A stretch of 58,146 bases of DNA. It comes from a bacterium (GTDB lineage: Bacteria; JAUVQV01; DATDCY01). Where the stretch lies: contig DATDCY010000279.1 in the NCBI GenBank assembly GCA_036524115.1, positions 1-58,146 on the forward strand, read 5' to 3'. The translations under genes were made by a program, and so were the position numbers. Of this stretch, positions 1 to 58,146 are shown piece after piece. Positions within the stretch are counted from its first letter, which is position 1, and each line of letters starts with the position of its first letter. The notes beneath the pieces were generated by a model that did not search any database, was not told the DNA's origin, and saw only the letters and a program-made list of their open reading frames with translations.

Positions 1-246
1 CCGCGCCCGGGCTCGGGATCGCCGGCGCTCGCCGGCGCCGTCTGCTCGCCGCCGGTGCTTGTGGGCAGGGGCGTGCTCGCGGGGGCTGGCGTCGAGATCG
101 GCCCGGAGGCGGTCATCGGGCCGGAGGCGCGCATCGGTGCCGGCGCGCGCATCCGCCGCTCCGTGGTCCTCGAGGGCGCCGACGTCCCAGCGGGCACCGA
201 CCTCGACGGCGCGGTGCTCTTCCCCGGCGGGAGGCTCGACGCGTGA
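1..246 (+). CDS. C-terminal fragment of a nucleotidyltransferase-like protein (left-handed beta-helix, hexapeptide repeats); 5' end lies outside the window
   Basis: Frame +1 is open from base 1 to TGA 244-246. Translation ...VGRGVLAGAGVEIGPEAVIGPEARIGAGARIRRSVVLEGADVPAG... has the [LIV]-G-x4 hexapeptide periodicity of sugar-phosphate nucleotidyltransferase C-termini. Confidence 0.5.
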   Translation, partial: PRPGSGSPALAGAVCSPPVLVGRGVLAGAGVEIGPEAVIGPEARIGAGARIRRSVVLEGADVPAGTDLDGAVLFPGGRLDA

Positions 247-1145
247 GCCGCCATCTCCTGCGCGCGCTGGTCGCGGCCGCCGTGCTGCTGCCGCCCGCGC
301 CAGCAGCCCGCGGCGAGGGCCTCCCCGACGGCGGGCTCCTGCACACGCCGTTCGGCACCCACCTCGCCAACCGCCTCGTCGCGGACGGCTTCGAGCGCAA
401 GCGCGTCGAGGCGCTGCTGGCCGACCCGCGGCTGGCCCTCAACCAGACGACGCTCGCCTACGCGATCGTCTACCGCGAGTCCAAGGCCGACTACTCCAAG
501 TTCCTCACCGAGGAGCGCCTCGGGCGCGCCCGCGCGTTCATCGCGGAGAACGGCGCGACCCTCGCCGCGGCCACGGCGCGCACCGGGGTCCCCGGCGAGG
601 TCATCGCCTCGATCCTGATGATCGAGTCCGACTTCGGCGCCTACCGCAAGCTGCACCCGGTCTTCGGCGTCTTCGTGACGCTGCTCTGGGCGGCCGAGCC
701 GGCGAACTTCGAGGCGGTGCGCGGCGCCGTGCGCAGCCGCGTGCCGGACGCCACCGCGGAGAAGATCCGCGAGCGCTCGCGGACAAAGGCGAAGTGGGCC
801 TACGAGCAGCTGACGTACCTGCTGCGCATCGGCGAGCGCGAGAAGATCGACCTGCCGGCGCTCGAAGGCTCGTGGGCCGGCGCCTTCGGCTGGTCGCAGT
901 TCATCCCCTCGAGCTACTGGGGCTACGCCATCGACGGCAACGGCGACGGCCGCGCCGACCTCTACACCGCGGCGGACGCGGTCTTCTCGGTCGGCAACTA
1001 CCTCAAGAGCTTCGGCTGGAAGGAGGGGCTGACCGAGCAGCAGCGCCTCGCCGTCGTGCGGCGCTACAACAACAGCGAGCTCTACGCGGCGACCGTGCTC
1101 GACGCGGCGTCGCGGCTGCGCTCGCCCGCGAGAGCCGGGCCCTGA
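243..1145 (+). CDS. lytic murein transglycosylase (MltB-like family), exported
   Basis: GTG 243 overlaps the upstream stop (GTGA). Signal peptide MSRHLLRALVAAAVLLPPAPAA. Motifs ILMIESDFG, GAFGWSQFIPSSY, DGNGDGRADL and YNNSELY are typical of lytic murein transglycosylase B-type enzymes. Confidence 0.8.
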   Translation: MSRHLLRALVAAAVLLPPAPAARGEGLPDGGLLHTPFGTHLANRLVADGFERKRVEALLADPRLALNQTTLAYAIVYRESKADYSKFLTEERLGRARAFIAENGATLAAATARTGVPGEVIASILMIESDFGAYRKLHPVFGVFVTLLWAAEPANFEAVRGAVRSRVPDATAEKIRERSRTKAKWAYEQLTYLLRIGEREKIDLPALEGSWAGAFGWSQFIPSSYWGYAIDGNGDGRADLYTAADAVFSVGNYLKSFGWKEGLTEQQRLAVVRRYNNSELYAATVLDAASRLRSPARAGP

Positions 1146-1174
1146 GCACCGCGAGGCGCAACCAGCGCCGCGAG

Positions 1175-1471
1175 GTGCGCAAGTTCAGGCGCATCTACGT
1201 GCGCTACGGCCACCCGCTGCCGCTGCACCAGGCCGTCGCGCAGAAGATCACGACGAAGGGGCTGTTCCTCCTGACGAACGGCGCCGTCTACTCGGTGGGG
1301 AGCCCGATCGCGATCGAGATCAGGGGCCCGGCGGACGCCTGGGTCGCCCGCGGCGTCGTGCGCCACGCGTTCAAGGCGCCGCCGAGCCTGGCGACGTTCA
1401 CGAACCCGGGAATGGGCGTGGAGTTCACCGACGTCCCGGACGCCTGCCGCGAGTACCTCGCGTCGCTGTAG
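1175..1471 (+). CDS. PilZ domain protein (start uncertain)
   Basis: Only the tail of the long ORF 59..1471 looks protein-like: RKFRRIYVRYGHPLPL...LLTNGAVYSVGSPIAIEI...PGMGVEFTDVP resembles PilZ (RxxxR near the N-terminus, GxGvxF near the C-terminus). There is no in-frame ATG after the mltB-like stop, so GTG 1175 was chosen. Confidence 0.5.
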   Translation: MRKFRRIYVRYGHPLPLHQAVAQKITTKGLFLLTNGAVYSVGSPIAIEIRGPADAWVARGVVRHAFKAPPSLATFTNPGMGVEFTDVPDACREYLASL

Positions 1472-1472
1472 C

Positions 1473-2018
1473 CTACGGAACGAACACGGCGGCGGCGACG
1501 ACGGTGGTCCAGAAACCGCGCTTGTCGCCGATCGCCGACTGGGTGACGTTCGCCGTCTTGTAGATCTGGTTGTTGATCTTCCAGAGCTCCTTGCGCTCGT
1601 CCCAGTGCACGTTCTCGTTGAACTCGATGCCGAGCGTCGTCGCGAGCATCGAGGCCGCCAGGTCCTCGGCGTAGTCGCCGGAGATCTCCTCGGTCAGCCC
1701 GTAGCAGTGGTGCTCGGAGAGGTAGCCGTACCGCGCCTTGTTCGAGGGGCGCGCCACGCCGATCGAGGAGGCGATGAGCCGGTTCGGCTCGTTCGTCGCC
1801 TGCTCGGCGAGCACGCAGTGCACGATCGCGCCGGGCCGCAGCATGGTGTTGCCCTTGGTGCGCGAGACCACCTTGCAGTGCGGCGGGAAGATGCTCGAGA
1901 CCCGCACGAGGTTGTACTTCTCGATCTGCGCGTCGCGCAGCGCCTTCTCGAAGGACTGGAGCTTCTCCTTGTGGGTCCCCACGCCCTTCGTGAAGAAGAC
2001 CTTCGTCGGCACGTACAT
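1473..2018 (-). CDS. pdaD: pyruvoyl-dependent arginine decarboxylase
   Basis: 181 aa starting [46 protein letters not shown], with the Ser-Ser self-cleavage site (VSSI). Strong full-length resemblance to PvlArgDC. ATG at 2018 is preceded by a G-rich RBS. Confidence 0.9.
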
Positions 2019-2074
2019 GGCTCACCCCCCCCCGTTATGCGCGGGGCCGATGGTATGGCCGGCCCCTCCCCGTG

Positions 2075-3247
2075 TCAAACGCCGCGGCCGCCGCCGGGGC
2101 ACGCCCGCCGGGACGCGCCGGACGCGCGCTCCTCGCGCCGCTTGAGGCGCCCGATCCGCGCGTGCAGCGCCCGGTTGCCGCGGTACTTCGCGACGAGCTC
2201 CTGCAGCGCCGCCTCCTTGCGCACCAGCAGGTTCTTGCGCCGGCGCGGCTTCTGGGTCGCGAGCAGCCAGGCCGTGAGCAGCGGCAGCGCGATCGAGGCG
2301 TCGCAGTAGGCCGTGACGTTGTTGATGGTGGCGTCCTTGACCTTGCCCCAGGAGCGCGCCTCCGAGGCCGTCGCCCCGGAGAGGCCGCCCCAGTGCGGCG
2401 CGTCCGCCGTGTACTGGATGAAGAAGTCGTGCCCCCCCTGGTCGTCCTCGAGGATCTGCCAGAGCGTCGGCTGCGTCTGCATGAAGAAGTTCTTCGGCGC
2501 GCCGCCGCCGACCATGAGCGCGCCGTTCTTCTTCGAGGCGCGCACGAGCGCCGCGGTCTCGAGCACGTCCAGCGAGGGGTCGATGGGCACGCGGTTGCCC
2601 TCGAGGTAGTTGATGACCAGGTTCATCCCGATCGAAGAGTCCCCGGGCGAGGCGACGTAGACCGGCACGCCGAGGGCCGCCGCGCGGCCGACGAAGGACT
2701 TCCCCGCCTGGGCGGCGCGCCGGTTCACCTCCTGCCCGAGGATCGCGTGCACGTCCGCGGTGGAGACCGGGCGCGTGAACTCCCGGGTGATGAAGGCCTC
2801 GACGATCGCGCGGTCGGTCTCGATCATCGTGGAGCCCTCCTGGATGAAGACGTCGTAGATGCGGGCGATGCCGGCGTCCTTCAGCTCGTTGTCGTCCACC
2901 GCGAAGTGCCCCTGGCGCATCGGGAAGTCGAAGGCCCGGTGCAGGTCGTGGTAGAGGTTCGCGCCGGTGGCGATCACCCAGTCGACCCAGCCGTTCTCCA
3001 TGAGGGTGATCAGCGCGCCCGACATGCCGATGGGCGTCATCGCGCCGGCGAGCGTCAGGCAGACCGTCGCGTTCGCGCGGAGCATGTTCTCGTAGACCTG
3101 GCAGCTCTCGGCCAGGCGGCGCGCGTTGAAGCCCATGCCGGCGTAGACCTCGACGAGGTCCTTGACCGACATGCCGCGGCGCAGGCGGATCGGCTCGATG
3201 CTGCGTCCCCGCAGGTACTTTCGCTCCATCGCCTTCTCTCGGCTCAT
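2075..3247 (-). CDS. deoxyhypusine synthase-like protein (homospermidine-synthase-like)
   Basis: Internal ATG at 3247 of ORF 2075..3523 (MSREKAMERKYLRG...). Shows TLAGAMTPIGMSG, WVIATGANLYHD and GGGAPKNFFMQTQP, typical of the deoxyhypusine synthase family. Sits next to pdaD on the same strand. Confidence 0.85.
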   Translation of the reverse strand: MSREKAMERKYLRGRSIEPIRLRRGMSVKDLVEVYAGMGFNARRLAESCQVYENMLRANATVCLTLAGAMTPIGMSGALITLMENGWVDWVIATGANLYHDLHRAFDFPMRQGHFAVDDNELKDAGIARIYDVFIQEGSTMIETDRAIVEAFITREFTRPVSTADVHAILGQEVNRRAAQAGKSFVGRAAALGVPVYVASPGDSSIGMNLVINYLEGNRVPIDPSLDVLETAALVRASKKNGALMVGGGAPKNFFMQTQPTLWQILEDDQGGHDFFIQYTADAPHWGGLSGATASEARSWGKVKDATINNVTAYCDASIALPLLTAWLLATQKPRRRKNLLVRKEAALQELVAKYRGNRALHARIGRLKRREERASGASRRACPGGGRGV

Positions 3248-3455
3248 CGGCACCCTCCCCCTTGCGGCTCGCGTCTGATCGGCGAGGGACTTGTAGCATC
3301 CCGCCGCGGCTTCTTCAACCCCGCGAGCCGTTGACACCCCTGATCCTGTGCGGTTCAATGAGCTTCCCGTCGCCCTTCGAGCGGGCGCGGAGCGGCCGAC
3401 GACGAGGACGACGCGGGGCGCCCGGCGCACCCGCACCGACAAGGAGAGGCAAGCG

Positions 3456-4658
3456 ATGCACCCGTACCGCGCGACACAAGTGAGCGAGCACGTCTGGTGG
3501 GTGGGGGCCGTGGACTGGAACATCCGCGACTTCCACGGCTACGTCACCGGCCGCGGCAGCACCTACAACGCCTACCTCGTCATGGGCGAGAAGATCACGC
3601 TGATCGACACCGTCAAGGCGCCGTTCTGCGGCGAGCTGCTCAGCCGCATCGCCTCGGTCGTCGACCCGGCCGAGATCAGCTACATCGTCTCCAACCACGC
3701 CGAGATGGACCACTCGGGCGGCCTCGCGACGGTCATCGGCGCGGTCAGGCCGGAGAAGGTCTTCGCCTCCCAGCTCGGCGCGAAGGCGCTCGCGGAGCAC
3801 TTCCAGCTGCCGGTGCCGGTCACCCCGGTCAAGGACGGCGAGCAGCTCGACCTCGGCAACCTCAAGCTGGCGTTCGCGGAGACCCGCATGGTGCACTGGC
3901 CCGACAGCATGGTCTCCTGGCTCCCCGCCGACGGCGTACTGTTCTCGCAGGACGGCTTCGGCATGCACCTGGCCACGAGCGAGCGCTTCGCCGACCAGAT
4001 CGACGCCTCCATCATGGAGTACGAGGGCGGGCGCTACTTCGCGAACATCCTGCTGCCGTTCGCGCCCCTGGTCGCGAAGGTCATCGCGCGACTGCCCACG
4101 CTCGGCATCGCGCCGAAGGTGATCGCGCCGGACCACGGGCCGATCTGGCGGCGGGACCTCGGCACCGTCCTCGGCTGGTACGACGCCTGGACGCGCCAGC
4201 AGAAGAAGCGCAAGGCGCTCGTCGTCTACGACACGATGTGGAACAGCACCTCGCAGATGGCTCACGCGGTCGCCGACGGCCTGGATGCCGGCGGCGCGAG
4301 CGTGAAGCTGATGAGCCTCAAGGGCAACCACCGCAGCGACATCCTGCACGAGGTGCTCGACGCGGGCGCGCTGCTCGTCGGCTCGCCGACCCTCAACAAC
4401 AACATGTACCCGTCCCTTGCCGACTTCCTGACGTACCTCAAGGGTCTCAAGCCGCAGAACCTGATCGGCGCCGCCTTCGGCTCCTACGGCTGGAGCGGCG
4501 AGGCGGTCGCGCAGGTCAGGGAACTGCTCGAGGCGATGAAGGTCGAGCTCGTCCACGAGGGGCTGCGACAGCGCTTCGTGCCGGACGCGAAGTGCCTCGG
4601 CGAGTGCGCCGCCCTCGGCCGGGCGACGGCCGAGAAGCTCGCCGCCCGCGTCGGCTGA
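3456..4658 (+). CDS. flavodiiron protein (FprA/rubredoxin:oxygen or NO reductase type)
   Basis: ATG 3456 follows AAGGAGAGG. Has the metallo-beta-lactamase-like di-iron motif SNHAEMDHSGG and a C-terminal flavodoxin-like domain (ALVVYDTMWNSTSQMAH...GSPTLNNNM). Confidence 0.9.
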   Translation: MHPYRATQVSEHVWWVGAVDWNIRDFHGYVTGRGSTYNAYLVMGEKITLIDTVKAPFCGELLSRIASVVDPAEISYIVSNHAEMDHSGGLATVIGAVRPEKVFASQLGAKALAEHFQLPVPVTPVKDGEQLDLGNLKLAFAETRMVHWPDSMVSWLPADGVLFSQDGFGMHLATSERFADQIDASIMEYEGGRYFANILLPFAPLVAKVIARLPTLGIAPKVIAPDHGPIWRRDLGTVLGWYDAWTRQQKKRKALVVYDTMWNSTSQMAHAVADGLDAGGASVKLMSLKGNHRSDILHEVLDAGALLVGSPTLNNNMYPSLADFLTYLKGLKPQNLIGAAFGSYGWSGEAVAQVRELLEAMKVELVHEGLRQRFVPDAKCLGECAALGRATAEKLAARVG

Positions 4659-4667
4659 CGCGACGCC

Positions 4668-4925
4668 TCACGGGCGGGCCGGCCCGCCCCACCCGACGTC
4701 CCGCGCCTCGGTCCGCCGGAGGATGCAGCGGCAGCCGTCGCCGGTCACGCAGCGTGCGCCCATGCGCGTCGGCTCACCCCTCGCACCCTCCCGCTGCGAG
4801 CAGCCGATGGAGCGGACGAGCTGGACGATAACTTCGCTGTTGAGGCTGCGCCCGCTGCCCGCGGCCGCCATCTGAAGCCGCGCGAGCAGGGCGTCGGGAA
4901 TCCCCTCGACCGTGATGCTCGCCAT
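4668..4925 (-). CDS. ribbon-helix-helix (Arc/FitA/VapB-like) DNA-binding protein
   Basis: N-terminus MASITVEGIPDALLARLQMAAAGSGRSLNSEVIVQL matches the RHH antitoxin-type fold pattern. The C-terminal 40 aa are low-information. ATG 4925 lies 8 nt after the upstream stop. Confidence 0.55.
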   Translation of the reverse strand: MASITVEGIPDALLARLQMAAAGSGRSLNSEVIVQLVRSIGCSQREGARGEPTRMGARCVTGDGCRCILRRTEARDVGWGGPARP

Positions 4926-4933
4926 CGCGCGCC

Positions 4934-5377
4934 TCAGCCGGCGGCACCCGCCGCGGTGATGACCGCCGGTCCCGGCGCGGCAGGCGCGCCCGGGGATTCC
5001 TCGAGCAGCAGCGCCAGCGAGGCGTCGGCGGGGGCACCCTCGGCGACGAGCGCCAGGATGGCCCCGGGGTCCTCGATCAGGGCGCGCACCCGGCGCTCGC
5101 CCGCGTATTCCCAGCCGCCGCGCGGGGCGCGCACGAAGACCGGCACGGCGGCACCCGAGGCCGCGAACTCCCGCGCCACCCGGGCCTGGCCCGCGCCGGG
5201 CCCGATCACGACCTCCTCCGGCGCGCGGGGGTTCCTGGCGCGCGTCAGGCAGAGACAGACGACCCTGCCCCCCCGCGTCGGGAGCGCCGCGCGCCGGTTC
5301 CCGCCGACGGCGGCGTGGATCTGCCCCCGGGTGTACGCCCTGCCCTTCTCGAACTCCGCCGTCCCGAGCGCTTCCAC
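4934..5377 (-). CDS. hypothetical protein (start uncertain)
   Basis: This is the 3' third of ORF 4934..6046. GTG 5377 follows GGGAG. Sequence ...FEKGRAYTRGQIHAAVGGNRRAALPTRGGRVVCLCLTRARNPRAPEEVVIGPG...VPVFVRAPRGGWEYAGERRV looks like a folded domain, but I cannot place it in a family. Confidence 0.4.
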   Translation of the reverse strand: MEALGTAEFEKGRAYTRGQIHAAVGGNRRAALPTRGGRVVCLCLTRARNPRAPEEVVIGPGAGQARVAREFAASGAAVPVFVRAPRGGWEYAGERRVRALIEDPGAILALVAEGAPADASLALLLEESPGAPAAPGPAVITAAGAAG

Positions 5378-5388
5378 CGCCAAGCTCC

Positions 5389-5823
5389 CTAGTGGTAGCG
5401 GGTCGCCCGCTCGCAGGCGTCGCCCTCGCGCGGCGGGCCGGGATCCTCGCCGCCGTCGCGCCGCTGCGCCTGCCGCAGCAGGCCGCCGACCATCCGCGAC
5501 AGATCCTGCAGCTCGTTCGCGTACTGCGCCTCGGTCTCCGCCTTCATCTCCCCGAGCGCGACCATGAGCTCCAGCAGCGGGGTCAGCTCCATGAGCGCGC
5601 GCTTGGAAGCCGCGAAGTGGGTCGTCTTCCACTGCTTCTCCCAGAAGCCGAGGCCCGACGCCAGGTTGAGGACGAGCGCCAGGGTGTTCTCGCGGACGCG
5701 CTCGCCGACCGCGGAATGCGCCGTCCCGTTGCCGGCCTCCTGGTAGAGGCGCGTGCCGAGCGCGATGGACTTGCGGTACACGTCGAGGTTCTCGATCCGG
5801 TACGCGTTGGTGCCTGTCGTCAT
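5389..5823 (-). CDS. four-helix-bundle protein (23S rRNA intervening-sequence protein family)
   Basis: ATG 5823. MTTGTNAYRIENLDVYRKSIALGTRLYQEAG...ALMELTPLLELMVALGEM fits the family pattern (F/Y-x-dL-x-V-W/Y-x-k, helical C-terminal part). Confidence 0.75.
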   Translation of the reverse strand: MTTGTNAYRIENLDVYRKSIALGTRLYQEAGNGTAHSAVGERVRENTLALVLNLASGLGFWEKQWKTTHFAASKRALMELTPLLELMVALGEMKAETEAQYANELQDLSRMVGGLLRQAQRRDGGEDPGPPREGDACERATRYH

Positions 5824-6157
5824 GGCTCTCCCCTCCCGTGGGATGTTGTGCGCCGGGAGGGAGAGCATCAAGCGTGCCAACGCCTCGGAGGCCCGAAATG
5901 GCGTGGATTACGGGCGTGCAGACCGCGCCGGGCAGCGGCGTCCAGCCCCTCTCGCGGCCAGGGCCGTGCGCGGGATGTCCCCGCCGGGCACAGCCGCACC
6001 CCGCTGAGAGCGTATCTGATCGCCTCGAGTCTCGCAGGCCGCTCAAAAGGGTCCAGATGCAAGGCGGACGACGATCCGGCGACTGAGGCGACCTCGTGGT
6101 CGCCGCAGGGAGGCGGGAGGAGTCCGACGCCGCAGATGGGCGCTGTTCAGCGGCCTG

Positions 6158-6571
6158 CTAGAGGTGGCCGGCGCTGGTGACGGTGAGCTTGCCGTGCTTG
6201 ACGCCGCGGATGCCGGTCAGGGAATCCGCGATGCGCTTGATCACCGGCACCGGGCCGCGCAGCACGAGCACCTCCAGGCACAGGTGCGCGTCGAGATGGA
6301 TGTGCAGCGTCGAGAGGATCGCCGCGTGGTGCTGGTGCTGGATGCCGGTCAGCGCATCGCCCAGCTCGTGCACGTGGTGGTCGTACACGAGCGTCAGCGT
6401 GCCGATCATCTCGCCGGCGCCGCCCTCCCAGGCCGCGTCGACGAGCCGGTTGCGGATAAGGTCGCGGATCGCCTCCGAGCGGTTGGCGTACCCCGCGCCC
6501 TCGATGAGCCCATCAAAGCTCTCGAGCAGCGGCCCCGGTATCGAGATGCCGAAGCGGACGAGCCCTCCCAT
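6158..6571 (-). CDS. nikR: nickel-responsive transcriptional regulator NikR
   Basis: N-terminal RHH ([35 protein letters not shown]) plus a C-terminal His-rich metal-binding domain ([21 protein letters not shown]...HIHLD). Confidence 0.85.
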
Positions 6572-6584
6572 CGCGCCGCCGTCC

Positions 6585-7892
6585 CTACGCCGGGCTCCGC
6601 CCGCCGTTGTCGATGAGCGCCCGCACCGGGGCCAGGCCGTAGGCGCTGCCCTTCTCGATCGCCGTGAGCACCGTGCCGCCGCCGGTGAAGAAGTAGTAGC
6701 GGGCGTTGTCCATGACCGAGAGGTAGAGCCCGGGGCAGAGGTTCTTGAACTCCTGCAGCGTGTCGCCGCCGCCGTAGAGCTTCATCGCCGCGCGGTTCTG
6801 GTCGATCGTCTCGTCCAGCGCCGCCGAGCCCTCGGTGAAGTGCGGCGTGAAGCCCATGACCGCGTTGACGAAGATCGTCTTCGCCTGCCCGAGGACCGCC
6901 GCCACCTGCGGGTCGCGGAACGAGCGCGGGTCGATGTCCAGGACGTAGCGCAGGCGCTCGCCCGCCTTGAAGTCGGCGAGCGCGCGGCTGCGGCAGCCGG
7001 CGGCGTCGCGCCGGTCGGCGAAATCCGACTCCACGACGAACGGCAGCTCCACGACCTTGCGTCCCGTCCGGTCCATCTCGACGAGCTGGCGCGCGGCCTC
7101 GACGTCCGACGGCGCCACCCCCTCGATCGTCACACCGTATTTCGCGCCGAGGTAGGCGTTGTACATCACGCCGCCGAGGATGAGGTGGTCGACCTTCCTG
7201 TAGATCTCGTGCAGCGGCCCGATCTTGGTGTCGTACTTGGCGCCGGCCACGACGGCGACGAACGGCCGCTCGGGCTCGAGCACCCGCCCGAGGTTCGCGA
7301 TCTCCTCCTGCATCAGGTAGCCGGCGAACGACGGCAGGTGCCGCGTGACGTCCACCGTGGAGCAGTGCGGCTGCCAGGAGCCGAAGGCGTCGTTGACGAA
7401 GACGTCGGCGAGGCCGGCGAGCTGTCGCGCGAAGGAGACGCGCGCCGGGCCGTCGACCTCCTCGCCGGCGAACCAGCGCACGTTCGGCAGGTAGATGCCG
7501 CCGTAGCGCCGCGCGCGCAGCTCGCGCACCGCGAGGTTGATCGAGGTGTCGATGCCGAGGATGCCCCGCTCGCCGTCGGGCGCCAGCTGCGGGACGGCGA
7601 AGCGCGCGTGCAGCTTCTGCTCGAGGTAGGCGACGATGGACTCGACGGCGTCGGCGGCGTCGCAGCGGATGGCGCCGCTCTTCTTGTCGCGCGGCCGGCC
7701 GATGTGCGTCATGAGGATCGGGCGGCCGCCGCGCTCGACGATGCTGTAGAGCGTGCCGATCGTGCGGTCGATGCGGTAGGGGTCCTTGACGACCCCCTTC
7801 TTGACGACGTTGTGGTCGAAGCGCACGAGCACCACCTTGCCGTCGAGATCGGCGTTCTGGACCAGGGGGAGCCCGGGGTCGAGCGTCGTCAT
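6585..7892 (-). CDS. pgk: phosphoglycerate kinase family protein (long, divergent form)
   Basis: ATG 7892 follows GAGGAGG. Shows [30 protein letters not shown] and [12 protein letters not shown], which are PGK-type motifs. About 435 aa. Confidence 0.75.
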
Positions 7893-8203
7893 CTGCCTGC
7901 CTCCTCGCGTGGCGCGGCCGGGCGGTCGCGCGGTCCGCGTCGGATGGTATGCCAGCGCGCGGCGGCCGGTCAACCGCGGCGCGGGCACGATCCGCGCCTG
8001 CGCGCGGATCCAGCAGGCAACACTTGTTGATCTGCTTTGGATCAAGCTGGGTTCGTCGCACGTTGACACGGGAGCCACGCGAAGCAAAGCGCGATGACAA
8101 GTCTGCTCTTCTGATCCGCGCGTACGCACGGATTTGGGTGCGCGTTGTCGCGGGGCTGACGGCGGGGCTTTCCCCCGGGCGCCGCGGGGAGTAGAATCCC
8201 CCC

Positions 8204-8884
8204 ATGGAGAAGCGGCGACTGCTGCGCCGGATCGACCTCTTCGCCGACCTCACGGACCGGGAGGCCGACACGATCCTCGATGTCATGCGGGAGCGGTCCG
8301 TCCCGCGGGGGACGACCGTCTTCCACCAGTACGACAGCGGCGGCGGGCTGTACCTGATCCTCGCCGGGTCGGTGAAGATCGCGCGCACGGGCCGCGACGG
8401 GCGCGAGGTGACGGTGGCGGTGCTCGGCGAGGGGAACTTCTTCGGCGAGATGTCGCTCATCGACGGCCAGCCGCGCTCGGCGTCCGCCACGACGATCCAG
8501 GCGACACGCCTGCTCGTCCTGGACCGGGAGCACTTCCAGCGCTACGTCCTGGCGCAGCCGCGGATCGTCGCCAAGCTGCTGCGCGAGCTCTCCAAGCGGC
8601 TGCGCGCCGCCGACCAGGCGATCGAGAACCTGGCGCTCGGTTCGGTACGCGACCGGCTGACGCACCTGCTCGGCCACCTCGGGCGGCGCGTGCCGCTCAA
8701 GGAAGGACGCGGCGTCATCGAGCGCTCGCCGACGCACCAGGAGCTGGCGGAGATGGTCGGCTCCTCGCGGGAGACCGTGACGCGCACGCTCGCCGCGATG
8801 GAGGGCGACGAGCTGATCAAGTTCGACCGGCGGCGGATCGTGCTGCTGCCCGCCTTCTTCGCCGCCGAACCCCGCGGAACGTAG
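8204..8884 (+). CDS. Crp/Fnr family transcriptional regulator
   Basis: cNMP-binding domain (FGEMSLIDGQPRSASA) and a C-terminal HTH (THQELAEMVGSSRETVTRTLAAM). Confidence 0.9.
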   Translation: MEKRRLLRRIDLFADLTDREADTILDVMRERSVPRGTTVFHQYDSGGGLYLILAGSVKIARTGRDGREVTVAVLGEGNFFGEMSLIDGQPRSASATTIQATRLLVLDREHFQRYVLAQPRIVAKLLRELSKRLRAADQAIENLALGSVRDRLTHLLGHLGRRVPLKEGRGVIERSPTHQELAEMVGSSRETVTRTLAAMEGDELIKFDRRRIVLLPAFFAAEPRGT

Positions 8885-8995
8885 GCGCGCGCCGACTCCG
8901 GCCCCTCATCACCGGCGAAGTCCTCTCCGCCCCAGCGGCTTCTCGCGGGCGCTTCCCCGGGGGGCTCACGGCGGGATGGCCCGGCTTCGCCGCTG

Positions 8996-10618
8996 TCACC
9001 CCCCGAACAAGACCGGATGCGCCAGGGGCAAGGTGAGGGTCGCGGTGAGGCCGCGGCCGCGGCCCGGCGAGGCGAGCTCGATCGTCCCGCCCATGCCCTC
9101 CATGATCGAGCGGCAGATGCTCAGGCCCACGCCGCTGCCCTCGATTGACGCCGACGCCTGGTAGAAGCGCTCGAAGGCGCGCTCCAGCTCCTCCGGGGCC
9201 ATGCCGATGCCGTTGTCCGCGACGAGCACCACGGCGCGCCCCCCCGTGGCACGCGCCGACAGCTCGAGGCGCCGGCCAGCGGGGGCGGCGAACTTCACGG
9301 CGTTGTTCACCAGGTTCGAGACCACGTGCCAGAGCATCTCGGCGTCGGCCGTGACCGTGAGAGGCCCGGCCGCGACATCGACGGCGAACGCCGCTGCATC
9401 GAGGGCCGGCCGGTAGTCCTCGAGCACGCCCGCGAGCACCTCGTCCACCCGCACCGGCTCGAGGCGGTACACGCGATGCCCCGACTCCAGGCGCGCCAGG
9501 TCGAGCAGGTTGCGGATGACCCGCTGCTGGCGGCGGACGGTCTCCGCCATGACCTCGACGGTCTTGGCCACCGCGCCGGTGCACGCGCCGCCGAGCTGCA
9601 GACGGAGGATCTCCAGCTGCATCGCCTGCTTGGCCACCGGGGTCTTGAGCTCGTGGGAGACATCGCGGACGAGGCCGTCCTTGATCCGGTCGAGAGCGCG
9701 CAGCTCCATGTTCTGGCGCTCGAGCTCCTCCTTGGCGCGGCGCAGCGCCAGCGCCGCCTCGGCCTGCTCGGTGATGTCGCGCACCAGCTTCAGGCCCGCG
9801 ACCACCTTCCCGGAAGCGTCCCGCAGCGGCGAGGACACCAGCTCCATGTGCAGCGTCTTCCCCCCATGCACGACGCTGGTGACGTGCCGGTGCACCTGGC
9901 CGTCCGCGAACGTCCGCTCGACCGGACAGCCGGGGCAAACGTGGTCGAGCCCCTCGTAGGCGCGGTGACAGAGCTCGCCGATGTGGTCGCCGAAGCGGCT
10001 GCGGTTGACCTCGTTCTGGTACGTGATGCGGAAGTCGCGGTCCTGGATGATGATGCTGTCACCGAGCGCCGCTATCACCGACTCGGCCCGCTCGTGCTCC
10101 CCCGCCGCGCGCTCCGACGCGCTGCGCGCTTCCTCGGCGAGGCGCCGCACCGGTGTGGCGTCCGTGATGACGCCGATGAACGCCGGGTGGTCGGCCCACG
10201 TCGTGAGCCAGGAGCTCTGGAGCACGTCGATCGGCCGGCCGTCGCGGGCGAGCACCGTGAACTCGAACGGGAGGTGCTCCTCGCCCCGCAGGTGCATCTC
10301 GCGGCTGGCGCGCACCTTCTCCGCCGAGTCGGGGGCGATCGTCGCGAAGAAGTCGAAGCCCGGCGCGCACGCTTCCTCCGGCGAGTACCCGAGCAGCTCG
10401 TGGAACCGGCGGTTGACGTAGACCAGACGCCCCGCCGCCAGGTCGTAGAGGAAGATGACGCTGGCCGAGTCGTCGGCGAGACGCAGGAGCAGCCCCATCC
10501 GCTCGCGCAGCTCGTCGCGCTCCGCGCGGACGCGCGCAAGCTCGGCATCCTCGGGGCGCGCCTTCGCGACCGCCCGGCCGCGCCCCGCCTTTGAAGCGGA
10601 CTTCTTTCCCGCCCGCAC
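8996..10618 (-). CDS. cytoplasmic PAS-domain sensor histidine kinase
   Basis: H-box SHELKTPVA and ATPase boxes NLVNNAVKFA, DNGIGM and GSGVGLSI. Two PAS-like regions and no TM segments. The start is GTG 10618 and is uncertain. Confidence 0.85.
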   Translation of the reverse strand: MRAGKKSASKAGRGRAVAKARPEDAELARVRAERDELRERMGLLLRLADDSASVIFLYDLAAGRLVYVNRRFHELLGYSPEEACAPGFDFFATIAPDSAEKVRASREMHLRGEEHLPFEFTVLARDGRPIDVLQSSWLTTWADHPAFIGVITDATPVRRLAEEARSASERAAGEHERAESVIAALGDSIIIQDRDFRITYQNEVNRSRFGDHIGELCHRAYEGLDHVCPGCPVERTFADGQVHRHVTSVVHGGKTLHMELVSSPLRDASGKVVAGLKLVRDITEQAEAALALRRAKEELERQNMELRALDRIKDGLVRDVSHELKTPVAKQAMQLEILRLQLGGACTGAVAKTVEVMAETVRRQQRVIRNLLDLARLESGHRVYRLEPVRVDEVLAGVLEDYRPALDAAAFAVDVAAGPLTVTADAEMLWHVVSNLVNNAVKFAAPAGRRLELSARATGGRAVVLVADNGIGMAPEELERAFERFYQASASIEGSGVGLSICRSIMEGMGGTIELASPGRGRGLTATLTLPLAHPVLFGG

Positions 10619-10753
10619 GGCACCCCCGTTTCCCGGAGTCGGTCCGGATGCGAAACCCGCCCCGATATCTACCGTCCGCTCCAGGCGGTGTCAAGGAACG
10701 GGCAGTCATGGGATGACATTTTCACCGGGTTAACGCGCCCGTGTGCGCACACC

Positions 10754-10783
10754 TTGACAGCCGCGCCGGTGGCGCCATATTAT
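10754..10783 (+). promoter_or_regulatory. sigma70-type promoter TTGACA-N18-TATTAT for the PxxKW gene
   Basis: TTGACA at 10754-10759 and TATTAT at 10778-10783 form an AT-rich island in GC-rich DNA, about 40 nt upstream of ATG 10822. Confidence 0.5.
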
Positions 10784-10821
10784 TCACGGTTCGGGACACT
10801 AGGGAAGAAGGAGAAGCAGAG

Positions 10822-11109
10822 ATGGAATGCGCGACGATCAAGGAAGGGACCCGGTGCACCTTCATGGCGAAGACGGGCTGCACGTTCAGCGGCGGCCGCT
10901 GCCTGACGGTGGTCGAGAAGTGCGAGGGCTGCAGCAACGTCAAGGAGTTCCCGTCGGGGACCTACTGCACGGTGTTCGCCAACCCGGCCTCGAAGTGGAC
11001 GCTCGGCCGCTGCAACTTCGCGACGCACGTCAAGCTCGAGGTCAAGAAGGATGACAAGAAGCTCAACCCGCTGAAGGCCTCCAAGCGCAGCCAGGCCGCC
11101 AAGAAGTAG
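10822..11109 (+). CDS. PxxKW-family small cysteine-rich protein
   Basis: ATG 10822 follows GAAGGAG. MECATIKEGTRCTFMAKTGCTFSGGRCLTVVEKCEGCSNV...NPASKWTLGRCNFATHV...LNPLKASKR has 10 Cys, a P-A-S-K-W motif and a basic tail. It resembles the family that NCBI names PxxKW cysteine-rich protein (from memory). Confidence 0.75.
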   Translation: MECATIKEGTRCTFMAKTGCTFSGGRCLTVVEKCEGCSNVKEFPSGTYCTVFANPASKWTLGRCNFATHVKLEVKKDDKKLNPLKASKRSQAAKK

Positions 11110-11130
11110 CGGCGCGCCCGCGCTGGCATC

Positions 11131-11162
11131 GGGCACCCGGGGCGACCCGGGTGCCCTTTTTT
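11131..11162 (+). terminator. rho-independent terminator
   Basis: Perfect 10-bp stem GGGCACCCGG/CCGGGTGCCC with a 6-nt loop, followed by TTTTTT. Confidence 0.85.
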
Positions 11163-11227
11163 GTCCTATATTCCCCCTTGAGGCCCTCCGCCGGGGGGCC
11201 GCCACCGCCTTCGGTCCGGGGGAGGGA

Positions 11228-12484
11228 ATGCCCGTGGGTCATCTCGGCCGCCACGGCCACGCCAGGCTCGCGCAACGGCTCGGGCAGTATGTGCCGGGCG
11301 CGTTCCCGTCCGAGACCCTGTGCGCGATTCTCCGGGTCCTCGTGACGGAGGAGGAGGCGCGCCTCCTGGCCCTGCTGCCGCTGCGGGACGTCTCCGCGGA
11401 GCGCGCCGCGGCGATCTGGGACACGGACCCCGGGGCGGCCCGGGCGGTGCTCGAGTCGGCCGCCGGCAAGGGCGTCGTCTACGCCTCCGGCCCGCCCGGC
11501 GCGCGGCGCTACCTGCTGGCGGCGCCGGTGCTCGGCTTCGTCGAGTTCTCGCTGATGCGGACCGACGGGAAGTTCGACGCCGGCCTGCTCTCGCGCCTCT
11601 ACCACCAGTACTGCGACGTCGAGGAGGACTTCATCCGCCTGCAGGGCTCGGCGCACCCGGCGCTCGCCCGGGTCTTCGCCCAGGAGGCGATGCTCGGCGA
11701 GGAGGTCGCCTCGGAGGTCCTCAGCTGGGACCGCGTGAGCGCCGGCATCGACGCCGCCTCGCGCGTCACCGTCGGCCTCTGCTTCTGCAGGACCAAGCGG
11801 CGCCACCTGGGGGAGGGCTGCGGCGCGCCCGACGAGGTCTGCCTGACCTTCAACGACGTGGCCGCCTATCTCGCCGACTACGGCATCGCGCGCGAGATCT
11901 CGCGCGACGAGGCGCACCGCATCGCCCGCGACTGCATGGAACGCGGGCTCGTGCAGGTCGGCGACAACAAGAAGGGGGCCCTGGCGGTCATCTGCAACTG
12001 CTGCGGCTGCTGCTGCGAGGTCCTGCGCGGGCACCGGCGCTTCGGCGGCACGGGCCTGGTGAGCCCGTCGGCGTTCGTGGCCGCGGTGGAGGCGGGCGCG
12101 TGCACCGGCTGCGGCACCTGCGCCGCCCGCTGCCCGGCAGGGGCCGTCAGGCTCACGGACGGGCGCGCCGTCGTGGACGCGGGGGTCTGCCTCGGCTGCG
12201 GCGTGTGCGCCCGCTTCTGCCCGGGCGGCGCCAGCCGGATGCGGCCGCGCGCCGAGCGGCCCTTCGTGCCCGAGGACCTGGTCGAGAAGATGGTCATGGC
12301 CGGCATCGACGCGGGCAAGCTCGGCAACTTCCTCTTCGACGACCAGCGCAGCGCCGCCCACGCGCTCGCGCGCCGGACGGTCAACGGGCTGCTGCGGCTG
12401 CCGGGGCTCAGGGGCCTGCTGCTGCGCCCCGCGATCGTCGCGCGGATCGTGCACGTGGCCCGTGAGAGCGCCCGCGCGTCCTGA
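11228..12484 (+). CDS. 4Fe-4S dicluster domain protein with CNCCGCCC motif
   Basis: CTGCGTCAARCP and CLGCGVCARFCP ferredoxin motifs, plus ICNCCGCCCEV and LCFCRTKRRH. In-frame GTG 11234 is an alternative start. Confidence 0.7.
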   Translation: MPVGHLGRHGHARLAQRLGQYVPGAFPSETLCAILRVLVTEEEARLLALLPLRDVSAERAAAIWDTDPGAARAVLESAAGKGVVYASGPPGARRYLLAAPVLGFVEFSLMRTDGKFDAGLLSRLYHQYCDVEEDFIRLQGSAHPALARVFAQEAMLGEEVASEVLSWDRVSAGIDAASRVTVGLCFCRTKRRHLGEGCGAPDEVCLTFNDVAAYLADYGIAREISRDEAHRIARDCMERGLVQVGDNKKGALAVICNCCGCCCEVLRGHRRFGGTGLVSPSAFVAAVEAGACTGCGTCAARCPAGAVRLTDGRAVVDAGVCLGCGVCARFCPGGASRMRPRAERPFVPEDLVEKMVMAGIDAGKLGNFLFDDQRSAAHALARRTVNGLLRLPGLRGLLLRPAIVARIVHVARESARAS

Positions 12485-13016
12485 GCGCCGCGCCGGCCTC
12501 GAGGGCCAGCAGCGCCCGCTTGCGCGCGAGGCCGCCGGCGTAGCCGGTGAGCGTGCCGTCCGCGCCGACCACCCGGTGGCAGGGCACGACGATCGCGAGC
12601 GGGTTGCGGGCGCAGGCGGAGCCGACCGCGCGCACCGCCCGTGGCGAGCCCGCGGCGTGCGCGATCTCGCCGTAGGTCGCCGTCGCGCCGTAGGGGATCC
12701 GCCGGAGCGCCTCCCAGACCCGGCGCTGGAAGGGCGTCCCCGCCGGAGCGAGCGGGAGATCAAAGGCGGTCCGTGTTCCCGCGAAGTACGCGGCCAGCTC
12801 GCGCCGGGCCCGCGCGAGCGCCGCCCCTCCCGGCGCGGCGGCGGACGCGCCCGCGCCCCCGGCGCCCCGGCGCGCAAAGTGCAGCGCGACGAGGGCACCC
12901 CCCTCGAACGCGAGAACGAGCGGGCCGACGGGGCTGTCGATGGTTGCCGCACACGCCGAGCCGCCCCCGGGGCGGGAGGACGCGTTCCGGGCGACAAGCC
13001 GGCTGGAGCGTGCCAT
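12408..13016 (-). CDS. ogt: methylated-DNA-protein-cysteine methyltransferase
   Basis: FQRRVWEALRRIPYGATATYGEIA and the active-site IVVPCHRVV. ATG is at 13016. The 3' end overlaps the convergent Fe-S gene by 77 nt. Confidence 0.85.
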   Translation of the reverse strand: MARSSRLVARNASSRPGGGSACAATIDSPVGPLVLAFEGGALVALHFARRGAGGAGASAAAPGGAALARARRELAAYFAGTRTAFDLPLAPAGTPFQRRVWEALRRIPYGATATYGEIAHAAGSPRAVRAVGSACARNPLAIVVPCHRVVGADGTLTGYAGGLARKRALLALEAGAALRTRGRSHGPRARSARRSRGAAAGP

Positions 13017-13034
13017 GCATCGACATACTGTCTC

Positions 13035-13063
13035 TTGCCGCTGAAGTTGCACTCCCCGATAAT
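13035..13063 (+). promoter_or_regulatory. possible sigma70 promoter TTGCCG-N17-GATAAT
   Basis: Hexamers at 13035-13040 and 13058-13063, about 48 nt upstream of ATG 13111. Confidence 0.35.
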
Positions 13064-13110
13064 CTCGTCATGATCGTCACTCTCCGTTTCGGGCCCATCG
13101 TCGTCAATCC

Positions 13111-14238
13111 ATGAGACTCGCTCGGCGCGCGCTGCCCGCTCTGCTCACCGGCGTCGGTCTTTGCTGCTCCGCCCGCGCGGCCTCGCCGCCCGCTCCGGTC
13201 CTGCAGACCGGCCAGACCAGGTGCTACGGCGAGACGGGCGCGAGCGACGCCGTCTGCGCCGGGACGGGCCAGGACGGGGAGATCAGGAGCGGTGCGCGCT
13301 GGCCCGAGCCGCGCTTCGCGGCGGAAGGCGATCAGATGATCGTCGACCGGCTGACGGGACTGGTCTGGACCAGGGACGCCAACGCAGCCGGCGGGCCGAG
13401 GACCTGGCAGGAGGCGCTTGCGTACGTCAGGACTCTCGACGCCGGAAACCACCTGGGTCACGGCGATTGGCGCCTGCCCAACGTCAACGAACTCGGGAGC
13501 CTCTTCAACGCGCAGGCCAATCTGGCCGAGTGGCTGCAGGCCCAGGGATTTCGCAATCTCCAGGTGGACTACTACTGGACGTCCACCACCTACGCCAGCT
13601 ACCCGCGATACGCCTGGAGCGTCGACATCTACGGCGGCATCGTGGCCGGCCATGACAAGGCGGACCTCTACTTCGTCTGGCCGGTGCGCCGGAGGGAGCC
13701 GGGTGCCGTTTCCTTGCCGCAGACCGGCCAGAACACCTGCCATGATCAATCCGGAACCGTGAGCGCCTGCGCCGGAACCGGTCAGGACGGCGAATCGCAG
13801 GCCGGCGTCCCCTGGCCGAGCCCGCGCTTTGTCGCGAATGCCGACGGGACCGTGTCCGACAGGTTGACGGGGCTGGTGTGGAGCAGGGAAGGCCAGGCGC
13901 CCGGCCCCGAAGTCTGCAGGCCCGGCACGCGCATGACCCTGCGAGCTGCGCTACAATTCGTGACGTGTCTCAACGCCAACAGCTATCTGGGCTGGAAGGA
14001 CTGGCGCCTGCCGAACCGCAACGAACTCGCGACCCTGGTGGACCGCGGCCAGGCCGACAGCTCCGCGTGGCTGAACACGTCGGGATTCTCGAGGGTGCAG
14101 TCCGCCAGCTACTGGTCCTCGAGCGCCTTCGTCTACAACCCCGGCAACTGGTGGAGCGTGAATCTTCACGACGGCGCCGTGACGACCTACGCCAGGGGAC
14201 ACGGCATCAACGTCTGGCCGGTCCGCGGCGGGGAGTGA
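13111..14238 (+). CDS. secreted DUF1566 (Lcl C-terminal domain) protein, two-domain
   Basis: Signal peptide, then two repeats of TGQ..CY...C.GTGQDGE...WP.PRF...DRLTGLVW...DWRLPN.NEL..L...YWSS. Confidence 0.75.
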   Translation: MRLARRALPALLTGVGLCCSARAASPPAPVLQTGQTRCYGETGASDAVCAGTGQDGEIRSGARWPEPRFAAEGDQMIVDRLTGLVWTRDANAAGGPRTWQEALAYVRTLDAGNHLGHGDWRLPNVNELGSLFNAQANLAEWLQAQGFRNLQVDYYWTSTTYASYPRYAWSVDIYGGIVAGHDKADLYFVWPVRRREPGAVSLPQTGQNTCHDQSGTVSACAGTGQDGESQAGVPWPSPRFVANADGTVSDRLTGLVWSREGQAPGPEVCRPGTRMTLRAALQFVTCLNANSYLGWKDWRLPNRNELATLVDRGQADSSAWLNTSGFSRVQSASYWSSSAFVYNPGNWWSVNLHDGAVTTYARGHGINVWPVRGGE

Positions 14239-14243
14239 CGACC

Positions 14244-14951
14244 ATGCCGGCACGGTTCGCCGCCATCTTCTTCGTGCTGCTGGCCTTGCCCCTGCCCGCC
14301 GGCGCCGGGACGATCCAGCTTCCGCGGACCGGGCAGAGCACCTGCTACGACGCGACCGGCGTCATCATCGACTGCGCCAACACCGGCCAGGACGGCGACA
14401 CGCAGACCGGGGTGCCCTGGCCTTCCCCCCGCTTCACGGACAACGGGGACGGCACCGTCACCGACAACCTGACCGGGCTGATCTGGCTCAGGGACGCCAA
14501 CTGCACCGACACCGTCGGGGGGATTCCGCGGGCCGGCGGGCTGCTGAACTGGCCCTCGGCGCTCACGTGGTGCAACAGCCTGGCGCACGGCAGATGCGGC
14601 CTCGCCGACAACTCCGTGGCCGGCGACTGGCGCCTCCCCAACATCAACGAGCTGAAGAGCCTCGTCGACCACTCGCGACACGACCCGGACCTGCCCGGCG
14701 GTCATCCGTTCCGCAATGTTCAACCCCTGTGGTACTGGTCGTCCACGTCGAACCCGGTCTACACCGCCGGCGCGTTCAACGTCGGGATGAGCCGCGGCAG
14801 CATCCACGTCACCGACAAGCTGCCCAGCCGGTTCGGCTCCAGCAATGTCTCGGACAAGGAGGAAAGCGCCCTCGGGGTCTGGCCGGTCCGCGGCGGGCAG
14901 CCGGCCCGCGAGCGGAGGAATCCCTCCCCTACCGTGCCTCCGGCGCCATGA
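14244..14951 (+). CDS. secreted DUF1566 (Lcl C-terminal domain) protein, single-domain paralog
   Basis: ATG 14244 lies inside ORF 13878..14951. Signal peptide MPARFAAIFFVLLALPLPAGAG, then TGQSTCYD...NTGQDGD...DWRLPNINELKSLV...YWSSTS. Confidence 0.75.
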   Translation: MPARFAAIFFVLLALPLPAGAGTIQLPRTGQSTCYDATGVIIDCANTGQDGDTQTGVPWPSPRFTDNGDGTVTDNLTGLIWLRDANCTDTVGGIPRAGGLLNWPSALTWCNSLAHGRCGLADNSVAGDWRLPNINELKSLVDHSRHDPDLPGGHPFRNVQPLWYWSSTSNPVYTAGAFNVGMSRGSIHVTDKLPSRFGSSNVSDKEESALGVWPVRGGQPARERRNPSPTVPPAP

Positions 14952-16053
14952 TCACGGCGTCGAAGAACGGCGGGAGAGGCTTCTCCTCGACGAGCCGGTA
15001 GCCGGCGACGGCGAGTTCCCTGAGCATCACGTACTTGCTGGTGTGGCGGTTGGCGTCGCCAGCCGGGAAGTAGGCGCCCCTCCCGCCTTCCGCAAGGCAG
15101 TCGCCGAACCGCGCGCTGAAGAAGAGACGGTTCAGCTTGATCACCGCGCGCAGCTTCCTCTGGTCGCCCCGATCGAAGGTGTCGTCGAGCGCGCCGTCCT
15201 CTTCGAGCGTCATGAGCAGCCAGTTGGCGAGATCGCGCTCCGCCGGCGAGAACATGCCCCGGGTGAAATACGAGTCCCGGTAGAAGTGCCGGTAGAACTG
15301 CGGGTCCAGGAGCATCCGATTGAAGTCCCGGACCAGGGCGTCCTTGAGCGCCGCGTCCTTCCCGGGACTCCTGAGAAGCTGCCGCGTGGCGTCCGACAGT
15401 CGCGAGACGAAGGGGCTCTCGGGCGGCTCCTGGGCGAGACGTCCCGCCAACTCTTCGGGGCGGGCGAGATCGTCTTCGGAAAACAGCGGCGTCTGGTTGT
15501 AGAGGATGACGACCAGCCGGCCGCCCGGCTTGAGGAAGGCGCGCAGCTTCGTGAAGTAGTCGACACGGGCGTCGAGGGCGTGATAGACGTTCGAGAGGAA
15601 CACCAGGTCATACCGGTGCCTGGCGTAGAACTCGTCCAGGCCGTTGGCGGAAACCACGGCCGCGGAGAGGTTGCCGAGGCCGCGCCGCTTCGCCTCCGCC
15701 GTAATGTGCTCGACGAAGTCCGCGCGGATGTCGGTCGCGTAGACCGCGCCGCTTCCCTGGAGCCTCTCGGCAAACAGGAAGGAGGCGTAGCCCGGGCCGG
15801 CGCCAATGTCGAGGATCGACATCCCCGTCGCGATGCCCAGGGTGTCGACGAACGCCTCGAGATTGATCTTCTCCTGCCGGGAATTCTGCCGCCGGACCGC
15901 CACCTCGAGGGGAGGATGCGAAGAGGGCGGACCCGCCTGCAGGAGCCCCTGCTGCTGGGCGGGCGGCACCGGGACTTCGGCCGCAAGGGCCCGGCCGAGC
16001 ATGGCCGCGCCGGTCACCGCGAGCGCAGCGCAGACCAGCCTCACGCCCTTCAT
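14929..16053 (-). CDS. class I SAM-dependent methyltransferase with N-terminal signal peptide and long C-terminal extension (paralog 1)
   Basis: MKGVRLVCAALAVTGAAMLGRALAAE, then motif I ILDIGAGPGYASF and GGRLVVI. ATG 16053 follows GGAGGTGAC, 1 nt after the upstream stop. Confidence 0.8.
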   Translation of the reverse strand: MKGVRLVCAALAVTGAAMLGRALAAEVPVPPAQQQGLLQAGPPSSHPPLEVAVRRQNSRQEKINLEAFVDTLGIATGMSILDIGAGPGYASFLFAERLQGSGAVYATDIRADFVEHITAEAKRRGLGNLSAAVVSANGLDEFYARHRYDLVFLSNVYHALDARVDYFTKLRAFLKPGGRLVVILYNQTPLFSEDDLARPEELAGRLAQEPPESPFVSRLSDATRQLLRSPGKDAALKDALVRDFNRMLLDPQFYRHFYRDSYFTRGMFSPAERDLANWLLMTLEEDGALDDTFDRGDQRKLRAVIKLNRLFFSARFGDCLAEGGRGAYFPAGDANRHTSKYVMLRELAVAGYRLVEEKPLPPFFDAVIMAPEAR

Positions 16054-16054
16054 G

Positions 16055-17479
16055 TCACCTCCGGTAGGGACTCAATTCCCCGTCGGCATAGGCCGACCGC
16101 GGGAAGGGGATGTAGTCGGGGTGATAGAACTGGATGACGACCTCGTCCGCGAAGAACCGCCCCTTCTCGGTGAGCGTCACCAGCCCCTCCCGCTCCTCGA
16201 GCAGGCCGTACCGCGCCAGCCTCTCGATCCTGTCGCCGAACTCTCTCTCCAGCGGCGTGCCCGTCACGGCTTCGTAGCGCCTGCGGTCGACGCCGGCGTG
16301 CTTCAACGAGACGCAGACCGCCCACCGGCGCACGTCGTCCGCGGTCTTGATCTTGCCGCGGGCCACGGGCAGCCTCCCCCGGTCGACGGCGGCGTGATAA
16401 TCGTCGAGGCCCCTGCCGGTGTTGATGAAGAAGCGGTCCTGGAGGTTGTTCCAGGCCGAGATGCCGAATCCCAGGACGTTGGCAAGGCGGTCCGTGTGGT
16501 CCTGCAGGTACTCCGAGTTGTGCTCCGGCCCGCGGGCGAACACCCGCCTCGAGGTCTCCCGATAGCCGTTCCGCTCCGAGATCAGCAGTCCCAGCTCCTT
16601 CATGAGGTAGATCTCCTCCAGCGGGGGGAAGATCTCGGGGGAGGTGTCGTACATCTTCGTGATCGAGCCCGGCCGTGCTCCGTGGGGGACGATGCGCAGG
16701 CGGTACAGCTGATAGGCGTCGACGCCGAGGGCGGCGGCGGTCATCAGCGTCTCCACCCAGTTCTTCAGGGTCGACCCCGGGTAGCCGTAGATCAGATCGA
16801 TGCTGACGCTTTCGAAGCCGGCGTCGCGGATCGCCTGGAGCGCGTCCCGTGCATCCCGGGCGGTGTGCAGCCTCCCCGTGCCCTTCAGGATGCCGTCGTC
16901 GAAGGACTGGACGCCGAGGCTGATCCGGTTCACGCCGCCAGCCTTCATCGCCCGCAGCTTGGCCCTTCCCTCCGGGCCGAGGATGGTCGTCGGCTCCGTC
17001 TCGCAGGTGATCTGACGGCAGTTCCCGAGGTCGAAGTCCTCGGCGATCCCCCGCAGGAACCTCTCCGTCTGGGCCGGGGAGAGCATCGAGGGCGTGCCGC
17101 CCCCGACGAGGATGGACGTCGGGGAGATGACCGCCCCCCCGAGGAGGCCCTGGTAGATTCGCACCTCCCGCCGCAGGGCGTCGAGGTAGCGGTCGACCTC
17201 CTCGCTCGAATTGCCGACGCAGACCACCCAGTGGCAGTAGGCGCACCTTCTCGGGCAGAAGGGGAGATGGAAGTACAGCGAATTCCGGCCTCCCGCAGCG
17301 AACGAGAAGCCGCGGAAGATGTCCTCCTGGGTCGCCTCGGGATACTTGGTGATCGGCGGGTAATAGATGGCGGGGAAGTAGCCGCCGTCCAGCGGCAGGA
17401 ACCCGGCCTTGCGCAGCTCCTCCGTGGCAAAGGATCGAATCCTCGCGCTCGCCAGTGCCAACATCTCAGCGTGCTGCAT
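16055..17479 (-). CDS. HemN/HemW-like radical SAM protein (coproporphyrinogen III oxidase family)
   Basis: CPRRCAYCHW (CxxxCxxC), GGGTPS, SLGVQSFDD and DLIYGYPG, plus a C-terminal HemN_C-like region. Start is ATG 17479 or 17464. Confidence 0.85.
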   Translation of the reverse strand: MQHAEMLALASARIRSFATEELRKAGFLPLDGGYFPAIYYPPITKYPEATQEDIFRGFSFAAGGRNSLYFHLPFCPRRCAYCHWVVCVGNSSEEVDRYLDALRREVRIYQGLLGGAVISPTSILVGGGTPSMLSPAQTERFLRGIAEDFDLGNCRQITCETEPTTILGPEGRAKLRAMKAGGVNRISLGVQSFDDGILKGTGRLHTARDARDALQAIRDAGFESVSIDLIYGYPGSTLKNWVETLMTAAALGVDAYQLYRLRIVPHGARPGSITKMYDTSPEIFPPLEEIYLMKELGLLISERNGYRETSRRVFARGPEHNSEYLQDHTDRLANVLGFGISAWNNLQDRFFINTGRGLDDYHAAVDRGRLPVARGKIKTADDVRRWAVCVSLKHAGVDRRRYEAVTGTPLEREFGDRIERLARYGLLEEREGLVTLTEKGRFFADEVVIQFYHPDYIPFPRSAYADGELSPYRR

Positions 17480-18575
17480 CGCTCTTGTCCGGCCTGGGGG
17501 CCGCCCGGGTGAAGACAAGGACATCCTCCAGGGGGACGAGATCGGCGTACTCCCGCTGCAGGGCATACCCCGCGCGTGCAAACGCCTCCCTGCCCGCCTG
17601 CGACAGCCCCGACGTGAACAAGGCGTCGCTTCTCAGGAACTTCCGGAATCGCTGGACGATCAGGAGCTTGTTGATCATCCTGGCCTTTTCACCGGAAACC
17701 CAGGTTGCGTTCGGTGTCCCCCGCACCACGCTCTGCCGGTTGTTGGAGAGGGCGAGCCATTGAACGAACTCCCGCTCTCCGGGGCTGAATGCCAGATCCT
17801 TCCTGAGGGCCTCGCCGTCGAGGAAGGCCATGCCGAAGTTGGCGTCCGCCAGCGTGGCGTTGAAATCCCCGGCAACCGCAGCGGCCAGACCCGCAGCAGC
17901 GCCCGATCCCGCCGACGCCCTCATCACCTCCGGGGTGGATTCCCGAAAGACCCGGGAGAACGGGGAGTCGAGGCGTTCCCGCAGGATCTCCCTGGCAAGC
18001 GCTTCGTGGTCGTCGGTGAAATCGGCCGCGGAGAAGTCGGGGACGCTCTTCTGGAGGATGAGGACGAGCCGCCCGCCCGGCGCCAACGACCCCAGGAGGT
18101 ATCTCAGGAACTCGGCTTCCTTCCCGTAGTCCATGAGGACGTGGAACATGGCGATCAGCTCGTAGGTGTCCGATCGATAGAAGGGGTCGAGGCCGTCGCG
18201 TTTCACCAACGCGGGGACGATGTTCGGAAGCCCCCGTGCCGCTGCCTGCTCCTGCACGTACCGCACGCAGCCCTCGTTGACATCGGTGGCGTACACTCTT
18301 CCCTGCCCGTGGAGCCGATCGGCGAAGGCGTATGCGAACTGGCCGGTGCCGGTGCCGAGATCCAGGATGGTCATCCCCGGCCTGATCGCCAGCACGTCCC
18401 AGAGCGCCGCCGTGTTCAGCATCTCGAAGCGCCGGCTGTCGCGCTCGATCCTCCCGGGGACGAGGACGCCGCTCTGGGTGCCCGAATGCGCAGCCGCCGC
18501 GGGGTTCCCGGCCGCGACGAGCAGCGCCGGCACCAGGCACAGGAGCCGGAAGGCGGCCGTTCCGTGGTTCTTCAT
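17466..18575 (-). CDS. class I SAM-dependent methyltransferase with N-terminal signal peptide and long C-terminal extension (paralog 2)
   Basis: ATG 18575 overlaps the upstream stop (ATGA). MKNHGTAAFRLLCLVPALLVAAGNPAAAAHSG, then ILDLGTGTGQFAY and GGRLVLI. Alignable with 14929..16053 over its whole length. Confidence 0.8.
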   Translation of the reverse strand: MKNHGTAAFRLLCLVPALLVAAGNPAAAAHSGTQSGVLVPGRIERDSRRFEMLNTAALWDVLAIRPGMTILDLGTGTGQFAYAFADRLHGQGRVYATDVNEGCVRYVQEQAAARGLPNIVPALVKRDGLDPFYRSDTYELIAMFHVLMDYGKEAEFLRYLLGSLAPGGRLVLILQKSVPDFSAADFTDDHEALAREILRERLDSPFSRVFRESTPEVMRASAGSGAAAGLAAAVAGDFNATLADANFGMAFLDGEALRKDLAFSPGEREFVQWLALSNNRQSVVRGTPNATWVSGEKARMINKLLIVQRFRKFLRSDALFTSGLSQAGREAFARAGYALQREYADLVPLEDVLVFTRAAPRPDKSDAAR

Positions 18576-19828
18576 CGCTCGTCCGTCCTCTTGCCGGCGA
18601 CGCGGCTCATGACGCGGTAGGCGCAGACATCGCCGCAGACGCTGCACCCCGCTCCTTTCTCGCCGGCCTGCCTGAGCACGGTCCTCACCCGCTCGTCCCG
18701 GGCGAACGGCAGCTGGTCCTTCCAGGAGCCGGCCTCACGCGCGACGGAAAGAGCGTGATCCATCTCCCGGTCCTTTCCCCGCGCCAGATCGGCGCCGTGG
18801 CAGGCCAGCGCCGCGACGATGCAGCCCTCCCTGGTCTGCTCCTCGTCCGGCATGCCGAGGTGCTCCGCCGGCGTCACGGCGAAGATTTCGTCGGCCCCGG
18901 CGAGGAGGGCGATGATCTGCCCCATGGCGGCGCTGGCGTGATCGAACCCCAGCGAGATGTCGGTGACCTGGGGGCCGAAGCAGGTGATGGGGACGCGCAG
19001 CAGCTCCTTCTGATAGCGGATGAAGGGGCCGATCCTGTCGGCAGGCAGGTGCCCCCCGGAGCCGGCCATGATCTGCACGCCGGCCGCCCTGGCGCGGCCG
19101 ACATACTCGGCCATCGTCTTCAGCTCCTCGTACTGCGGGCCGTCGAGCGCGTCGTGAATGCAGCCCGAGCGGAAGGAGCCGACGACGGACAGGGTCGTGC
19201 CGTGCTCCTTTGCCAGCGCGAGGATCTCGTCGAAATGGCGGCAGTAGGGGTTCTCCCGGTCGTTGTGCGCGATCCAGGCGCTCATGATCGAGCCGGACTT
19301 GCTGCAGCAGGGCATCACGCGCCCGCTGTCGTTCAGCCCCGCCACGATCGACCGGGAAATGCCCAGCGGCAGCAGCAGCACCTCGATGCCCTGCTCGATG
19401 TCCCTCCTGGCCGCCTCGATGAATTCGCCTTCGGCGAGATCGACGAAGGGCCTCTGGCGGAGGCAGGCGTCGGCCATGACACCGATGGGATGGCACAACG
19501 CAAGGGGGGCGGCCACGGCGTCCCGGAGGCGCCGGTGCATCTCCCGCACGTCGCCGCCGGCGCTGCCGTCGTGGACGACGGCCGCCCCCTGCTCGACGGC
19601 GATCTTCGCCTTCCTGACGACCGTCTCCATGTCCGGCTCCGCCGTGGACGTGCCGACGATGCAGGCGAATTTCGCCCTGAGGCCCTTCCCGATGCCGACC
19701 GGCCGCACCCCCGCCCGCCCGGACGTGATGATCACCGCCTCGCCGGCGGCGTGGGCGGCGGCGAGCGCCTCGACGGGCACCTGCTCCCGGTGGGCCACCT
19801 CGGCTACTTCCTTCGGCGAAACAGGCAT
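18572..19828 (-). CDS. ThiC-family (phosphomethylpyrimidine synthase/BzaF-like) radical SAM-dependent enzyme, divergent
   Basis: GSGGHLP (compare GPGHVP), FGPQVTDISLGFDHASAAMG, TPAEHLGMP and the C-terminal Cys cluster CSVCGDVC. Confidence 0.8.
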   Translation of the reverse strand: MPVSPKEVAEVAHREQVPVEALAAAHAAGEAVIITSGRAGVRPVGIGKGLRAKFACIVGTSTAEPDMETVVRKAKIAVEQGAAVVHDGSAGGDVREMHRRLRDAVAAPLALCHPIGVMADACLRQRPFVDLAEGEFIEAARRDIEQGIEVLLLPLGISRSIVAGLNDSGRVMPCCSKSGSIMSAWIAHNDRENPYCRHFDEILALAKEHGTTLSVVGSFRSGCIHDALDGPQYEELKTMAEYVGRARAAGVQIMAGSGGHLPADRIGPFIRYQKELLRVPITCFGPQVTDISLGFDHASAAMGQIIALLAGADEIFAVTPAEHLGMPDEEQTREGCIVAALACHGADLARGKDREMDHALSVAREAGSWKDQLPFARDERVRTVLRQAGEKGAGCSVCGDVCAYRVMSRVAGKRTDER

Positions 19829-19832
19829 ATCC

Positions 19833-21038
19833 CTAGGGCGATGTGGTGAACGAGCGGCCCTCGACCCCTTTCCAGTAACGCTCGACCGCGGCCGCCAGGT
19901 CCTCCTCCCGCCCGATCAGACACTCGGGGACCGCCTCGCGCCCGGAGAACCCCCCGGCGCCCCCGGTGAAGAAGGACAGGACCGTTTCCCCTTCCCGGAT
20001 CGTACCCTCGTCGATCGCCTGGAGCGTGCCGGCAAGGGCCATGATCCCCGCCTTCTCCATGATCTCCTCCCGGCCGTTCACCTCCCTCGTCTTCACGGGG
20101 ATGTCGTTGTTCGCGAGCTCTCGCAGCAGCAGCGGCAGGCGCCTTTCGTACTCCTCCCGCCGCAGGGCGCGCAATTCGCCGCCGTAGCGCTCCAGGTGCC
20201 GGCAAAGCAGGGGATAGCTCCCCTCGGGGTTGGTGTTGTACAGCGCCTGATCCAGCAGGTCGTCCGAGACGCACTCGGCGTCCTCGGCCTCGATCCGCCG
20301 GTGCCCCTTCCGCCAGGCCCGCGCCATCGGCGAGCGCGCTTCCTGCTGAATCCCGAGGAACTTCGGCACGCCCTCGACGCCCATGGCGCCTTCGCGCACC
20401 AGCGCTCCGACCCGGTCGTAGAAGCCGATGGGGCCGAACCCCGCGCAGATCGTCTGGCTCACCCAGTCGAAGCGCAGCCGCCGCTCCACCATGGTCTCGA
20501 AGACGAACAGCGCCCGCAGGCCCGTGGCGGCGAAGCGCCACTCCAGCGCCGGAACGTGCGGGATCCCGCTCATCTCCGCGAAGAGCAGGGCGGCCCTCTT
20601 GACGTCCCTCTCCGGCCTGTCGACCGAGATGACGTGCGCGCCGGGGAACGCGAAGGAGGCGTCGTCGAGCTTCCAGGAAGTGGCGTCCGGGTGGAAGAAG
20701 AAGGTCTCGACGCCCGCGCTGCGGCCGTACAGCGAAAGGGCCGCGCCGAGATTGGCCCCCGAGGAGAAGGCCGCCGCCCGGTAACCCCTCTTGCGGCACA
20801 GGGCCATGACGAAACAGGCTTCCAGCGACTTGAAGGTGCCGGACGCCATCAGCGTCGATTCGTCGTCGAGATAGACCCGGACGCCCTTGTATTCGAGGAA
20901 CTCCAGGATCCGGGCCCCTTCCCGGAGGCTGACCCGACGATAATCGTCCTCGCTCAATTCATCGAACCCGATTGCCCGATGGTAGCGAAGGATCAGGCTC
21001 TCTCCCGGGGCGAACGCCGGGTCGACGTGCCTATCCAC
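19833..21038 (-). CDS. PLP-dependent enzyme of the tryptophan-synthase-beta/threonine-synthase-like fold (start uncertain)
   Basis: ASGTFKSLEA is a candidate PLP-lysine motif, with SSGANLGAALS and a Gly-rich FFTGGAGG near the C-terminus. GTG 21038 overlaps the upstream stop by 8 nt. The track's start at 21128 would overlap by 98 nt. Confidence 0.6.
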   Translation of the reverse strand: MDRHVDPAFAPGESLILRYHRAIGFDELSEDDYRRVSLREGARILEFLEYKGVRVYLDDESTLMASGTFKSLEACFVMALCRKRGYRAAAFSSGANLGAALSLYGRSAGVETFFFHPDATSWKLDDASFAFPGAHVISVDRPERDVKRAALLFAEMSGIPHVPALEWRFAATGLRALFVFETMVERRLRFDWVSQTICAGFGPIGFYDRVGALVREGAMGVEGVPKFLGIQQEARSPMARAWRKGHRRIEAEDAECVSDDLLDQALYNTNPEGSYPLLCRHLERYGGELRALRREEYERRLPLLLRELANNDIPVKTREVNGREEIMEKAGIMALAGTLQAIDEGTIREGETVLSFFTGGAGGFSGREAVPECLIGREEDLAAAVERYWKGVEGRSFTTSP

Positions 21039-22200
21039 GGCTCGGACTCTTCGGCCGGGAGCGCACGGTCTTCCGAATGAGCGCGAGGATCTCGGCTTCG
21101 GAGACGCCGCGCTCCCGGCTTGCGGCACGCAGGGCGCGGAGGATCGCGGCGCTCTCGCGCCTCCCCGGGGCGAGCCCGAGCTTCCGGCAGAACGGCTCGA
21201 GCGCGTCGGTGTAATCCACCGGGAGCGTGAAGGCGAACTTCCTGGCCGCGCCGATCGCCTCCGGCTCGAAGGGCTCGAAACCGCGGCGGTTGCCGGACGC
21301 CGCGTTGCGGATGTGCTGGACCGGCGAGTGGAGAAACGTGAATTCCCCGACGACGGCCTTCACGCGGCACTTGTCGATCCCGGAGAGTTTCTCGACGAGC
21401 CCCGAGAGGGCGCTCACCTTCTCCAGCCGGAGCCCGGTCCGCACGCCGTGGAGCACCTCCAGCGCGAGCACCACCTCTTCCAGAGCGGCGTTGCCCCCGC
21501 GGTCCCCCAGGCCGTTCGTCACGACGTCCGCGCCGGCGGCGCCGGCGGCGAGGCCGGCGAGCGTGTTCGCCGTCGCGAGGCCGAAATCGTTGTGACAATG
21601 CACGACGATCGGCAGGGAGCATTTCTTCTTCGCGCCGGAGACCATGGCCGTCATCAGCTCCGGTGTGGCGACGCCGGTCGTGTCGTAGAGGATGACCCGA
21701 TCCGCGCCGGCTCCCTGGCCCTCGCGCATCAGCCGGACGAGAAATGCGAGATCCGTCCTCGTGGCGTCGACAAAGCCCAGCCCCACCCGCACCCGGCGTC
21801 TCTTCGCGTGGGCCAATCCGTCCCGGAGCAGCCCGGGCAGGCCGCCCTTGCTGATCTTGTAGTAGTCCTTGAGATTCAGGAGGGTGTCGGACGTGGGAAC
21901 CAGCAGCTCGACCCGATCGAGGCTCGATGCCGCGGCGACGTCGATATCCTCCCTGCACCTCGCGCGGTGGGCGAGGACGAGCGCCGATGTCCGGATTCGC
22001 AGGCCGCGGGACTTGATCGCCGCCGCCAGGGGCAGGCAGCCCCGGATGCCGTAGGGCATGCCGATCTCGATCTCCGGGACCCGCATCTCCTCGAGCATCA
22101 GAACGATCTTCAGCTTCTGCGCGAGGGACAGCTCGACGCCGGGCAGCTCCAGCCCCTCGCGCAGGGTGGAATCTCTGATGAGCACGGGCTTCACGATCAC
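21031..22200 (-). CDS. HMGL-like DRE-TIM metallolyase (homocitrate/isopropylmalate/citramalate synthase family)
   Basis: IRDSTLREG, HCHNDFGLATANTLAGLAAGA and LGDRGGNAALEEV. GTG 22200 follows AGGAGA. Confidence 0.85.
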   Translation of the reverse strand: MIVKPVLIRDSTLREGLELPGVELSLAQKLKIVLMLEEMRVPEIEIGMPYGIRGCLPLAAAIKSRGLRIRTSALVLAHRARCREDIDVAAASSLDRVELLVPTSDTLLNLKDYYKISKGGLPGLLRDGLAHAKRRRVRVGLGFVDATRTDLAFLVRLMREGQGAGADRVILYDTTGVATPELMTAMVSGAKKKCSLPIVVHCHNDFGLATANTLAGLAAGAAGADVVTNGLGDRGGNAALEEVVLALEVLHGVRTGLRLEKVSALSGLVEKLSGIDKCRVKAVVGEFTFLHSPVQHIRNAASGNRRGFEPFEPEAIGAARKFAFTLPVDYTDALEPFCRKLGLAPGRRESAAILRALRAASRERGVSEAEILALIRKTVRSRPKSPSRG

Positions 22201-22216
22201 TCGGTCTCCTGTTGAC

Positions 22217-23101
22217 TTACCTGCTGACGAGCAGGAGGGCGACGCCGCCGACCGCCACGGCCGTCGCCAGGCCGGCCTTCAGGGAAATTCGTTCCCCGAG
22301 CAGGATAGCTGCGATGGGCAGGATGAACAAGGGCGCCGTGGAGCCGAGCGCGCCGGCGAGAGAAGCGTCGAGATGCTTCAGCGACAGCAGGGAGAGCCAG
22401 AAGCCGCCAAAGACCACGATGAAGACGATGAGGGAGACCTTTCGCAGGAGCCTCGGGTCTCCGAAGGGAGCCACCCAGCCCCGCAGCTGGCGACTGAGGA
22501 ATCCCCAGCAGAGCAGTCCGCCGACGCCCCAGAGCATCCGGATCAGGGTGGCCTGCACCGAGGGGACGGCGCGGACGCCGATCTTGGCGCAGATGATCCC
22601 GGCGGTCATGAAGAGGACGGAGAGGAGCCGGAGCACGACCCCCCGCGACGTGCCGCCTGCCAGCCCCACGCGCGCCTGGCGCGCCTGCACGACCCAGGCG
22701 ACGCCGCCCACGGTGAGGCAGATGCCGGCCCACGCGGCGATGGATGGTCGCTCGCCCAGGAAGATGACGGCGGAAGCGGCCACGCAGACAGGGACGAGGG
22801 TTCCCATGAGCGAGGAGAGACTCGGGCCCAGGTGCATCAGGGAGAGGAAGAAAAACGTATCCCCGAGGGTGATCCCGAGCAGACCGCTGATCCCGAGGTA
22901 GAGAAAGTCGTGCAGGCTCATCGGCTCCAGGCGGATCACGAGAAAGGCCGCGGCGAGAAAGAGGCTGCCGATGACGCCCTTGCCCAGGTTCATGCTGAAC
23001 GGGGAGATCTCCTCCCCGATCTTGCGCCACAACACGGTGCCGAGGGCCCAGGAGGCGGAGGATGCCAACGCCACGAGACCGAAGAAGAGCTGGCTGTCCA
23101 C
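22217..23101 (-). CDS. EamA/DMT-family transporter
   Basis: About ten hydrophobic segments in two EamA-like halves. N-terminus ...LASSASWALGTVLWRKIG. GTG start. Confidence 0.85.
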   Translation of the reverse strand: MDSQLFFGLVALASSASWALGTVLWRKIGEEISPFSMNLGKGVIGSLFLAAAFLVIRLEPMSLHDFLYLGISGLLGITLGDTFFFLSLMHLGPSLSSLMGTLVPVCVAASAVIFLGERPSIAAWAGICLTVGGVAWVVQARQARVGLAGGTSRGVVLRLLSVLFMTAGIICAKIGVRAVPSVQATLIRMLWGVGGLLCWGFLSRQLRGWVAPFGDPRLLRKVSLIVFIVVFGGFWLSLLSLKHLDASLAGALGSTAPLFILPIAAILLGERISLKAGLATAVAVGGVALLLVSR

Positions 23102-23128
23102 AACCTCCCCGAACTGCCGCGCCTCTGG

Positions 23129-25519
23129 CTAAAAGAAGTTGTAGTCGGTGACGGCCACGGCCAGGTTCCGGGCCTTTGCCAGCTCGGCTTCGGTCGGGAC
23201 AGTCGACCGCACCGTGATCTCGAACGTGACCGTCCCGGCGGTGCGCCCCGCCGTGTAGTGCGTCGCGCTCTCGCCGTTCTTGCCGGTCAACCCCTTGTCG
23301 TCCCGCAACTCTCCGCCGCCGCTGGCGATCGCGTACTCGACCTCGGTGTTGTCGTTCGGGTTGTCGTTGATGTCGGTCACCAGCACCGACAGCTCGGCGC
23401 GGCTCCGGCCATCGGCCGGCAGCTTTTCCGGATTGAGCGTGATGGCGATCTTCGCCGGGGCATCGCTGCGCAGCTCGATCGACACCGTGCCGCTGATCTC
23501 CGCGGTCCTGTCGGTCGCCGTGATCAGCACGATGCCGATCTTCTTCCCGGCGGTGTAGACCGCGCGCGCCTCGCCTTTCCTGTCGGTGATGTCCTTCACC
23601 GTCCGGATCGAGCCGGCTCCGGAGGCAACGCCGAAGTCGACCGTGTGGCCCTCTACCGGCGCGCCGCCGAGGGTCACCCGCGCCGTGATCCGCGCCTGGC
23701 TCCTGCCATCCGCCGTCAGCCATTCGTCGCTGGAGGTCACCGCGATCTCGTACCCCGCCGCCATCGCAGCGGTTTCCTGCGCCGGCTCGAGCTCGAGCTG
23801 GGCGGCCGCCGTGATGTAGGTCTTCACCCAGGCCGAGCCGGTGCTGTTGCTCACCATGTCGCGCGCCACGATGATCGCCGTCTTCGCAGCGAAGCCGGCG
23901 ACATAGGTCAGTTCCACCCGGCCGAACAGGTCGGTCTCGAGCCAGCGGTCCTGCGTGATCCTGCCGCCGACCTGGTCGGCGAAGTCCCCGCCGCCGACCA
24001 CGCCGGTGTACGTCGAGGTCGTGGCCAGCAGGAATTTCACCTTGTGGCCGGGAACGGCCTTGCCATTGGCATCCGTCACCGTCACGGCAACCTTGGACCT
24101 GGAGACCTCATCCGCCTTCAGCTCGTTCGGCTCGGCGGCCACCGCGACGGTGAGGCCAGGGTCGATCGCGAGCACCGTCGTGTCGGTGAGCGTGGTTTCG
24201 GCGCCCAGACGCTCGAGACGGCCGACGACCACGGCCCGGGGGTAGCGGTCCTGCCACCCGGCTCGATAGGAGCCGCCATAGACCCCGGGCTCCGTCTCCG
24301 TCAGCGGCTGCCGTGTGATCGGCGCGAGAACCGTCCGGGTCGTCCCGTCGCGCATGAGCGCCACCGCAGCCAGGTAGTAGGGCGTGTCGACCTGCAAATA
24401 CTCGAAGGTGTAGGACTGCACGCCGGCTTCCAGCTGCTCGACGGGCTCCACCCCCGGGGCGGCCGGGTCGAAGGGCACCGTGCTCGCGTAGACGCGGTAG
24501 CTCTCGACGTCGCGCAGATTGACCTCGCCCGGCTCGTAGAAGGCCTTTTCCTCGAGATAGACCCCCCAGCCGCGCCAGTCGAGGGTGATCCTGCCGCCGA
24601 GGTCGGGGTAGTGCACGAGGTCGAAGGTTGCCGTCGCGCCGGGGTTCCCTTCCAGGGTCACGTGAAGCGTGTCGCCGGCCACGAGCTTGCCGGAGAAGCC
24701 GGAGACCTTGGCCGCGTCGTGGCCCACCGACGAGATGGCGGGGGGCTGGGACGCCGGGACGTCGTCCACGGAGGCGGTGAAGCTCTCGACGAGGGCGCTG
24801 CGGAGATAGGGACGCCTCTTCCCTGGGGGGAGAGCGCGGGCGCCGTCGGGGTCGGGGACCGGGGGGCCGTAGCTCCCGAGCTGGACCGAGACCACGCCGG
24901 AGAGGAAGGCGCCGAGGGGCCTGGAATCGAAGGCCTTGGGCTGGCCCAGCCGCTCGCGGTCGCTGTTGACCCGCTCTCGCTCCGCCGGGCTCAGGGACCT
25001 CCCGGGCTCGTCGTCCCCGGCCTTCCTGGTCTGCTCCTTGCCGTCGACCGAGACGGCGTACTTCCTGGCCCCATCGTCCCAGGTCAGGTCCACGTGGATC
25101 GATTCGCCGCGGGCCACCGGCCGGTCCAGCTCGACGACCGGTCCCCAGAGGCCGATCCCGTGATGTCGATACTCATCGCCTTTTCCCGGGCCGCGAAACG
25201 TGAGCGTGGGGTTGCGGCCCGCAGCCGGCGCCCAGCTCACCTGCAGGCGCAGCACCTGGACGCCGGAACGGTCCAGCAGGGAGAAGACGGTCTCCCCCGC
25301 CGCCGCCGGGGTGTCGCCCGTGCGCTGCAGGTCGAAGGAGATGGCTCCCCGGCTCGCCCCCGCGAAGGAGACGGGCAGCGCGAGGGAGTCCGCGACCTCC
25401 GACTGGTTCCAGCCCTTCCCCCCGAACGTCCGCCCCGCGACCTCACGGGCCGGGACGGCGCTCGCGCCCGCGAGCAGCCAGATGCCGAGGACCCCGAGAG
25501 AACACCATTTCTTTCCCAT
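23129..25519 (-). CDS. secreted protein with three C-terminal Big_1 (invasin/intimin-type Ig-like) domains
   Basis: ATG 25519 lies inside ORF 23129..26656. Signal peptide MGKKWCSLGVLGIWLLAGASAVPA. Repeats of the form L.ADG.S.a.vtv.VtD.nG.pv.g..V.F (LKADEVSRSKVAVTVTDANGKAVPGHKVKF, LTADGRSQARITARVTLGGAPVEGHTVDF, LPADGRSRAELSVLVTDINDNPNDNTEVEY). Confidence 0.75.
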   Translation of the reverse strand: MGKKWCSLGVLGIWLLAGASAVPAREVAGRTFGGKGWNQSEVADSLALPVSFAGASRGAISFDLQRTGDTPAAAGETVFSLLDRSGVQVLRLQVSWAPAAGRNPTLTFRGPGKGDEYRHHGIGLWGPVVELDRPVARGESIHVDLTWDDGARKYAVSVDGKEQTRKAGDDEPGRSLSPAERERVNSDRERLGQPKAFDSRPLGAFLSGVVSVQLGSYGPPVPDPDGARALPPGKRRPYLRSALVESFTASVDDVPASQPPAISSVGHDAAKVSGFSGKLVAGDTLHVTLEGNPGATATFDLVHYPDLGGRITLDWRGWGVYLEEKAFYEPGEVNLRDVESYRVYASTVPFDPAAPGVEPVEQLEAGVQSYTFEYLQVDTPYYLAAVALMRDGTTRTVLAPITRQPLTETEPGVYGGSYRAGWQDRYPRAVVVGRLERLGAETTLTDTTVLAIDPGLTVAVAAEPNELKADEVSRSKVAVTVTDANGKAVPGHKVKFLLATTSTYTGVVGGGDFADQVGGRITQDRWLETDLFGRVELTYVAGFAAKTAIIVARDMVSNSTGSAWVKTYITAAAQLELEPAQETAAMAAGYEIAVTSSDEWLTADGRSQARITARVTLGGAPVEGHTVDFGVASGAGSIRTVKDITDRKGEARAVYTAGKKIGIVLITATDRTAEISGTVSIELRSDAPAKIAITLNPEKLPADGRSRAELSVLVTDINDNPNDNTEVEYAIASGGGELRDDKGLTGKNGESATHYTAGRTAGTVTFEITVRSTVPTEAELAKARNLAVAVTDYNFF

Positions 25520-25533
25520 GGCTGATGCTCCCC

Positions 25534-28500
25534 TCACTGCCCGGGGGCCAGGATATGCCAGCCGTCCGTCGTCGAGGTCTTGCGGTGGCAGTTGTTGGCC
25601 GCGAGGTTGGCGCCGCTGACCCCCCAGGTGCTGAGGCCCGTGTCGATGCAGCTCTGGATGAGCAGCGCCGGCAGCCCGCTGGCGTGCGGGCTGTGGCACT
25701 TGGAGCAGGTGAACGCGTGGGCCTTGCTGCCCGGCCCGTCGGCGCCGCCGACGGTGCCGCTGCCGTACCAGTTGGCGTAGTCCGCGCCGTACCACCCGCT
25801 GTTCGCGACGACCCAGCCGCAGCCCGAGGGCGGGCACTGCTTGGAGGTGCACGACTGGGAGAAGGGATAATTCCCGTTGTCGCAGCCGCTCGAGCAGCCC
25901 ATCTGCAGGCCCATCCCGCAAACGGCATTGACCGGGTCGCGGTTGCCGGAGAAGAGGTCCACCTTGGACGCACCCGTCCCCCCCAGGCAGGAGTTGCTGT
26001 GGCCGTTGGTCATCCCGGGAAGCCAGAGCTTGGAGCTGCCGTAGTAGTCCATCGTGTCCACATTCGCGCCGTGGCACAGGGCGCAGAGCCCCGCCGTCTC
26101 GTCCACGGTGTCCATCGCCGCGTTCTTCGTCGGCCAGTTGCTGTTCTGGTCGATGAAGTACCCGCCCTTGTCCCGCGACGTGCTCAGGCCCCGGGGCGTC
26201 GTGCTGTATCTGCCGACCTGGGTCGTGTACGTGTACGTGCTGCGGGGCGGAAGCTCGGGTGGATAGGGGTTGCCCACCCAGGTGCCCCGGAGGTAGGGCT
26301 TCCCACTGGGGCCGAAGGTGTCGTGGACGTCGTGGCAGTACGAACAGCGGATCGTCCCCTTGGGCTCCAGGGTCGGGGAGGTCCGCTCGACCATCCCGTT
26401 CCCGCGGACGTTGGCGGCCACGCTCGAGGATTGCCCGGCGGCGTCGAAGCTCGCGGTGTGCACCGACGCGACGCGACGCTTCAGGCGCGAGTCGTAGGCG
26501 GACATCCAAAAGCCCTGCGTCCAATCGGAGGCCTTGGTTGCGTAGGACGACGAGGTGTAGAGCCAGCCGTGGTCCTCGGACTCCTGGTTGCCGTCCGATG
26601 TTGGGAAGGTGGCGACCGGAAATCCGACGGGAGTCGTCTTCGTGTTGTAGCCCCACTCACTGACGGGGGTCGCCACGCCCTCGTGACACCCCCAGCAGAT
26701 GTCGGCCTCGTTGGCCCTTCCGTTGATGGAGGCCACCGTGCCCGGGCCGCCGAGGCCGATCCCCCCGGCGTAGGCGATGCCCAGTTGGGTCCGCATGTTC
26801 GTGGAGCCGAGGTTGGGATTGCTCCAGCTGGTGGGCGGCAGGGGAATCCGCACTCCCTTGTAGTGACCGGCGTGGCAGTCCTTGCAGGTGCCCGACCCCC
26901 CGGGTGCCGTGATGTGCGAGCTGGCCATCGTGACGACCGGGGCGAGGGTCCCGCCGCCGCCATTGTGGCAGGAGGAGCAGGCCACCGTCGTGCTTCCCCA
27001 GGCCGGCGTCGCCGCGCCATGACAGGTGCTGGCCGGCGTGCCGGCGCAGGTCCCGTCGTCGATCCCGTCGCCGGCGCTGCCGGTGAGGATGCCGAAGCCG
27101 TCGGGGTCGTTGTAGATCACCACTGCGTTGTCGGTGTAGGAAAGCTGGCTGCCGTTGTATGCGGCCGTGGCGGCCGTGCCGTCGAAGGCCAGCTGCCCGG
27201 CGCCATCCTGGTGGCTGTTCGTGTAGGAGGTCGTCCCGGGGTGGCACGAGTTGCACTCCGTGTAGTCCGTGTCGCTGTTCGCGTGCGCGGCGTGGCTGCC
27301 TGCGCTGGGCCCCGATGTCGGCGGGGAGGCGTGGCAGCTCTCGCAGCCGAAGGCGGGGCCCCGGGAGGGGGTCGCCGTCGCCGACTGGGCGTCGTTGCTG
27401 GTGGCGTTCAACGGGTCTGCGCTGTCCCTGGCGCGCACGCCGTAGCAGTAGGTGAGGCCGTTCGCGAGCCCCGTGTCCTGGAAGGAGGTCGAGCCCAGGC
27501 CGGGCCGATACAGGTTGATGCCGTCCCAGAGCCCGGCGCAGGAGGCGTTCTGGACGCGGTAGAGATCATAGAAGACCGGGGGGGTGGTTGCCAGCCCGGG
27601 GTCGGTGGCGCTGTTCCAGGAGACCTGGACCACGCCGTCCGTGCTGGCGTCCTGCGCCGCGATCCCGGAGACGCCTCCGTTCCACGTCGGCGGAAAGGTG
27701 TCCAGGATTGTCTCGTTGAGGGTGACCTGGTTCGCGATTCCCGGGTAGCTGTCGTAGGCGATCCGGTGGTTCACGGAACCGTAGAAGTAGTTGTAGTAGT
27801 AGAAGAGGATCGCCAGACGGCTGCCCGCCGGCACCGTCACCGCGAGGGGACTCAGATTGAGCGAGTAGGCGGCCATCGCGGTGGTGAGCCCCCCCGTCTG
27901 CACGTACCGCGTCATGTCCGCCGTGTGGTTTCCGCTGGCGTCCACCGCGGCAAAGACCACAAGCACCTGTTCGAGGTAGGAGAGGTTGAGCTCACCCTGG
28001 AAGCCGAAAGTGTTCCCGGTGGCCGATCCGGTGACCCGGGTCTTGTTCGCGTACGGCGCGCTGTAGAACCCGGCGAAGTTGCGCCACTGATAGCTCCACG
28101 GCGTGGCGTCCGATGCCATGTAGTTCTCGGTGCTTTCCGTTCCGCAGTTCTTCGCCGTGGTCAGGAGCCCCAGGCCCGCCGGCGGTGCCGCGGGCGTCGG
28201 CACCGCGTTCCACAGGGGTGCGCCACTGACCGCGAGGTTGGCGGTGGCAGTCCCGCAGGTCAGGCTCAGGTTCGTGTTGACCGAGCCCCAGAGGTTGGTG
28301 GCGCCGGCGGGCTTGGTGAGGTAGTAGACCGTCTGTGAGCTCGTCGGAGGGGTTGCCGCCCCCGGCGCCACGCCGGCGGAGATGTCGGTGTTGGTGGTCT
28401 CGTTCCTGGTGACCCAGTTGTCCTTGGCGCGGACGCCGAAGTAGTAGGTCGTGCCGACCGTGAGTCCCGTCACCGTGGTGCTCGTCCCCGTCAAGTCCGT

Positions 28501-31500
28501 GGCGATGGGCGGCCCGACGAAGACCGCGGCCGCGGAGTTCGTCGTTGAGGCATAGAGATCGTAGCTGACCGGGTTCGAGGGGTAGGCGTCGGTGGCCGCG
28601 TTCCAGGTCACGTTCAAGACCCCGCCCAGGTTGGGGTTCGTGGCGGCGATGCCGGAGTTCGGGGACCAGGCCGGAGGCGCCGTGTCCGGCGTGTAGTACC
28701 AGCCCGGCGTCGTCGAGCCGGCGTGGCAGTCGACGTTCGTGCAGGTGCTCGAGGCCGCGACGAAGGCGCCGTCGGCGTCGGTGCCGCCCGTGATCGTCTT
28801 GAACCTGCTGCTCACGCCGTCCATGACGTCGGCGGGCGGGGCGGACTGGTCGCCCGAGTGAGCGCCGCCGGGGTGGCACCAGTTGCACGTGCTGGCGTTG
28901 TCCGCGCTCGTCCCCGGGTTGCCGGCCACGATCGCCGCGACGTGCTTCTGGTGCGCGCCGGGGCGGTTCTCGTAACCCGAACCGTTCTGCACGCCGCCGT
29001 CCGGGTAGACGTTCGCGCCGCTTGTGCCGTGGCAGGCGCTGCAGCTGCCCGGACCGATGTCGCGGGCGCGCAGCGGGCTGACGGTCGGCATGGTCCCGGC
29101 CGCCGGGCCGATCCGGTGGCTGGCGTCGTCCAGGTGACAGGCGGCGTTGGCGCAGCCGCCACTGGACGGGTTGTAGTTCGCGTCGTCGGTCGAGGCGGCG
29201 TTGCCGTCGTCGTTCATCGTCACGCTGCCGTCCCGGTGGTCCGTGGCCGGCACGTAGGTGTAGCTGCCGTTGAGCACGGCCGGGTCCTGCACGACGAAGC
29301 CGTCCAGGGTGCCGTTGGCCTTCACGCCGTGGCAGATCCCACACTCGTTGTGGTTGCCCTTGAGCGCGGCGGTGTTCCCGGGCGTGATCGAGTCGTGATA
29401 GACCGCCTCGGCGCCGGCAGCGTGCAGGTTGTAGTTCGCGCCCCCGTCGGCGGCACCCGTCGGCGGGTAGCCGTGGCAACTCGTGCACGAGGCCCCGCCG
29501 AAATTGACCGCGGACACGCTCCAGTTCGAGTTCTCGAGCCGGTGCCCGGCGTCGTTCCCGTGGCAGACCGCGGCGTTGCTGCAGCCGAAGTTCGCCTCGT
29601 CGTACCCGGTGCCGGTCGAGGGTTGCGGGCCGTTCATCTGGATGGCGCCATCTCCGTGCATGCCCGAGCCATCCCGCGGGTTCCAGAAGTTCGCCCCCGC
29701 CGTGTAACCGGCGTGCCTGTCGCTGCGGGAGTTCGCCCCGTGGCAGGTTCTGCAGGTCTGGTGCGTCCCGGCCGCCAGGAGCTCGGACGAGGCGTCGCCG
29801 TCCCAGTTGTACCCGTGCTCGACGGAGTTGTCCGCGCCGTTGTGCGCGCCGCCGCCGAAGGTCCAGTCATTTGCGAACCCGCCATGGCAATTGGCGCACT
29901 CCGTCCCGTCGGTGTTGGCCGCGCTCGTGTCCCAGCGACGTCTCCAACTCCCGGCGTCGCCGTTGTTCACCGTCGGGCCGTGGCACGTCGCGAAGGCGCC
30001 GCCGTTCGGGCCGCAGGTGGGCGTAGCGGCGTCGACGAAGCCGACGCTCGAGTCGAGATGGACTCTCGGGAGGCTGCCGTCGAGGGACCCGACGCTGGCG
30101 TCGAACACGCCGTCGATGTGGTTGGCCGCCGGCTCCGTCGGCGTTGTCGTGTGGCACGTGGCGCAGTCGCCCACGACCGGGCCGTCCGCGCCGTCGGCGT
30201 CCCAGGAGCCGTCGTGGCTGTTGCCCGTGACGCTGGGTGTCACGGCGTGCAGCCCGCTCACCGGGGCGTTCGCGCCGCCGCCGATGTAACTGCCGTCATG
30301 GCAGTCCAGGCAGGCCAGCGTCGTCGCGCTCGTCCAGTCGCGCCCGTCCGTCACCGCGTGGCAGGTATTCGCGCACACGCCCGTCGCCGGCGTGTACGGG
30401 AACGCAACGTCGTGGCTGCCGTTGAAGTGCGCTGCGTGCCGTCCCGCCGCCGCCCCCGCGCCGTGGCAATCGCTGCAGCCCCCGGACACGTACGCGCTGT
30501 TGTTCAGGTGCGGCGTGTGCTCGCCCGACGTCAGCGGCCAGCCGCTGAGGATCCCGCTGGCGTACAGCATCTTGCCGCTCGCGGCGTGGCAGTCGGCGCA
30601 GGAGGCCAGCGTCGTCGCGCTCCACGCGCCCGCGCCGCCCGAGCTGTTGTGACAGCCGTTGGCCGCGCCGTCGCAGTTCGCCTCCGTGTCGAAGGCGCTC
30701 GTGTAGTCGAACGCCGCCGTCATGTACGAACCGCCGAAGTTCACCGTCCCGCCCGTCCCGTGGATGCCCGTCCCCGGCGGCTGCGACCGGCCGTCGTGCG
30801 GGTGGCACACCTGGCAGCCTGCGACGTAGCCCGAGGCGACGTGCGCGTCGTGCGTCGCCTGGCTCTTGGTCGTCCCGAGGTGGCTGCGGCCGTTGGCCGC
30901 GTGGCAGTCGTTGCAGGAGGACTGCGCCCGCCAGCCCCCCAGCGCATCCTTGTTGTGGCTGTGGCACGTGTTGCAGTCGGTCCCCGGAGCCTGCTGCCCG
31001 CCCTTGTGCGTGGTGCTCGGCGAGTTGATCCACGCCGACAGCGGCGAGTACCCGCTCCCATGGCAATCGGCGACGTCGCAGACGCCGTTCGCGTCGCCGG
31101 TGCGGAAGAAGTCGAGGATGGTCGTGGAGTTGGCGTGGTAGTCCCCCGTCGAGGCAAGGTCCCACTTGGGCGTGTCGTAGACGACCGTCTCCGTGCCGGC
31201 CCTGTTCGCGAACTGGGACAGCGGCGCCTTGTAGTACCCGGCCCTCTTGGCCTTCTCCGGGATCATCATCACGTTCGAGGTGGTTCCCACCCCCTCGGCG
31301 TGCTCGTCGTGACAGTCCTGGCAGCCCACCCCGCCGGCGCTCGCCGTCTGGTGCGCCTGGTAGCTCTGGTGACAGGAGATGCAGATGCCCACCAGCGGGT
31401 TGCCCATCGCCGAGCCCGTGTCCCACGCCTGCAGCGTGCCGCTGAGGTTGAACTTCCGGAGGTACCGGTCCTGGTCCGTCGACCCCGACGTGTCGTTCGC

Positions 31501-32652
31501 GTGCGGCTTCTGCGCCGGGTCCAGCCCCACGTGGCACGCGGTGCAGGTGTAGCCCATCGTGACCTCGGTGCCGCTCGCGTCAGGCGCTGCGTTCTTGTAC
31601 CGGTAGGTGCTCTGCGCCATGCCGTGGCCGTGCTTGTAGTAGTTCCCCCCGTCGGCCAGGTTGTTCCAGTCGCCCGCGTAGTGGCACACGCTCGTGCAGT
31701 CCCCGCTGACCACCGGCGTGTCCGCCGTCATCCCGGTCCCGGTCTTGTGCTGCTCGTGCCCGTCGTTGAACAGCCGCCGGTTCGAGGAGTAGTGCGTATC
31801 GTGGCAGACCGTGCACTGCGCCGTCATCGCCAGGCCGGTGACGTCCGCCGCGCCGTTCGCGTCCAGGTCGGCGGTGCGCAGCACCGTGCTGTCGTTCTCG
31901 CGGAGCGGACGCCCCGCGCGCCCGTCCGCGTGCGCCAGCAGCCGCATGCTCACGCCCTTGATCGTCTGCGCAGCGTCGCTGCTGTGGCACGTCCGGCACA
32001 GCGTGTCGTACTCGCCGGCCGCCGTGACGCTCTTGAGCATGAACGGGTTGCCCACCGGGTCCGCCGGAGGTCCGTGTTCGGGGTACTTGTCCGCCGGCCC
32101 GCCACGCGAGGTCGCGGCGTTGCCATCGCTGCCCTCGTCGACGGTCGTGGTCGCCGGGTCGTCGCGGCCATCCGCGCAGCTGACGAGATCGTGGCAATCG
32201 ACGCAATCGAGCTCGTAGCTCGTCGCGGAATCGAGGGTGCTGAGGAACTCGTTGCGCGTATCGCTGCCCGCGCCCCGGAAGTCGTACCCCACGGGGTGGA
32301 AGGACGTCCGGCTCCGAAAGTCGCTGAGCGCCGGCTTCATCGTCCCCGTCCGGCCGCTGTCGTTGTGGCAGAAGGTGCAGCCGAGTCTCGGGGGGCTCTG
32401 GCCGGCCGGCAGCCCGGCGTACTGCGCGATCAGCGGGAAGGTGCGGACCAGCCTGTTGATGAAGCTGGTGCCCGCAGCGCCCTCGGTCTCATCCAGGGTG
32501 TGGCAGGCGTAGCAAGCCTCGCCGGCGTCGTGCGCGGCCTGTGCGGCGGGGGGGCGCGCCGCGGCGAGGGCGACGAGCGTCACCAAGCACCCCGCGAGGA
32601 GCAGGAGGCTTCGCGGCGGCGGTCCTTGTTGCACCGTATCCGCCATAGTCAT
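25534..32652 (-). CDS. giant (2372 aa) exported multihaem c-type cytochrome with Geobacter-type CxxxxCH...CxxCH repeats and two FN3-like domains
   Basis: Signal or anchor sequence ...PRSLLLLAGCLVTLVALAAARPPAAQA. Hand count from the translation gives 29 CxxCH and about 10 CxnCH variants (for example CDVADCH, CANAACH, CTNVDCH). FN3-like modules VLNVTWNAATD...YYFGVRAKD and VVQVSWNSATD...YCYGVRARD. Confidence 0.9.
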   Translation of the reverse strand: MTMADTVQQGPPPRSLLLLAGCLVTLVALAAARPPAAQAAHDAGEACYACHTLDETEGAAGTSFINRLVRTFPLIAQYAGLPAGQSPPRLGCTFCHNDSGRTGTMKPALSDFRSRTSFHPVGYDFRGAGSDTRNEFLSTLDSATSYELDCVDCHDLVSCADGRDDPATTTVDEGSDGNAATSRGGPADKYPEHGPPADPVGNPFMLKSVTAAGEYDTLCRTCHSSDAAQTIKGVSMRLLAHADGRAGRPLRENDSTVLRTADLDANGAADVTGLAMTAQCTVCHDTHYSSNRRLFNDGHEQHKTGTGMTADTPVVSGDCTSVCHYAGDWNNLADGGNYYKHGHGMAQSTYRYKNAAPDASGTEVTMGYTCTACHVGLDPAQKPHANDTSGSTDQDRYLRKFNLSGTLQAWDTGSAMGNPLVGICISCHQSYQAHQTASAGGVGCQDCHDEHAEGVGTTSNVMMIPEKAKRAGYYKAPLSQFANRAGTETVVYDTPKWDLASTGDYHANSTTILDFFRTGDANGVCDVADCHGSGYSPLSAWINSPSTTHKGGQQAPGTDCNTCHSHNKDALGGWRAQSSCNDCHAANGRSHLGTTKSQATHDAHVASGYVAGCQVCHPHDGRSQPPGTGIHGTGGTVNFGGSYMTAAFDYTSAFDTEANCDGAANGCHNSSGGAGAWSATTLASCADCHAASGKMLYASGILSGWPLTSGEHTPHLNNSAYVSGGCSDCHGAGAAAGRHAAHFNGSHDVAFPYTPATGVCANTCHAVTDGRDWTSATTLACLDCHDGSYIGGGANAPVSGLHAVTPSVTGNSHDGSWDADGADGPVVGDCATCHTTTPTEPAANHIDGVFDASVGSLDGSLPRVHLDSSVGFVDAATPTCGPNGGAFATCHGPTVNNGDAGSWRRRWDTSAANTDGTECANCHGGFANDWTFGGGAHNGADNSVEHGYNWDGDASSELLAAGTHQTCRTCHGANSRSDRHAGYTAGANFWNPRDGSGMHGDGAIQMNGPQPSTGTGYDEANFGCSNAAVCHGNDAGHRLENSNWSVSAVNFGGASCTSCHGYPPTGAADGGANYNLHAAGAEAVYHDSITPGNTAALKGNHNECGICHGVKANGTLDGFVVQDPAVLNGSYTYVPATDHRDGSVTMNDDGNAASTDDANYNPSSGGCANAACHLDDASHRIGPAAGTMPTVSPLRARDIGPGSCSACHGTSGANVYPDGGVQNGSGYENRPGAHQKHVAAIVAGNPGTSADNASTCNWCHPGGAHSGDQSAPPADVMDGVSSRFKTITGGTDADGAFVAASSTCTNVDCHAGSTTPGWYYTPDTAPPAWSPNSGIAATNPNLGGVLNVTWNAATDAYPSNPVSYDLYASTTNSAAAVFVGPPIATDLTGTSTTVTGLTVGTTYYFGVRAKDNWVTRNETTNTDISAGVAPGAATPPTSSQTVYYLTKPAGATNLWGSVNTNLSLTCGTATANLAVSGAPLWNAVPTPAAPPAGLGLLTTAKNCGTESTENYMASDATPWSYQWRNFAGFYSAPYANKTRVTGSATGNTFGFQGELNLSYLEQVLVVFAAVDASGNHTADMTRYVQTGGLTTAMAAYSLNLSPLAVTVPAGSRLAILFYYYNYFYGSVNHRIAYDSYPGIANQVTLNETILDTFPPTWNGGVSGIAAQDASTDGVVQVSWNSATDPGLATTPPVFYDLYRVQNASCAGLWDGINLYRPGLGSTSFQDTGLANGLTYCYGVRARDSADPLNATSNDAQSATATPSRGPAFGCESCHASPPTSGPSAGSHAAHANSDTDYTECNSCHPGTTSYTNSHQDGAGQLAFDGTAATAAYNGSQLSYTDNAVVIYNDPDGFGILTGSAGDGIDDGTCAGTPASTCHGAATPAWGSTTVACSSCHNGGGGTLAPVVTMASSHITAPGGSGTCKDCHAGHYKGVRIPLPPTSWSNPNLGSTNMRTQLGIAYAGGIGLGGPGTVASINGRANEADICWGCHEGVATPVSEWGYNTKTTPVGFPVATFPTSDGNQESEDHGWLYTSSSYATKASDWTQGFWMSAYDSRLKRRVASVHTASFDAAGQSSSVAANVRGNGMVERTSPTLEPKGTIRCSYCHDVHDTFGPSGKPYLRGTWVGNPYPPELPPRSTYTYTTQVGRYSTTPRGLSTSRDKGGYFIDQNSNWPTKNAAMDTVDETAGLCALCHGANVDTMDYYGSSKLWLPGMTNGHSNSCLGGTGASKVDLFSGNRDPVNAVCGMGLQMGCSSGCDNGNYPFSQSCTSKQCPPSGCGWVVANSGWYGADYANWYGSGTVGGADGPGSKAHAFTCSKCHSPHASGLPALLIQSCIDTGLSTWGVSGANLAANNCHRKTSTTDGWHILAPGQ

Positions 32653-32671
32653 ACTCGCCTAATCCTGACTG

Positions 32672-32680
32672 ATATTACCA
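32672..32680 (-). promoter_or_regulatory. possible extended -10 promoter (TGGTAATAT) of the giant cytochrome gene
   Basis: The reverse complement of 32672-32680 reads TGGTAATAT. It lies in an AT-rich patch about 20 nt upstream of ATG 32652 (AGGA RBS in between) and downstream of a terminator-like hairpin. Confidence 0.35.
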
Positions 32681-32739
32681 GAAATTGACGGAAAGGTTAC
32701 ACGAGAGTTACGGACTTCGCGGCAACGGACAAACGGATA

Positions 32740-32770
32740 GAGGGCGGGTCCCTTGCCGGGGCCCGCCCTC
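32740..32770 (-). terminator. terminator-like hairpin after the octahaem cytochrome gene
   Basis: GAGGGCGGG (32740-32748) pairs with CCCGCCCTC (32762-32770), and flanking ACGGAT/ATCCGT can extend the stem. On the minus strand it is followed by TATCCGTTT. Confidence 0.6.
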
Positions 32771-32820
32771 TGGATCCGTCCTGTGCCTTCCTGCCCGCGC
32801 CGGTGCGAGCGGGGACGGCG

Positions 32821-34032
32821 CTACTTCTTCGCTTCCGCCCGCATGGAGGCGGCGTCGGCCTTGATCTCGACGAGGTCCTTCTTCAGCTCCGCGTAGCCGT
32901 ACCAGGTCACGTAGTCGGGGTTCATGTGGAACGCGCCCTGGAACGCCCGCATGCGGTGCTCGAGGAACATCACGTAGAGCGTCTGCTCCACGGGCGTCGT
33001 CGCGTCGTAGAAGGTCAGGAGGTCCGGGTAGGCTGGCTGGCCCTCGGCCGGCTTGATGATGCCGTCCCTGTAGAGCCCGGCGACGATCTCGATCGCCTCG
33101 GCCATGATCTTGTCGGCCTCCTTGACCATCGCATCGGCTTCCTTGAGGTTCTGCTTGTAGAACGAGGCGCTGTGGCACTGCGAGCAGACCTTCTCCATCT
33201 TCCCGCGCTCGGCGTCGAACGCCTCCTTGGTCAGCCGGGCGACGTCCCCGGCCTTCACGACGTCGAGCCGCGCGGTCGGCTTGCCGTCGACGTCGAGCAC
33301 CCGCAGCGCCTTGAGGATCGTCGCGCGGTAGCCCATCCACTCGGCGTCGTCCTCCGGCAGCCGCAGCGCGAGGAAGCCCCAGGCGGTCTTCACGCCGTGG
33401 TCGCCGCCGGGCATGTGGCAGGTCTGGCAGACGGGGGCGCGGCCGGTATCGTTGGTCGAGAGCGCGATCGAGCCATGCTTGGAGGTCGACCACATCTCCC
33501 ACTGCGGGTGGTCGAAGCCCATGTGGCAGGTCTGGCAGGCCTGCGGCTTGCTCGCCTCGGCCTTCGAGAAGACGTGGCGGGTGTGGCAGGAGTTGCAGCC
33601 CATCCCGTAGCGGTTGTACTGCTTCTCCGCCTCCGGCTTGACCCCGACGCGGTGGCAGCCCCCGCAGCCCTTGAGGCCCGAGATGTACGGGTGCGGCTGG
33701 AGGCTGTTGGTCGGCATCGCGGCCATCGCGACCCAGCCCTTGGAGTGCTTGCCGGCCATGTAGCCGTCGTACTGCTTGGCGTGGCACTTCTTGCAGGTCT
33801 CCGGGGTCGGGAGCGCCGCCTTGGTGGCGTCCTTCTCGCTGGTGTGCGCGGTGCCGTGGCACTCCTCGCAACCCATCGCGTCGTTCATCGCGCTCTTCTT
33901 CCAGTCCGCGACGATGCCCGGGCTGACCTTCTCGTGGCAGGTGATGCACGCGCTGTCGGCGGCCGCCGCCGGTCCCGCCGCGAGCGCGAGCAGGCCGATC
34001 GCCGCCATGGTCAATGCCGCTGCCTTCTTCAT
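32821..34032 (-). CDS. octahaem c-type cytochrome, hydroxylamine-oxidoreductase (HAO)-like family
   Basis: ATG 34032 follows GGGAGGGAAGGG. Signal peptide MKKAAALTMAAIGLLALAAGPAAA. Eight CxxCH motifs (CITCH, CEECH, CKKCH, CGGCH, CNSCH, CQTCH, CQTCH, CSQCH) and a helical C-terminal part. Confidence 0.85.
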   Translation of the reverse strand: MKKAAALTMAAIGLLALAAGPAAAADSACITCHEKVSPGIVADWKKSAMNDAMGCEECHGTAHTSEKDATKAALPTPETCKKCHAKQYDGYMAGKHSKGWVAMAAMPTNSLQPHPYISGLKGCGGCHRVGVKPEAEKQYNRYGMGCNSCHTRHVFSKAEASKPQACQTCHMGFDHPQWEMWSTSKHGSIALSTNDTGRAPVCQTCHMPGGDHGVKTAWGFLALRLPEDDAEWMGYRATILKALRVLDVDGKPTARLDVVKAGDVARLTKEAFDAERGKMEKVCSQCHSASFYKQNLKEADAMVKEADKIMAEAIEIVAGLYRDGIIKPAEGQPAYPDLLTFYDATTPVEQTLYVMFLEHRMRAFQGAFHMNPDYVTWYGYAELKKDLVEIKADAASMRAEAKK

Positions 34033-34139
34033 CCCTTCCCTCCCTGCGTGTGGTGGTGGACTGCGGTTGCCCGCGAACACGGGGGCGGGCCGCTGCCCGC
34101 CCCCACCTTGAAGACGCCTGACGGGACCCTTGCGCCGTG

Positions 34140-34955
34140 CTAGACGGGGACGCCCGTGGTCTGGGCGCGCTCGGAGACGACGTCGCCGCGCACGCCGACG
34201 ACCACCTCGCGCACCGGCAGGTCCGCCCGCCCCGAGAGCTGGATCGCCTTCTGCACCGCCCAGGAGAGGCCGCCGCAGCAGGGGACCTCCATCCTGACGA
34301 CCGTGACGCCCGTGATGCCGCCCTCGGCCATGATCCCGGCGAGCTTCGGGATCACGAAGTCCTGCTCGCCGAATTTCGGGCACTGGATGACGACCGACGC
34401 GCCCTTGAGGAACCGCCGGTGGAAGTCGCCGAACGCCACCGGCGCGCAGTCCGCGGCGACGACCAGCTCCTTGCCGCGGAAGAACGGCGCGCCGGGGCCG
34501 ACCAGCTGCAGCTTGACCGGCCAGTGGCCGAGTTCGGAGCGGACCTCGCCGGCGGGAGCGCCCGCCGTCGCCGGACGCTCGTGGACGATGGCGCGCGAGG
34601 ATGGGCAGACGAACCCGCCGCCGTGGTGGCCGTGCCCGCGGTGCGCGTGGTGCCCCTCGTGGTGCCCATGGTGGCCGTGGTGGTGCCCGCCGTGGGCGGG
34701 CGCCGGCTCGCGGCCGATCGCCTTGAGGTGCTTCTCCACCACCGTCTCGTCGAAGGCGTCGGCGTCGCGCTCCTCGATCGTGATCGCCCCTTCGGGGCAC
34801 TCGCCCAGGCAGGCCCCGAGGCCGTCGCAGAGGTTCTCGGCCACGAGGCGGGCCTTGCCGTCGATCACCTGGATCGCGCCTTCGGCGCAGTTCGGGACGC
34901 ACAGTCCGCAGCCGTTGCACTTCTCCGCGTCGATGTGGACGATCTTGCGCTTCAT
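34140..34955 (-). CDS. ferredoxin-like 2x[4Fe-4S] protein with His-rich linker and Cys-containing C-terminal domain
   Basis: ATG 34955 follows AGGAGGAGA. CNGCGLCVPNC and CDGLGACLGECP. His tract HGGHHHGHHGHHEGHHAHRGHGHHGG. C-terminal part has CPKFG and VPCCGG. Confidence 0.8.
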   Translation of the reverse strand: MKRKIVHIDAEKCNGCGLCVPNCAEGAIQVIDGKARLVAENLCDGLGACLGECPEGAITIEERDADAFDETVVEKHLKAIGREPAPAHGGHHHGHHGHHEGHHAHRGHGHHGGGFVCPSSRAIVHERPATAGAPAGEVRSELGHWPVKLQLVGPGAPFFRGKELVVAADCAPVAFGDFHRRFLKGASVVIQCPKFGEQDFVIPKLAGIMAEGGITGVTVVRMEVPCCGGLSWAVQKAIQLSGRADLPVREVVVGVRGDVVSERAQTTGVPV

Positions 34956-35015
34956 CTTCCGTCTCCTCCTGCCGCCCGCGGCGGCCGCGTCGTTGCGGTG
35001 TCGCTGTCGGAGGGA

Positions 35016-35057
35016 AACGTAGCACCCGTCCCGGAACGGGTCTTTGACTTGGGTCAA
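35016..35057 (-). promoter_or_regulatory. class II Crp/Fnr-type promoter: TTGAC-N4-GTCAA box plus extended -10 TGCTACGTT
   Basis: Perfect palindrome TTGACTTGGGTCAA at 35044-35057. The reverse complement of 35016-35024 is TGCTACGTT. The box centre lies 29.5 nt from the -10 upstream edge, which places it near -41.5. About 55 nt of 5' UTR precedes ATG 34955. Confidence 0.6.
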
Positions 35058-35235
35058 ACATAGGTCCTGTCCGCGAATCGCGCACCGCACCCGCCGCAAC
35101 GCGGTCCGGACGTTCCCAGGCCGGGCCACGACCCGAGGACGCCTGTTCCGTTCGGTCCGCGTGCCCGCGGGGGCGGGGCGGTGCCGTGCGGCCGCTTCGT
35201 TACGCGCTCGACCTGGGCCTGTCCGGTCCTCCGCT

Positions 35236-35280
35236 CGAAACGCATAACTCGCCCCTGCGGGGCTCAAACAATGCGTTTCG
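35236..35280 (-). repeat. structured hairpin element, copy A (10-bp outer stem, conserved core)
   Basis: CGAAACGCAT...ATGCGTTTCG form a perfect outer stem. Read on the minus strand, the core is TGTTTGA-GCCCC-GCA-GGGGC-GAGTT. Confidence 0.6.
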
Positions 35281-35480
35281 CCCTACGGGCCGCTCCGGTC
35301 CGGCCGCCCAGGTTCCCTCGCGCTCCACCATGCGTCCGCCCGTCACCGCCCCGCCCCCGCTCAGTGAACGTGCCCGCTGTTAGCGTTGGCTTCAGCGAGG
35401 CGGCGGGTTTGCTCCCGCAGGGAGATAGAGTGGAGCGGCCGTGAAGCCGGCGAACGGGCCGAGGGCGGTCCCGCAGGGAC

Positions 35481-35521
35481 GCGGGCTGTTGTTTGAGCCC
35501 GCAGGGCGAGTTACAGCCCGC
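35481..35521 (+). repeat. structured hairpin element, copy B (9-bp outer stem, same core, opposite orientation)
   Basis: GCGGGCTGT...ACAGCCCGC form a perfect outer stem. The core is TGTTTGA-GCCC-GCA-GGGC-GAGTT. Confidence 0.6.
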
Positions 35522-35673
35522 GAGCCCCCGGACCATTCGCCGGTAGGCCGCGGAAACCCACGACCGAGGGAGCGGGCCCGCCGCCTCGCGCACTCGCCCG
35601 ACAGCGCCAGGGCGAGACGGAAGTGAACAGGCGACCCCGGGCCGTGGCCCGGCACGGGAACGGGACGGAAACG

Positions 35674-36369
35674 TCAGGAAGCCAGGTCGCGGAGGGCGGC
35701 GAGGTCCTTGATCGTGATCTCGCGCTCCTCGACCTCGATCACGCCCTCGTCGCGCAGCTTCGCGAACGCCCGCGACAGCGTCTCCGCCACCGTCCCGAGG
35801 TGCGCGGCCAGCTCCCCCTTGTTCACCGCCAGGCGCACCCGCGCCCCGTCGGCGAGCGCGGTCGGCCGCTGCCGCAGCGCCTCCGCGAGCAGGTAACCGG
35901 CGAGCCGCGAGGGCACGGCCTTCGAGTACTCCGCGATCAGGTCCGTCAGCCGCCGCACCCACAGCGCCGAGCCGGCAAGCAGCTTGAACGCGATGTCCGT
36001 GCGCTTCTTGACCAGGCGGAACAGCTCCTCGCGCGGGATGAAGGCCACCCCGCTGGCCTCGAGCGCCTGCGCCGAGGCGGGATAGGAGCGCCCGACAAAC
36101 AGGGCGACCTCGGCGAAGGTCTCGCCCGGGAAGATGAAGTGCAGGATCTGCTCGCGCCCGTCCGGCGCGGTCTTGAAGACCTTGAGCTTGCCCGAGGCGC
36201 AGACGAAGAAGCCTTTCGCCTCGTCGCCCTCGGCGAAGAGCGCCCCGCCCCGCGGCACCTCCCGCAGCGTGGCCATCGCCGCGAGCGCCGCGAGGTCCTC
36301 GGGGTCGAGCCCCGAGAAGATCGGGGCCCGGCGCAGAATCTCCGCGAGGCCCGGTGCGCCCTTGCCCAT
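35674..36369 (-). CDS. Crp/Fnr family transcriptional regulator (candidate regulator of the adjacent ferredoxin/HAO-like genes)
   Basis: cNMP-binding-like domain (FPGETFAEVALFVGRSYPASAQA) and C-terminal HTH (NKGELAAHLGTVAETLSRAFAKL). No N-terminal Cys cluster is seen. Confidence 0.9.
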   Translation of the reverse strand: MGKGAPGLAEILRRAPIFSGLDPEDLAALAAMATLREVPRGGALFAEGDEAKGFFVCASGKLKVFKTAPDGREQILHFIFPGETFAEVALFVGRSYPASAQALEASGVAFIPREELFRLVKKRTDIAFKLLAGSALWVRRLTDLIAEYSKAVPSRLAGYLLAEALRQRPTALADGARVRLAVNKGELAAHLGTVAETLSRAFAKLRDEGVIEVEEREITIKDLAALRDLAS

Positions 36370-36378
36370 GACGGCGCG

Positions 36379-36387
36379 ACTATAGCA
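36379..36387 (-). promoter_or_regulatory. extended -10 (TGCTATAGT) for the Crp/Fnr gene, implying a near-leaderless mRNA
   Basis: The reverse complement of 36379-36387 is TGCTATAGT. Its last T lies 9 nt upstream of ATG 36369. Confidence 0.45.
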
Positions 36388-36415
36388 CGCGGGCCGGCGG
36401 GACGAGCGGCCGCGG

Positions 36416-36424
36416 TGCTATAAT
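36416..36424 (+). promoter_or_regulatory. extended -10 (TGCTATAAT) for the MetE-like/TMTC-like operon
   Basis: Consensus TGnTATAAT at 36416-36424, 46 nt upstream of ATG 36471, with a GAAGAGAGGG RBS in between. Confidence 0.5.
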
Positions 36425-36470
36425 CCGCGGGCGATCAACGGTTTCGACGACTGAAGAGAGGGCCCGCGGG

Positions 36471-37520
36471 ATGACGCACGACTTCAATTTCCTGGCCACG
36501 GGGATCGGCAGCCTGCCCCTGACGGACCCGGCTGCGGCCGTGGCGCTCGCACTGCGCTACCTCCCCGAAGCGCCGATCTGGCCGCAGCTGCCGAAGCGCG
36601 GATATCGCGAGCACATGGGCGGCCAGTACGCCGAGGGCCTCCCCGGCCTCGTCGAGGACCCCGCGCGGGAGAGCTTCTCGATCGATTCCTCCCGCGATCT
36701 CACCGGCGAGCTCGAGCGTTTCTTCGAGCGCTACCTCGCGCGGGACCTCGGGCACTTCGCGATCTCGGAGGCACACGCCGCCGGGCTGCACGCGCTGCTG
36801 CGCGCGCTCGAGACGGGCGGGCCGCCGCCGGGCGCCCGCTTTCTCAAGGGCCACGTCACCGGACCGCTGACCGCGGGGCTCTCGCTCAAGGATGAACAGG
36901 GCCGCGACATCATCCACAACGAGCTGCTCTTCGACGTCGTCGTCAAGAACCTGGCGCTGAAGGCGGCCTGGCAGGTCGAGGTCCTCGGCCGCTTCGGCCG
37001 GCCGGTGATCGTCTTCATCGACGAGCCGGCGATGGAGACCCTCGGCTCGGCGTTCTCCGCGGCCGCGCCCGAGCTCGTCGCGGAGAAGCTCGAGGAGGTC
37101 ATCGCGGCGATCCACGAGGGCGGCGGCATCGCCGGCATCCACTGCTGCGGCAACGCGGACTGGCCCCTGCTCTTCGGGACGCAGGTGGACATCGTGAACT
37201 TCGACGCCTTCGACTACCTCGAGCGGGTGCTGCTGTTCCCCGCGGAGGTCGCCGCGTTCCTCGCGCGCGGCGGCGCGCTGGCGTGGGGGATCGTGCCGAC
37301 CAGCGGCTCCACGGGAACCGAGACCGCCGCGGGGCTCATCGAGCGGCTCGAGGGCGGTTTCGCCCGGCTCGGGGCGGCCGGGATCGCCCGGGAGACCCTT
37401 GTCCGGCAGGGGATCGTGACGCCCTCCTGCGGCCTGGGGAGCCTCTCGCCCGCGCAGGCCGAGGCGGCGCTGCGACTGACGCTCGAGATCTCGGCGCGTC
37501 TGCGGCGGCAACCCGCGTGA
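36471..37520 (+). CDS. cobalamin-independent methionine synthase (MetE C-terminal)/URO-D-like Zn-dependent alkyltransferase family protein
   Basis: IFIDEPAM, GIHCCGNADW and VTPSCGLG resemble the His-x-Cys...Cys zinc site of the MetE catalytic domain. 349 aa. Confidence 0.65.
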   Translation: MTHDFNFLATGIGSLPLTDPAAAVALALRYLPEAPIWPQLPKRGYREHMGGQYAEGLPGLVEDPARESFSIDSSRDLTGELERFFERYLARDLGHFAISEAHAAGLHALLRALETGGPPPGARFLKGHVTGPLTAGLSLKDEQGRDIIHNELLFDVVVKNLALKAAWQVEVLGRFGRPVIVFIDEPAMETLGSAFSAAAPELVAEKLEEVIAAIHEGGGIAGIHCCGNADWPLLFGTQVDIVNFDAFDYLERVLLFPAEVAAFLARGGALAWGIVPTSGSTGTETAAGLIERLEGGFARLGAAGIARETLVRQGIVTPSCGLGSLSPAQAEAALRLTLEISARLRRQPA

Positions 37521-39247
37521 GGCCGGCCGTGGCGGGCGCCCTGAGGACGCCGCGGTTTCTCCTGCTCGCCGCGGCGCTCGTCGTGGCGGTCTTCGCCATC
37601 TACGGCCAAGTCTACGACCACCAGTTCATCGCCTACGACGACGACTCCTACATCTACACCGTGTCGGAGGTGCAGGACGGCCTCACCCTCCACGGCCTGC
37701 GCTGGGCCTTCGATGGCGCCCACGCCGGCAACTACCACCCGCTCACGTGGCTCTCGCACATGCTCGACGTCTCGCTCTTCGGCCTGCGCCCGGGCGGGCA
37801 CCACGTGATGAACGTCGCATTCCACGCCGCAAACGCGGTGCTGCTCGCGGGGGTGTTGATCTCGGCCACCGGCGCGTTCCGGCCGGGCGCCGCGGTCGCG
37901 GCCCTCTTCGCCCTGCACCCGCTGCGCGTGGAGTCGGTCGCCTGGGCCTCCGAGCGCAAGGACGTGCTCTCCACGCTCTTCGGCCTGCTCGCGCTGGCGG
38001 CGTACGTGCGCGCGGTGCGCCGTCCCGGCATCGGCAGGACGCTTGCGGACTTCGGCCTCGCGCCCCGGCACCTCGCGGTGCTCGGCCTCTTCTTCCTGGG
38101 CCTGCTCGCGAAGCCGATGCTCGTGACGCTCCCCTTCGCGCTGCTGCTCCTGGATTTCTGGCCGCTCGGCCGGTTCCGCGCCGCCGGGACCGGCGGCGCG
38201 ACGGCCACGGCCTTCCGGGAGCGCCCGTGGGTTCGGCCGGCGCTCGAGAAGCTGCCGCTGCTCCTGCTTTCGGCCGCCTGGAGCTTGCTGACGGTGTGGG
38301 CGCAGACGACGGACGTGCTGCCGATCGTGAAGCCGGCGTTCCTGACGCGCCTCGGCAACGCCGCCCTCTCCTACGTGAAGTACCTCGGGAGCTTCGTCTG
38401 GCCCGCGCAGCTTGCGTTCCTCTATCCGTACCCGACCGAGGGAGGCGCCGTGGCCGTATCCCCGGCGGCCTCCATCGTCGCCGCGGCCATCCTTGTCGCC
38501 ATCACCGCCGTGGTGATTGTGTATGCCAAGCGCCGGCCGTTTCTGCCGATGGGCTGGTTCTGGTACGCGGGCATGCTCGTGCCGGTGATCGGGCTGGTCC
38601 AGGTGGGGGGCCAGGAGCGCAGCGACCGTTACACGTACCTCACGACCACGGGCATCGCGATCGCCTTCGTCTGGCTGGCGGCCGCCAATTGGCCGCGTCG
38701 TGCCGGCCTGCGGCGCGCGCTGGGTGCCGGATTCCTCCTCGTGCTCGCGCTGCTGGGGACCGTGGCCTGGACCTACACCGGGTACTGGAGGGACAGCCTC
38801 AGGCTCTTCGCCTACACCGTGGACCGCACCCGCGACAACTACCTGGTCCTGAACAACTACGGCACTGCGCTCATGCAGGCGAACCGGATCGACGAGGCGA
38901 TCAAGTGGCTGCGCGAAACGGCCCGGGTCAACCCGGAGCACTGCAACGCCCACTACAACCTCGGCGTCGCCCTCGTCAAGCAGGACCGCTTCACGGAAGC
39001 GGTGATCCCGCTGCTGCGCTCGCTGAAGTGCTACGAGGACGAGGGGCGGGTCGGGATCTACATCGCCGACACCCACTACAACCTCGGGGTCGCCCTCTCG
39101 GGCATGGGCAAGTACGCCGAGGCCGAGAGCCACCTGCGCGCCGCCCTCGCCATCGCCCCCCGCTACCCCGGCGCCAGCGCCGCCCTCGGCGAGACGCTCC
39201 GCCGCAAGGCGCTGACGTCCGGTGCGCCCGCGGCGACGCGGCCCTGA
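37517..39247 (+). CDS. TMTC/DUF1736-like GT-C membrane glycosyltransferase-like protein with C-terminal TPR repeats (paralog a)
   Basis: GTG 37517 overlaps the upstream stop (GTGA). YDDDSY, NYHPLTWLSHMLD, HPLRVESVAWASERKDVL, LLLLDFWPLGR and VIGLVQVGGQERSDRYTYL, then TPRs (AHYNLGVAL...). Confidence 0.8.
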   Translation: MRPAVAGALRTPRFLLLAAALVVAVFAIYGQVYDHQFIAYDDDSYIYTVSEVQDGLTLHGLRWAFDGAHAGNYHPLTWLSHMLDVSLFGLRPGGHHVMNVAFHAANAVLLAGVLISATGAFRPGAAVAALFALHPLRVESVAWASERKDVLSTLFGLLALAAYVRAVRRPGIGRTLADFGLAPRHLAVLGLFFLGLLAKPMLVTLPFALLLLDFWPLGRFRAAGTGGATATAFRERPWVRPALEKLPLLLLSAAWSLLTVWAQTTDVLPIVKPAFLTRLGNAALSYVKYLGSFVWPAQLAFLYPYPTEGGAVAVSPAASIVAAAILVAITAVVIVYAKRRPFLPMGWFWYAGMLVPVIGLVQVGGQERSDRYTYLTTTGIAIAFVWLAAANWPRRAGLRRALGAGFLLVLALLGTVAWTYTGYWRDSLRLFAYTVDRTRDNYLVLNNYGTALMQANRIDEAIKWLRETARVNPEHCNAHYNLGVALVKQDRFTEAVIPLLRSLKCYEDEGRVGIYIADTHYNLGVALSGMGKYAEAESHLRAALAIAPRYPGASAALGETLRRKALTSGAPAATRP

Positions 39248-39309
39248 CCGCCTTCGGCCCCGGTGACCGGCGAGGGCGCGACCCCGCGGGCGAGGGCCTC
39301 GGGCAGACC

Positions 39310-41037
39310 ATGGACGTGAAGGACGCTTCTCCGACGCGCCCGCGCCCGCTCGCGCTGCCCGCGGCGGTTGCGGCGGTCCTGGCGCTCGCGGTCGCCGGCG
39401 TCTACCGGCACGCGGGGGGATTCGCCTTCGTGTTCGACGACGGCGGCTTCATCCTCGGCAACCCCCGCGTCACCGGCGGCCTGAGCGTCGAGAGCGCCCG
39501 TTGGGCCCTCACGGCGACCTACACCGCGAACTGGCACCCGCTCACCTGGCTCTCCCACCTGCTCGATGTCAGCCTCTTCGGCCTCCGGCCCGGGCCCCCG
39601 CACCTGGTCAACGTGGTCATCCACGCGGTCAACACGGTGCTCGTGCTCCTGGTGCTGCGCCGGCTCACGGGGACGCTCTGGCCGGGCGCGTTCGCCGCCG
39701 CGCTCTTCGGGGTGCACCCGCTCCACGTCGAGTCCGTGGCGTGGGTCTCGGAGCGCAAGGACGTGCTCAGCGCGCTGCTGTGGCTGCTCGCGACCGCGGC
39801 CTACGTCCGCTATGCCGCCCGACGGAGCGTGGCGCGGTACCTGCTCGTCTGCCTGCTCTTCGCCCTCGGGCTTGCGGCCAAGGCGATGGTGGTCACGCTG
39901 CCGGCGGTCCTGCTGCTGCTCGACTTCTGGCCGCTGGGCCGCCTCGGGCCCGCCGCGCGCGGCGGCGGCCGCTGGCGCGCGCCGCTCCTCGAGAAGGTGC
40001 CGCTGCTGGCGATCTCCGCCGCCGGCAGCCTGCTGGCGATCTTCGCCCAGCGCGACAGCGGCGCGCTCGCCTCGGGCGAGGTCTACCGCCTGGCCTGGCG
40101 CGCGGCAAACGCGGCGATCTCCTACGCCGTCTACCTTGGCAAGACGCTCTGGCCCGCCGGCCTCGCCGCCTACTACTCCTTCCGCCTCGAGGCGCCGCCG
40201 GCCTCGGAGACGGCGGCGGCGGCGCTCCTGCTGCTGTGCCTGTCCGCCGCGGCGCTCGCGCTCGCGCGCCGCGCGCCCTGGCTGGCAGCCGGGTGGGGCT
40301 GGTACCTCGTCACGCTCCTGCCCGTCATCGGCCTGATCCAGGTCGGCGGCCAGGCCCGCGCCGACCGCTACCTCTACCTGCCCATGATCGGCCTGGCGAT
40401 TGTCGCGGCGTGGGGTGCGCCGGCCCTCGCCGCGCGCCTGCATCGCGCCCCGACGGCGCTGGCCGCGCCTGCGGCGGTTGCGCTCCTGGCCCTCGCCGCC
40501 GCCGGCTCGCTCCAGGCCGGCTACTGGCGCTCCAACGAGACGCTCTTCCGGCACGCCCTGGCGGTGACGCGGGACAACTGGCTCGCGCACAGCTTCCTCG
40601 GCGCGGAGGCGCGCAAGCGGGGCGACGCGCAGGCCGCGGTCGCGCACTACCGCGAGGCGGTCCGGGGCAACACCGCCTCGGCGGACATGCGCTACAACCT
40701 CGGGCTGGCCCTCGCCGAGGCCGGCCTCACGGCCGAAGCCATCAGCGAACTGCGCATGGCGCTGCACCTCAACCCCGCGAAGGCGGAGGCCACGCTCCTG
40801 CTCGCGCGTTCCCTCGCGCTCGCCGGCGACGTGCCGGCGGCCCTCGCGACGTTCCGCGCCGCCGCGCGCCTGATGCCGGACCGCGCCGACGTCTGGAACG
40901 ACCTGGGCAACGCGGCCTTCCGTTTCGGGGCGCTGCCCGAGGCCGAGGCCGCGTTCAGCCAGGCGGTGCGCCTGCAGCCGGGCTCCCCGCTCTACCGGTG
41001 GAACCTGCAGCAGGCGCAGGCGCCCCGGGCCCGTTAG
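39310..41037 (+). CDS. TMTC/DUF1736-like GT-C + TPR protein (paralog b)
   Basis: ATG 39310. FDDGGF, NWHPLTWLSHLLD, HPLHVESVAWVSERKDVL and LLLLDFWPLGR, with C-terminal TPRs. Confidence 0.8.
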   Translation: MDVKDASPTRPRPLALPAAVAAVLALAVAGVYRHAGGFAFVFDDGGFILGNPRVTGGLSVESARWALTATYTANWHPLTWLSHLLDVSLFGLRPGPPHLVNVVIHAVNTVLVLLVLRRLTGTLWPGAFAAALFGVHPLHVESVAWVSERKDVLSALLWLLATAAYVRYAARRSVARYLLVCLLFALGLAAKAMVVTLPAVLLLLDFWPLGRLGPAARGGGRWRAPLLEKVPLLAISAAGSLLAIFAQRDSGALASGEVYRLAWRAANAAISYAVYLGKTLWPAGLAAYYSFRLEAPPASETAAAALLLLCLSAAALALARRAPWLAAGWGWYLVTLLPVIGLIQVGGQARADRYLYLPMIGLAIVAAWGAPALAARLHRAPTALAAPAAVALLALAAAGSLQAGYWRSNETLFRHALAVTRDNWLAHSFLGAEARKRGDAQAAVAHYREAVRGNTASADMRYNLGLALAEAGLTAEAISELRMALHLNPAKAEATLLLARSLALAGDVPAALATFRAAARLMPDRADVWNDLGNAAFRFGALPEAEAAFSQAVRLQPGSPLYRWNLQQAQAPRAR

Positions 41038-41051
41038 GGCGAGGGCTGCCG

Positions 41052-42650
41052 GTGCGTCGCGGCGCCCTCTGCCTGGTCCTCACCGCGGCGACCTTCGCGA
41101 TCTTCTCCCGCACCGGCGCCAACGAGTTCCTCCTCTACGACGACGCCCAGTACGTCGTCATGAACCCGCGCGTCGCCGGCGGACTCTCTGCGGCGGGAGT
41201 GCGCTGGGCCTTCACGGAATTCCACGCCTACAACTGGCACCCGCTGACGTGGCTCTCGCACATGCTCGACGCGCAGCTCTTCGGCGGCGACCCGCGCGGC
41301 CCGCACCTCGTCAACGCCGGCCTGCACGCGGCCGCGGCGGTGCTGCTGTTCCTCGCCCTGGAGGCGGCGACGGGCGCGCTGGCGGCGCCGGCCTTCGTCG
41401 CGGGCGCGTTCGCCCTGCACCCGCTGCACGTCCAGTCGGTGGCGTGGGCGGCCGAGCGCAAGGACGTGCTCTCGGCCCTCTTCTGGTTCGCGGCCCTGCT
41501 CGCCTGGGTACGCTACGCGCGCCGGCCCGGCCTCGCGCGCTACCTCGCGGCCGTTGCCCTCTTCTCGCTGGGGCTGCTCTCGAAGCCGATGGTCGTGACG
41601 CTGCCGCTCGTGCTGCTGCTCCTGGACTTCTGGCCGCTTGGACGCGCGCCCGGCTTCCCGAAACCGCGGGCGCGAGCCGGCGGGGACGGCAGCTGCCCGG
41701 CCTGGGGTCGCCTCGTCCTGGAGAAGGCGCCGCTCGCGGCGCTCGCCGCGGCGGCGGCCCTGCTGGCGTTGCGCGCCCAGGCCGCGGGCGGGTCGATCAA
41801 CCGCCTGTACCCGGCGTCGCTCCGGGCGGAGAACGCCCTGGTCTCGCTCGTCGCCTACCTCGGCGGGGCGCTCTGGCCCGCCGGCCTCGCCGTCCACTAT
41901 CCCTACCCCGTCGACGGCATCCCGTGGTGGGGCGCCGCCGGCGCCGCCCTCCTGCTGGCGGGGGTCACGGCGGCCGCGGCGCGCCGGCTGCGCGACGCGC
42001 CCTGGATGGCCACGGGCTGGGGCTGGTACCTGGTGACGCTGCTGCCGGTCATCGGGATCGTCCAGGTCGGCAACCAGGCCAGGGCCGACCGCTACACCTA
42101 CCTGCCGCTGACAGGCGTCTTCCTGGCCGTCGCGTGGGGCTGCGGCGGCGTCGCGCGGCGATTCCGCCGTGGCCGCGCCGTCGCCGCCGCCGCGTGCGCC
42201 CTGCTGGCGGCGTGGGCCGCCGCCTCGTGGGCGCAGATCGGCTACTGGCACGACGGCGTCACACTCTTCACCCGCTCGCTCGCGGTCACGCGGGACAACG
42301 GCGACGCGCGCTACCAGCTGGGGCAGGCCCTGCTGCGCCAGGGGAGGTTCCCCGAGGCGCTGGCCCAGTTGACGCGGTCCGTGGAGCTGAACCCCGCGGA
42401 CCCGCACGCGCAGAACGACCTCGGGGTGGCGCTCTCGCGCACGGGAGGCCGCGCGGCCGCGGTCGCGGCGTTCAGGCGCGCCATCGAGCTCTCGCCGACG
42501 TACGCGGACCCGTACCTGAACCTCGCGACGGCGCTCCTTTCGCTGGGCGAGCGGACGCAGGCGCTCTCGGTCTGGCGGGAGCTGCGCGCGGTGGACCCCG
42601 AGGCCGCGGAGCGCCTCGCGCCGTTCGTCGGCGCGGGGGGGGCGCCGTGA
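41052..42650 (+). CDS. TMTC/DUF1736-like GT-C + TPR protein (paralog c)
   Basis: GTG 41052. YDDAQY, NWHPLTWLSHMLD, HPLHVQSVAWAAERKDVL and LLLLDFWPLGR, with C-terminal TPRs. Confidence 0.8.
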   Translation: MRRGALCLVLTAATFAIFSRTGANEFLLYDDAQYVVMNPRVAGGLSAAGVRWAFTEFHAYNWHPLTWLSHMLDAQLFGGDPRGPHLVNAGLHAAAAVLLFLALEAATGALAAPAFVAGAFALHPLHVQSVAWAAERKDVLSALFWFAALLAWVRYARRPGLARYLAAVALFSLGLLSKPMVVTLPLVLLLLDFWPLGRAPGFPKPRARAGGDGSCPAWGRLVLEKAPLAALAAAAALLALRAQAAGGSINRLYPASLRAENALVSLVAYLGGALWPAGLAVHYPYPVDGIPWWGAAGAALLLAGVTAAAARRLRDAPWMATGWGWYLVTLLPVIGIVQVGNQARADRYTYLPLTGVFLAVAWGCGGVARRFRRGRAVAAAACALLAAWAAASWAQIGYWHDGVTLFTRSLAVTRDNGDARYQLGQALLRQGRFPEALAQLTRSVELNPADPHAQNDLGVALSRTGGRAAAVAAFRRAIELSPTYADPYLNLATALLSLGERTQALSVWRELRAVDPEAAERLAPFVGAGGAP

Positions 42651-44203
42651 GAGCCGCGCCGGCCGCCGGCGCGGCGCTGCTGCTGCTGGTGCTGGTGCTC
42701 GTCTGCTTCCTGCCCGTCCTGGACAACGGCTTCGTCAACTACGACGACGACAAGTACGTCACGGCCAACGCGAACCTGGACGCGGGGGCGGCGCACATCG
42801 CCCGCTGGGCGTTCACCGGCTTCACCGCGTCCAACTGGCACCCGCTCACCTGGCTCTCGCACGCGCTCGACGTCGCCCTCTTCGGCAGGGTGCCGCGCTG
42901 GCACCACCTCGTCAGCCTCCTGCTCCACGTCGCGAACACGCTGGCGCTCTTCCTGCTGCTGCGCCGGCTGACCGGGGCGGTCTGGAGCAGCGCCTTCGCG
43001 GCGGGGGTCTTCGGCGTCCACCCGCTGCACGTCGAGTCCGTCGCCTGGGTGGCCGAGCGCAAGGACCTGCTCGCCGGGCTTTGCCTGTGGCTGGCGCTCC
43101 TGGCGTACCGGCGCTATCTGGCGCGCAAGAGCGCGCCGCGCTACCTCGCCGTGCTGCTCCTGCACGGGCTCGGGCTGATGGCGAAGCCGATGCTGGTGAC
43201 CCTGCCCGCCGTGCTGCTGCTGCTCGATTTCTGGCCGCTCGGGAGGCTGCGCCCGGGCGCGGCGTCGGGCGGCGGCGCCGGTGGCCGCGAGCCGCCGGCA
43301 CGGGTGCTCGCGGAGAAGCTCCCCTTCCTCGCGCTGTCGGTCGCGTCGGTCGCCGTGACGCTCGTGGCGCAGGCCCGGGGCGGGGCGATGAAGAGCCTCG
43401 AGGAGTACCCCCTCGCGCAGCGCGCCGGCAACGCGCTGGTCAGCCTGGCGCGCTATCTCGACAAGGCGCTCTGGCCGCGCGACCTCGCCGTCTTCTACCC
43501 GCACCCGGGCGCAGCGCTCGGCACGGCGGCGGTCCTTGCGGCCGCGGCGGCGCTCGTCGCCGTCACGCTCATGGCCGTGCGCGGCGCGCGCAGCCGGCCG
43601 CACCTGGCCGCCGGATGGCTCTGGTACCTGGTCACGCTCTCGCCGGTGCTGGGCGTCGTCCAGGTCGGTGCGCAGGCGATGGCGGATCGCTACATGTACA
43701 TCCCGCTCGCGGGGCCGGCGATCGCCGCCGCCTGGTGGCTCGCCGCCGCGGTGCGGCGCAGCAGGCACGGCGAAGCGCTGGCCGCCGCGGCGTGCACGGC
43801 GATCCTCCTCGTCCTCGGCGCCCAGGCGCGCAGCCAGGTCGGCGTCTGGCGCTCGAGCGTCACGCTCTTCGAGCACGCCCTGGTCGCGACGCGCGAGAAC
43901 TACGTGGCGCACGACAACCTGGCCGTCGCCCTCGCCGAGGCAGGGCGCACGCGCGAGGCGCTGCTCCACGCCCTGCAGGCCCAGCGCATCCGACCCGACC
44001 GGGAGCCGGGGCGCTACCTGGACCTCGCCCGCGCGCTGATGGGGCAGCGGTTGTACCCGGAGGCGGTGGAGGCCCTCGGGATCGCCCAGCGCATGCTGCC
44101 GGGCGACGACCAGGTCCGCCAGCTCATGGTCGTGGCGCGCGCGACGGCACTGAGGCATGCGCCCGCCGGCCCGCCCGTCTCGCCTGCCCCGCCGGGCCGC
44201 TGA
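42647..44203 (+). CDS. TMTC/DUF1736-like GT-C + TPR protein (paralog d)
   Basis: GTG 42647 overlaps the upstream stop (GTGA). YDDDKY, NWHPLTWLSHALD, HPLHVESVAWVAERKDLL and LLLLDFWPLGR, with C-terminal TPRs. Confidence 0.8.
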   Translation: MRAAPAAGAALLLLVLVLVCFLPVLDNGFVNYDDDKYVTANANLDAGAAHIARWAFTGFTASNWHPLTWLSHALDVALFGRVPRWHHLVSLLLHVANTLALFLLLRRLTGAVWSSAFAAGVFGVHPLHVESVAWVAERKDLLAGLCLWLALLAYRRYLARKSAPRYLAVLLLHGLGLMAKPMLVTLPAVLLLLDFWPLGRLRPGAASGGGAGGREPPARVLAEKLPFLALSVASVAVTLVAQARGGAMKSLEEYPLAQRAGNALVSLARYLDKALWPRDLAVFYPHPGAALGTAAVLAAAAALVAVTLMAVRGARSRPHLAAGWLWYLVTLSPVLGVVQVGAQAMADRYMYIPLAGPAIAAAWWLAAAVRRSRHGEALAAAACTAILLVLGAQARSQVGVWRSSVTLFEHALVATRENYVAHDNLAVALAEAGRTREALLHALQAQRIRPDREPGRYLDLARALMGQRLYPEAVEALGIAQRMLPGDDQVRQLMVVARATALRHAPAGPPVSPAPPGR

Positions 44204-44295
44204 CGCCAACGGCCGCGGCGGAACGCTTGACGAATGCACCGGCGGCTTCTACCTTCCGGGGAGGTCCGCCGCCGGCCGGGAGGTGATCCTTCAGA

Positions 44296-46350
44296 GTGCC
44301 TGTTCCGTCGAAGAAGCCTGCGAGAGCGCCCTCTGGCCCGTCGGGCCTGGCGCGCGTCGCCGTCGCCGCCCACTGCCTCGTCGTCGCCGTGGCGGCGGTG
44401 CTCGCCCTCTGGCGACCCGCGCCGGTCGAGGAACGCATCGAGGGCCCGCTCCTCGACCTGCGCTTCCACGCGCGCAACGCCTGGTGGCAGCTCACGGGGG
44501 CCGACGCCGACTGGCGCCGGCGGCCGCGCGCGGGCGGCGGCTCGGCGACCCAGTCCCCGCGCGTCGTCGTCGTCGCGATCGACAAGGCGAGCGAGGACCG
44601 CTACGGCGCCTGGCCCTGGCACTCCGTGCGCATCAGCGCGCTGCTCCAGAGGATCGCCGGCGGCGGGCCGCGGGCGATCGCGCTCGCGCTCGCCCCGCCC
44701 GGGGAGGGCGAGCCGTGGGAGGACCGCAGCTTCGTCGAGGCGCTCTCGGGGCTGCGCGGCCGGATCGCGGTCGGCGTCGACTTCAGGACCGGGACGGCGC
44801 GCGCGGGCGAGGACCCGGCATGGCTCGGCGAGTCGGTGATCACGCGCGTCGAGCAGCCGCGGCTGCTCGAGCCGCTGGAGGCCGCGGGCCCGCTGCCGGG
44901 GTACGGGCCGGCCGCGCGGGCCGCGTCGGTGGGTCACGCGCGCTACGAGCGCGACGGCAGGGGCGTGGCGCGCCGGGAGATCCTCTACCTGCGCTACGAC
45001 GGCGCCTTGGTCCCGTCGCTCGCCCTGCAGGCCGCGCGCCTCGCCGAGGGGCTGCCGGCCGGCGCGGTGGGGATCCGCGGAGACGGGTCTGTCTCGTTGG
45101 GCGGCACGACGATCCCCGCCGACCGGCGCGGGCGGCTCACCGTCAACTACTACGGCCCCGAGGGGTCGCTGCCGCGATACGCGGCGACGGCGGTCCTCGA
45201 GGGCGACACGGACCCCGGCGCCTTCGAGGGCGCGGTCGTCTTCGTCGGCACGACCGGCATCGCCTCGTACGACCTCGTCGGGACCCCGTTCACGGACGAG
45301 CTGCCCGACGTGGAGCGCAGCGCCACCGTCGCGGCGAACATCCTCCGCCGCGACTTCCGCCGCGAGGCCTCCCCGGGCCTCAACGTCCTGGTGGTGCTCG
45401 CCGCGGGCGCCGCTGTCCCCCTGCTCTGCCGCGGGCGCCGCGGCGCGCTCTCGCTGCTGGCCCTGGCCGCGCTGGCGGCGGCGCTCGCCGCCGGCGCCAC
45501 CGGGCTCTTCCTGCGCGGGGTCGACGTGGCGCTGTGCTATCCGCTCGCGCTCGTCCTGGCCACCGGTGGCGCGACCGTCGCGCGCCAGTTCCAGGCGCAG
45601 CGGCGGGTTGCGCGCCGCATGCGGGGGCTGTTCTCGAGCTACGTCACCGAGCGCGTCGTCGAGCGGCTCATCGCGGACCCGGCGATGGCGCGGCTCGGCG
45701 GGGAGCGCCGCGAGGTGTCCATCCTCTTCGCGGACATCCGGGGCTTCACCGGCTTCTCCGAGAAACACCCGCCCGAGCGCGTCGTCGCGACGCTCAACGA
45801 GTACCTCGGGGCCATGACCGAGGTCGTCTTCCGCTGGGAGGGGACCCTCGACAAGTTCATCGGGGACACCATCCTCGCCTTCTGGGGCGCGCCGCTGCCG
45901 CAGGAGGACCACGCCGAGCGCGCGCTGCGCTGCGCCCTGCACCTGTGCTCCCGGCTCGACCGGCTCAACGCCGCGTGGACCGCGGCGGGACGGCCTCCGC
46001 TCGAGATCGGCATCGGGGTGACCAGCGGCACCGTGCTCGTGGGCAACATCGGCGCCGAGGGCAAGAAGATGGACTACACCGTCATCGGCGACCAGGTGAA
46101 CCTCTGCTCGCGCGTCGAGGAGCTGACGAAGCCGCTGCGCGCCCGGATCCTCATCGCGGCGGGCACGTTCGAACGCCTGCGACCGCTGCTCGCAGGCCGG
46201 GGCTTCGGGCACGTCGTCCTCGAGGGCCCCGTGCAGGTCGCCGTCAAGGGCAGGGAGGAAGCCGTCGGCGTCTACCGCGTCACGCCGCGGGACCACGGCG
46301 AGCCGTCCGAGGTCATCGGCGGGGGCGACGTGCCGCAACCCGGGGGGTGA
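44296..46350 (+). CDS. CHASE2 sensor domain-containing class III adenylate/guanylate cyclase
   Basis: CHASE2-like VVVVAIDKASEDRYGAWPWHSVRISALL, then a TM cluster. Cyclase core VSILFADIRGFTGFSE...GDTILAFWGAP...IGIGVTSGTVLVGNIG...YTVIGDQVNLCSRVE. Confidence 0.85.
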   Translation: MPVPSKKPARAPSGPSGLARVAVAAHCLVVAVAAVLALWRPAPVEERIEGPLLDLRFHARNAWWQLTGADADWRRRPRAGGGSATQSPRVVVVAIDKASEDRYGAWPWHSVRISALLQRIAGGGPRAIALALAPPGEGEPWEDRSFVEALSGLRGRIAVGVDFRTGTARAGEDPAWLGESVITRVEQPRLLEPLEAAGPLPGYGPAARAASVGHARYERDGRGVARREILYLRYDGALVPSLALQAARLAEGLPAGAVGIRGDGSVSLGGTTIPADRRGRLTVNYYGPEGSLPRYAATAVLEGDTDPGAFEGAVVFVGTTGIASYDLVGTPFTDELPDVERSATVAANILRRDFRREASPGLNVLVVLAAGAAVPLLCRGRRGALSLLALAALAAALAAGATGLFLRGVDVALCYPLALVLATGGATVARQFQAQRRVARRMRGLFSSYVTERVVERLIADPAMARLGGERREVSILFADIRGFTGFSEKHPPERVVATLNEYLGAMTEVVFRWEGTLDKFIGDTILAFWGAPLPQEDHAERALRCALHLCSRLDRLNAAWTAAGRPPLEIGIGVTSGTVLVGNIGAEGKKMDYTVIGDQVNLCSRVEELTKPLRARILIAAGTFERLRPLLAGRGFGHVVLEGPVQVAVKGREEAVGVYRVTPRDHGEPSEVIGGGDVPQPGG

Positions 46351-46385
46351 GGGCCCGCTTCCGCTTTGTCTTCGCCTGGCGCCTG

Positions 46386-46394
46386 TGCTACGGT
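46386..46394 (+). promoter_or_regulatory. possible extended -10 (TGCTACGGT) for the DsbC-like gene
   Basis: Lies 41 nt upstream of ATG 46435. It shares the GTGCTAYRNT pattern seen at three other promoter positions in the window. Confidence 0.35.
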
Positions 46395-46434
46395 ACGGGC
46401 AGTGTCTTTCCGACAACGAAGGAGGCAACCGACC

Positions 46435-47256
46435 ATGCTTGAGACTCGCCCCGCCGCGCGACGCACGTTGATCGCGCTCCTGCCGGCCCTGGCCATGCCC
46501 GCCGTGGCCGCCGCCCAGTGCCCGTCCGCCGAGCAGGTGAACGCCAATATTCTCGAGGTCTTCAAGCGCCCGGGGATCGAGGTCAGGAAGGTCTCCCCCT
46601 CGCCCGCCAAGGGCCTGTGCGAGGTCATCGTCTACTTCCAGGGCAAACCGAACGCGCTCTACGTCGACGCGGCCGGCGGCTTCTTCGTCACCGGCCACCT
46701 CATCGACGTCAAGAACGGCAGGGACGTCACCGAGGAGACGCTCTCCGCGCTCAACAGCCTTTCCCCCGAGGACATGAAGAAGGTCGAGGGCCTGGTCGCG
46801 ATGACGGTCGGCACGAAGGGGCCGGTCGTCTACTTCGTGACCGACCCCCAGTGACCGTACTGCAAGAGGGCCGGTGCGGCCCTCAGGGAGCTGGCCGACA
46901 AGGGCGAGGTGCAGGTGAAGGTGCTGCTCTTCCCGCTGGCAATGCACAAGGGCGCGCGCGAGCAGTGCGTCGCGGCGTACTGCGACAAGAAGAGCTTCGA
47001 GGAGCTCGAGAACGGCTACACGTCCGACAACCAGTGCGCGGCGGGGGCGAAGCTCGTCGACGACACCATCGCCCTGCTCTCGTCGAAGGGGGTCTCCGGG
47101 ACGCCGACGTACCTCTTTGCGGACGGGCGCTACCAGTCGGGCGTGCTCGAGGCTGACGGCCTGCGCCAGCGCCTCGGGCTCGCGACGGCGCCCAAGCCCC
47201 CCGCCGAGGGGGCGCCCCCGGCGCCGAAGAAGCCGGCCGCCCCGCCGAAGAAGTAA
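46435..47256 (+). CDS. DsbC/DsbG-like thiol:disulfide isomerase with in-frame UGA (predicted selenocysteine) in a U-P-Y-C redox motif
   Basis: ATG 46435 follows GAAGGAGG. There is a signal peptide and a DsbC N-terminal-like domain. ORFs 46366..46854 and 46909..47256 share one frame and are split only by TGA 46852-46854, giving FVTDPQ-U-PYCKR. The downstream part carries the cis-Pro loop SGTPTYLF. Confidence 0.8.
46866..46884 (+). promoter_or_regulatory. SECIS-like stem-loop
   Basis: GAGGGCC-GGUGC-GGCCCUC, a perfect 7-bp stem that starts 11 nt after the UGA and has G/U in the apical loop. Confidence 0.6.
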
Positions 47257-47266
47257 CCGGCGACGG

Positions 47267-47285
47267 CGCGGCCGCGGCGGCCGCG
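47267..47285. terminator. GC hairpin between convergent genes (possible bidirectional terminator)
   Basis: CGCGGCCG-CGG-CGGCCGCG lies between stop 47256 (+) and stop 47288 (-). There is no U-tract. Confidence 0.35.
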
Positions 47286-47287
47286 AT

Positions 47288-49852
47288 TCAGAGAAGCCGC
47301 GCGAGGGCCTCCTCGAACGCCCTGATGGTGTAGGGCTTGGGGATGAACGCGGCGAAGCCCGCCCCCGGCCAGTCGGCGACGGCGGGGTGGTCCACGTGCC
47401 CGCTCGAGAGCGCCGCGCGCACCCCCGGGTCGATCTCGCGCAGCCGCGCGAGCGCCTCGGGCCCGCCGAGGCCGCCGGGGACCGTCAGGTCGAGCACGAC
47501 GGCGTCGAACGACCGCCCCGCCTCGAGCGCGATCTGGTACTGCACGATGGCCTCTGCGCCCGAGCGCGCCAGCGTCGCTGCGTAACCCAGGCGCCGGAGC
47601 ACCGCGCCCGCCATGTCGAGGACCAGCGGCTCGTCGTCCATCACGAGCACGCGCCCCTTCGCGGGCCCCTCCGGCGCGCGCTCCTCCGGCCCGGAAATGG
47701 ACTGCCCCCCCGGCCCGCCCGCGCCCTCCGGCGCCGGCTCCTCGTCCTCCTCCTCTTCCTCGTCCGGCTCGCGGGCAGACTCCGGCAGGTAGACCGAGAC
47801 CGTCGTGCCCGTGGCGGGGCTGGACTCCGCGGTCATCGTCCCGCCGTGGTTGCGCACGATCGAGAAGCTGACGGCCAGACCGAGCCCGCGGCCCTTCACG
47901 GTGTCCATCTCCTTGGTCGAGAAGTAGGGATCGAAGATCCGGGAGAGGTGGTCGCGCTCGATGCCGCTGCCGCAGTCGTGGAAGTCCAGGCGCAGGTAGC
48001 GGCCGGCCGGGAGCCCCTCGATCCCGCCCTCGGCGACCTGGAGGGCACGCGCGCCCACCCGCAGCTCCCCGCCGCCGGGCATCGCCTCGCGCGCGTTCTG
48101 CACGAGGTTGTGGATCACCTGCCGCATCTGCCCCTCGTCGAACTCGACCGCGGGAAGGTCCTCCGGCAGATCGAAGACGCAGGAGACGTTGGACCCGGTC
48201 GCCGCGAACGAGACGGTCTCCCGCAGCGTGCGCGCGATGCTGGCGACGCGCTTGACGGGGTGCCCGCCCTTGGAGAAGGTGATCAGCTGGCGCGTGAGGT
48301 CCCCCGCGCGCAGCGCCGCCTCCGAGGCGTGGTCGAGGGCCTCCGCCGCGTCGGGAATCGTCCCGGCGAAGAGCCGCGCCAGGTCGAGGTTCCCGAGGAT
48401 GATCGTGAGCAGGTTGTTGAAGTCGTGCGCCAGGCCGCCGGCGAGCACGCCGATGGACTCGAGCTTCTGCGCCCGGATCCGCTCCTCCTCGAGGCGGCGC
48501 TGCGCCGCGAGGTCGGTGGTGATGCCGACCATCGCGATGGGGCGGCCCGCGTCGTCGCGGACGAGCGAGGCGGTCAGCCAGAAGGCAGCGCGCTGCCCGT
48601 CCTTCGTCCCGGTAACCTCGCCGGCCCAGGAGCCGGCCCGCATGATCCCGGGCATGATCATGCTCGCGACCCGCTCCGGGAACTGGTGCATCTCGGCCAC
48701 CCCCCTGCCGATGTACGCGCCGGGGTCGGGGCCCCACGTCGTGCGGCCCGCGGGGTTGACGTAGAGGATCCGGCCGTCGAGCCCGACGATGTAGAAGCCC
48801 TCCGCGGCGCCCTCCACCGCCGCGGCGAACAGGCGCAGGCGGTCCTCGTTGCGGGTGCGATCCGTCACGTCGCGCAGCAGGGCGCACGTCCAGAGCCGCC
48901 CGCCGCGCTCCACGGCCGACATCGCCAGCTCCATCGGGAAGCTCTCGCCGTCGCTGCGCCTGCCCTGGGTGACGAGGCGCCGTCCGGCGGGCACGCCCCG
49001 CCCGCCGCCCAGCCATGCGCGGTGCTCTGCGGCCAGGTCCCCGGCCTTGTCCGGGGGGACGAGCAACGCAATGGCCTCGCGCCCGAGCACGTCCGCCGCG
49101 GGGTGACCGAATATCCGCTCCGCCGCCGTGTTCCAGTAGCGCACCCGTCCCTCCGGATCGAGCATCACGATCGCGTCCGGCACCGCCGCGGCGATCGACG
49201 CGAGCAGCCCCTGGCTCTCGCGCAGCTCGGCGTCAGCCCGCGCGCGTCCTGCGGCCTCCGCCTCCAGGCGCGCATGGCTGAGCGTCAGGTCGTGCCGTAG
49301 CGCGATCTCCTGCGCGATGCGCCGCCGGTTCAGCCAGTTCACGAGGACGAGCGCGCCGAGGAACGCCGCGAACAGGACGACCTCCACGGCGGTGGAGCCG
49401 CCGGGAAGCGGCGCGCCGGGGAAGAGCATCGGGCCCACATACGCGGCGAACGTGGCGCCGGCGACCGCGGAGGCGACCGCCGGGCCGGCCGGGACCAGCC
49501 CCAGGACCGTGACCGCCACGAGCACCAGGCCGATCACGTACGGCGACTCATGCCCGCCGAACTCCAGGATCATCGCCTCGAGGACGGCGACGGACGCCAG
49601 CACTCCCAGGAGGATCGCCGCCCGGACCGTCGCCCGGGGCCGCGGCCGTCGCAGGAAGAGCCCCACGGCGACGAGCCAGGCCGAGACCGCGCACCGGTAG
49701 GCGAGGAAGCGCAGCGCGCGCCCCGGGACGGCGTAAAAATCGAGCGGGCCGAGCGCCAGGCACATGGCGGCCCCGATGAAGGCCGTCCGGGCCGCCCACT
49801 CCTGGACGATCCGGTCGAGTTCCCGTCGGACGCCGGCCGACTTCTGTTCCAC
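47288..49852 (-). CDS. membrane-bound hybrid sensor histidine kinase (TM region, PAS domains, HisKA, HATPase, receiver)
   Basis: N-terminal hydrophobic segments. H-box HDFNNLLT and ATPase boxes NLVQNAREAM, DCGSGI and GRGLGLAV. C-terminal receiver VLVMDDE...VVLDLTVPG...IPKP. Confidence 0.85.
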   Translation of the reverse strand: MEQKSAGVRRELDRIVQEWAARTAFIGAAMCLALGPLDFYAVPGRALRFLAYRCAVSAWLVAVGLFLRRPRPRATVRAAILLGVLASVAVLEAMILEFGGHESPYVIGLVLVAVTVLGLVPAGPAVASAVAGATFAAYVGPMLFPGAPLPGGSTAVEVVLFAAFLGALVLVNWLNRRRIAQEIALRHDLTLSHARLEAEAAGRARADAELRESQGLLASIAAAVPDAIVMLDPEGRVRYWNTAAERIFGHPAADVLGREAIALLVPPDKAGDLAAEHRAWLGGGRGVPAGRRLVTQGRRSDGESFPMELAMSAVERGGRLWTCALLRDVTDRTRNEDRLRLFAAAVEGAAEGFYIVGLDGRILYVNPAGRTTWGPDPGAYIGRGVAEMHQFPERVASMIMPGIMRAGSWAGEVTGTKDGQRAAFWLTASLVRDDAGRPIAMVGITTDLAAQRRLEEERIRAQKLESIGVLAGGLAHDFNNLLTIILGNLDLARLFAGTIPDAAEALDHASEAALRAGDLTRQLITFSKGGHPVKRVASIARTLRETVSFAATGSNVSCVFDLPEDLPAVEFDEGQMRQVIHNLVQNAREAMPGGGELRVGARALQVAEGGIEGLPAGRYLRLDFHDCGSGIERDHLSRIFDPYFSTKEMDTVKGRGLGLAVSFSIVRNHGGTMTAESSPATGTTVSVYLPESAREPDEEEEEDEEPAPEGAGGPGGQSISGPEERAPEGPAKGRVLVMDDEPLVLDMAGAVLRRLGYAATLARSGAEAIVQYQIALEAGRSFDAVVLDLTVPGGLGGPEALARLREIDPGVRAALSSGHVDHPAVADWPGAGFAAFIPKPYTIRAFEEALARLL

Positions 49853-49867
49853 GGTCGCTACGGCGGG

Positions 49868-50734
49868 TCAGAAGCTGAAGTCGAAGGCCTTCGGGTCCAC
49901 GCGCGCCTTCCGCAGCACCGCGAAAGTCGGGGCGAAGTCCATCCCCGTGGTGGCGACGAAGCCCTTGCAGCCGAAGGCGCGCCTCGCCGCCTCCGCCTTC
50001 TCGCCCGTGTCGGCCTCGAGTCCGAGGAGGGCCTTCGCGATCAGCGCGCCGACCTTCTCGAACACCACCGGCGGCATGATGAACGTGTTGTCCGGGTGCT
50101 CCTCGGCGCCGGAGCCGACGAGCGCGAGGCCCGGGCGCTCCGTCGGCGAGAACACCGTGCTCTTGACCACCGCGTAGTCGGCCGTCCCGGCGGCCACCGC
50201 CTCCAGCGCCGCCTGGTGCGAAGCCACCGGCACCGGCGTCCACACGCTCTCGGGCGCGTCCCCCGGCGCGAGCAGGCCGCGGAGGAAGACCTCGCCCGCG
50301 GAGGCCAGCGGCGTGAACGCAACGCGCCTGCCCCTGAGATCGTCGACCCCGCCGAACGGCTTCGTGCCCTCCTTCGCGACGATGGAGGCGTGATAGGTGG
50401 ACCCGCCGTTCGCGGCCAGCGGCCGGGCGACCGGCTTCGCGAGCCCCTTGGCGATGAAGACCGCGGCGACGAAGGAGCCGGAGAACATGCCCTCGACGTC
50501 GCCCTGCTTGAACAGCCGCGCGGCCTCGGGGTAGTCCTTCGCGATGCGCAGCTTGATGTCGCCGAGCAGGGGGTTGACCGAGCGCAGGTACTCGCCGAGC
50601 GCCTCGTACCTCGGCCGCTCCTTCTCGGCGTCGAGCGGCGCCATGACGACGAAGTGCAGGGTCTCCGCGGCCCGGGCGGCCGGCGCGGCGGCCAGCGCGA
50701 GGCACGCCGCGAGGATCACCATGGCTCTCTTCAT
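49868..50734 (-). CDS. PhnD-like periplasmic substrate-binding protein (phosphonate/phosphite-binding fold)
   Basis: ATG 50734 and signal peptide MKRAMVILAACLALAAAPAARA. RYEALGEYLRSV...IKLRIAKDYPEAARLFKQGDVEGMFSGSF fits the PhnD-type SBP pattern. It ends 15 nt before the kinase gene. Confidence 0.7.
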   Translation of the reverse strand: MKRAMVILAACLALAAAPAARAAETLHFVVMAPLDAEKERPRYEALGEYLRSVNPLLGDIKLRIAKDYPEAARLFKQGDVEGMFSGSFVAAVFIAKGLAKPVARPLAANGGSTYHASIVAKEGTKPFGGVDDLRGRRVAFTPLASAGEVFLRGLLAPGDAPESVWTPVPVASHQAALEAVAAGTADYAVVKSTVFSPTERPGLALVGSGAEEHPDNTFIMPPVVFEKVGALIAKALLGLEADTGEKAEAARRAFGCKGFVATTGMDFAPTFAVLRKARVDPKAFDFSF

Positions 50735-50860
50735 CCCACGTCCCTCCCTCGTTGCCCCGTCCGGATCTGCCGTGCGCCCGATGCGCCCATTGTGGCACCG
50801 CCCGGGACGACCCTCAAGCCTCGCGAGCCGCAGGGGCAGCGCAATGACTGACGCACATCG

Positions 50861-50869
50861 TGATAAAAT
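50861..50869 (+). promoter_or_regulatory. extended -10 (TGATAAAAT) for the acyltransferase gene, near-leaderless
   Basis: An AT-rich TGnTAAAAT ends 9 nt before ATG 50879. Confidence 0.4.
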
Positions 50870-50878
50870 ATACCGATA

Positions 50879-51994
50879 ATGTTTGGAATCTACCGCACGC
50901 TCCTCGCGCTGCTGGTCGTCACCACCCATCTCTACGGCCTGTTCTTCAACGGGATCTACGCCGTCTTCGGCTTCTACCTGCTCAGCGGGTTCCTCATGAC
51001 GATGATCATGCACGAGACCTACGGCTACACCCTCCCGGGGCGCTGGCGGTACCTCGTCAACCGCTTCCTGCGGATCTTCCCGCCGTACTGGGCGGCCATC
51101 GCGCTCACCGTCGTCCTGATCCTCGTCTTCGGCGAGGGCGCGCTCACCCGCTTCCACCGGGCGATCTATCTGCCGCGCACGGCCGGGGAGATCCTGCGCA
51201 ACGTCTTCCTGGTCTTCCAGAAGGACTCGCTGCCCCGCCTCTCCCCCGCGACCTGGGCGCTGACCGTGGAGCTCACCTACTACCTGCTGATCTGCCTGGG
51301 GATCAGCGCCACCAGGAGGCGCGCCGGCGCGTGGGCGGCCGCCAGCGTCCTGTACACGGCGGGCGCGCTGGCCTTCGCGAAGAGGGGCAGCCTGCCGGCG
51401 CTGACCTACTCGAGCATCCTCGCGGGCTCGCTGCCGTTCTCGCTGGGGAGCTTCCTGTACTTCGTGGCGCGCGAGCGCAGGTTCGAGGGGCTCTTCCGCA
51501 GGAGCCTGCTGCTGCGCCCGGAGGCGCTGACGGTCGCGCTGCTCGCCAACATGACGCTCTTCACCGCCCTGGCGCGCGCGAAGAAGTCCTACACGATGCT
51601 CGGCTTCACCCACGGACTGTACGTGAACCTGGCCATCGTCCTGCTCCTGACGCTGAGCCTCTTCCACGGCAAGGGGTACGCGGGCACCTCGGCGCGCTGG
51701 GACAAGGCCATCGGGGACTTCAGCTACCCGGTCTACCTGCTCCACTGGCAGACGGGCTTCCTCACCTCGATCGCCGTCGTGGGCCGGCCGTTCCACGGGT
51801 TCGGCGGGAGAGGCCTCCAGAACCTCCTGGTCGCGATTCCCGCCGTCCTCCTCCTCTCCTTCCTGTTCATCCGCGCGATCGACGGGCCGATCAACCGCCT
51901 GCGCCGGCGGGTGAAGGCCGCGGGGGCGGACGAGGGCGGGCGCGCGAAGGGCGAGGCGCCGCTCGCCCCTGCGCCGAGCTCCGCGCAGGGGTGA
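50879..51994 (+). CDS. acyltransferase family 3 (OafA-like) integral membrane O-acyltransferase
   Basis: Polytopic. The N-terminal pattern LLALLVVTTHL...GFYLLSGFLMT and ...RFLRIFPPYW is typical of acyltransferase_3. Confidence 0.8.
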   Translation: MFGIYRTLLALLVVTTHLYGLFFNGIYAVFGFYLLSGFLMTMIMHETYGYTLPGRWRYLVNRFLRIFPPYWAAIALTVVLILVFGEGALTRFHRAIYLPRTAGEILRNVFLVFQKDSLPRLSPATWALTVELTYYLLICLGISATRRRAGAWAAASVLYTAGALAFAKRGSLPALTYSSILAGSLPFSLGSFLYFVARERRFEGLFRRSLLLRPEALTVALLANMTLFTALARAKKSYTMLGFTHGLYVNLAIVLLLTLSLFHGKGYAGTSARWDKAIGDFSYPVYLLHWQTGFLTSIAVVGRPFHGFGGRGLQNLLVAIPAVLLLSFLFIRAIDGPINRLRRRVKAAGADEGGRAKGEAPLAPAPSSAQG

Positions 51995-52026
51995 GCGGCG
52001 CGGAGGCGGCGCGTCGTGAGCGGGAG

Positions 52027-53766
52027 ATGACCGCGAAGCGGCGCGTGGCGGCGATCGGCCTCGGCCTCGCCGGCGCGATCCTGCTCGCCTACCTGCCGGT
52101 CCTCGGCAACGGTTTCGTCAACTTCGACGATTACGCCTACCTCTGGGACGGCAGCCTCGTCAGGGACGGCCTCAGCGCCCGGGGCCTCGTCTGGGCGTTC
52201 ACGACCACCCACGCGGGCAACTGGCACCCGCTCACGTGGCTCTCGCACATGGCGGACGTGCAGGCCTTCGGCATGGACGCGCGCTGGCACCACGGGGCCA
52301 GCCTGGCACTGCACGCCGCCAACGCCGTGCTCCTCTTCCTCGGGCTGCGCTCGCTGACGGGGGCGACCCGGGCCAGCGCGGTCGTCGCCGCGCTCTTCGG
52401 CCTCCACCCGCTCCACGTCGAGGCCGTCGCCTGGACGTCCGAGCGCAAGGAGCTGCTCTGCACCTTCTTCTGGCTGCTCGCCGCCGGCGCCTACGTGCGA
52501 CAGGTGCGCCGGCCGCGGCCCTTCGGCGGTGTGCCGGCGTTCGCACTCCTCGCGCTCGCGCTGCTCGCCAAGCCGATGGCCGTCACGGCACCCCTTGTCT
52601 TCCTCCTGCTCGATTTCTGGCCCCTGGGTCGCCTCGCGGGACTGGCGCAGGGCAATCCGCGCGGGCAACGCGTCACACGCCTCCTCCTCGAGAAGGCGCC
52701 GCTGTTTGCGCTCGCCGGCGCCGCCGCGATCGTCACCTACCTCGTCCAGTCCGGCTCGGGGGCCATCCGCTCCATGGAGAGGCTCCCGCTGGGGCTGCGC
52801 GTCGCGAACGCGGCCGTGAGCACCGCCGGCTATGCGCTGCAGGCGCTCCTGCCGCGGGACCTGGCGGTGTTCTATCCACACCCCATGGGGGGGCTCGACT
52901 TCGGGAAGGCCCTCGCGGCGGCGGTCGCGCTGGCGGCCGTGACGGCGCTCGTCCTCGCGCGCGCCCGGCGCGCGCCGCACCTGGCCTGGGGGTGGTGCCT
53001 GTTCCTGGTCACGCTGGCGCCCGTCATCGGCATCGTCCAGGCCGGAGGGCAGGGAATGGCCGACCGCTACACCTACGTCCCGCTGACGGGTCTGTTCGTC
53101 GCGGCGGTCTGGGGCGTCCGCGGGCTGCCGGGGCGGGCGCCGGCCGCCGGAAGGCTGCTGGCGCCGGCCGTCGCGGCCGCCCTGCTCGGGTGCGCGGCGC
53201 TGACGTGGCGCCAGGCGTCGTACTGGCGCGACAGCGTCACCCTCTACGAACGGGCGCTGGCCGTCACCCCGCCGAGCTGGATCGTGGTCAACAGCCTCGC
53301 GACGGCCTGGTACGAGCGGGGCGACCTGGCGCGGGCGGAGCGGCAGTACCGGCGCGCCCTCGGGCTCCAGCCGCGCAGCCCGGAGTCGCTGGTGAGCCTC
53401 GGCATCATCCTGGCGCGGACCGGCCGCGTGCAGGAGGCCGACGGCTATTTCCAGGCCGCGATGCTCGCGGACCCGAAGTACCCCAAGGCGCGCCTGAACT
53501 ACGGGCTCGCCCTGGCGTGGAAGGGCCGGGGCGCGGAGGCGCTCGTCCAGCTGCGCGAGGCGGTGCGCCTGGACGCCGCCTACGCCGAGGGGCGCCTGGC
53601 CCTCGGGACTGCGCTCGAGGCCGCCGGAATCGCGCAGGAGGCGTCGGCGCAGCTGCGGGAGGCCTTCAGCCGCGATCCCGGCCTCATCGCGCGCAAGGGG
53701 GAATACGAGCAGCTCCTGCGCCGGGCCTTTCCGCGCCGGGACGACGGGGGCGTCCCGGCTCCTTGA
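52027..53766 (+). CDS. TMTC/DUF1736-like GT-C + TPR protein (paralog e)
   Basis: ATG 52027. FDDYAY, NWHPLTWLSHMAD, HPLHVEAVAWTSERKELL and FLLLDFWPLGR, with C-terminal TPRs. Confidence 0.8.
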   Translation: MTAKRRVAAIGLGLAGAILLAYLPVLGNGFVNFDDYAYLWDGSLVRDGLSARGLVWAFTTTHAGNWHPLTWLSHMADVQAFGMDARWHHGASLALHAANAVLLFLGLRSLTGATRASAVVAALFGLHPLHVEAVAWTSERKELLCTFFWLLAAGAYVRQVRRPRPFGGVPAFALLALALLAKPMAVTAPLVFLLLDFWPLGRLAGLAQGNPRGQRVTRLLLEKAPLFALAGAAAIVTYLVQSGSGAIRSMERLPLGLRVANAAVSTAGYALQALLPRDLAVFYPHPMGGLDFGKALAAAVALAAVTALVLARARRAPHLAWGWCLFLVTLAPVIGIVQAGGQGMADRYTYVPLTGLFVAAVWGVRGLPGRAPAAGRLLAPAVAAALLGCAALTWRQASYWRDSVTLYERALAVTPPSWIVVNSLATAWYERGDLARAERQYRRALGLQPRSPESLVSLGIILARTGRVQEADGYFQAAMLADPKYPKARLNYGLALAWKGRGAEALVQLREAVRLDAAYAEGRLALGTALEAAGIAQEASAQLREAFSRDPGLIARKGEYEQLLRRAFPRRDDGGVPAP

Positions 53767-53800
53767 ATCCATCCGTGATCGGCGACGCACCTTGACCCCG

Positions 53801-55225
53801 ATGCCGGAGAAGCGGCCGCTCAGTCGCTCCCTGCCCTGGCTGCTGCTTGCGATCGTGGCCGTCGGGACGCTCCTGCGCCTCCCGGGGCTCCGGACCGAGC
53901 TGTGGTTCGACGAACTCTGGTCGCTCCTGCGTGTCGCGTCCTTCCGCTCCCCGGCGGAGGTCTTCACGAACTTCCCCAGCGCGACGAATCACCACCTCGT
54001 TTCCCTCTGGCTCTGGCTGCTCGGGCCGGACCGCGCGTGGTGGAGTTACCGCATCCCATCGCTGGTCGCCGGCGTCGGGGCCGTGCTGCTGGCGGCGCGC
54101 CTGGGCCTGCGCCGCTCGCCGCGGGCCGCCCTGTGGTGCGCGGGGATTCTCGCCTTCTCGCACGTGATGATCCTCTACTCGACCGAGGCCCGCGGCTATG
54201 CCCTGGCCTGCTTCTTCGCGCTGCTGGCGTGGGAGCGCCTCGAGACATACTTCGAGAGGCACTCCGTCGCCGCCCTGGCGGGGTACTGGGCGGCGTGCAT
54301 CCTCGGCGCCCTGGCGCATCCCACGTTCCTCTCGGCCGCCGTCGGCCTGGCGCTCTGGTCGGCCGCCGTCCTGATGCTGCCGGAGAGACGCTGGCGCGGC
54401 GCGCTCCGGTTCGTCGCGCTGCAGGGCGTGCCGGCGCTCTTCGCCGCGACCTGGTACTGGCTCGAGCTGCGCCAGGTCTCGGATGCGGGGGGCGTCGCCG
54501 TCTCGTTCTGGGACGCCCTGCGCGGGCGCGCCGGCGACCTGCTCGGGGTCGGCGACCTGCCCGCGCTCCAGACGGCGGCTGCCGTCCTGCTCGGCGTCGC
54601 GACCCTGGCGGCCCTCATCCGCCTGGCCCTGGCGCGGGACCTGCGCTGGCTGCTCTACGCCGGGGCCTGCGCGATCGGTCCCGCGATCGTCGCGGCCCTC
54701 AACGAGCAGTCGCTGCGCTTCCCCCGCTACTACCTCGTTCCCGCCGGTTTTCTGTCCGTGCTGCTCGGCACTGAAATCGCGCGCTCCTGGGACCGGAGGC
54801 ACGTCCGGCCGGCCCTCGTCCTCCTGGCCGTGGCGTGGGTGGCCGCAAACGCCTGGCAGACCTGGGTCTTCGCGCGCGACGGCCGCGGCCACTATCTCGA
54901 GGCCGTGCGCTACATGGACGAGCGCAGCCCGGGGGCTCCCTTCCGCTTCGCTTCGATGGGTGACACGCGCGCCGAGGTGCTCGTGGGGTACTACCGGCGC
55001 TACCTGCCGCCGCACCGCCAGCCGCGCTTCGTGCGCGGCCGCGACCTGGTGACGGTTGCACCGGAGTGGTTCCTCAACCACCTGGTCCCCGACGAGCAGG
55101 CGATGATGGCCCCGGTCGTCCAGTTCGGACCGGTCCGGTACCGGCTGCTCGCCTCGTTCCCCAGCTCGCGCCTGTCCGGCTTCCGGGAGGGCGTCTATCT
55201 GCGCGCCGACCTGCCCACGCCATGA
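53801..55225 (+). CDS. GT39/ArnT/PMT_2-like membrane glycosyltransferase
   Basis: ATG 53801 (the track starts at TTG 53792). Polytopic, with LRLPGLRTELWFDELWSL (a DE-type first-loop motif). Confidence 0.7.
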   Translation: MPEKRPLSRSLPWLLLAIVAVGTLLRLPGLRTELWFDELWSLLRVASFRSPAEVFTNFPSATNHHLVSLWLWLLGPDRAWWSYRIPSLVAGVGAVLLAARLGLRRSPRAALWCAGILAFSHVMILYSTEARGYALACFFALLAWERLETYFERHSVAALAGYWAACILGALAHPTFLSAAVGLALWSAAVLMLPERRWRGALRFVALQGVPALFAATWYWLELRQVSDAGGVAVSFWDALRGRAGDLLGVGDLPALQTAAAVLLGVATLAALIRLALARDLRWLLYAGACAIGPAIVAALNEQSLRFPRYYLVPAGFLSVLLGTEIARSWDRRHVRPALVLLAVAWVAANAWQTWVFARDGRGHYLEAVRYMDERSPGAPFRFASMGDTRAEVLVGYYRRYLPPHRQPRFVRGRDLVTVAPEWFLNHLVPDEQAMMAPVVQFGPVRYRLLASFPSSRLSGFREGVYLRADLPTP

Positions 55226-55290
55226 CGGCGACCGCGCGGCGCTCGTGCCGCCATTGACAGCCCGCCGGCGGACCGCTACATAGCCGGGGC

Positions 55291-56979
55291 ATGCGCGGAT
55301 CCCGCTGGCTGGCCGGAGTCCTGCTCGGCGTCCTCGCCGTCGGTGTCTACCTGCCCGCCATCGTCCAGGGCGGATGGATCTGGGATGACGACTTCTACGT
55401 CACGAAGAACGAGCACCTCGACGGGGCGGCGGGCCTCGCCGACATCTGGCTTGACCGCCGCTCCACGCCCCAGTACTACCCGCTCGTCTTCACGACCTTC
55501 TGGGTCGAGAAGCGCCTCTGGGGGCTCGCGCCCGCCGGCTATCACGCCGTCAACGTCCTGATCCACGCAGCCGCCGCGGTGCTCGCCTGGCTGGCGCTCC
55601 GGCGCCTCTCGCTGCCCGCGGCCTGGGTCGCGGCGGCGGTCTTCGCGCTGCACCCCGTGCAGGTGGAGTCCGTCGCCTGGGTCACCGAGCGCAAGAACGT
55701 CCTCTCGGGACTCTGCTATTTCGGCTCCTTCCTCGCCTACCTGCGCTTCTCGCCGCCGGATCGGGAGGAAGCGCCGCCGGCCCGCCGCTGGCGCTTCTTC
55801 GCCCTCGCCTTCCTGCTCTTTCTCGGCGCGCTGCTCGCCAAGAGCGTGACGAGCACCCTGCCCGCGGCGATCCTGCTCGCGCTGTGGTGGAAGCGCGGCC
55901 GTCTCGCGCCGCGCGACGTGCTTCCCCTGGTCCCCTTCTTCCTCGCCGGGGCGCTCCTCGGCGCGAACACGGCCTGGCTCGAGAAGTACAAGGTCGGCAC
56001 CCACGGACCGGAGTGGGCGCTCTCCGCCCTCCAGCGCACGCTGATCGCCGGCCGCGCGGTCTGGTTCTACGCGGGCAAGCTCCTCTGGCCCCATCCGCTC
56101 ACGTTCATCTACCCGCGCTGGCCGGTGGCCGCCCCGGCGTGGTGGTGGTACCTCTACCCGGCCGCGGCGGCGGCCCTGGTGGCCGCCCTCTGGCGCCTGC
56201 GCGGGCGCATCGGCCGCGGGCCCCTCGCGGCCGCCCTCTTCTTCGGCGGGACGCTGCTTCCGGCTCTCGGCTTCGTCAACTTCTACCCGATGCGCTACTC
56301 CTTCGTCGCCGACCACTTCCAGTACCTCGCCAGCCTGGGGCCGATCGCGCTGCTCGTCGGCGGCGCCGCCTGGCTGCTCCAGCGCCGCGCGCCGGGCCAC
56401 CCGCGCCTGCCCGCCGCCGCGGCGACACTGCTGCTGGCCGTCCTCGCGACCCTCACCTGGCGGCAGGCCGGGATCTACCGCGACGAGGAGACGCTCTGGC
56501 GCGACACCGTCGCGAAGGACCCCGGCTCGCCGCTCGCGAACTTGAGCCTGGGGAACCTGCGCTTCGCCGCGGGCGACCTGGCCGCCGCCAGGCGCCACTT
56601 CGAACTGGCGCTGGTCGACAAGCCCGACTTCGCGCAGGCCTGGCACAACCTCGGCATGATCGTCGGCCGCGAAGGGGACCTTGCGGGGGCGGCCCGCGAC
56701 TTCGACCAGGCGATCCGTTTCAACCCGTACTTCGCGGAGGCGTACGAGAACCTCGGCGTCGCGCGCGGCATGCAGGGCGACCACGCGCGGGCCGCCGCCG
56801 CCTTCGAGAGGTCCGTCGCGCTCAAGCCGGAGGCGCCCGGCGCCTGGCTCAACCTCGCGCGCTCCTACGAGCGGCTCGGCCGGGCGGCCGACGCCGTGGC
56901 GACCCTGCGCGCGGCGCGCGAGCGCTTCCCCGGCGATGCCGCCGTGCTGCAGCGACTGCGGGAGGCGGCGCACCGATGA
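55291..56979 (+). CDS. TMTC/DUF1736-like GT-C + TPR protein (divergent paralog f)
   Basis: WDDDFY, YYPLVFTTFW and HPVQVESVAWVTERKNVL, with C-terminal TPRs (AWHNLGMIV..., AYENLGVAR...). Confidence 0.8.
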   Translation: MRGSRWLAGVLLGVLAVGVYLPAIVQGGWIWDDDFYVTKNEHLDGAAGLADIWLDRRSTPQYYPLVFTTFWVEKRLWGLAPAGYHAVNVLIHAAAAVLAWLALRRLSLPAAWVAAAVFALHPVQVESVAWVTERKNVLSGLCYFGSFLAYLRFSPPDREEAPPARRWRFFALAFLLFLGALLAKSVTSTLPAAILLALWWKRGRLAPRDVLPLVPFFLAGALLGANTAWLEKYKVGTHGPEWALSALQRTLIAGRAVWFYAGKLLWPHPLTFIYPRWPVAAPAWWWYLYPAAAAALVAALWRLRGRIGRGPLAAALFFGGTLLPALGFVNFYPMRYSFVADHFQYLASLGPIALLVGGAAWLLQRRAPGHPRLPAAAATLLLAVLATLTWRQAGIYRDEETLWRDTVAKDPGSPLANLSLGNLRFAAGDLAAARRHFELALVDKPDFAQAWHNLGMIVGREGDLAGAARDFDQAIRFNPYFAEAYENLGVARGMQGDHARAAAAFERSVALKPEAPGAWLNLARSYERLGRAADAVATLRAARERFPGDAAVLQRLREAAHR

Positions 56980-58146
56980 CCCGGCCGCGCCCGACGGCGC
57001 CCGGACGGCCCCTGTCGAGCGCTCGTGCCGTCGCTGCCCTGCTCGCCGCGGCGACCCTGGCCGCGTTCCTGCCGCTGCTCGACGCCGGTTTCATCAACCT
57101 CGACGACCCGACCTACGTGACCGAGAATGCGCACGTGCGGGACGGCTGGAGCGCCGCGGCCGCGCGCTGGGCACTGACCGGCTTCGATGCGGCCAACTGG
57201 CACCCGCTCACCTGGGCCTCGCACCTGACCGACGTCTGGCTCTTCGGGCTGCGGCCGGCGGGCCACCACGCCACGAGCCTCGGGCTTCACGCCCTTGCCG
57301 CGGCGCTGCTGGCGCTTGCACTGGCGCGCCTGACGGGCCGCGTCTGGCCTGGGACGCTCGCCGCGGCGCTCTTCGCGCTGCACCCGCTGCGCGTCGAGTC
57401 CGTTGCCTGGGTCGCCGAGCGCAAGGACGTCCTCGCCGGCCTCCTCGGCGCGGCCACGCTCCTGCTGTACGCGCGACACGTGCGCCGCCCCTCGCCGCGG
57501 CGGCTGGTCGCGGTGACCGCCGCCTTCGCGCTCGGGCTCATGGCCAAGCCGACGCTGGTCACCCTCCCGCTGCTCCTGCTGCTGCTGGACTGGTGGCCGC
57601 TGGGGCGGCTGCGCGCCGCTTCGACCGCGCCGCGCGCCCGCCTCATCCTGGAGAAGGCGCCGCTGCTGGCGCTGTCGGCGGCCTCCTGCGTCGTCACCTA
57701 CCTGGCGCAGGCGCGGCAGGGGGCCATGGTCGGGGCCGAAGTCTTTCCCATCGGCGACCGTGCGCTCAACGCGCTGTCGTCGTACGGCGCCTACCTCGGC
57801 AAGACCCTCTGGCCGGCCGCCCTCGCGCCGTTCTATCCGCACCGCGGCGCAGGCCTGGCGCCCGCAACGGCCCTCCTGCTTGCAACGCTGCTGGCCGGGA
57901 TCTGCGCCGCGGCCTGGACGCTGCGGCGGCGGTGCCCCTGGCTCCTCTGCGGCTGGCTCTGGTTTCTCGGGGCGCTCGTCCCCATGATCGGCCTGGTGCA
58001 GGTCGGCCTCCAGGGAATGGCGGACCGCTACACCTACCTCCCCTCGATCGGTCTGGCCCTGGCGTCGTCGTGGGCGCTGCTGCCTCCCGGGGCGGGGGGC
58101 GGGCGCGCCGGCGCGGCCCGCACGGCGGCAGCCGCGGTCGTCCTCG
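56976..58146 (+). CDS. TMTC/DUF1736-like GT-C protein (paralog g), 3' end outside window
   Basis: Not in the ORF track because it has no stop in the window. ATG 56976 overlaps stop 56977-56979 (ATGA). My translation gives MTRPRPTAPGRPL...FINLDDPTYV...NWHPLTWASHLTD...HPLRVESVAWVAERKDVL...LLLLDWWPLGR...IGLVQVGLQGMADRYTYLP. Confidence 0.75.
   Translation, partial: MTRPRPTAPGRPLSSARAVAALLAAATLAAFLPLLDAGFINLDDPTYVTENAHVRDGWSAAAARWALTGFDAANWHPLTWASHLTDVWLFGLRPAGHHATSLGLHALAAALLALALARLTGRVWPGTLAAALFALHPLRVESVAWVAERKDVLAGLLGAATLLLYARHVRRPSPRRLVAVTAAFALGLMAKPTLVTLPLLLLLLDWWPLGRLRAASTAPRARLILEKAPLLALSAASCVVTYLAQARQGAMVGAEVFPIGDRALNALSSYGAYLGKTLWPAALAPFYPHRGAGLAPATALLLATLLAGICAAAWTLRRRCPWLLCGWLWFLGALVPMIGLVQVGLQGMADRYTYLPSIGLALASSWALLPPGAGGGRAGAARTAAAAVVL

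Follow-up and report, generated by a model that had tools for sequence, protein, structure and literature searches.

Gene structure of the string

We asked why a gene for a giant multihaem cytochrome stands at the head of a tight string of genes for a transporter, biosynthetic enzymes and exported methyltransferases, and whether these genes serve one system. The window, i.e. the whole stretch of DNA analysed, is a bacterial contig of 58,146 nt. GC3 frame analysis and translations place nine genes in 14929-32652, all on the minus strand, and two plus-strand genes converge on them:

g1, 25534-32652, minus strand, giant exported multihaem c-type cytochrome, 2372 aa
g2, 23129-25519, minus strand, exported surface protein with Big_1, 796 aa
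g3, 22217-23101, minus strand, EamA/DMT-family membrane transporter, 294 aa
g4, 21031-22200, minus strand, DRE-TIM (HMGL-like) enzyme, kin of homocitrate and isopropylmalate synthases
g5, 19833-21038, minus strand, fold-type II PLP enzyme of threonine-synthase/cysteate-synthase type
g6, 18572-19828, minus strand, ThiC-family radical SAM enzyme
g7, 17466-18575, minus strand, Sec-exported class I SAM methyltransferase-fold protein (g7 type), 369 aa
g8, 16055-17479, minus strand, cytoplasmic HemN-like (class C type) radical SAM enzyme, 474 aa
g9, 14929-16053, minus strand, Sec-exported class I SAM methyltransferase-fold protein (g9 type), 374 aa
lclA, 14244-14951, plus strand, exported Lcl_C (DUF1566) protein, 235 aa
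lclB, 13111-14238, plus strand, exported protein with two Lcl_C domains, 375 aa
Leader of the string, 32653-32820, minus strand, intergenic, with a hairpin and an AT-richer patch identified by direct reading

The original prediction of nine minus-strand genes with junctions of +14, +27, +16, -8, +4, -4, -14 and +1 nt was borne out. For g8 we favour the start at 17479, which gives the -14 junction, because orthologues align from residue 1. Pfam and NCBIfam agreed with the predicted domain label of every gene, and signal-type N-termini were present, as expected, on g1, g2, g7 and g9 and on none of g4, g5, g6 and g8 (signal peptides were judged from hydrophobicity, charge and the AxA pattern rather than with a trained predictor). 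The leader contains a GC-rich hairpin (AGAGGGCGGG...CCCGCCCTCT, then ATCCGTTTG) and, between this hairpin and the ATG of g1, the AT-richer patch with a TAATAT box; a strict consensus scan flagged neither the hairpin nor the box. One correction to the earlier description concerns the gene upstream of g1 (32821-34008): it shares the minus strand with the string and encodes an octahaem cytochrome. The hairpin with its T-containing tail is likely the terminator of this gene. Across 14.0-33.9 kb the consensus scan gave one promoter-like and seven terminator-like sites, compared to 0.9 and 7.3 expected from shuffles. Thus, internal signals are not in excess, in agreement with the predicted tight, co-oriented string, and the string is probably one transcription unit joining two modules. 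The GC content of the cassette described below (0.682) is lower than that of the flanks (0.717 and 0.733), consistent with its having been acquired as a module.

The 3' end of the string meets a convergent gene, as predicted: lclA converges on g9 with an overlap of 23 nt. It belongs to a pair, lclB-lclA (13111-14951), that the original prediction had missed. LclA has a signal peptide and a Pfam Lcl_C match of 86.5 bits, is 68-72% identical in L001, L002, L017, L020 and L021 (L numbers denote loci of the comparison), and ranks with the most strongly conserved proteins when variants of the system are compared. lclB ends 5 nt upstream of lclA; its product matches Lcl_C in two stretches (194 bits) and is 51-61% identical in L017, L020 and L021. 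In two metagenome proteins (P0178 and P0180) a g9-type methyltransferase is fused to LclA. Both genes are part of the system.

The seven distal genes recur as a cassette

A search for synteny in relatives identified the seven distal genes (EamA, HCS-like, threonine-synthase-like PLP, ThiC-family, HemN-like and two methyltransferases) as a conserved biosynthesis-and-export cassette, present in rearranged order in L001-L004, L007-L013 and L016-L022. The nine genes did not hold up as a unit: the string combines two parts, g1-g2 and the seven-gene cassette, and the convergent lclB-lclA pair is added to it. The sample comprises ∼12 independent loci, all from uncultured MAGs or metagenome contigs; cassette-bearing MAGs come from Rokubacteria, Planctomycetales (39.5% GC), Desulfobulbaceae and Riflebacteria, and the names of related proteins add Thermodesulfobacteriota and Terriglobales. 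Gene order that is kept in relatives of other phyla indicates that the arrangement is not due to chance. The cassette is rare and was probably spread by horizontal transfer. FGE/PvdO-like, phosphodiesterase and sulfatase genes neighbour some of its variants, and multihaem cytochromes and small exported methyltransferases recur near cassettes.

Cytoplasmic enzymes of the cassette

No cassette enzyme reaches any curated equivalog cut-off (NCBIfam), so each reaction is assigned at the level of the superfamily. g4 matches Pfam HMGL-like with 171 bits (best NCBIfam match 253 bits, cut-off 485), and its nearest solved structure is 6ktq. Throughout its family REG(L/M)E stands in place of REGEQ and GFVDATR in place of xxEDAxR while HxHND is retained; without the canonical motifs the chemistry of this HCS-like enzyme is uncertain. 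Type D versions do not have the C-terminal subdomain. g8 contains Pfam Radical_SAM and HemN_C, with CX3CX2C at residue 75 and GGGTP at 126; STM4012, HemN and ChuW each score ∼170 bits, under cut-off, and it is equally near to NocN (9p2u) and HemN (1olt) (E ∼3e-29). A g8-type protein occurs in every cassette (identity 49-93%).

g5 matches PALP with 53.7 bits and falls far below the cut-offs for threonine synthase (54 versus 303 bits) and cysteate synthase (46 versus 325 bits). Lys70 is nearly invariant. With its structure model (pLDDT 93.7) the best Foldseek matches were threonine synthases (TMq 0.67) and CapA2 (9k3c); identity to solved threonine synthases is 17-21%. At E<=1e-30, ∼140 clusters of relatives were found among 1.84 billion representatives. 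We assign g5 to a new family of the threonine-synthase/cysteate-synthase type. The gene next to PALP, which overlaps it in most loci, is interchangeable: types A-C have a ThiC-like gene there and type D has a nitroreductase gene, and more distant relatives carry a fusion to an acyl-CoA-dehydrogenase-like domain. The ThiC-like enzyme that the original prediction included is therefore part of the cassette in types A-C and not a constant one.

g6 scores 327 bits with ThiC_Rad_SAM, 320 (cut-off 410) and 291 (cut-off 460) with the ThiC equivalogs, and 275 with BzaB (cut-off 700). Its clade comprises ∼50 proteins at 46-100% identity, the next relatives being at <=39%, and we regard it on this pattern as a discrete third clade of the ThiC family, neither ThiC nor BzaB/BzaF. 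The cluster cysteines and His426/His490 are retained. Two residues through which ThiC contacts the aminoimidazole of its substrate are lost in the clade (Glu422->Gly and Asp383->Gly), and further changes are Gly423->Ser, Asn226->Ala, Tyr286->Ile and His322->Pro.

Transporter and exported methyltransferases

g3 has two EamA repeats (Pfam EamA 122 bits, cut-off 28) and many hydrophobic segments, and matches no SAM-carrier-specific family in NCBIfam. An EamA of this type was found in every full cassette examined, and at six loci (L007, L009, L018, L020, L021 (twice) and L022) an EamA gene lies directly beside the HemN-like gene. g3 presumably exports the cassette product or SAM.

g7 matches Pfam Methyltransf_25/31/11 and starts with the signal MKNHGTAAFRLLCLVPALLVAAGNPAAAA, with predicted cleavage before H. 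g9 has a helical insertion of ∼150 aa without a PDB match (model pLDDT 84.8), and its type has >110 relatives at >=48% identity. An N-terminal hydrophobic Sec-type signal segment is present in 96 of the 107 full-length g9-type relatives, so that the predicted export of the methyltransferases is upheld at the sequence level. Across loci, export signals were found on all methyltransferases and on Lcl_C, FGE-like, sulfatase and phosphodiesterase neighbours, and were absent from HMGL, PALP, ThiC-like, HemN-like and nitroreductase proteins. Methyltransferases sent outside the cytoplasm are a notable feature of the system: SAM, the usual methyl donor, is not known to be present in the periplasm, and exported SAM-fold enzymes therefore need a hypothesised donor supply.

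Link between the cytochrome and the cassette

g1 contains 29 CXXCH motifs and 9 CX3-11CH variants; its middle region is fn3-like and its C-terminal module is rich in Cys (Pfam matches: Cytochrome_C7, Cytochrom_c3_2 and fn3). g2 has a signal peptide, an N-terminal half without assignment and three Big_1/Invasin_D3 Ig-like domains (Pfam); its gene always follows a g1-type cytochrome (L005, L008 (61%), L019 (73%) and L021 (45%)). In L021, an 893-aa cytochrome that is 51% identical to g1 residues 1891-2372, the g2 homologue and a g7-type methyltransferase (46%) form one co-oriented operon adjoining a rearranged variant cassette, and in L001, L002 and L017 a different giant cytochrome lies ∼9 kb from the cassette. 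These two arrangements suggest that the cytochrome link is more than a local accident. Three lineages have a cytochrome beside or close to the cassette. At least seven others do not: no cytochrome was found in the available sequence around the cassette in L003/L004/L013, L007, L009, L011, L018, L020 and L022 (in L009, L011 and L022 the contig ends close to the cassette on one side). The cytochrome is not an obligate partner, and a redox role would not be general.

A possible two-compartment pathway and its alternatives

What could such a system do? Our tentatively preferred reading is that the cassette, which can be linked to cytochromes, assembles a small molecule in the cytoplasm and exports it, to be finished or used in the periplasm. 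We infer the reaction order and substrate classes as follows. In the cytoplasm, g5 would most likely carry out a β- or γ-replacement on an O-phospho-amino acid, and the scaffold would be modified by a redox or radical partner, the divergent ThiC-family g6 here and the nitroreductase elsewhere. The atypical HCS-like g4 would make or break a C-C bond beside a 2-oxo/carboxylate group, and g8 would add a SAM-derived one-carbon unit. EamA g3 would move the product across the inner membrane, and in the periplasm the Sec-exported g7 and g9 would finish or use it alongside the lectin-like LclA and LclB. The giant cytochrome g1 and its Big_1 partner g2 would form a separate, extracytoplasmic pair; the Rokubacteria-like lineage of the window and, independently, two other lineages would have wired the machinery to giant cytochromes. 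Where such a link exists, the likely use of the product is redox or metal chemistry outside the cytoplasm. The original prediction of a module that makes and exports a small molecule is consistent with the conserved cassette; the redox-active or metal-binding nature given to that molecule found no support.

The earlier alternative of tailoring a protein partner corresponds to methylation of periplasmic macromolecules, which we consider unlikely. EamA would be a SAM exporter or SAM/SAH exchanger, methyltransferases targeted by LclA/LclB would act on surface or periplasmic proteins or glycans, possibly the Asn/Asp/Gly-rich giant cytochrome or the Big_1 protein, and the cytoplasmic enzymes would supply a cofactor or co-substrate. 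The EamA/DMT family does contain the Chlamydia SAM transporter (PMC3104491), although g3 matches no carrier-specific family. The methyltransferase-LclA fusions and the adhesin-like Lcl_C suit a targeting domain, and the L021 operon places a g7-type methyltransferase with a cytochrome and Big_1; however, the cassettes of L003, L007, L009 and L018 have no cytochrome, Big_1 or Lcl_C. Weak PCMT matches recur, and the Rickettsia OmpB lysine methyltransferases PKMT1 and PKMT2 are among the Foldseek neighbours of the methyltransferase, but most of these neighbours act on small molecules, and the Arg-rich conserved residues of the family would suit a small anionic substrate. Moreover, four always-linked cytoplasmic enzymes would get no role. 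It is also rather improbable that the cytochrome/Big_1 pair and the cassette are functionally unrelated and co-oriented by chance in the window lineage. At least seven lineages have the cassette alone, types A and B have different cytochromes, and between the window and L008/L019 the cytochrome (56-59% identity) has evolved much faster than the enzymes (78-85%). Against chance argue the g2-g3 spacer of 27 nt without an excess of terminators, the neighbours retained in L005, L008 and L019, the g1-C-terminal and g2 homologues (45-51%) beside the variant cassette of L021, and a third arrangement with giant cytochromes within 10 kb (L001, L002 and L017).

We see little chance that g6 turns aminoimidazole ribotide (AIR) into a benzimidazole or pyrimidine, with the HemN-like enzyme and methyltransferases methylating the ring as BzaC, BzaD and BzaE do and a cobamide lower ligand, antivitamin or related cofactor being exported. 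All characterised ThiC-family members act on AIR, including the ThiC paralogue BzaF (PMC12661338), and here ThiC-family, methylase-type radical SAM and SAM methyltransferase genes share one operon. Yet g6 widely misses the ThiC and BzaB cut-offs, and both aminoimidazole contacts are Gly, whereas only about three positions of this kind separate BzaF from ThiC. The type D nitroreductase shares its superfamily with BluB, the aerobic benzimidazole synthase, but with 49-55 bits it stays below the BluB cut-off of 150 and matches FbiB-C equally well or better. In L006 the cassette core lies beside an NMT1/ThiY-like binding protein; however, no locus contains CobT, other cobamide or thiamin genes, or a TPP or cobalamin riboswitch, and the HMGL and PALP genes and methyltransferase export are left unexplained. 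The least probable reading is periplasmic detoxification or volatilisation of metalloids (Te, Se, As, Sb), in which the oxyanion would be reduced by cytochromes and methylated by exported methyltransferases, while the cassette would provide a thiol or carrier molecule for export. It would fit an exported TehB-like methyltransferase adjoining Lcl_C in L019, the recurrent cytochromes and small exported methyltransferases, a PALP fold of the type that makes S-substituted amino acids, and EamA, whose family includes the E. coli cysteine/O-acetylserine exporter. Arsenite methyltransferase families match weakly, but every match to such families is far under cut-off. ArsM arsenite methyltransferases need Cys/His to bind the metalloid, whereas the methyltransferase family here has no conserved Cys or His; ars, ter and seleno genes are absent nearby, and the problem of SAM supply to the periplasm is unchanged.

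Comparison with known systems

As predicted, the composition of the system is without described precedent: literature searches and curated families yielded none. The bza operon (BzaF or BzaA/B, BzaC, BzaD, BzaE), a lower-ligand pathway for anaerobic benzimidazole synthesis, likewise combines a ThiC-family enzyme, SAM methyltransferases and a methylase-type radical SAM enzyme. It differs in its BzaB (g6 is far below that cut-off and has lost the aminoimidazole contacts), and in a radical SAM enzyme that is B12-dependent (class B) rather than HemN-like (class C), while the cassette exports its methyltransferases, has additional HCS-like, PLP and EamA genes and comes with neither CobT nor a cobalamin riboswitch. 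As in the C10P/C10Q cyclopropanase of CC-1065 (also YtkT and Jaw5), a HemN-like gene lies beside class I methyltransferase-fold genes. This two-component enzyme sets a precedent: its HemN-like partner joins SAM covalently to the substrate, and the methyltransferase-fold protein works on the resulting adduct (PMC10114718, PMC6050322). With their Sec signals, the methyltransferase-fold proteins of the cassette could not form a cytoplasmic complex with the radical SAM enzyme; the cassette also lacks a PKS/NRPS or benzodipyrrole context, and an EamA transporter lies between its two compartments.

Cytoplasmic synthesis, a dedicated exporter and periplasmic tailoring are shared with pyoverdine maturation (PvdE/PvdO/PvdP/PvdN) and with Shewanella Bfe-UshA flavin processing, where the exported molecule serves the multihaem Mtr cytochromes; some cassette variants also have FGE/PvdO-like, phosphodiesterase and sulfatase neighbours. 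Unlike these systems, the cassette has no NRPS or flavin genes and its enzymes come from other families; we know of no periplasmic tailoring enzymes with a SAM methyltransferase fold. g5 shares its fold and PLP-binding lysine with threonine synthase and cysteate synthase (CoM and capnine pathways), but its equivalog score and its identity to solved threonine synthases are low. g4 has the barrel, metal-binding HxH and RxG-motif Arg of the DRE-TIM Claisen enzymes homocitrate and isopropylmalate synthase, whereas its family replaces the canonical EQ and ED residues and scores far under the equivalog cut-off. Finally, g3 is in the same superfamily as the EamA/DMT SAM carriers of Chlamydia and Rickettsia, a likeness at superfamily level, which points to a possible route for SAM or a SAM adduct to the exported methyltransferases. 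Those carriers belong to obligate intracellular bacteria and bring SAM into the cytoplasm, whereas g3 is presumed to be an exporter.

The nine-gene string

The original prediction had placed nine minus-strand genes between 14929 and 32652, with junctions of +14, +27, +16, -8, +4, -4, -14 and +1 nt. The window is ~70% G+C and long spurious ORFs are therefore common in it; the nine genes were borne out by third-position G+C analysis and the junctions by the gene starts, and the start of g8 at 17479 is supported because its orthologues align from residue 1. Pfam and NCBIfam confirmed each of the predicted domain labels, which are listed here with the two plus-strand Lcl_C genes at the 3′ end.

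Genes of the string (minus strand, in order from 32652 down to 14929) and the genes converging on it
g1, minus: multihaem cytochrome; 29 CXXCH and 9 variant motifs (motif count)
g2, minus: Big_1/Invasin_D3
g3, minus: EamA
g4, minus: HMGL-like
g5, minus: PALP
g6, minus: ThiC_Rad_SAM
g7, minus: class I methyltransferase
g8, minus: Radical_SAM and HemN_C
g9, minus: class I methyltransferase
lclB, 13111-14238, plus: Lcl_C
lclA, 14244-14951, plus: Lcl_C; converges on g9 with a 23-nt overlap

The hairpin and AT patch expected 5′ of the cytochrome gene are there: the spacer upstream of g1 holds a GC-rich hairpin and a TAATAT box. Inside the string, promoter-like matches (1 versus 0.9 in shuffled sequence) and terminator-like matches (7 versus 7.3) stay at the shuffle expectation, which makes it plausible that the nine genes form one transcription unit. 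No riboswitch, and hence no clue to a ligand, was found by Rfam at the gathering threshold in the window or in eight related loci.

Directly upstream of the string lies an octahaem cytochrome gene (32821-34008, minus; 8 CXXCH, Multi-haem_cyto and c554-like), preceded by genes for a 4Fe-4S ferredoxin-domain protein with a long His-rich run (HGGHHHGHHGHHEGHHAHRGHGHHGG; 34140-34955, minus) and a Crp/Fnr-type regulator (35674-36369, minus). We rejected these three as members of the unit, as tblastn found homologues of none of them in any related locus and the hairpin stands between. Further upstream, four consecutive proteins of ~500-600 aa with C-terminal TPR repeats (37529-44203, plus; one with a weak PMT_2 glycosyltransferase match) are followed by a CHASE2-adenylate/guanylate cyclase (44296-46350, plus). 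AT skew is -0.16 to -0.25 across 26000-34000 (cytochrome genes) and 38000-46000 (TPR gene block), presumably reflecting amino-acid and codon composition. On the other side of the string, a NikR-type nickel regulator gene (6158-6571, minus) adjoins a phosphoglycerate kinase ORF (6585-8129, minus) with a ~90-aa N-terminal extension in its longest reading.

The cassette recurs in four arrangements

We recovered gene contexts for members of the ThiC-like clade and for relatives of the PLP enzyme (g5) and the g9 methyltransferase and compared them by tblastn. All relatives come from uncultured organisms and stand for roughly twelve independent contexts; scans seeded with the PLP enzyme gave 2 loci in genomes and 7 in metagenomes, so the co-occurrence statistics are small. 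The contexts of the cassette (g3 to g9 and their equivalents) fall into four arrangements.

Arrangements of the cassette (L numbers are related loci on genome or metagenome contigs)
Type A (window, L005, L008 from a Rokubacteria MAG, L019; in L010 the cassette is present and the contig starts inside the EamA gene): cytochrome, Big_1, EamA, HMGL, PALP, ThiC-like, methyltransferase, HemN-like, methyltransferase. L008 and L019 carry inserts (exported phosphodiesterase, sulfatase, extra methyltransferase). Lcl_C genes are convergent in the window, L005 and L019; the L008 and L010 contigs stop short of that point.
Type B (L001, L002, L017): EamA, HMGL, PALP, ThiC-like, HemN-like, methyltransferase, facing a convergent operon for a different giant cytochrome of ~1360 aa, a beta-sandwich protein, a small exported methyltransferase, a CarboxypepD_reg protein, FGE-like and/or Lcl_C proteins and a 760-aa membrane protein.
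Type C (L003/L004/L013, L007, L009 from a Planctomycetales MAG of 39.5% GC, L011, L018): cassette alone, sometimes with cupin domains.
Type D (L020 Desulfobulbaceae, L021, L022 Riflebacteria): HemN-like, EamA, nitroreductase, PALP, short HMGL, plus g9-type methyltransferases. L020 and L021 carry LclB and LclA.

The full cassettes recovered share a constant core of HemN-like, EamA and PALP genes and at least one exported methyltransferase gene. An HMGL-like gene is present in every one except L022, where the short HMGL was not found, and the recovered type D contigs have no ThiC-like gene. The G+C content of the cassette in the window (0.682) is below that of its flanks (0.717 and 0.733); together with its presence in phyla of very different base composition, this suggests that the cassette moves as a module.

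Several loci carry additional genes. In the two Rokubacteria-like relatives L008 (12461-16741) and L019 (11251-15530), the ThiC-like gene is separated from the methyltransferase genes by three exported genes that the window lacks, for a 203-aa protein without an assigned family, a type I phosphodiesterase-like protein and a sulfatase. The sulfatase and phosphodiesterase neighbours, with the HemN-like gene, had suggested the STM4011-4015 neighbourhood; we rejected this assignment, since NCBIfam gave no STM4013-type match. L007 (11177-13363) encodes an exported 728-aa fusion of two cupin domains and a cassette-type methyltransferase, and in L003 a separate 367-aa cupin protein follows the HemN-like gene. 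In L021 the EamA and HemN-like pair occurs twice; the extra copy (17394-21071, minus; 47% identity to g3, 39% to g8) adjoins a HydE/PylB-like radical SAM gene, and between it and the cytochrome/Big_1/methyltransferase operon lies the gene for an exported Reg_prop-like protein of 313 aa. An outlying variant in L006 (7695-16396) has only an HMGL-PALP-ThiC-like core (33-48% identity), with no EamA, HemN-like or methyltransferase genes; its further genes encode a Peptidase_U32-family protein, a 514-aa protein with a weak HD match and an ABC importer with an NMT1/ThiY-like binding protein.

The cytochrome is a recurrent but optional partner

By test, g1 is a multihaem c-type cytochrome (signal peptide, multiple CXXCH motifs, Cytochrome_C7 at 76 bits). 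The synteny of all nine genes, which had been proposed as the check on the string, holds in part: the cassette recurs in rearranged form, and a cytochrome adjoins it or lies near it in three settings. In type A, which is one lineage, the cytochrome-Big_1 pair is always present. L021 supports the link independently: an 893-aa cytochrome with 51% identity to g1 residues 1891-2372 is followed by a Big_1 protein (45% identity to g2) and a methyltransferase of the g7 type, all in one operon beside the type D cassette. The third is type B, where the different giant cytochrome lies within 10 kb of the cassette. The recovered DNA of at least seven cassette-bearing lineages, however, contains no cytochrome. 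Hence, in our reading, the cytochrome is an optional client or partner with which the cassette recurs. Where it is present, the cassette product may have a role in extracytoplasmic redox or metal chemistry, which is the first reading of the original prediction. That the cassette is repeatedly linked to giant cytochromes in uncultured bacteria of soil and sediment (Rokubacteria and others) hints that a small molecule takes part in extracellular electron transfer or metal chemistry.

The cytochrome also seems to be split or rearranged between close relatives, as L005, whose assembly is rich in frameshifts, has a separate gene for the N-terminal part of g1 (64% identity, residues 128-577). This gene stands beside one for a DUF6811 protein (17859-18146 in L005; 10741-11109, plus, in the window; 81% identity), which in both lies a few kb from the system.

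The methyltransferases carry export signals and are linked with Lcl_C proteins

Every cassette methyltransferase, in every phylum, starts with a positively charged stretch and a hydrophobic core that lead to an AxA-type site. With signal peptides judged by simple rules, a signal segment was present in 96 of the 107 full-length g9 relatives, and most of the others look like mis-called starts in which the AxA|KPP site is still visible. By the same rules, only one of the 46 members of the ThiC-like clade scored a signal segment, and export signals were absent from the HMGL, PALP, ThiC-like, HemN-like and nitroreductase proteins; they were found on the small methyltransferases, a TehB-like methyltransferase, FGE-like proteins, the sulfatase and the phosphodiesterase of these neighbourhoods.

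The exported proteins are class I SAM-dependent methyltransferases, with several Pfam methyltransferase domains above cut-off and intact SAM-binding motifs (the GxGxG stretch, DIGAGPG, invariant or nearly so; T107-D108, with the acidic residue after strand 2, nearly invariant). The model of g9 (pLDDT 84.8) has a Rossmann methyltransferase core and a helical insertion of ~150 residues. In Foldseek searches with this model all matches were SAM methyltransferases, mostly small-molecule ones, and the insertion had no match in the PDB. The 542-aa protein P0229 has the insertion a second time, behind its methyltransferase core.

Methylation by SAM-fold enzymes counts as chemistry of the cell interior, and we know of no periplasmic SAM pool. 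No description of bacterial exported SAM methyltransferases was found in the literature searched, and in a 2025 preprint METTL9 is described as the first methyltransferase to be secreted. Exported SAM-fold enzymes are unusual as a family.

The Lcl_C genes lclB and lclA belong to the system. Between types A, B and D the identity of LclA is 68-72% (tblastn), above every enzyme in those loci, and in the metagenome proteins P0178 and P0180 LclA is joined to a g9-type methyltransferase in a single polypeptide. These fusions are direct evidence for joint action of the two proteins.

A third clade of ThiC-like enzymes

The ThiC-like enzymes form a discrete clade: ~50 metagenomic proteins are 46-100% identical, and true ThiC and BzaB follow at no more than 39%. 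The window protein, g6, scores below the equivalog cut-offs of ThiC, the HMP-P synthase (NF009895, 320 bits versus 410; TIGR00190, 291 versus 460), and below the cut-off of the 5-hydroxybenzimidazole synthase BzaB (TIGR04386, 275 versus 700). To our knowledge, only two reactions are known in the ThiC family, both among the most complex rearrangements.

Several residues are changed in g6 (AtThiC numbering). Glu422 is replaced by Gly in 98% of the clade and kept in 100% of the ThiC-group sequences, and in the window protein Asp383 is Gly by pairwise alignment. Further changes at positions invariant in ThiC and BzaB are Gly423 to Ser, Asn226 to Ala, Tyr286 to Ile, His322 to Pro and Gly344 to Ser; some of the ThiC positions weighed here are, we assume, phosphate ligands. 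Both metal sites are kept, as in a non-canonical radical SAM member of the ThiC superfamily: Cys395, Cys398 and Cys402 of the C-terminal Fe-S motif and, at the second site, the equivalents of His426 and His490 are present in at least 98% of the clade. The CX2CX3C Fe-S spacing was dropped as a mark of the clade, as it is common to all 61 short ThiC/BzaB sequences. Gly at the Asp383 position also means that g6 lacks the BzaB/BzaF mark, which is Asn (PMC12661338). Glu422 and Asp383 lie against the aminoimidazole of the ThiC substrate aminoimidazole ribotide (AIR), and only about three positions of this kind distinguish BzaF from ThiC (PMC12661338). As the residues that contact the aminoimidazole are changed, the g6 clade probably performs different chemistry or acts on another substrate. 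Without these two acidic residues, the clade is a direct target for enzymology.

The other cytoplasmic enzymes and the exporter

None of g4, g5, g6 and g8 reaches a curated NCBIfam equivalog cut-off. The sequence of g5 is remote from solved structures (best E 1e-3), and its model (pLDDT 93.7) is closest in Foldseek to threonine synthases and CapA2 (TMq 0.67-0.68; 6nmx, 1v7c, 9k3c). It stays below the equivalog cut-offs for threonine synthase (54 bits versus 303) and cysteate synthase (46 versus 325), and the PLP lysine, Lys70, is conserved. From its nearest folds, the model points to a beta- or gamma-replacement on an O-phospho-amino acid. The family is rare, with ~140 clusters at E<=1e-30 among 1.84 billion representatives.

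In most loci the PALP gene is overlapped by its neighbour, which is either the ThiC-like or the nitroreductase gene. Among distant PLP-enzyme relatives, P0404 (scanned) is fused to an acyl-CoA-dehydrogenase-like domain, and P0412, P0414 and P0415 share its length and layout. These fusions and the neighbour swaps indicate that the partner of PALP is an interchangeable redox or radical enzyme. A more specific reading is that the type D nitroreductase is BluB, the aerobic DMB synthase, so that its exchange for the ThiC-like enzyme would mirror BzaF and BluB; with BluB (TIGR02476) at 49-55 bits, far below its cut-off of 150, and FbiB-C as good or better at 53-69 bits, we keep this as a weak rival only. 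Other distant PLP-enzyme relatives (P0431, P0434, P0444, P0454, P0458) are fused to a ribulose-phosphate-3-epimerase-like domain; P0431 adds a PRK/uridine-kinase domain, and P0454 is 3824 aa long.

The structure nearest to g4 is homocitrate synthase 6ktq, and its best NCBIfam score is 253 bits versus a cut-off of 485 (homocitrate/isopropylmalate/citramalate synthase). Its family keeps HxHND with the metal-binding HxH and has REGLE in place of R(E/D)GEQ and GFVDATR in place of xxEDAxR (REGLD and GFPHATQ in type D); the residues replaced in the EQ and ED motifs are ones that we take to be catalytic in MtIPMS and HCS. The HemN-like enzyme, g8, has CX3CX2C (CPRRCAYC at 75) and GGGTP (at 126) motifs. 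It can be placed at the level of the superfamily, at 171 bits versus a cut-off of 325 for HemN (coproporphyrinogen III dehydrogenase; TIGR00538) and 168 versus 400 for ChuW/HutW, and is equidistant from the class C radical SAM methylase NocN (9p2u, E 2.9e-29) and HemN (1olt, E 3.5e-29). Two EamA repeats make up g3 (Pfam, 122 bits versus a gathering threshold of 28.2), and the HemN-like and EamA genes are directly adjacent in six loci.

How the cassette may work

In the most likely scheme, which is also the simplest to use all conserved parts, g5, its redox or radical partner and g4 would build a small amino-acid-derived scaffold, probably anionic, to which g8 would add a SAM-derived one-carbon unit. 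The EamA protein would export the product, and the exported methyltransferase-fold proteins, with LclA and LclB, would finish or use it in the periplasm. The methyl donor could be supplied in two ways. EamA might carry SAM itself, as the EamA family includes a Chlamydia SAM carrier (PMC3104491), or, with C10P/C10Q as a precedent (PMC10114718), the HemN-like enzyme might make a covalent SAM adduct for export, on which the methyltransferase fold would then act.

A bolder reading, which we consider rather unlikely, is that this is a bacterial system whose dedicated task is alkyl transfer of the SAM type outside the cytoplasm and that the g6 clade is a third functional class of the ThiC family with a non-AIR substrate. 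The HemN-like enzyme would then make a C10P-style SAM adduct of the small molecule of the cassette, or the cell would export SAM itself; the adjacent EamA protein would move adduct or SAM across the inner membrane, and the Sec-exported methyltransferase-fold family, paired with or fused to the lectin-like LclA, would use the cargo in the periplasm. In some lineages such a system might serve the giant extracellular multihaem cytochromes. Conserved exported methyltransferases with their own transporter and radical SAM partner would make one ask which molecules bacteria alkylate in the periplasm, and by what means. The cassette is compact (~8 kb), so its synthesis and expression are feasible and the question is experimentally tractable.

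Comparison with known systems

The original prediction knew of no described system with this composition, and we did not find the gene combination in the literature searched. It comes closest to the bza operon, the C10P/C10Q pair, the maturation of exported metabolites in the periplasm (pyoverdine, Shewanella flavins) and the threonine/cysteate and homocitrate synthase families, and each of these fails at least one defining test. In C10P/C10Q, a HemN-like enzyme and a methyltransferase-fold partner act together in one compartment. In the cassette the corresponding genes are adjacent, but export signals occur in 96 of 107 members of the methyltransferase family and not in the HemN-like enzyme. 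We rate the cassette as a biosynthesis, export and periplasmic-tailoring cluster, whose unusual elements are the exported SAM-fold enzymes and the third ThiC clade. If the mechanism of donor supply were confirmed, these two elements would make the system categorically new.

Follow-up and report, generated by a model that had tools for sequence, protein, structure and literature searches.

Several described systems share parts with the locus analysed here. The bza operon (bzaF or bzaAB, cobT, bzaC, bzaD, bzaE) likewise places a ThiC-family enzyme together with a SAM methyltransferase and radical SAM enzymes, and ThiC and BzaF/BzaA-BzaB belong to the same Pfam family as our ThiC-like protein. 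In ThiC, aminoimidazole ribotide (AIR) is contacted by N228, H322, D383, E422 and Y449 (PMC4389238), and HMP-P formation is abolished in the mutants D383A, E413Q and C474S (PMC11117688). The class C enzymes NosN/NocN and ChuW combine Radical_SAM and HemN_C domains, and threonine and cysteate synthases (including CapA2) and homocitrate/isopropylmalate synthases resemble two further enzymes of the locus. Pyoverdine-type maturation, as a functional analogy only, also combines, in one locus, cytoplasmic biosynthetic enzymes and a membrane exporter with tailoring proteins that bear signal peptides. No paper describing the present operon was found in our literature search.

A nine-gene run and its recurrence

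The window (the whole 58,146-nucleotide stretch of bacterial DNA analysed) contains seven genes at 14929-23101, all on the minus strand and with high third-position GC. These genes were confirmed as real, and Pfam bore out every domain assignment made for them in a preliminary description. They encode MT1, with a class I SAM methyltransferase fold of the MTlong family (14929..16053, Pfam Methyltransf_31/12/25); a HemN-like radical SAM protein (16055..17479, Radical_SAM and HemN_C), whose start was set at MQHAEML from homolog comparison; MT2, a second, divergent MTlong paralog with methyltransferase domains and a signal peptide (17466..18575); a ThiC-family radical SAM enzyme (18572..19828, PF01964 (ThiC_Rad_SAM), E 2.6e-97); a PLP enzyme of fold-type II, akin to threonine and cysteate synthases (19833..21038, PALP E 2.7e-14), whose GTG start agrees with the called 401-aa protein; a DRE-TIM enzyme resembling homocitrate, isopropylmalate and citramalate synthases (21031..22200, HMGL-like E 3.6e-50); and an EamA/DMT transporter (22217..23101, two EamA repeats, E 2.7e-35).

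The boundaries first drawn around these seven genes proved too narrow. A further minus-strand gene (23129..25519) has its stop codon 27 nt upstream of where EamA begins; it encodes a secreted 796-aa protein with signal-like MGKKWCSLGVLGIWLLAGASAVPA and three C-terminal Big_1/invasin Ig-like domains by Pfam, and homologs occupy the same position in L005 and L093. Before it, on the same strand, comes the gene of a giant 2372-aa secreted multihaem c-type cytochrome with fn3-like parts (25534..32652, Pfam Cytochrome_C7/c3), which carries a signal peptide and 29 CXXCH motifs and is 63% identical over 1414 aa to a neighbour in the Rokubacteria MAG L005. With this cytochrome as first gene, nine genes follow one another at spacings of -14 to +27 nt and apparently constitute a single operon, 14929-32652. 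Two plus-strand Lcl_C genes converge on it. The first (13111..14238) encodes a secreted protein with two Lcl_C (DUF1566) domains (two stretches, E 8.9e-58) and the signal-like N-terminus MRLARRALPALLTGVGLCCSARAA. The second (14244..14951) encodes a secreted single-domain protein (E 2.4e-24), overlaps the MT1 stop by 23 nt at its 3' end, and its product is 67-71% identical to Lcl_C neighbours in L001, L011 and L093. This extension, the signal peptides of the methyltransferases and the depth of the PLP/HMGL core described below had escaped the preliminary description.

Comparison of clusters, as had been suggested there, recovered the cassette with its gene order kept in 12 non-redundant loci of unrelated phyla, including a Rokubacteria MAG and a Planctomycetales MAG. 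Since the proteins of these loci are only 45-65% identical to those of the window, the arrangement is not due to chance.

Every protein has housekeeping relatives in its family, so that ordinary thiC, hemN/hemW, leuA/nifV and thrC genes could have come to lie together by chance. All seven proteins, however, score far below the curated ortholog cut-off of the nearest NCBIfam model (ThiC 320 vs 410, HemN 171 vs 325, threonine synthase 54 vs 303, NifV 226 vs 463 bits), which supports the earlier impression that none is the housekeeping copy. The active site of the ThiC-like protein is moreover incompatible with the known ThiC mechanism, its clade is rare, synteny is kept across phyla and no TPP riboswitch was found. 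A housekeeping origin is thus already contradicted, and we regard it as extremely improbable. As to a canonical thiC elsewhere, the window was covered and holds a single ThiC-family locus. As had been proposed, the data support an undescribed pathway that includes an exporter and is distinct from housekeeping metabolism; it is also conserved.

The ThiC-like protein and the comparison with bza operons

By sequence comparison, the ThiC-like protein belongs to a rare third clade of the ThiC family, set apart by an identity gap (at least 45% inside the clade, at most 39% to all other ThiC/Bza proteins). The clade comprises about 50 90%-identity clusters among 5.8 billion and 3-4 full-length 50%-identity clusters of the 1542 in the superfamily, and it is present in 2 of 185,579 species genomes. 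The protein has the length of short-form ThiC. Its cysteine motif had been called altered, but CX2CX3C is common to all short-form ThiC and BzaB relatives, and CX2CX4C occurs only in long-form plant and Caulobacter ThiC.

We compared its residues with the contacts reported in PMC4389238 and PMC11117688; in the resulting table the alignment of the Y286 column is unreliable. The C-terminal cluster loop with its three Cys, the second-metal His pair, the Glu that binds the SAM ribose and the Arg that binds the SAM carboxylate are shared with ThiC and the Bza enzymes; by position, R386, E489, H426, H490, G230 and P494 are kept. Judged from the alignment, everything needed for binding the Fe-S cluster, the second metal and SAM is retained. 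The substrate side differs. I57, P154, G/A217, G256, I/T282 and F316 replace At N228, H322, D383, E422, Y449 and C483, that is, five AIR contacts and the catalytic Cys, by mostly small or hydrophobic residues, and L259 beside the adenine is changed to Gly. Canonical ThiC, BzaB and the Methanoregula-type group keep all six residues, allowing D383N and Y449F. The alignment thus shows the conserved side chains that hold the AIR ribose, imidazole and part of the phosphate, together with the catalytic Cys, to be lost and the substrate pocket to be rebuilt. With six active-site residues replaced, synthesis of the thiamine pyrimidine or of hydroxybenzimidazole by this protein appears very unlikely.

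These replacements bear directly on the bza-like logic that the preliminary description had partly seen in the locus. On such a reading the ThiC paralog would rearrange AIR, a ribotide of the purine pathway, into a heteroaromatic base that is then methylated, joined by the PLP enzyme to an amino-acid skeleton and exported. In its favour, the protein keeps the ThiC fold together with the Cys triad, the metal His pair and the SAM contacts. Retention of Arg386 and, mostly, of Ser342 makes a phosphate anchor possible, and the ThiC-like gene is followed, as it is in bza operons, by methyltransferases and a candidate radical SAM methylase. Fold-type II PLP enzymes are able to attach heterocycles to Ser. 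On the other hand, the six residues that BzaB and Methanoregula-type relatives keep are gone, and the BzaB model scores 275 vs a cut-off of 700. Single mutations at three of the six positions abolish ThiC product formation (PMC11117688). The surroundings differ as well: neither cobT nor a B12-binding radical SAM gene was found in the window, as had been noted before, and a riboswitch search found neither a TPP nor a cobalamin riboswitch. Thiamine and cobamide neighbours are missing, the candidate radical SAM methylase would be of class C and not class B, PLP, HMGL and EamA genes are added and the methyltransferases are secreted. The sister clusters described below replace the ThiC-like protein by a nitroreductase fold, which recalls the BzaF/BluB pair, but this nitroreductase is not BluB, and the closest sister type has a flavin-reductase-like protein in the slot. 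We therefore consider a bza-like route quite unlikely: the idea of an undescribed pathway with an exporter stands, while the bza analogy is not supported.

The PLP/HMGL pair and its sister clusters

The PLP enzyme was found in 86 non-redundant loci, and the HMGL gene adjoins it wherever the contig permits. This pair, not the ThiC-like gene, is the deepest conserved core. Both enzymes share folds, catalytic Lys, PLP loop and E/HxH metal ligands with threonine/cysteate synthases and homocitrate/isopropylmalate synthases, but they are very divergent and always adjacent; this adjacent arrangement was not found in our literature searches. The Schiff-base Lys and the SSGAN loop of the PLP enzyme are invariant. 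Its AF2 model (pLDDT 91.5) matches threonine synthase and cysteate synthase, with threonine synthases on top of the Foldseek results (TM up to 0.78) and CapA2 at rank 5, though sequence identity to solved threonine synthases is only 17-20%. The HMGL-like protein scores best with LEU1_arch (253), IPMS (252) and NifV (226 bits), all below cut-off, and its best solved relative is homocitrate synthase 6ktq. It reads DSTLREGLE for DSTLREGEQ and keeps HCHND. The LeuA regulatory domain is absent, as had been described, but the supposedly unique tail aligns with a C-terminal subdomain that NifV and archaeal homocitrate synthase normally possess.

In the slot beside the PLP enzyme, 12 loci have the ThiC-like protein, 50 a nitroreductase fold and 7 Flavin_Reduct; this last group is the closest sister type. 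In the radical SAM slot, HemN-like enzymes alternate with B12 radical SAM enzymes, and sister clusters have one or two genes for the latter. BluB was ruled out as the identity of the sister nitroreductase (NCBIfam 49-66 bits vs 150); in the PDB search BluB ranked 29, behind generic nitroreductases, albonoursin synthase and iodotyrosine deiodinase. MTlong, Lcl_C, HemN and EamA proteins of nitroreductase-type clusters are 49-71% identical to those of the window and the PLP and HMGL proteins only 34-39%, which indicates that one extracytoplasmic module serves both core types.

The genes next to nitroreductase-type cores encode CapK-like adenylating and Asn-synthase-like proteins and glycosyltransferases, a setting consistent with a carboxylic-acid product. 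In L010, L094, L095 and L096 these genes occur together with a Polysacc_synt flippase, and the product could instead be a building block placed on a surface polysaccharide or protein, with the lectin-like Lcl_C and the Big_1 proteins as surface partners. The Lcl C-terminal domain derives from an adhesin that binds glycosaminoglycans. Genes for secreted sulfatase and phosphodiesterase in L005 and for FGE-sulfatase in L001 and L011 point the same way. The window and the other ThiC-type loci, however, have EamA and no glycosyltransferase or ligase genes beside the cassette, and the operon encodes no transferase able to attach the product, so that surface decoration seems distinctly improbable.

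HemN-like and secreted proteins and the proposed pathway

The HemN-like protein contains GGGTPS and CPRRCAYC; the latter is a CX3CX2C motif without the fourth Cys of HemN, a feature shared with NosN/NocN and ChuW. It is below all NCBIfam cut-offs, with the uncharacterised STM4012 family as best model, and is equally similar to the methyltransferase NocN (9p2u, E 2.9e-29) and to HemN (1olt), both at E ~3e-29; the thiopeptide, haem-uptake or polyketide context of the class C enzymes is absent here. We regard it as a candidate class C radical SAM methyltransferase. This assignment, made already in the preliminary description, gains indirect support from the B12 radical SAM enzymes that occupy its slot in sister clusters, but the equal similarity to HemN speaks against it. 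B12 radical SAM enzymes are not all methylases, and the best NCBIfam matches of the sister enzyme are BchE and HpnJ. EamA adjoins the HemN-like gene in seven loci (L006, L008, L009, L011, L081, L093 with two pairs, and L094). The best NCBIfam match of the EamA protein, below cut-off, is a carboxylate/amino acid/amine transporter family, and it is presumed to be an exporter.

A hydrophobic signal-like N-terminal segment, in most cases ending ..QA|KPP, was present in all 22 aligned MTlong members. MT2 carries signal-like MKNHGTAAFRLLCLVPALLVAAGNPAAAAH and shares 46% identity with the second MTlong protein in L093. MT1 has an N-terminal Sec-type signal peptide; its AF2 model (pLDDT 81) shows a signal helix (2-22), a Rossmann core (79-185) and a helical insert of about 125 residues (199-324), and Foldseek returned generic small-molecule methyltransferases only. 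Two MTlong proteins (P0257, P0259) are fused to an Lcl_C domain, and bicupins of related loci also carry signal peptides. As no precedent for SAM-dependent methylation outside the bacterial cytoplasm was found in the literature, the secreted proteins may be binders instead of catalysts; alternatively, their hydrophobic N-termini may act as anchors. The tailoring-type proteins likened to pyoverdine maturation are of methyltransferase fold, bicupin and FGE-like; an NRPS is absent here, and the periplasmic proteins have a SAM-dependent fold, for which extracytoplasmic cofactor supply has no known example.

The HemN-like protein may have a haem-related role, being as close to HemN as to NocN and having cytochrome genes nearby. 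More broadly, the HemN-like/EamA pair and the secreted methyltransferases could act in the supply, modification or repair of haem, of a redox or haem-derived cofactor, or of the cytochromes and surface proteins themselves. The PLP, HMGL and ThiC-like enzymes would then make a small molecule needed for this, such as a ligand or a shuttle that carries electrons in extracellular electron transfer. The 29-haem cytochrome and Big_1 protein share the tight operon, an octahaem cytochrome gene lies upstream, large multihaem cytochromes flank the cassette in L001, L002, L005, L011 and L093, as do Lcl_C genes in these loci and in L065, and in L093 the second HemN-EamA pair is directly upstream of cytochrome, Big_1 and MTlong genes. 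The HemN family takes in HemW, a haem chaperone, and ChuW, which methylates haem, with model scores here of 154 and 168 bits, and MT1 has a weak Pfam match to protein isoaspartyl methyltransferase. Against this, the Lcl_C and cytochrome association of the window, L005, L001/L002, L011 and L093 is missing in L003, L006, L008 and L009, whose visible flanks have no cytochrome genes, and the commoner nitroreductase/B12 type occurs in glycosyltransferase loci without cytochromes. To our knowledge, no haem pathway includes a ThiC-like, threonine-synthase-like or homocitrate-synthase-like enzyme. We judge a cytochrome-directed function unlikely.

The reading we lean towards, by a little over an even chance, assigns to the seven genes the cytoplasmic steps and the export within a larger conserved operon. 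On this view the operon makes and methylates a small anionic compound that derives from an amino or hydroxy acid and, once exported, is handled outside the cytoplasm by co-encoded secreted proteins. An amino-acid-derived product had been suggested before, and derivation from an amino acid or hydroxy acid is probable. Each enzymatic step is assigned by family membership, at scores below the ortholog cut-offs. The PLP enzyme would catalyse an elimination or replacement on an O-phospho-amino acid, and the HMGL-like synthase would extend a 2-oxo acid by an acetyl unit. By means of a 5'-deoxyadenosyl radical, the ThiC-like enzyme may carry out a redox reaction or rearrangement that needs no oxygen. 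Its substrate would be larger and less polar and held through a phosphate or carboxylate at the retained Arg220, and the flavoproteins of sister clusters would perform an equivalent step. The compound would be C-methylated by the HemN-like enzyme and exported by EamA, and the secreted MTlong and Lcl_C proteins may finish or use it in the periplasm or at the surface, near the multihaem cytochromes.

Gene content and extent of the cluster

Third-position GC picked out a minus-strand gene run at 14.9-32.7 kb of the window, which has a GC content of about 70%. Pfam bore out all seven domain assignments of the preliminary description, each on the minus strand: a methyltransferase (MT1, 14929-16053), a HemN-like radical SAM protein (16055-17479), a second methyltransferase (MT2, 17466-18575), a ThiC family protein (18572-19828), a fold-type II PLP enzyme (PALP, 19833-21038), an HMGL-like protein (21031-22200) and an EamA protein (22217-23101). 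On the same strand lie the genes for a secreted Big_1/invasin-type protein (23129-25519) and a 2372-aa cytochrome with 29 CXXCH motifs (25534-32652). With gene starts set by homolog comparison, the gaps within these nine consecutive genes (cytochrome, Big_1, EamA, HMGL, PALP, ThiC-like, MT2, HemN-like, MT1) ranged from -14 to +27 nt. Facing the MT1 end in convergent orientation are the genes for two secreted Lcl_C (DUF1566) proteins (13111-14238 and 14244-14951). Upstream, at a distance of 168 nt, the giant cytochrome gene is preceded by the gene for a 403-aa octahaem cytochrome with a signal peptide (32821-34032, minus strand; 8 CXXCH; Pfam Multi-haem_cyto and Cytochrome_C554), which may belong to the same transcription unit. 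Taken together, the proposed boundaries of 14929-23101 enclose no more than the genes for cytoplasmic steps and transport; the larger unit also includes the giant cytochrome and Big_1 genes. Peptides are frequent substrates of HemN-like and B12-binding radical SAM enzymes; a RiPP pathway is nevertheless unlikely, since a precursor gene would not fit into gaps of this size.

The best NCBIfam model for each of the seven proteins scored well under its curated cut-off (for example 171 vs 325 bits for HemN, TIGR00538, and 226 vs 463 bits for NifV), indicating that there is no ordinary ortholog among them and agreeing with the earlier view that none is a housekeeping copy.

Elsewhere in the window, a 4Fe-4S ferredoxin-domain protein with the histidine-rich run HGGHHHGHHGHHEGHHAHRGHGHH (34140-35267, minus strand) adjoins a Crp/Fnr-type regulator (35674-36417, minus strand). 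A pyruvoyl-dependent arginine decarboxylase gene beside a deoxyhypusine-synthase-like gene forms a polyamine (homospermidine-type) pair at 1473-3538 (minus strand). Several very long ORFs of 75-77% GC overlap one another on the plus strand at 37700-44300; TPR repeats and a weak match to PMT_2 occur among them, and one ORF of 984 aa has no Pfam match.

Active site of the ThiC-like protein

The ThiC-like protein, the product of the only ThiC-family locus in the window, matched PF01964 with an E value of 2.6e-97, but fell short of the cut-offs of the ThiC models (NF009895, 320 vs 410 bits; TIGR00190, 291 vs 460 bits) and of the BzaB model (TIGR04386, 275 vs 700 bits). We aligned 23 members of its clade (the protein and its closest relatives) with canonical ThiC, BzaB and a Methanoregula-type group. 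The three cysteines of the C-terminal cluster loop and the metal histidines H260 and H323, features of the ThiC_Rad_SAM fold, were invariant in the clade. The Cys motif had been described as altered; however, its CX2CX3C loop occurs in every short-form ThiC and BzaB, and we discarded it as a marker of the clade.

In crystal structures of Arabidopsis ThiC, the phosphate of aminoimidazole ribotide (AIR) is contacted by R386, Y286, S342 and H322, its ribose hydroxyls by N228 and E422 and the imidazole N3 by D383, while Y449 stacks on the amino group; SAM is contacted by R386, E489, L259, M572, R343 and G230, and H426 and H490 bind the second metal (PMC4389238). ThiC mutants D383A, E413Q (Caulobacter numbering, equivalent to Arabidopsis E422) and C474S consume the substrate and yield no HMP-P (PMC11117688). 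The outgroups retained N228, H322, D383 (or N), E422, Y449 (or F) and the catalytic Cys, with the Methanoregula-type group carrying D383N, as reported for BzaF, plus Y449F. All 23 clade members differed at these positions, with I for N228, P for H322, G or A for D383 (N in two), G for E422, I or T for Y449 and F (L in one) for the catalytic Cys (Caulobacter C474). R386, E489, both metal histidines, G230, P494 and the three cysteines were invariant in the clade, S342 was mostly retained, the L259 position was Gly, and the Y286 column could not be aligned reliably. With the active-site residues replaced and the SAM, metal and cluster residues kept, the protein appears from its sequence to be a competent radical SAM enzyme whose pocket is roomier and less polar. 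Very probably, it does not convert AIR to a pyrimidine or a benzimidazole.

The preliminary description had likened the cluster to the anaerobic benzimidazole (bza) pathway, in which a ThiC paralog acts on a ribotide. The ThiC fold itself fits such a reading, but a BzaF- or BzaAB-type enzyme would carry a ThiC-like site with few changes such as D383N, in a bza/cobT context with a cobalamin riboswitch. Instead, the AIR contacts and the catalytic Cys were replaced, the BzaB score was low, no cobT was found in the window, and no Rfam family, the TPP and cobalamin riboswitches included, scored at its gathering threshold either in the window or in five related loci. The bza analogy therefore fell away, and we regard a ribotide pathway of this type as improbable. 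The flanks of the cassette were also devoid of thi genes. A TPP riboswitch or thiamine gene context is usual for ThiC, not obligatory.

Partner enzymes, recurrence and slot exchange

The PLP enzyme has the invariant Schiff-base Lys and the SSGAN Asn loop of fold-type II enzymes. The nearest structures to its AlphaFold (AF2) model (pLDDT 91.5) were threonine synthases, with TM up to 0.78, and the cysteate synthase CapA2. Its model scores (54 vs 303 for threonine synthase, and 46 vs 325) fall short of ortholog level. Both families use O-phospho-amino acids. The HMGL protein aligned over 367 residues with homocitrate synthase 6ktq and kept the E/HxH metal ligands of DRE-TIM enzymes (LREG and HCHND), while REGLE replaces REGEQ of 6ktq, so that the GEQ part of the RE/DGEQ motif is missing. 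It scored below the cut-off of all homocitrate, isopropylmalate and citramalate models and, as noted earlier, has no LeuA-type regulatory domain, like enzymes of NifV size. The HemN-like protein combines Radical_SAM and HemN_C domains with CX3CX2C (CPRRCAYCHW), the architecture of class C radical SAM methyltransferases, which transfer a methyl group to carbon using two SAM molecules. It lacks the fourth Cys of the HemN motif CX3CX2CXC, and its similarity to the class C methylase NocN matches that to HemN. By neither score nor motif does it qualify as a HemN coproporphyrinogen dehydrogenase. A role directed at haem or the cytochromes would suit the adjoining cytochrome genes and the HemN likeness, but we consider it unlikely.

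Relatives of the ThiC-like protein numbered about 50 at 45-100% identity among 5.8 billion clusters, none specifically annotated, and identity then falls to 39% or less for canonical ThiC/BzaB. An exhaustive HMMER search placed 1542 clusters at 50% identity in the ThiC superfamily, of which the clade makes up 3-4 full-length ones. A first genome-contig scan with PLP-enzyme patterns gave no match; a second with ThiC-clade patterns found two carriers among 185,579 species genomes, a Planctomycetales MAG and a Candidatus Rokubacteria MAG (CAVOVE01) whose ThiC-like protein is 83% identical to that of the window and has the same neighbours. Rokubacteria is accordingly the probable phylum of origin of the window. 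The order HMGL-PALP-ThiC was seen in every sufficiently long locus. Among 12 non-redundant ThiC-type loci, 10 also contained the HemN-like and EamA genes and 11 had one to three methyltransferases of the MT1/MT2 family (MTlong); in some, a secreted bicupin is encoded as well, either on its own or as a fusion with MTlong. Such recurrence is far beyond chance. The familiar domain names might suggest housekeeping genes brought together by coincidence, but with this recurrence and the sub-cut-off scores that explanation is barely credible.

A distant variant (L007, 7695-16396; ThiC-like protein 45% identical) has HMGL-PALP-ThiC followed by genes for a peptidase U32-family protein, a 514-aa protein without a Pfam match and a TauA/NMT1-type ABC importer, without HemN, methyltransferase or EamA genes; the U32 family includes O2-independent hydroxylases. 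In the Rokubacteria MAG (L005, 11250-15580), an insert of 4.3 kb separates the ThiC-like gene from the methyltransferases and carries genes for a secreted type I phosphodiesterase/NPP and for a sulfatase. FGE-sulfatase proteins lie near the cassette in L001 and L011, which hints that the exported compound may be a phosphate or sulfate ester.

Relatives of the PLP enzyme, of which a single metagenome scan gave 260, far outnumbered those of the ThiC-like protein. At 86 non-redundant loci the HMGL gene adjoined wherever the contig permitted, and the slot beside the PLP gene was filled by a nitroreductase fold in 50, a ThiC-like protein in 12 and Flavin_Reduct in 7; 16 were ended by a contig edge, and one distant actinobacterial homolog had none of these. 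In the nitroreductase and flavin-reductase types, HemN-like and MTlong genes usually give way to one or two genes for B12-binding radical SAM enzymes, which take the HemN-like slot, and to short cytoplasmic methyltransferases. Their surroundings frequently include glycosyltransferase, flippase, CapK-like and Asn-synthase-like genes. This setting would favour decoration of a surface polymer, a role to which we give a low probability. The sister nitroreductase is generic (49-66 bits against the BluB model, cut-off 150; BluB 2isj only 29th, E 3.9e-6) and Flavin_Reduct occupies the slot in the closest sister type, leaving a BzaF/BluB parallel for the exchange unsupported. Extra radical SAM genes lie near the core in four of these sister clusters (L057 11692-12816, L073 8705-9829, L095 and L096; Pfam SPASM in the last two), along with a 111-aa protein without a Pfam match beside a 626-aa FAD amine-oxidase-like protein.

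Five hybrid loci, L011 (Desulfobulbaceae), L093, L094 (Riflebacteria), L065 and L081, combine HemN-EamA-nitroreductase-PALP-HMGL with MTlong genes; L011 and L093 also have Lcl_C and multihaem cytochrome genes, and L093 has Big_1. Identity to the window was 56-61% for MTlong, 70-71% for Lcl_C, 49-51% for HemN and 49-52% for EamA, about as in other ThiC-type loci, but much lower for PALP (35-39%) and HMGL (34-35%). That one envelope module is joined with two different cores speaks for a similar compound being delivered by each. In L093 (14696-21071), a further HemN-like/EamA pair follows another radical SAM gene, and Reg_prop, multihaem cytochrome, Big_1 and MTlong genes come immediately downstream of the pair. 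HemN-EamA is thus able to travel with envelope proteins in the absence of the PLP/HMGL core.

Methyltransferases with predicted signal peptides and the proposed pathway

MTlong proteins form a family of over 110 clusters in which the SAM motifs are intact. The glycine-rich motif I (ILDIGAGPGY) and ATD, with the acidic residue that follows strand 2, are conserved, and the model has a Rossmann core at 79-185, as in class I SAM methyltransferases. These are expected in the cytoplasm, the site of available SAM, whereas all 22 aligned MTlong members have a signal-like hydrophobic N-terminal segment (Sec-type, judged by eye), ending in QA before KPP in most, and are thus predicted to carry a signal peptide. 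Foldseek retrieved only generic SAM methyltransferases for the model and no structural match for its helical insert of about 125 residues. Arsenite methyltransferase, the top NCBIfam match of MT1 (36 bits), was rejected because the alignment has no invariant or near-invariant Cys. Two family members from metagenomes (P0257 and P0259) are fused to a C-terminal Lcl_C domain, a Rosetta-stone link between two secreted families encoded by separate adjacent genes in the window.

The mechanism that we consider most likely is mostly inferred. Two enzymes would build an acid scaffold: the PLP enzyme, by elimination or replacement at a phospho-amino acid, and the HMGL enzyme, by a Claisen-type condensation with acetyl-CoA. 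The ThiC-like protein would then perform a radical, oxygen-independent redox or rearrangement step, carried out by flavoproteins in the sister clusters; a skeletal rearrangement is conceivable, as ThiC and glutamate mutase have homologous catalytic domains (PMC4389238). Judging indirectly, from the B12-binding radical SAM enzymes that take its slot in sister clusters, the HemN-like enzyme may C-methylate the compound; EamA would export it, and the secreted MTlong and Lcl_C proteins would act on or with it near the cytochromes. The main obstacle is the SAM supply, for which our literature search found no known source outside the bacterial cytoplasm. DMT-family transporters of Rickettsia and Chlamydia carry SAM, and by analogy EamA might do so. 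Alternatively, the methyltransferase-fold proteins may merely bind the product.

We searched the literature and found no description of the cluster, the ThiC clade or secreted bacterial SAM methyltransferases. The preliminary interpretation is partly supported: an undescribed pathway with an exported product fits, but its bza component does not. As a tentative proposal, itself unlikely in full, we suggest a third reaction type of the ThiC superfamily, not using AIR, within an envelope system: the cytoplasmic core makes a small molecule, EamA moves this product or SAM, and secreted SAM-fold methyltransferases joined to Lcl_C act outside the cytoplasm beside giant multihaem cytochromes, possibly to make or process a ligand, or an electron shuttle, used in extracellular electron transfer.

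The reactions of ThiC and BzaF rank among the most complex radical rearrangements known; to our knowledge, only two outcomes have been described, from one substrate. A clade that keeps the radical-generating machinery around a different pocket points to a new reaction to discover, and would provide a natural experiment on radical control by the ThiC scaffold. The PLP/synthase pair defines a large unrecognised cluster family of anaerobic sediments and soils. SAM methyltransferases with a signal peptide, some of them Lcl_C fusions, recur in association with giant multihaem cytochromes and pose the question of whether methyl transfer takes place outside the bacterial cytoplasm; if so, this would be the first SAM-dependent methylation in the bacterial periplasm, and raises the question of its role in extracellular respiration in uncultivated groups, Rokubacteria and Desulfobulbaceae among them.

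Follow-up and report, generated by a model that had tools for sequence, protein, structure and literature searches.

A giant multihaem c-type cytochrome and its Ig-like partner in a Rokubacteria-like genome: a candidate single-chain electron conduit

Metagenomes commonly encode giant single-chain multihaem cytochromes, none of which has been studied. The window analyzed here, a stretch of 58,146 nucleotides, places one such protein in a Rokubacteria-like (Methylomirabilota) genome, that is, in a soil and groundwater lineage for which we found no account in the literature of machinery for extracellular electron transfer. This raises the questions of whether a reading frame of this kind is a genuine gene and, if so, what a single polypeptide with so many potential haem sites might do and with which other proteins it might act.

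The ORF occupies positions 25534..32652 of the reverse strand, begins with ATG and specifies 2372 residues. The mature protein would have a mass of about 240 kDa, or about 264 kDa with 38-39 haems, and a pI of 5.4; its composition is dominated by G (12.5%), A (12.4%), T (10.0%), S (8.9%), D (6.6%) and N (5.9%). High-GC DNA gives rise to many long spurious ORFs, repeats are prone to mis-assembly, and the database relatives P0021 and P0022 contain garbled, frameshift-like stretches, all of which could point to a spurious frame, a pseudogene or repeated cytochrome genes joined into a chimera during assembly. We regard such an artefact as extremely improbable, because the third-position GC is 0.93, as expected of a genuine gene in a window of about 70% GC, with a normal codon-position pattern, because residues 14-2372 align end to end and colinearly with an independent 2320-aa orthologue, P0001, from a Candidatus Rokubacteria MAG (54% identical) that has the same 29 canonical and 9 expanded motifs, and because both the operon partner and the flanking synteny are kept. 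Judged by this alignment the gene is intact, being neither frameshifted nor chimeric, and there is no sign of the two defects that a preliminary description of the locus had raised as an objection to its own reading.

A programmatic count gives 29 CxxCH motifs, exactly the number reported earlier, and nine expanded CxnCH sites with n=3-9 (n=3 at residues 319 and 760, n=4 at 525, 1167 and 1304, n=5 at 1024, n=6 at 660, n=7 at 1869 and n=9 at 880). The protein has 39 CH dipeptides in total, of which the 39th, C2355-H2356, has C2335 as its companion Cys (n=19), so that the earlier figure of about 10 expanded sites holds if this candidate tenth is included. In 2000 composition-preserving shuffles the means were 0.14 CxxCH, 0.77 expanded sites and 3.8 CH, and the counts are far above chance. 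On the strength of these motifs the protein is a giant multihaem c-type cytochrome with 38, probably 39, haem sites, which would be loaded once the protein is exported. A CxxCH lies 20-39 aa downstream of each expanded site (9/9), with one or two more after it, and only canonical motifs are found among the first five and the last five. The pairwise alternation of expanded and canonical sites proposed before is thus borne out as far as the first CxxCH after each expanded site is concerned, but the real unit is one of three to four haems (CxnCH-CxxCH-CxxCH), and a spacer of exactly four residues is present in only three of the nine expanded sites. Motifs in the N-terminal part are separated by a median of 47.5 aa (range 20-81), and there are 44 residues per haem in this part and 61 in the C-terminal part. 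Known extracellular cytochromes have similar ratios, so these values are not unusual for that class. The suggestion that the protein is among the largest cytochromes c has to be given up, since members of the family to which it belongs extend to 4148 aa and 80 motifs, P0006 has 91, and a survey of the Desulfuromonadia found up to 87 (PMC11492766).

P0001 has a counterpart at the same position for each of the 38 sites. This includes the nine expanded ones, even where the length of the loop differs, and supports the view that the expanded sites are under selection. Cys (89%) and His (85%) are the best-conserved residues of the pair, against 56% overall. Of the 57 His outside the motifs, 43 are conserved, 42 of them in haem-bearing regions, which would suffice for 38-39 haems with bis-His ligation.

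The cytochrome can be divided into a series of modules, all on the reverse strand. A Sec signal peptide is predicted at residues 1-39 (32536..32652), the sole hydrophobic segment of the protein, with a likely signal peptidase I cleavage site at AQA/AH. In all relatives the signal peptide is followed by the context A/(A)H[YF]..EG..C.SCHTLD (the slash marking cleavage), and H41 is present in all 18 sequences compared. A lipoprotein reading based on the lipobox-like string LAGC was set aside, as its C22 is only 17% conserved and the relatives have the signal peptidase I context. The N-terminal "head" that follows (residues 40-785; 30298..32535) is common to 17 relatives at 29-54% identity. It has 17 haem sites, namely 14 CxxCH and the CxnCH sites at 319, 525 and 660, and ends with CxnCH 760 and CxxCH 781. 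Among 18 relatives the Cys and His of every head motif are invariant or nearly so, its CxnCH sites are invariant, and about 16 non-motif His are invariant as well. Residues 786-1320 (28693..30297) comprise divergent tandem triheme units of the form CxnCH ...W... CxxCH ... CxxCH, beginning at 880, 1024 and 1167, with the last CxnCH at 1304. These repeats appeared when unit was compared against unit by BLAST (E 1e-3 to 3e-8), whereas a self-comparison of the whole protein returned the self-hit alone. They are followed by a haem-free insert of two FN3-like domains, FN3a (about residues 1321-1420; 28393..28692) and FN3b (about 1656-1765; 27358..27687), flanking an all-β domain (about 1421-1655; 27688..28392). 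FN3a is recognized by the Pfam fn3 profile at 4.7e-4, below its cut-off, and by PDB entry 3mpc at 0.0049; FN3b is 42% identical to it (E 7e-14), and its relatives have FN3 matches. The intervening domain has two Cys (1466 and 1503) and no Pfam match, and is predicted by AlphaFold2 to be a jelly-roll-type sandwich with strands throughout (pLDDT 60-84 over residues about 1520-1650). The insert as a whole is common to the closest relatives only. The chain resumes with a short haem-bearing segment (1766-1891; 26980..27357) containing CxxCH 1770 and 1800 and CX7CH 1869.

The remainder of the protein is a C-terminal "tail" module (residues 1892-2372; 25537..26979), which ends in GWHILAPGQ and is conserved across the family. 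It has six CxxCH motifs (1892, 1923, 1986, 2103, 2190 and 2316) and a long-loop site, C2335-x19-C2355-H2356, followed by R2357 (25585..25650), which we consider the candidate 39th haem site. C2335, C2355, H2356 and R2357 are invariant in an alignment of 62 family sequences, and 145 of 160 members carry the signature CxKCHxPH..PxL..C-(18 to 66 aa)-CHR. The tail is 71-78% identical to that of P0001, except for a variable stretch in the last ~170 aa (47%), and has the invariant blocks SEWG, PYLRG, GGYFIDQN and NGH; by this alignment it is the most conserved part of the protein outside the head. Searches with the tail recovered 281 representative clusters, defined at 50% identity, at E<=1e-3, at least 206 at <=1e-10 and 131 at <=1e-30, and in the 150 clusters listed the matching region is at the C-terminal end or close to it. 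The cytochromes that carry it vary in length from 800 to 4148 aa and include WP_221248989.1 of Desulfuromonas versatilis (2823 aa) and WP_084319052.1 of Deferrisoma camini (2641 aa), both Fe(III) reducers.

Directly downstream of the cytochrome is a gene for a secreted protein of 796 aa (23129..25519, reverse strand), separated from the cytochrome TGA by 14 nt (25520..25533) that contain GGGGAG, a Shine-Dalgarno-like string, ahead of its ATG. This partner consists of a variable LamG-like N-terminal third, an Ig-like middle and three Big_1/Invasin_D3 domains, with a conserved C-terminus, LAVAVTDYNFF (LAVAVTDYxFF in the family), one Cys and no haem motif. LamG (PF13385) is matched in some of its homologues, and neither a sequence search of the PDB nor NCBIfam gave a match. 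The partner immediately follows the cytochrome in all nine readable contexts, with gaps of -7 to 80 nt, and remains at 780-840 aa across the same range of cytochrome lengths; in P0011, which has no tail, a different gene lies downstream. This co-occurrence suggests that the tail contacts the partner. With three C-terminal Big_1/Invasin_D3 domains the partner recalls the intimins and invasins, which also have Big_1, but it differs in its LamG-like N-terminal third and fixed length of about 800 aa, and neither an N-terminal inverse autotransporter β-barrel nor a LysM domain was detected, the matches being confined to Big_1/Invasin_D3 and weak Ig-like hits.

Profile searches relate the cytochrome to two known groups. 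Pfam Cytochrome_C7 (PF14522) matches six stretches with 76.4 bits (cut-off 24.8; best at 364-449), and Cytochrom_c3_2 matches residues 1874-1932 with 37.5 bits, the latter being the only Pfam family found in the tail. TIGR01904 also hits six stretches (best at 1139-1215), at 24.4 bits against a cut-off of 27, while PF09698 gave no match at E<=1. The link to the CxxxxCH/CxxCH cytochromes made in the preliminary description is supported by the name "CxxxxCH/CxxCH domain c-type cytochrome" that NCBI or JGI gives to relatives (P0007, P0009, P0013, P0017, P0019, P0038, P0039, P0047, P0061, P0082 and P0136), with the TIGR01904 score just short of its cut-off. The window protein shares with that family the paired expanded and canonical motifs, the giant size and the same tail, and is distinguished by its sub-threshold score, its FN3/jelly-roll/FN3 insert and its host, a Rokubacteria-like lineage rather than the Desulfuromonadia. 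By this assignment it joins a kind of protein that is already named and uncharacterized, for we found no experimental study of any TIGR01904 or PF09698 member in the literature. The other likeness is to the c7 polymers, such as the dodecahaem GSU1996 of Geobacter sulfurreducens, in the tandem three-haem units and the six PF14522 stretches, although the units are about 100-145 aa long with an expanded CxnCH first, as opposed to about 75 aa in c7. As an elongated "nanowire" protein with 12 haems, GSU1996 lends support to a single-chain wire model for the window cytochrome.

Structural comparisons add little to this. A PDB sequence search with the cytochrome yielded nothing better than E 0.001, neither c7 proteins such as GSU1996 nor the filament subunits OmcS, OmcE and OmcZ being matched; the weak hits were the FN3-like 3mpc, a chitinase A1 FN3 domain (0.1) and a chance match to BgaR (0.089). 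An AlphaFold2 model of residues 1420-2372 from 13 sequences (mean pLDDT 33.4) is usable for the jelly-roll domain alone, the haem regions scoring 20-35 with the shallow alignment. In Foldseek the jelly-roll model retrieves generic jelly rolls at E ~1e-5 (cocaine esterase, birnavirus VP2), and such matches are uninformative on function. A separate tail model is better (pLDDT 68.4, pTM 0.75) and found zero PDB matches, the Omc subunits included, which is weak evidence because multihaem folds have little secondary structure.

Taken with the arrangement of the locus, these features lead us to favor, with a probability of roughly 0.6, a single-chain extracytoplasmic electron conduit whose tail is docked to the partner. 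The cytochrome would be exported by Sec and receive its haems outside the cytoplasmic membrane, where mostly bis-His haems would form one long intramolecular chain. From a position in the envelope or on the cell surface, this one polypeptide could carry electrons to or from the respiratory chain, exchanging them with an acceptor or donor that is external or distant. Its tail, constant in size, would dock to the co-translated Ig-like/LamG-like protein of about 800 aa, which would serve as an anchor or adaptor, and the FN3/jelly-roll/FN3 arm might project sideways as a binding element. The earlier suggestion of a wire-like or surface-exposed protein is plausible on this indirect evidence; one difficulty is that the insert, a haem-free stretch of about 450 aa, could break the haem chain between residues 1309 and 1770. 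Close parallels are the single-chain 27-haem "wires" of the Desulfuromonadia, predicted to be extracellular, about 350 Å long and encoded outside porin-cytochrome operons (PMC11492766). Those of cluster 2 of that study, typified by a 27-haem, 130.7-kDa "long wire" protein of Geobacter metallireducens proposed to act in long-distance electron transfer, resemble the window cytochrome in having many haems per chain and no porin-cytochrome operon; the published account of them mentions neither an Ig-like partner gene nor a conserved tail (PMC11492766). Like OmcS, OmcE and OmcZ, the window cytochrome would provide an extracytoplasmic haem chain for long-range transfer, but these are polymers of 4-8-haem subunits, whereas here the length is achieved within one polypeptide. 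OmcZ has one expanded site, CX14CH. In contrast to MtrCAB and the Pcc conduits, the cassette comprises just the cytochrome and the Ig-like partner, with no adjacent porin gene.

The absence of any porin, secretion system, sorting signal or membrane anchor from the cassette and the window, and of a porin-like gene from all nine contexts, counts against the conduit. It would fit a periplasmic electron store (capacitor), or a conduit filling the periplasm, with the partner as a periplasmic scaffold or chaperone; both proteins have Sec signal peptides only, and of the two functions put forward for multihaem cytochromes of very large size, one is to store electrons (PMC11492766). We nevertheless consider this unlikely, as the FN3 and jelly-roll domains of the cytochrome and the Big_1 and LamG-type domains of the partner are of adhesin type, typical of surface or extracellular proteins, and favor the conduit. 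Moreover, the 54% identity of the cytochrome to its orthologue, against 77-84% for syntenic neighbors, indicates much faster divergence, as reported for surface-exposed multihaem cytochromes (PMC13013709; PMC11492766), and at 80-91 haems some relatives would greatly exceed the periplasm, given as about 170 Å (PMC11492766), in length.

Still less probable, in our estimation, is that the tail, as a terminal module, binds substrate or performs catalysis at a haem of open or unusual coordination, for example at the long-loop site, the chain then feeding a terminal reductase or oxidase. The strong conservation of the tail, its invariant blocks and its compact predicted fold with no PDB relative are compatible with this, and an atypical CX15CH site is present in the MccA/SirA sulfite reductase family according to published work. 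However, the conserved non-motif His of the tail (H1930, H2065, H2110, H2218, H2312 and H2323) about equal in number its 6-7 haems (with H2356), leaving little room for an open site; the tail has no similarity to known haem enzymes in Pfam, NCBIfam, PDB or Foldseek searches, and no substrate-related neighbor gene is conserved across the contexts. A more speculative extension of the conduit model, which we put forward tentatively, is that tail and partner constitute an undescribed module dedicated to docking or assembly of single-polypeptide wires in several bacterial lineages, in which the tail would have a new fold and bind a haem on the C-x(18-66)-CH loop, which exceeds the CX15CH of MccA in length, maybe with the help of ResB/CcsA-like genes. 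The fixed-size partner gene, the tail without known fold and the family-invariant Cys...CysHis site with its very long loop are the handles that the locus offers on these proteins. If the conduit model is true, minerals, humics or partner cells may give electrons to Rokubacteria-like bacteria or accept electrons from them.

Upstream of the cytochrome is an intergenic region of 168 nt (32653..32820, reverse strand). Read directly, it has a GC-rich hairpin (GAGGGCGGGCCC...GGGACCCGCCCTC) close behind the gene before it and, ahead of the cytochrome ATG, a stretch richer in AT that includes TAATAT; these might serve as terminator and promoter, respectively, although scans for consensus promoters and terminators around the cassette returned nothing useful. 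The HAO-like octahaem cytochrome encoded upstream was considered as a further part of the system and rejected, being separated by the hairpin and not syntenic in orthologous loci. The Fer4 protein and the Crp/Fnr regulator, likewise not syntenic there, are merely neighbors. PMT_2-TPR proteins are also encoded nearby and might glycosylate the cytochrome, which is rich in Ser and Thr. Rfam and tRNA scans of the window gave nothing, and it has no cytochrome maturation (Ccm/Ccs) genes, an absence that also counts against the conduit. In several relatives, ResB/CcsA-like genes adjoin the cassette.

The giant cytochrome is specified by an ATG-initiated ORF of 2372 aa on the minus strand (25534..32652). 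The window has a GC content of ~70% and contains many spurious long ORFs; in the frame of the cytochrome, GC at third positions is 0.93 and the codon positions follow a normal pattern. A scripted count finds exactly 29 CxxCH motifs and nine expanded CxnCH sites with n=3 to 9 (n=3 at aa 319 and 760; n=4 at aa 525, 1167 and 1304; n=5 at aa 1024; n=6 at aa 660; n=7 at aa 1869; n=9 at aa 880) among 39 CH dipeptides in total; the corresponding means for the same residues shuffled (n=2000) are 0.14, 0.77 and 3.8. The protein is rich in Gly, Ala, Thr, Ser, Asp and Asn, and the median motif spacing in its N-terminal part is 47.5 aa. Since the scripted counts agree with it, the preliminary description was correct in its 29 canonical and about 10 expanded sites.

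The closest full-length relative, P0001 (2320 aa, 54% identity over 99% of the query), is encoded on a contig of 410 kb from a MAG that carries the label uncultured Candidatus Rokubacteria, and likewise has a 29+9 motif set. All 38 sites of the window cytochrome are matched by P0001 sites in the pairwise alignment, with differing loop lengths at site 880 (n=9 versus 3), 1024 (5 versus 3) and 1869 (7 versus 9). Cysteine (89%) and histidine (85%) are the best-conserved residue types, against 56% overall. Also conserved are 43 of the 57 non-motif histidines, 42 of which lie within haem-bearing regions and are therefore enough for mostly bis-His ligation. Over the N-terminal 800 aa, the Cys-His of 17/17 motifs is invariant or nearly so across 17 relatives (29-54% identity), as are ~16 non-motif histidines. 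Three further close relatives (P0021, P0022 and P0023) carry garbled Arg/Pro-rich stretches mid-protein and are otherwise 60-85% identical; these stretches look like frameshift errors of those public assemblies. P0021 and P0022 were excluded from the alignments, and P0023 was never a candidate row.

The sole hydrophobic segment of the cytochrome spans aa 11-37, and all relatives have a signal peptide followed by the signature A/(A)H[YF]..EG..C.SCHTLD. Cleavage is likely at AQA/AH (aa 39/40). A lipobox-like LAGC string at C22 is not conserved and was discounted. Two residues past the predicted signal-peptidase cut, H41 (32530-32532, minus strand) is invariant in 18/18 aligned relatives and is likely a distal haem ligand supplied by the mature N-terminus. 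The conserved head (aa 40-785) holds 17 sites. Where the preliminary description had expanded and canonical sites alternating in pairs, each expanded site does have a CxxCH 20-39 aa downstream, usually with a Trp between, but one or two more CxxCH then follow, giving the order expanded-canonical-canonical(-canonical) over aa 319-1309. The repeat units show weak but significant mutual similarity (E 1e-3 to 3e-8).

The Pfam Cytochrome_C7 model matches the cytochrome in six stretches with 76.4 bits. TIGR01904, to which the repeat had been likened, also matches six stretches, but at 24.4 bits the protein falls formally under its cut-off of 27. The window cytochrome groups with the giant cytochromes that databases annotate as CxxxxCH/CxxCH, and in function it would most resemble chains of c7-type triheme domains. 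By PDB sequence searches and the predicted fold of its tail, it is not a filament subunit like OmcS/E/Z; nor does it belong to a porin-cytochrome operon. As many as 87 motifs have already been published for multihaem cytochromes, and single-chain wires have been predicted (PMC11492766), so that proteins of this kind are known, though uncharacterised.

The haem sites are interrupted at aa ~1321-1765 by an insert devoid of them, in which two FN3-like domains, 42% identical to each other, flank an all-beta domain. AlphaFold2 predicts a sandwich of jelly-roll type for the latter (pLDDT 60-84), and the structural neighbours of this model are all generic. The ends of FN3 domains lie at opposite poles; given this and the symmetrical layout, the insert could be an out-and-back arm that brings the chain back to the haem core.

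The C-terminal part (aa 1766-2372) contains eight CxxCH motifs, one CX7CH and a long-loop site. Within it, a tail module (aa ~1892-2372) recurs at the C-terminus of many BLAST relatives that differ in their middle parts. A library-wide phmmer search with the tail retrieved 281 representative clusters at E<=1e-3, of which 206 pass <=1e-10 and 131 pass <=1e-30, with the match at or near the C-terminus among the 150 matches listed. Named members are known from Desulfuromonas versatilis, Deferrisoma camini and Trichloromonadaceae, and each is annotated as 'CxxxxCH/CxxCH domain c-type cytochrome'. The readable full-length members range over 804-4148 aa and 9-80 motifs (median 18), and the relative P0006 has a 63+28 set; the window cytochrome is thus large rather than extreme, and its proposed rank among the largest cytochromes c does not stand.

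The tail is marked by the invariant blocks CWxCH, SEWG, RCSxCHDxH, PYLRG, GGYFIDQN, LCxLCHG, NGH and FxCSKCHxPHA..LP.L, followed by a Cys and a CHR that are likewise invariant and are separated by a loop. Of 160 members, 145 carry this signature with 18-66 residues in the loop. Judged by this pattern, C2335-x19-C2355-H2356 in the window cytochrome is probably a haem site whose loop is very long and variable; a disulfide together with a single-thioether or non-haem function of these residues is a less likely alternative. The CX15CH site of MccA is reported to require a dedicated lyase (PMC6976685). The AlphaFold2 model of the tail (62-sequence alignment; mean pLDDT 68.4, pTM 0.75) gave zero Foldseek matches in the PDB, and Pfam has no model for the tail beyond a c3-like stretch at 1874-1932. 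In a literature search we found no description of such an invariant long-loop Cys...CysHis, of a conserved tail without a fold relative, or of an obligate Ig-like partner. The tail also encloses a Cys-rich stretch with seven cysteines (aa 2222-2278; 25819-25989, minus strand; CGMGLQMGCSSGCDNGNYPFSQSCTSKQCPPSGC), which is poorly conserved (a 47% identity block with gaps relative to P0001), has a pLDDT of ~40, and is possibly a disulfide knot or metal site.

The partner gene (23129..25519, minus strand; 796 aa) is preceded by GGGGAG and starts 14 nt past the cytochrome stop. In the protein collection the partner is assigned to a contig of 58146 bases, so that the window would seem to be a complete metagenomic contig; the giant cytochrome did not come up as a window-encoded entry in an initial protein search. 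The product of the partner gene has a signal peptide, no further hydrophobic segment, one Cys and zero haem motifs, and its C-terminal part comprises three Big_1/Invasin_D3 domains. Its 73 homologues, nearly all of 780-840 aa and 36-73% identical, are named only 'hypothetical' or 'Ig-like domain-containing', and some show a Laminin_G_3 match in their variable N-terminal third. Nearly all keep the C-terminus LAVAVTDYxFF (LAVAVTDYNFF in the window, 23129-23161, minus strand), an alternating hydrophobic strand with terminal aromatics like the beta-signal of outer-membrane proteins, yet no barrel is evident. In the window and in the loci L001, L004, L005, L006, L007, L008, L009/L010 and L012, a giant cytochrome that bears the tail has a homologue of the partner directly 3' of it, with a gap of -7 to 80 nt and differing other flanking genes. 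P0011 is a giant relative that lacks the tail, and the gene 3' of it is a different one (239 aa). The constant length of the partner, set against a five-fold variation in cytochrome length, suggests that the partner may make contact at the fixed-size tail and not along the wire.

In the best-supported reading, the giant cytochrome would leave the cytoplasm by Sec and take up 38-39 haems, mostly with bis-His ligation, that form a long intramolecular chain; with its tail docked on the Ig-like partner, it may conduct electrons as a single chain located in the envelope or on the surface. The haem rise in OmcS and GSU1996 is ~8-10 Angstrom per haem; by analogy, 29 haems would extend over ~23-29 nm, and the 9-10 haems of the C-terminal part over ~7-10 nm. 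That the ORF is an artefact is scarcely credible: it is colinear end to end with P0001, which argues against the frameshift or chimera that had been raised as a concern, and none is indicated. A catalytic role for the tail module seems improbable. A periplasmic capacitor is somewhat less unlikely, if still doubtful. The cytochrome evolves much faster than the adjoining genes, and fast divergence has been reported for surface-exposed multihaem cytochromes (PMC13013709; PMC11492766).

Beyond the partner, four genes (EamA, HMGL-like, PALP and ThiC-like) are syntenic with the Rokubacteria MAG and 77-84% identical to it, as against 61% for the partner and 54% for the cytochrome; from this synteny and identity the host is probably a Rokubacteria-like member of Methylomirabilota. 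They belong to a same-strand run (14929-23101, minus strand) of an EamA transporter, an HMGL-like homocitrate/isopropylmalate synthase-like gene, a PALP enzyme, a ThiC-like radical SAM protein under the ThiC and BzaB cut-offs, a methyltransferase, a HemN-like radical SAM protein and another methyltransferase; the run resembles an uncharacterised pathway for a small molecule or cofactor. Upstream of the cytochrome lie genes for an HAO-family octahaem cytochrome, a 4Fe-4S protein and a Crp/Fnr regulator, which we do not count as parts of the system because they are not conserved beside the cassette in relatives. The HAO-family protein (32821-34032, minus strand; 403 aa with a signal peptide; PDB 6h5l at 1.5e-28; Pfam PF13447) is ~100 aa shorter than solved HAO-like proteins, and a GC-rich hairpin follows its gene.

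No porin, secretion or Ccm/Ccs genes were found within the window. System II cytochrome c biogenesis genes directly follow the partner in L005 (14618-15442), L008 (10347-11252), L009 (22984-23997) and L011 (2691-3767), and are absent from the window and L001. Three loci have a short ResB-like gene, and L005 has CcsA followed by hemA/C/D/B; these ResB/CcsA-type genes could specify a lyase dedicated to the expanded or long-loop sites. Elsewhere in the window, a DsbC-like gene (46351-47256, plus strand; DsbC_N and thioredoxin-like domains) has an in-frame TGA at 46852-46854, precisely at the position expected for the leading Cys of its CxxC active site (...VYFVTDPQ, stop, PYCKRAG...), making its product a candidate thiol:disulfide isomerase with selenocysteine. 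A hairpin, GC-rich and with a GUG loop, begins 14 nt past this TGA; its folding energy is no better than that of shuffles (z -1.2). The window also codes for four consecutive ~520-650-aa paralogues with C-terminal TPR repeats, one with a PMT_2 (protein mannosyltransferase-like) match; TPR/PMT_2-TPR genes lie at 37283-44203 and 55258-56979 (plus strand). Such TPR or PMT_2-TPR genes are also found near the cassette in L007 (17329-22692), L008 (11249-15703), L011 (3846-7693) and L012 (10640-17072), and their products might glycosylate the Ser/Thr-rich cytochrome (S+T 17-21%).
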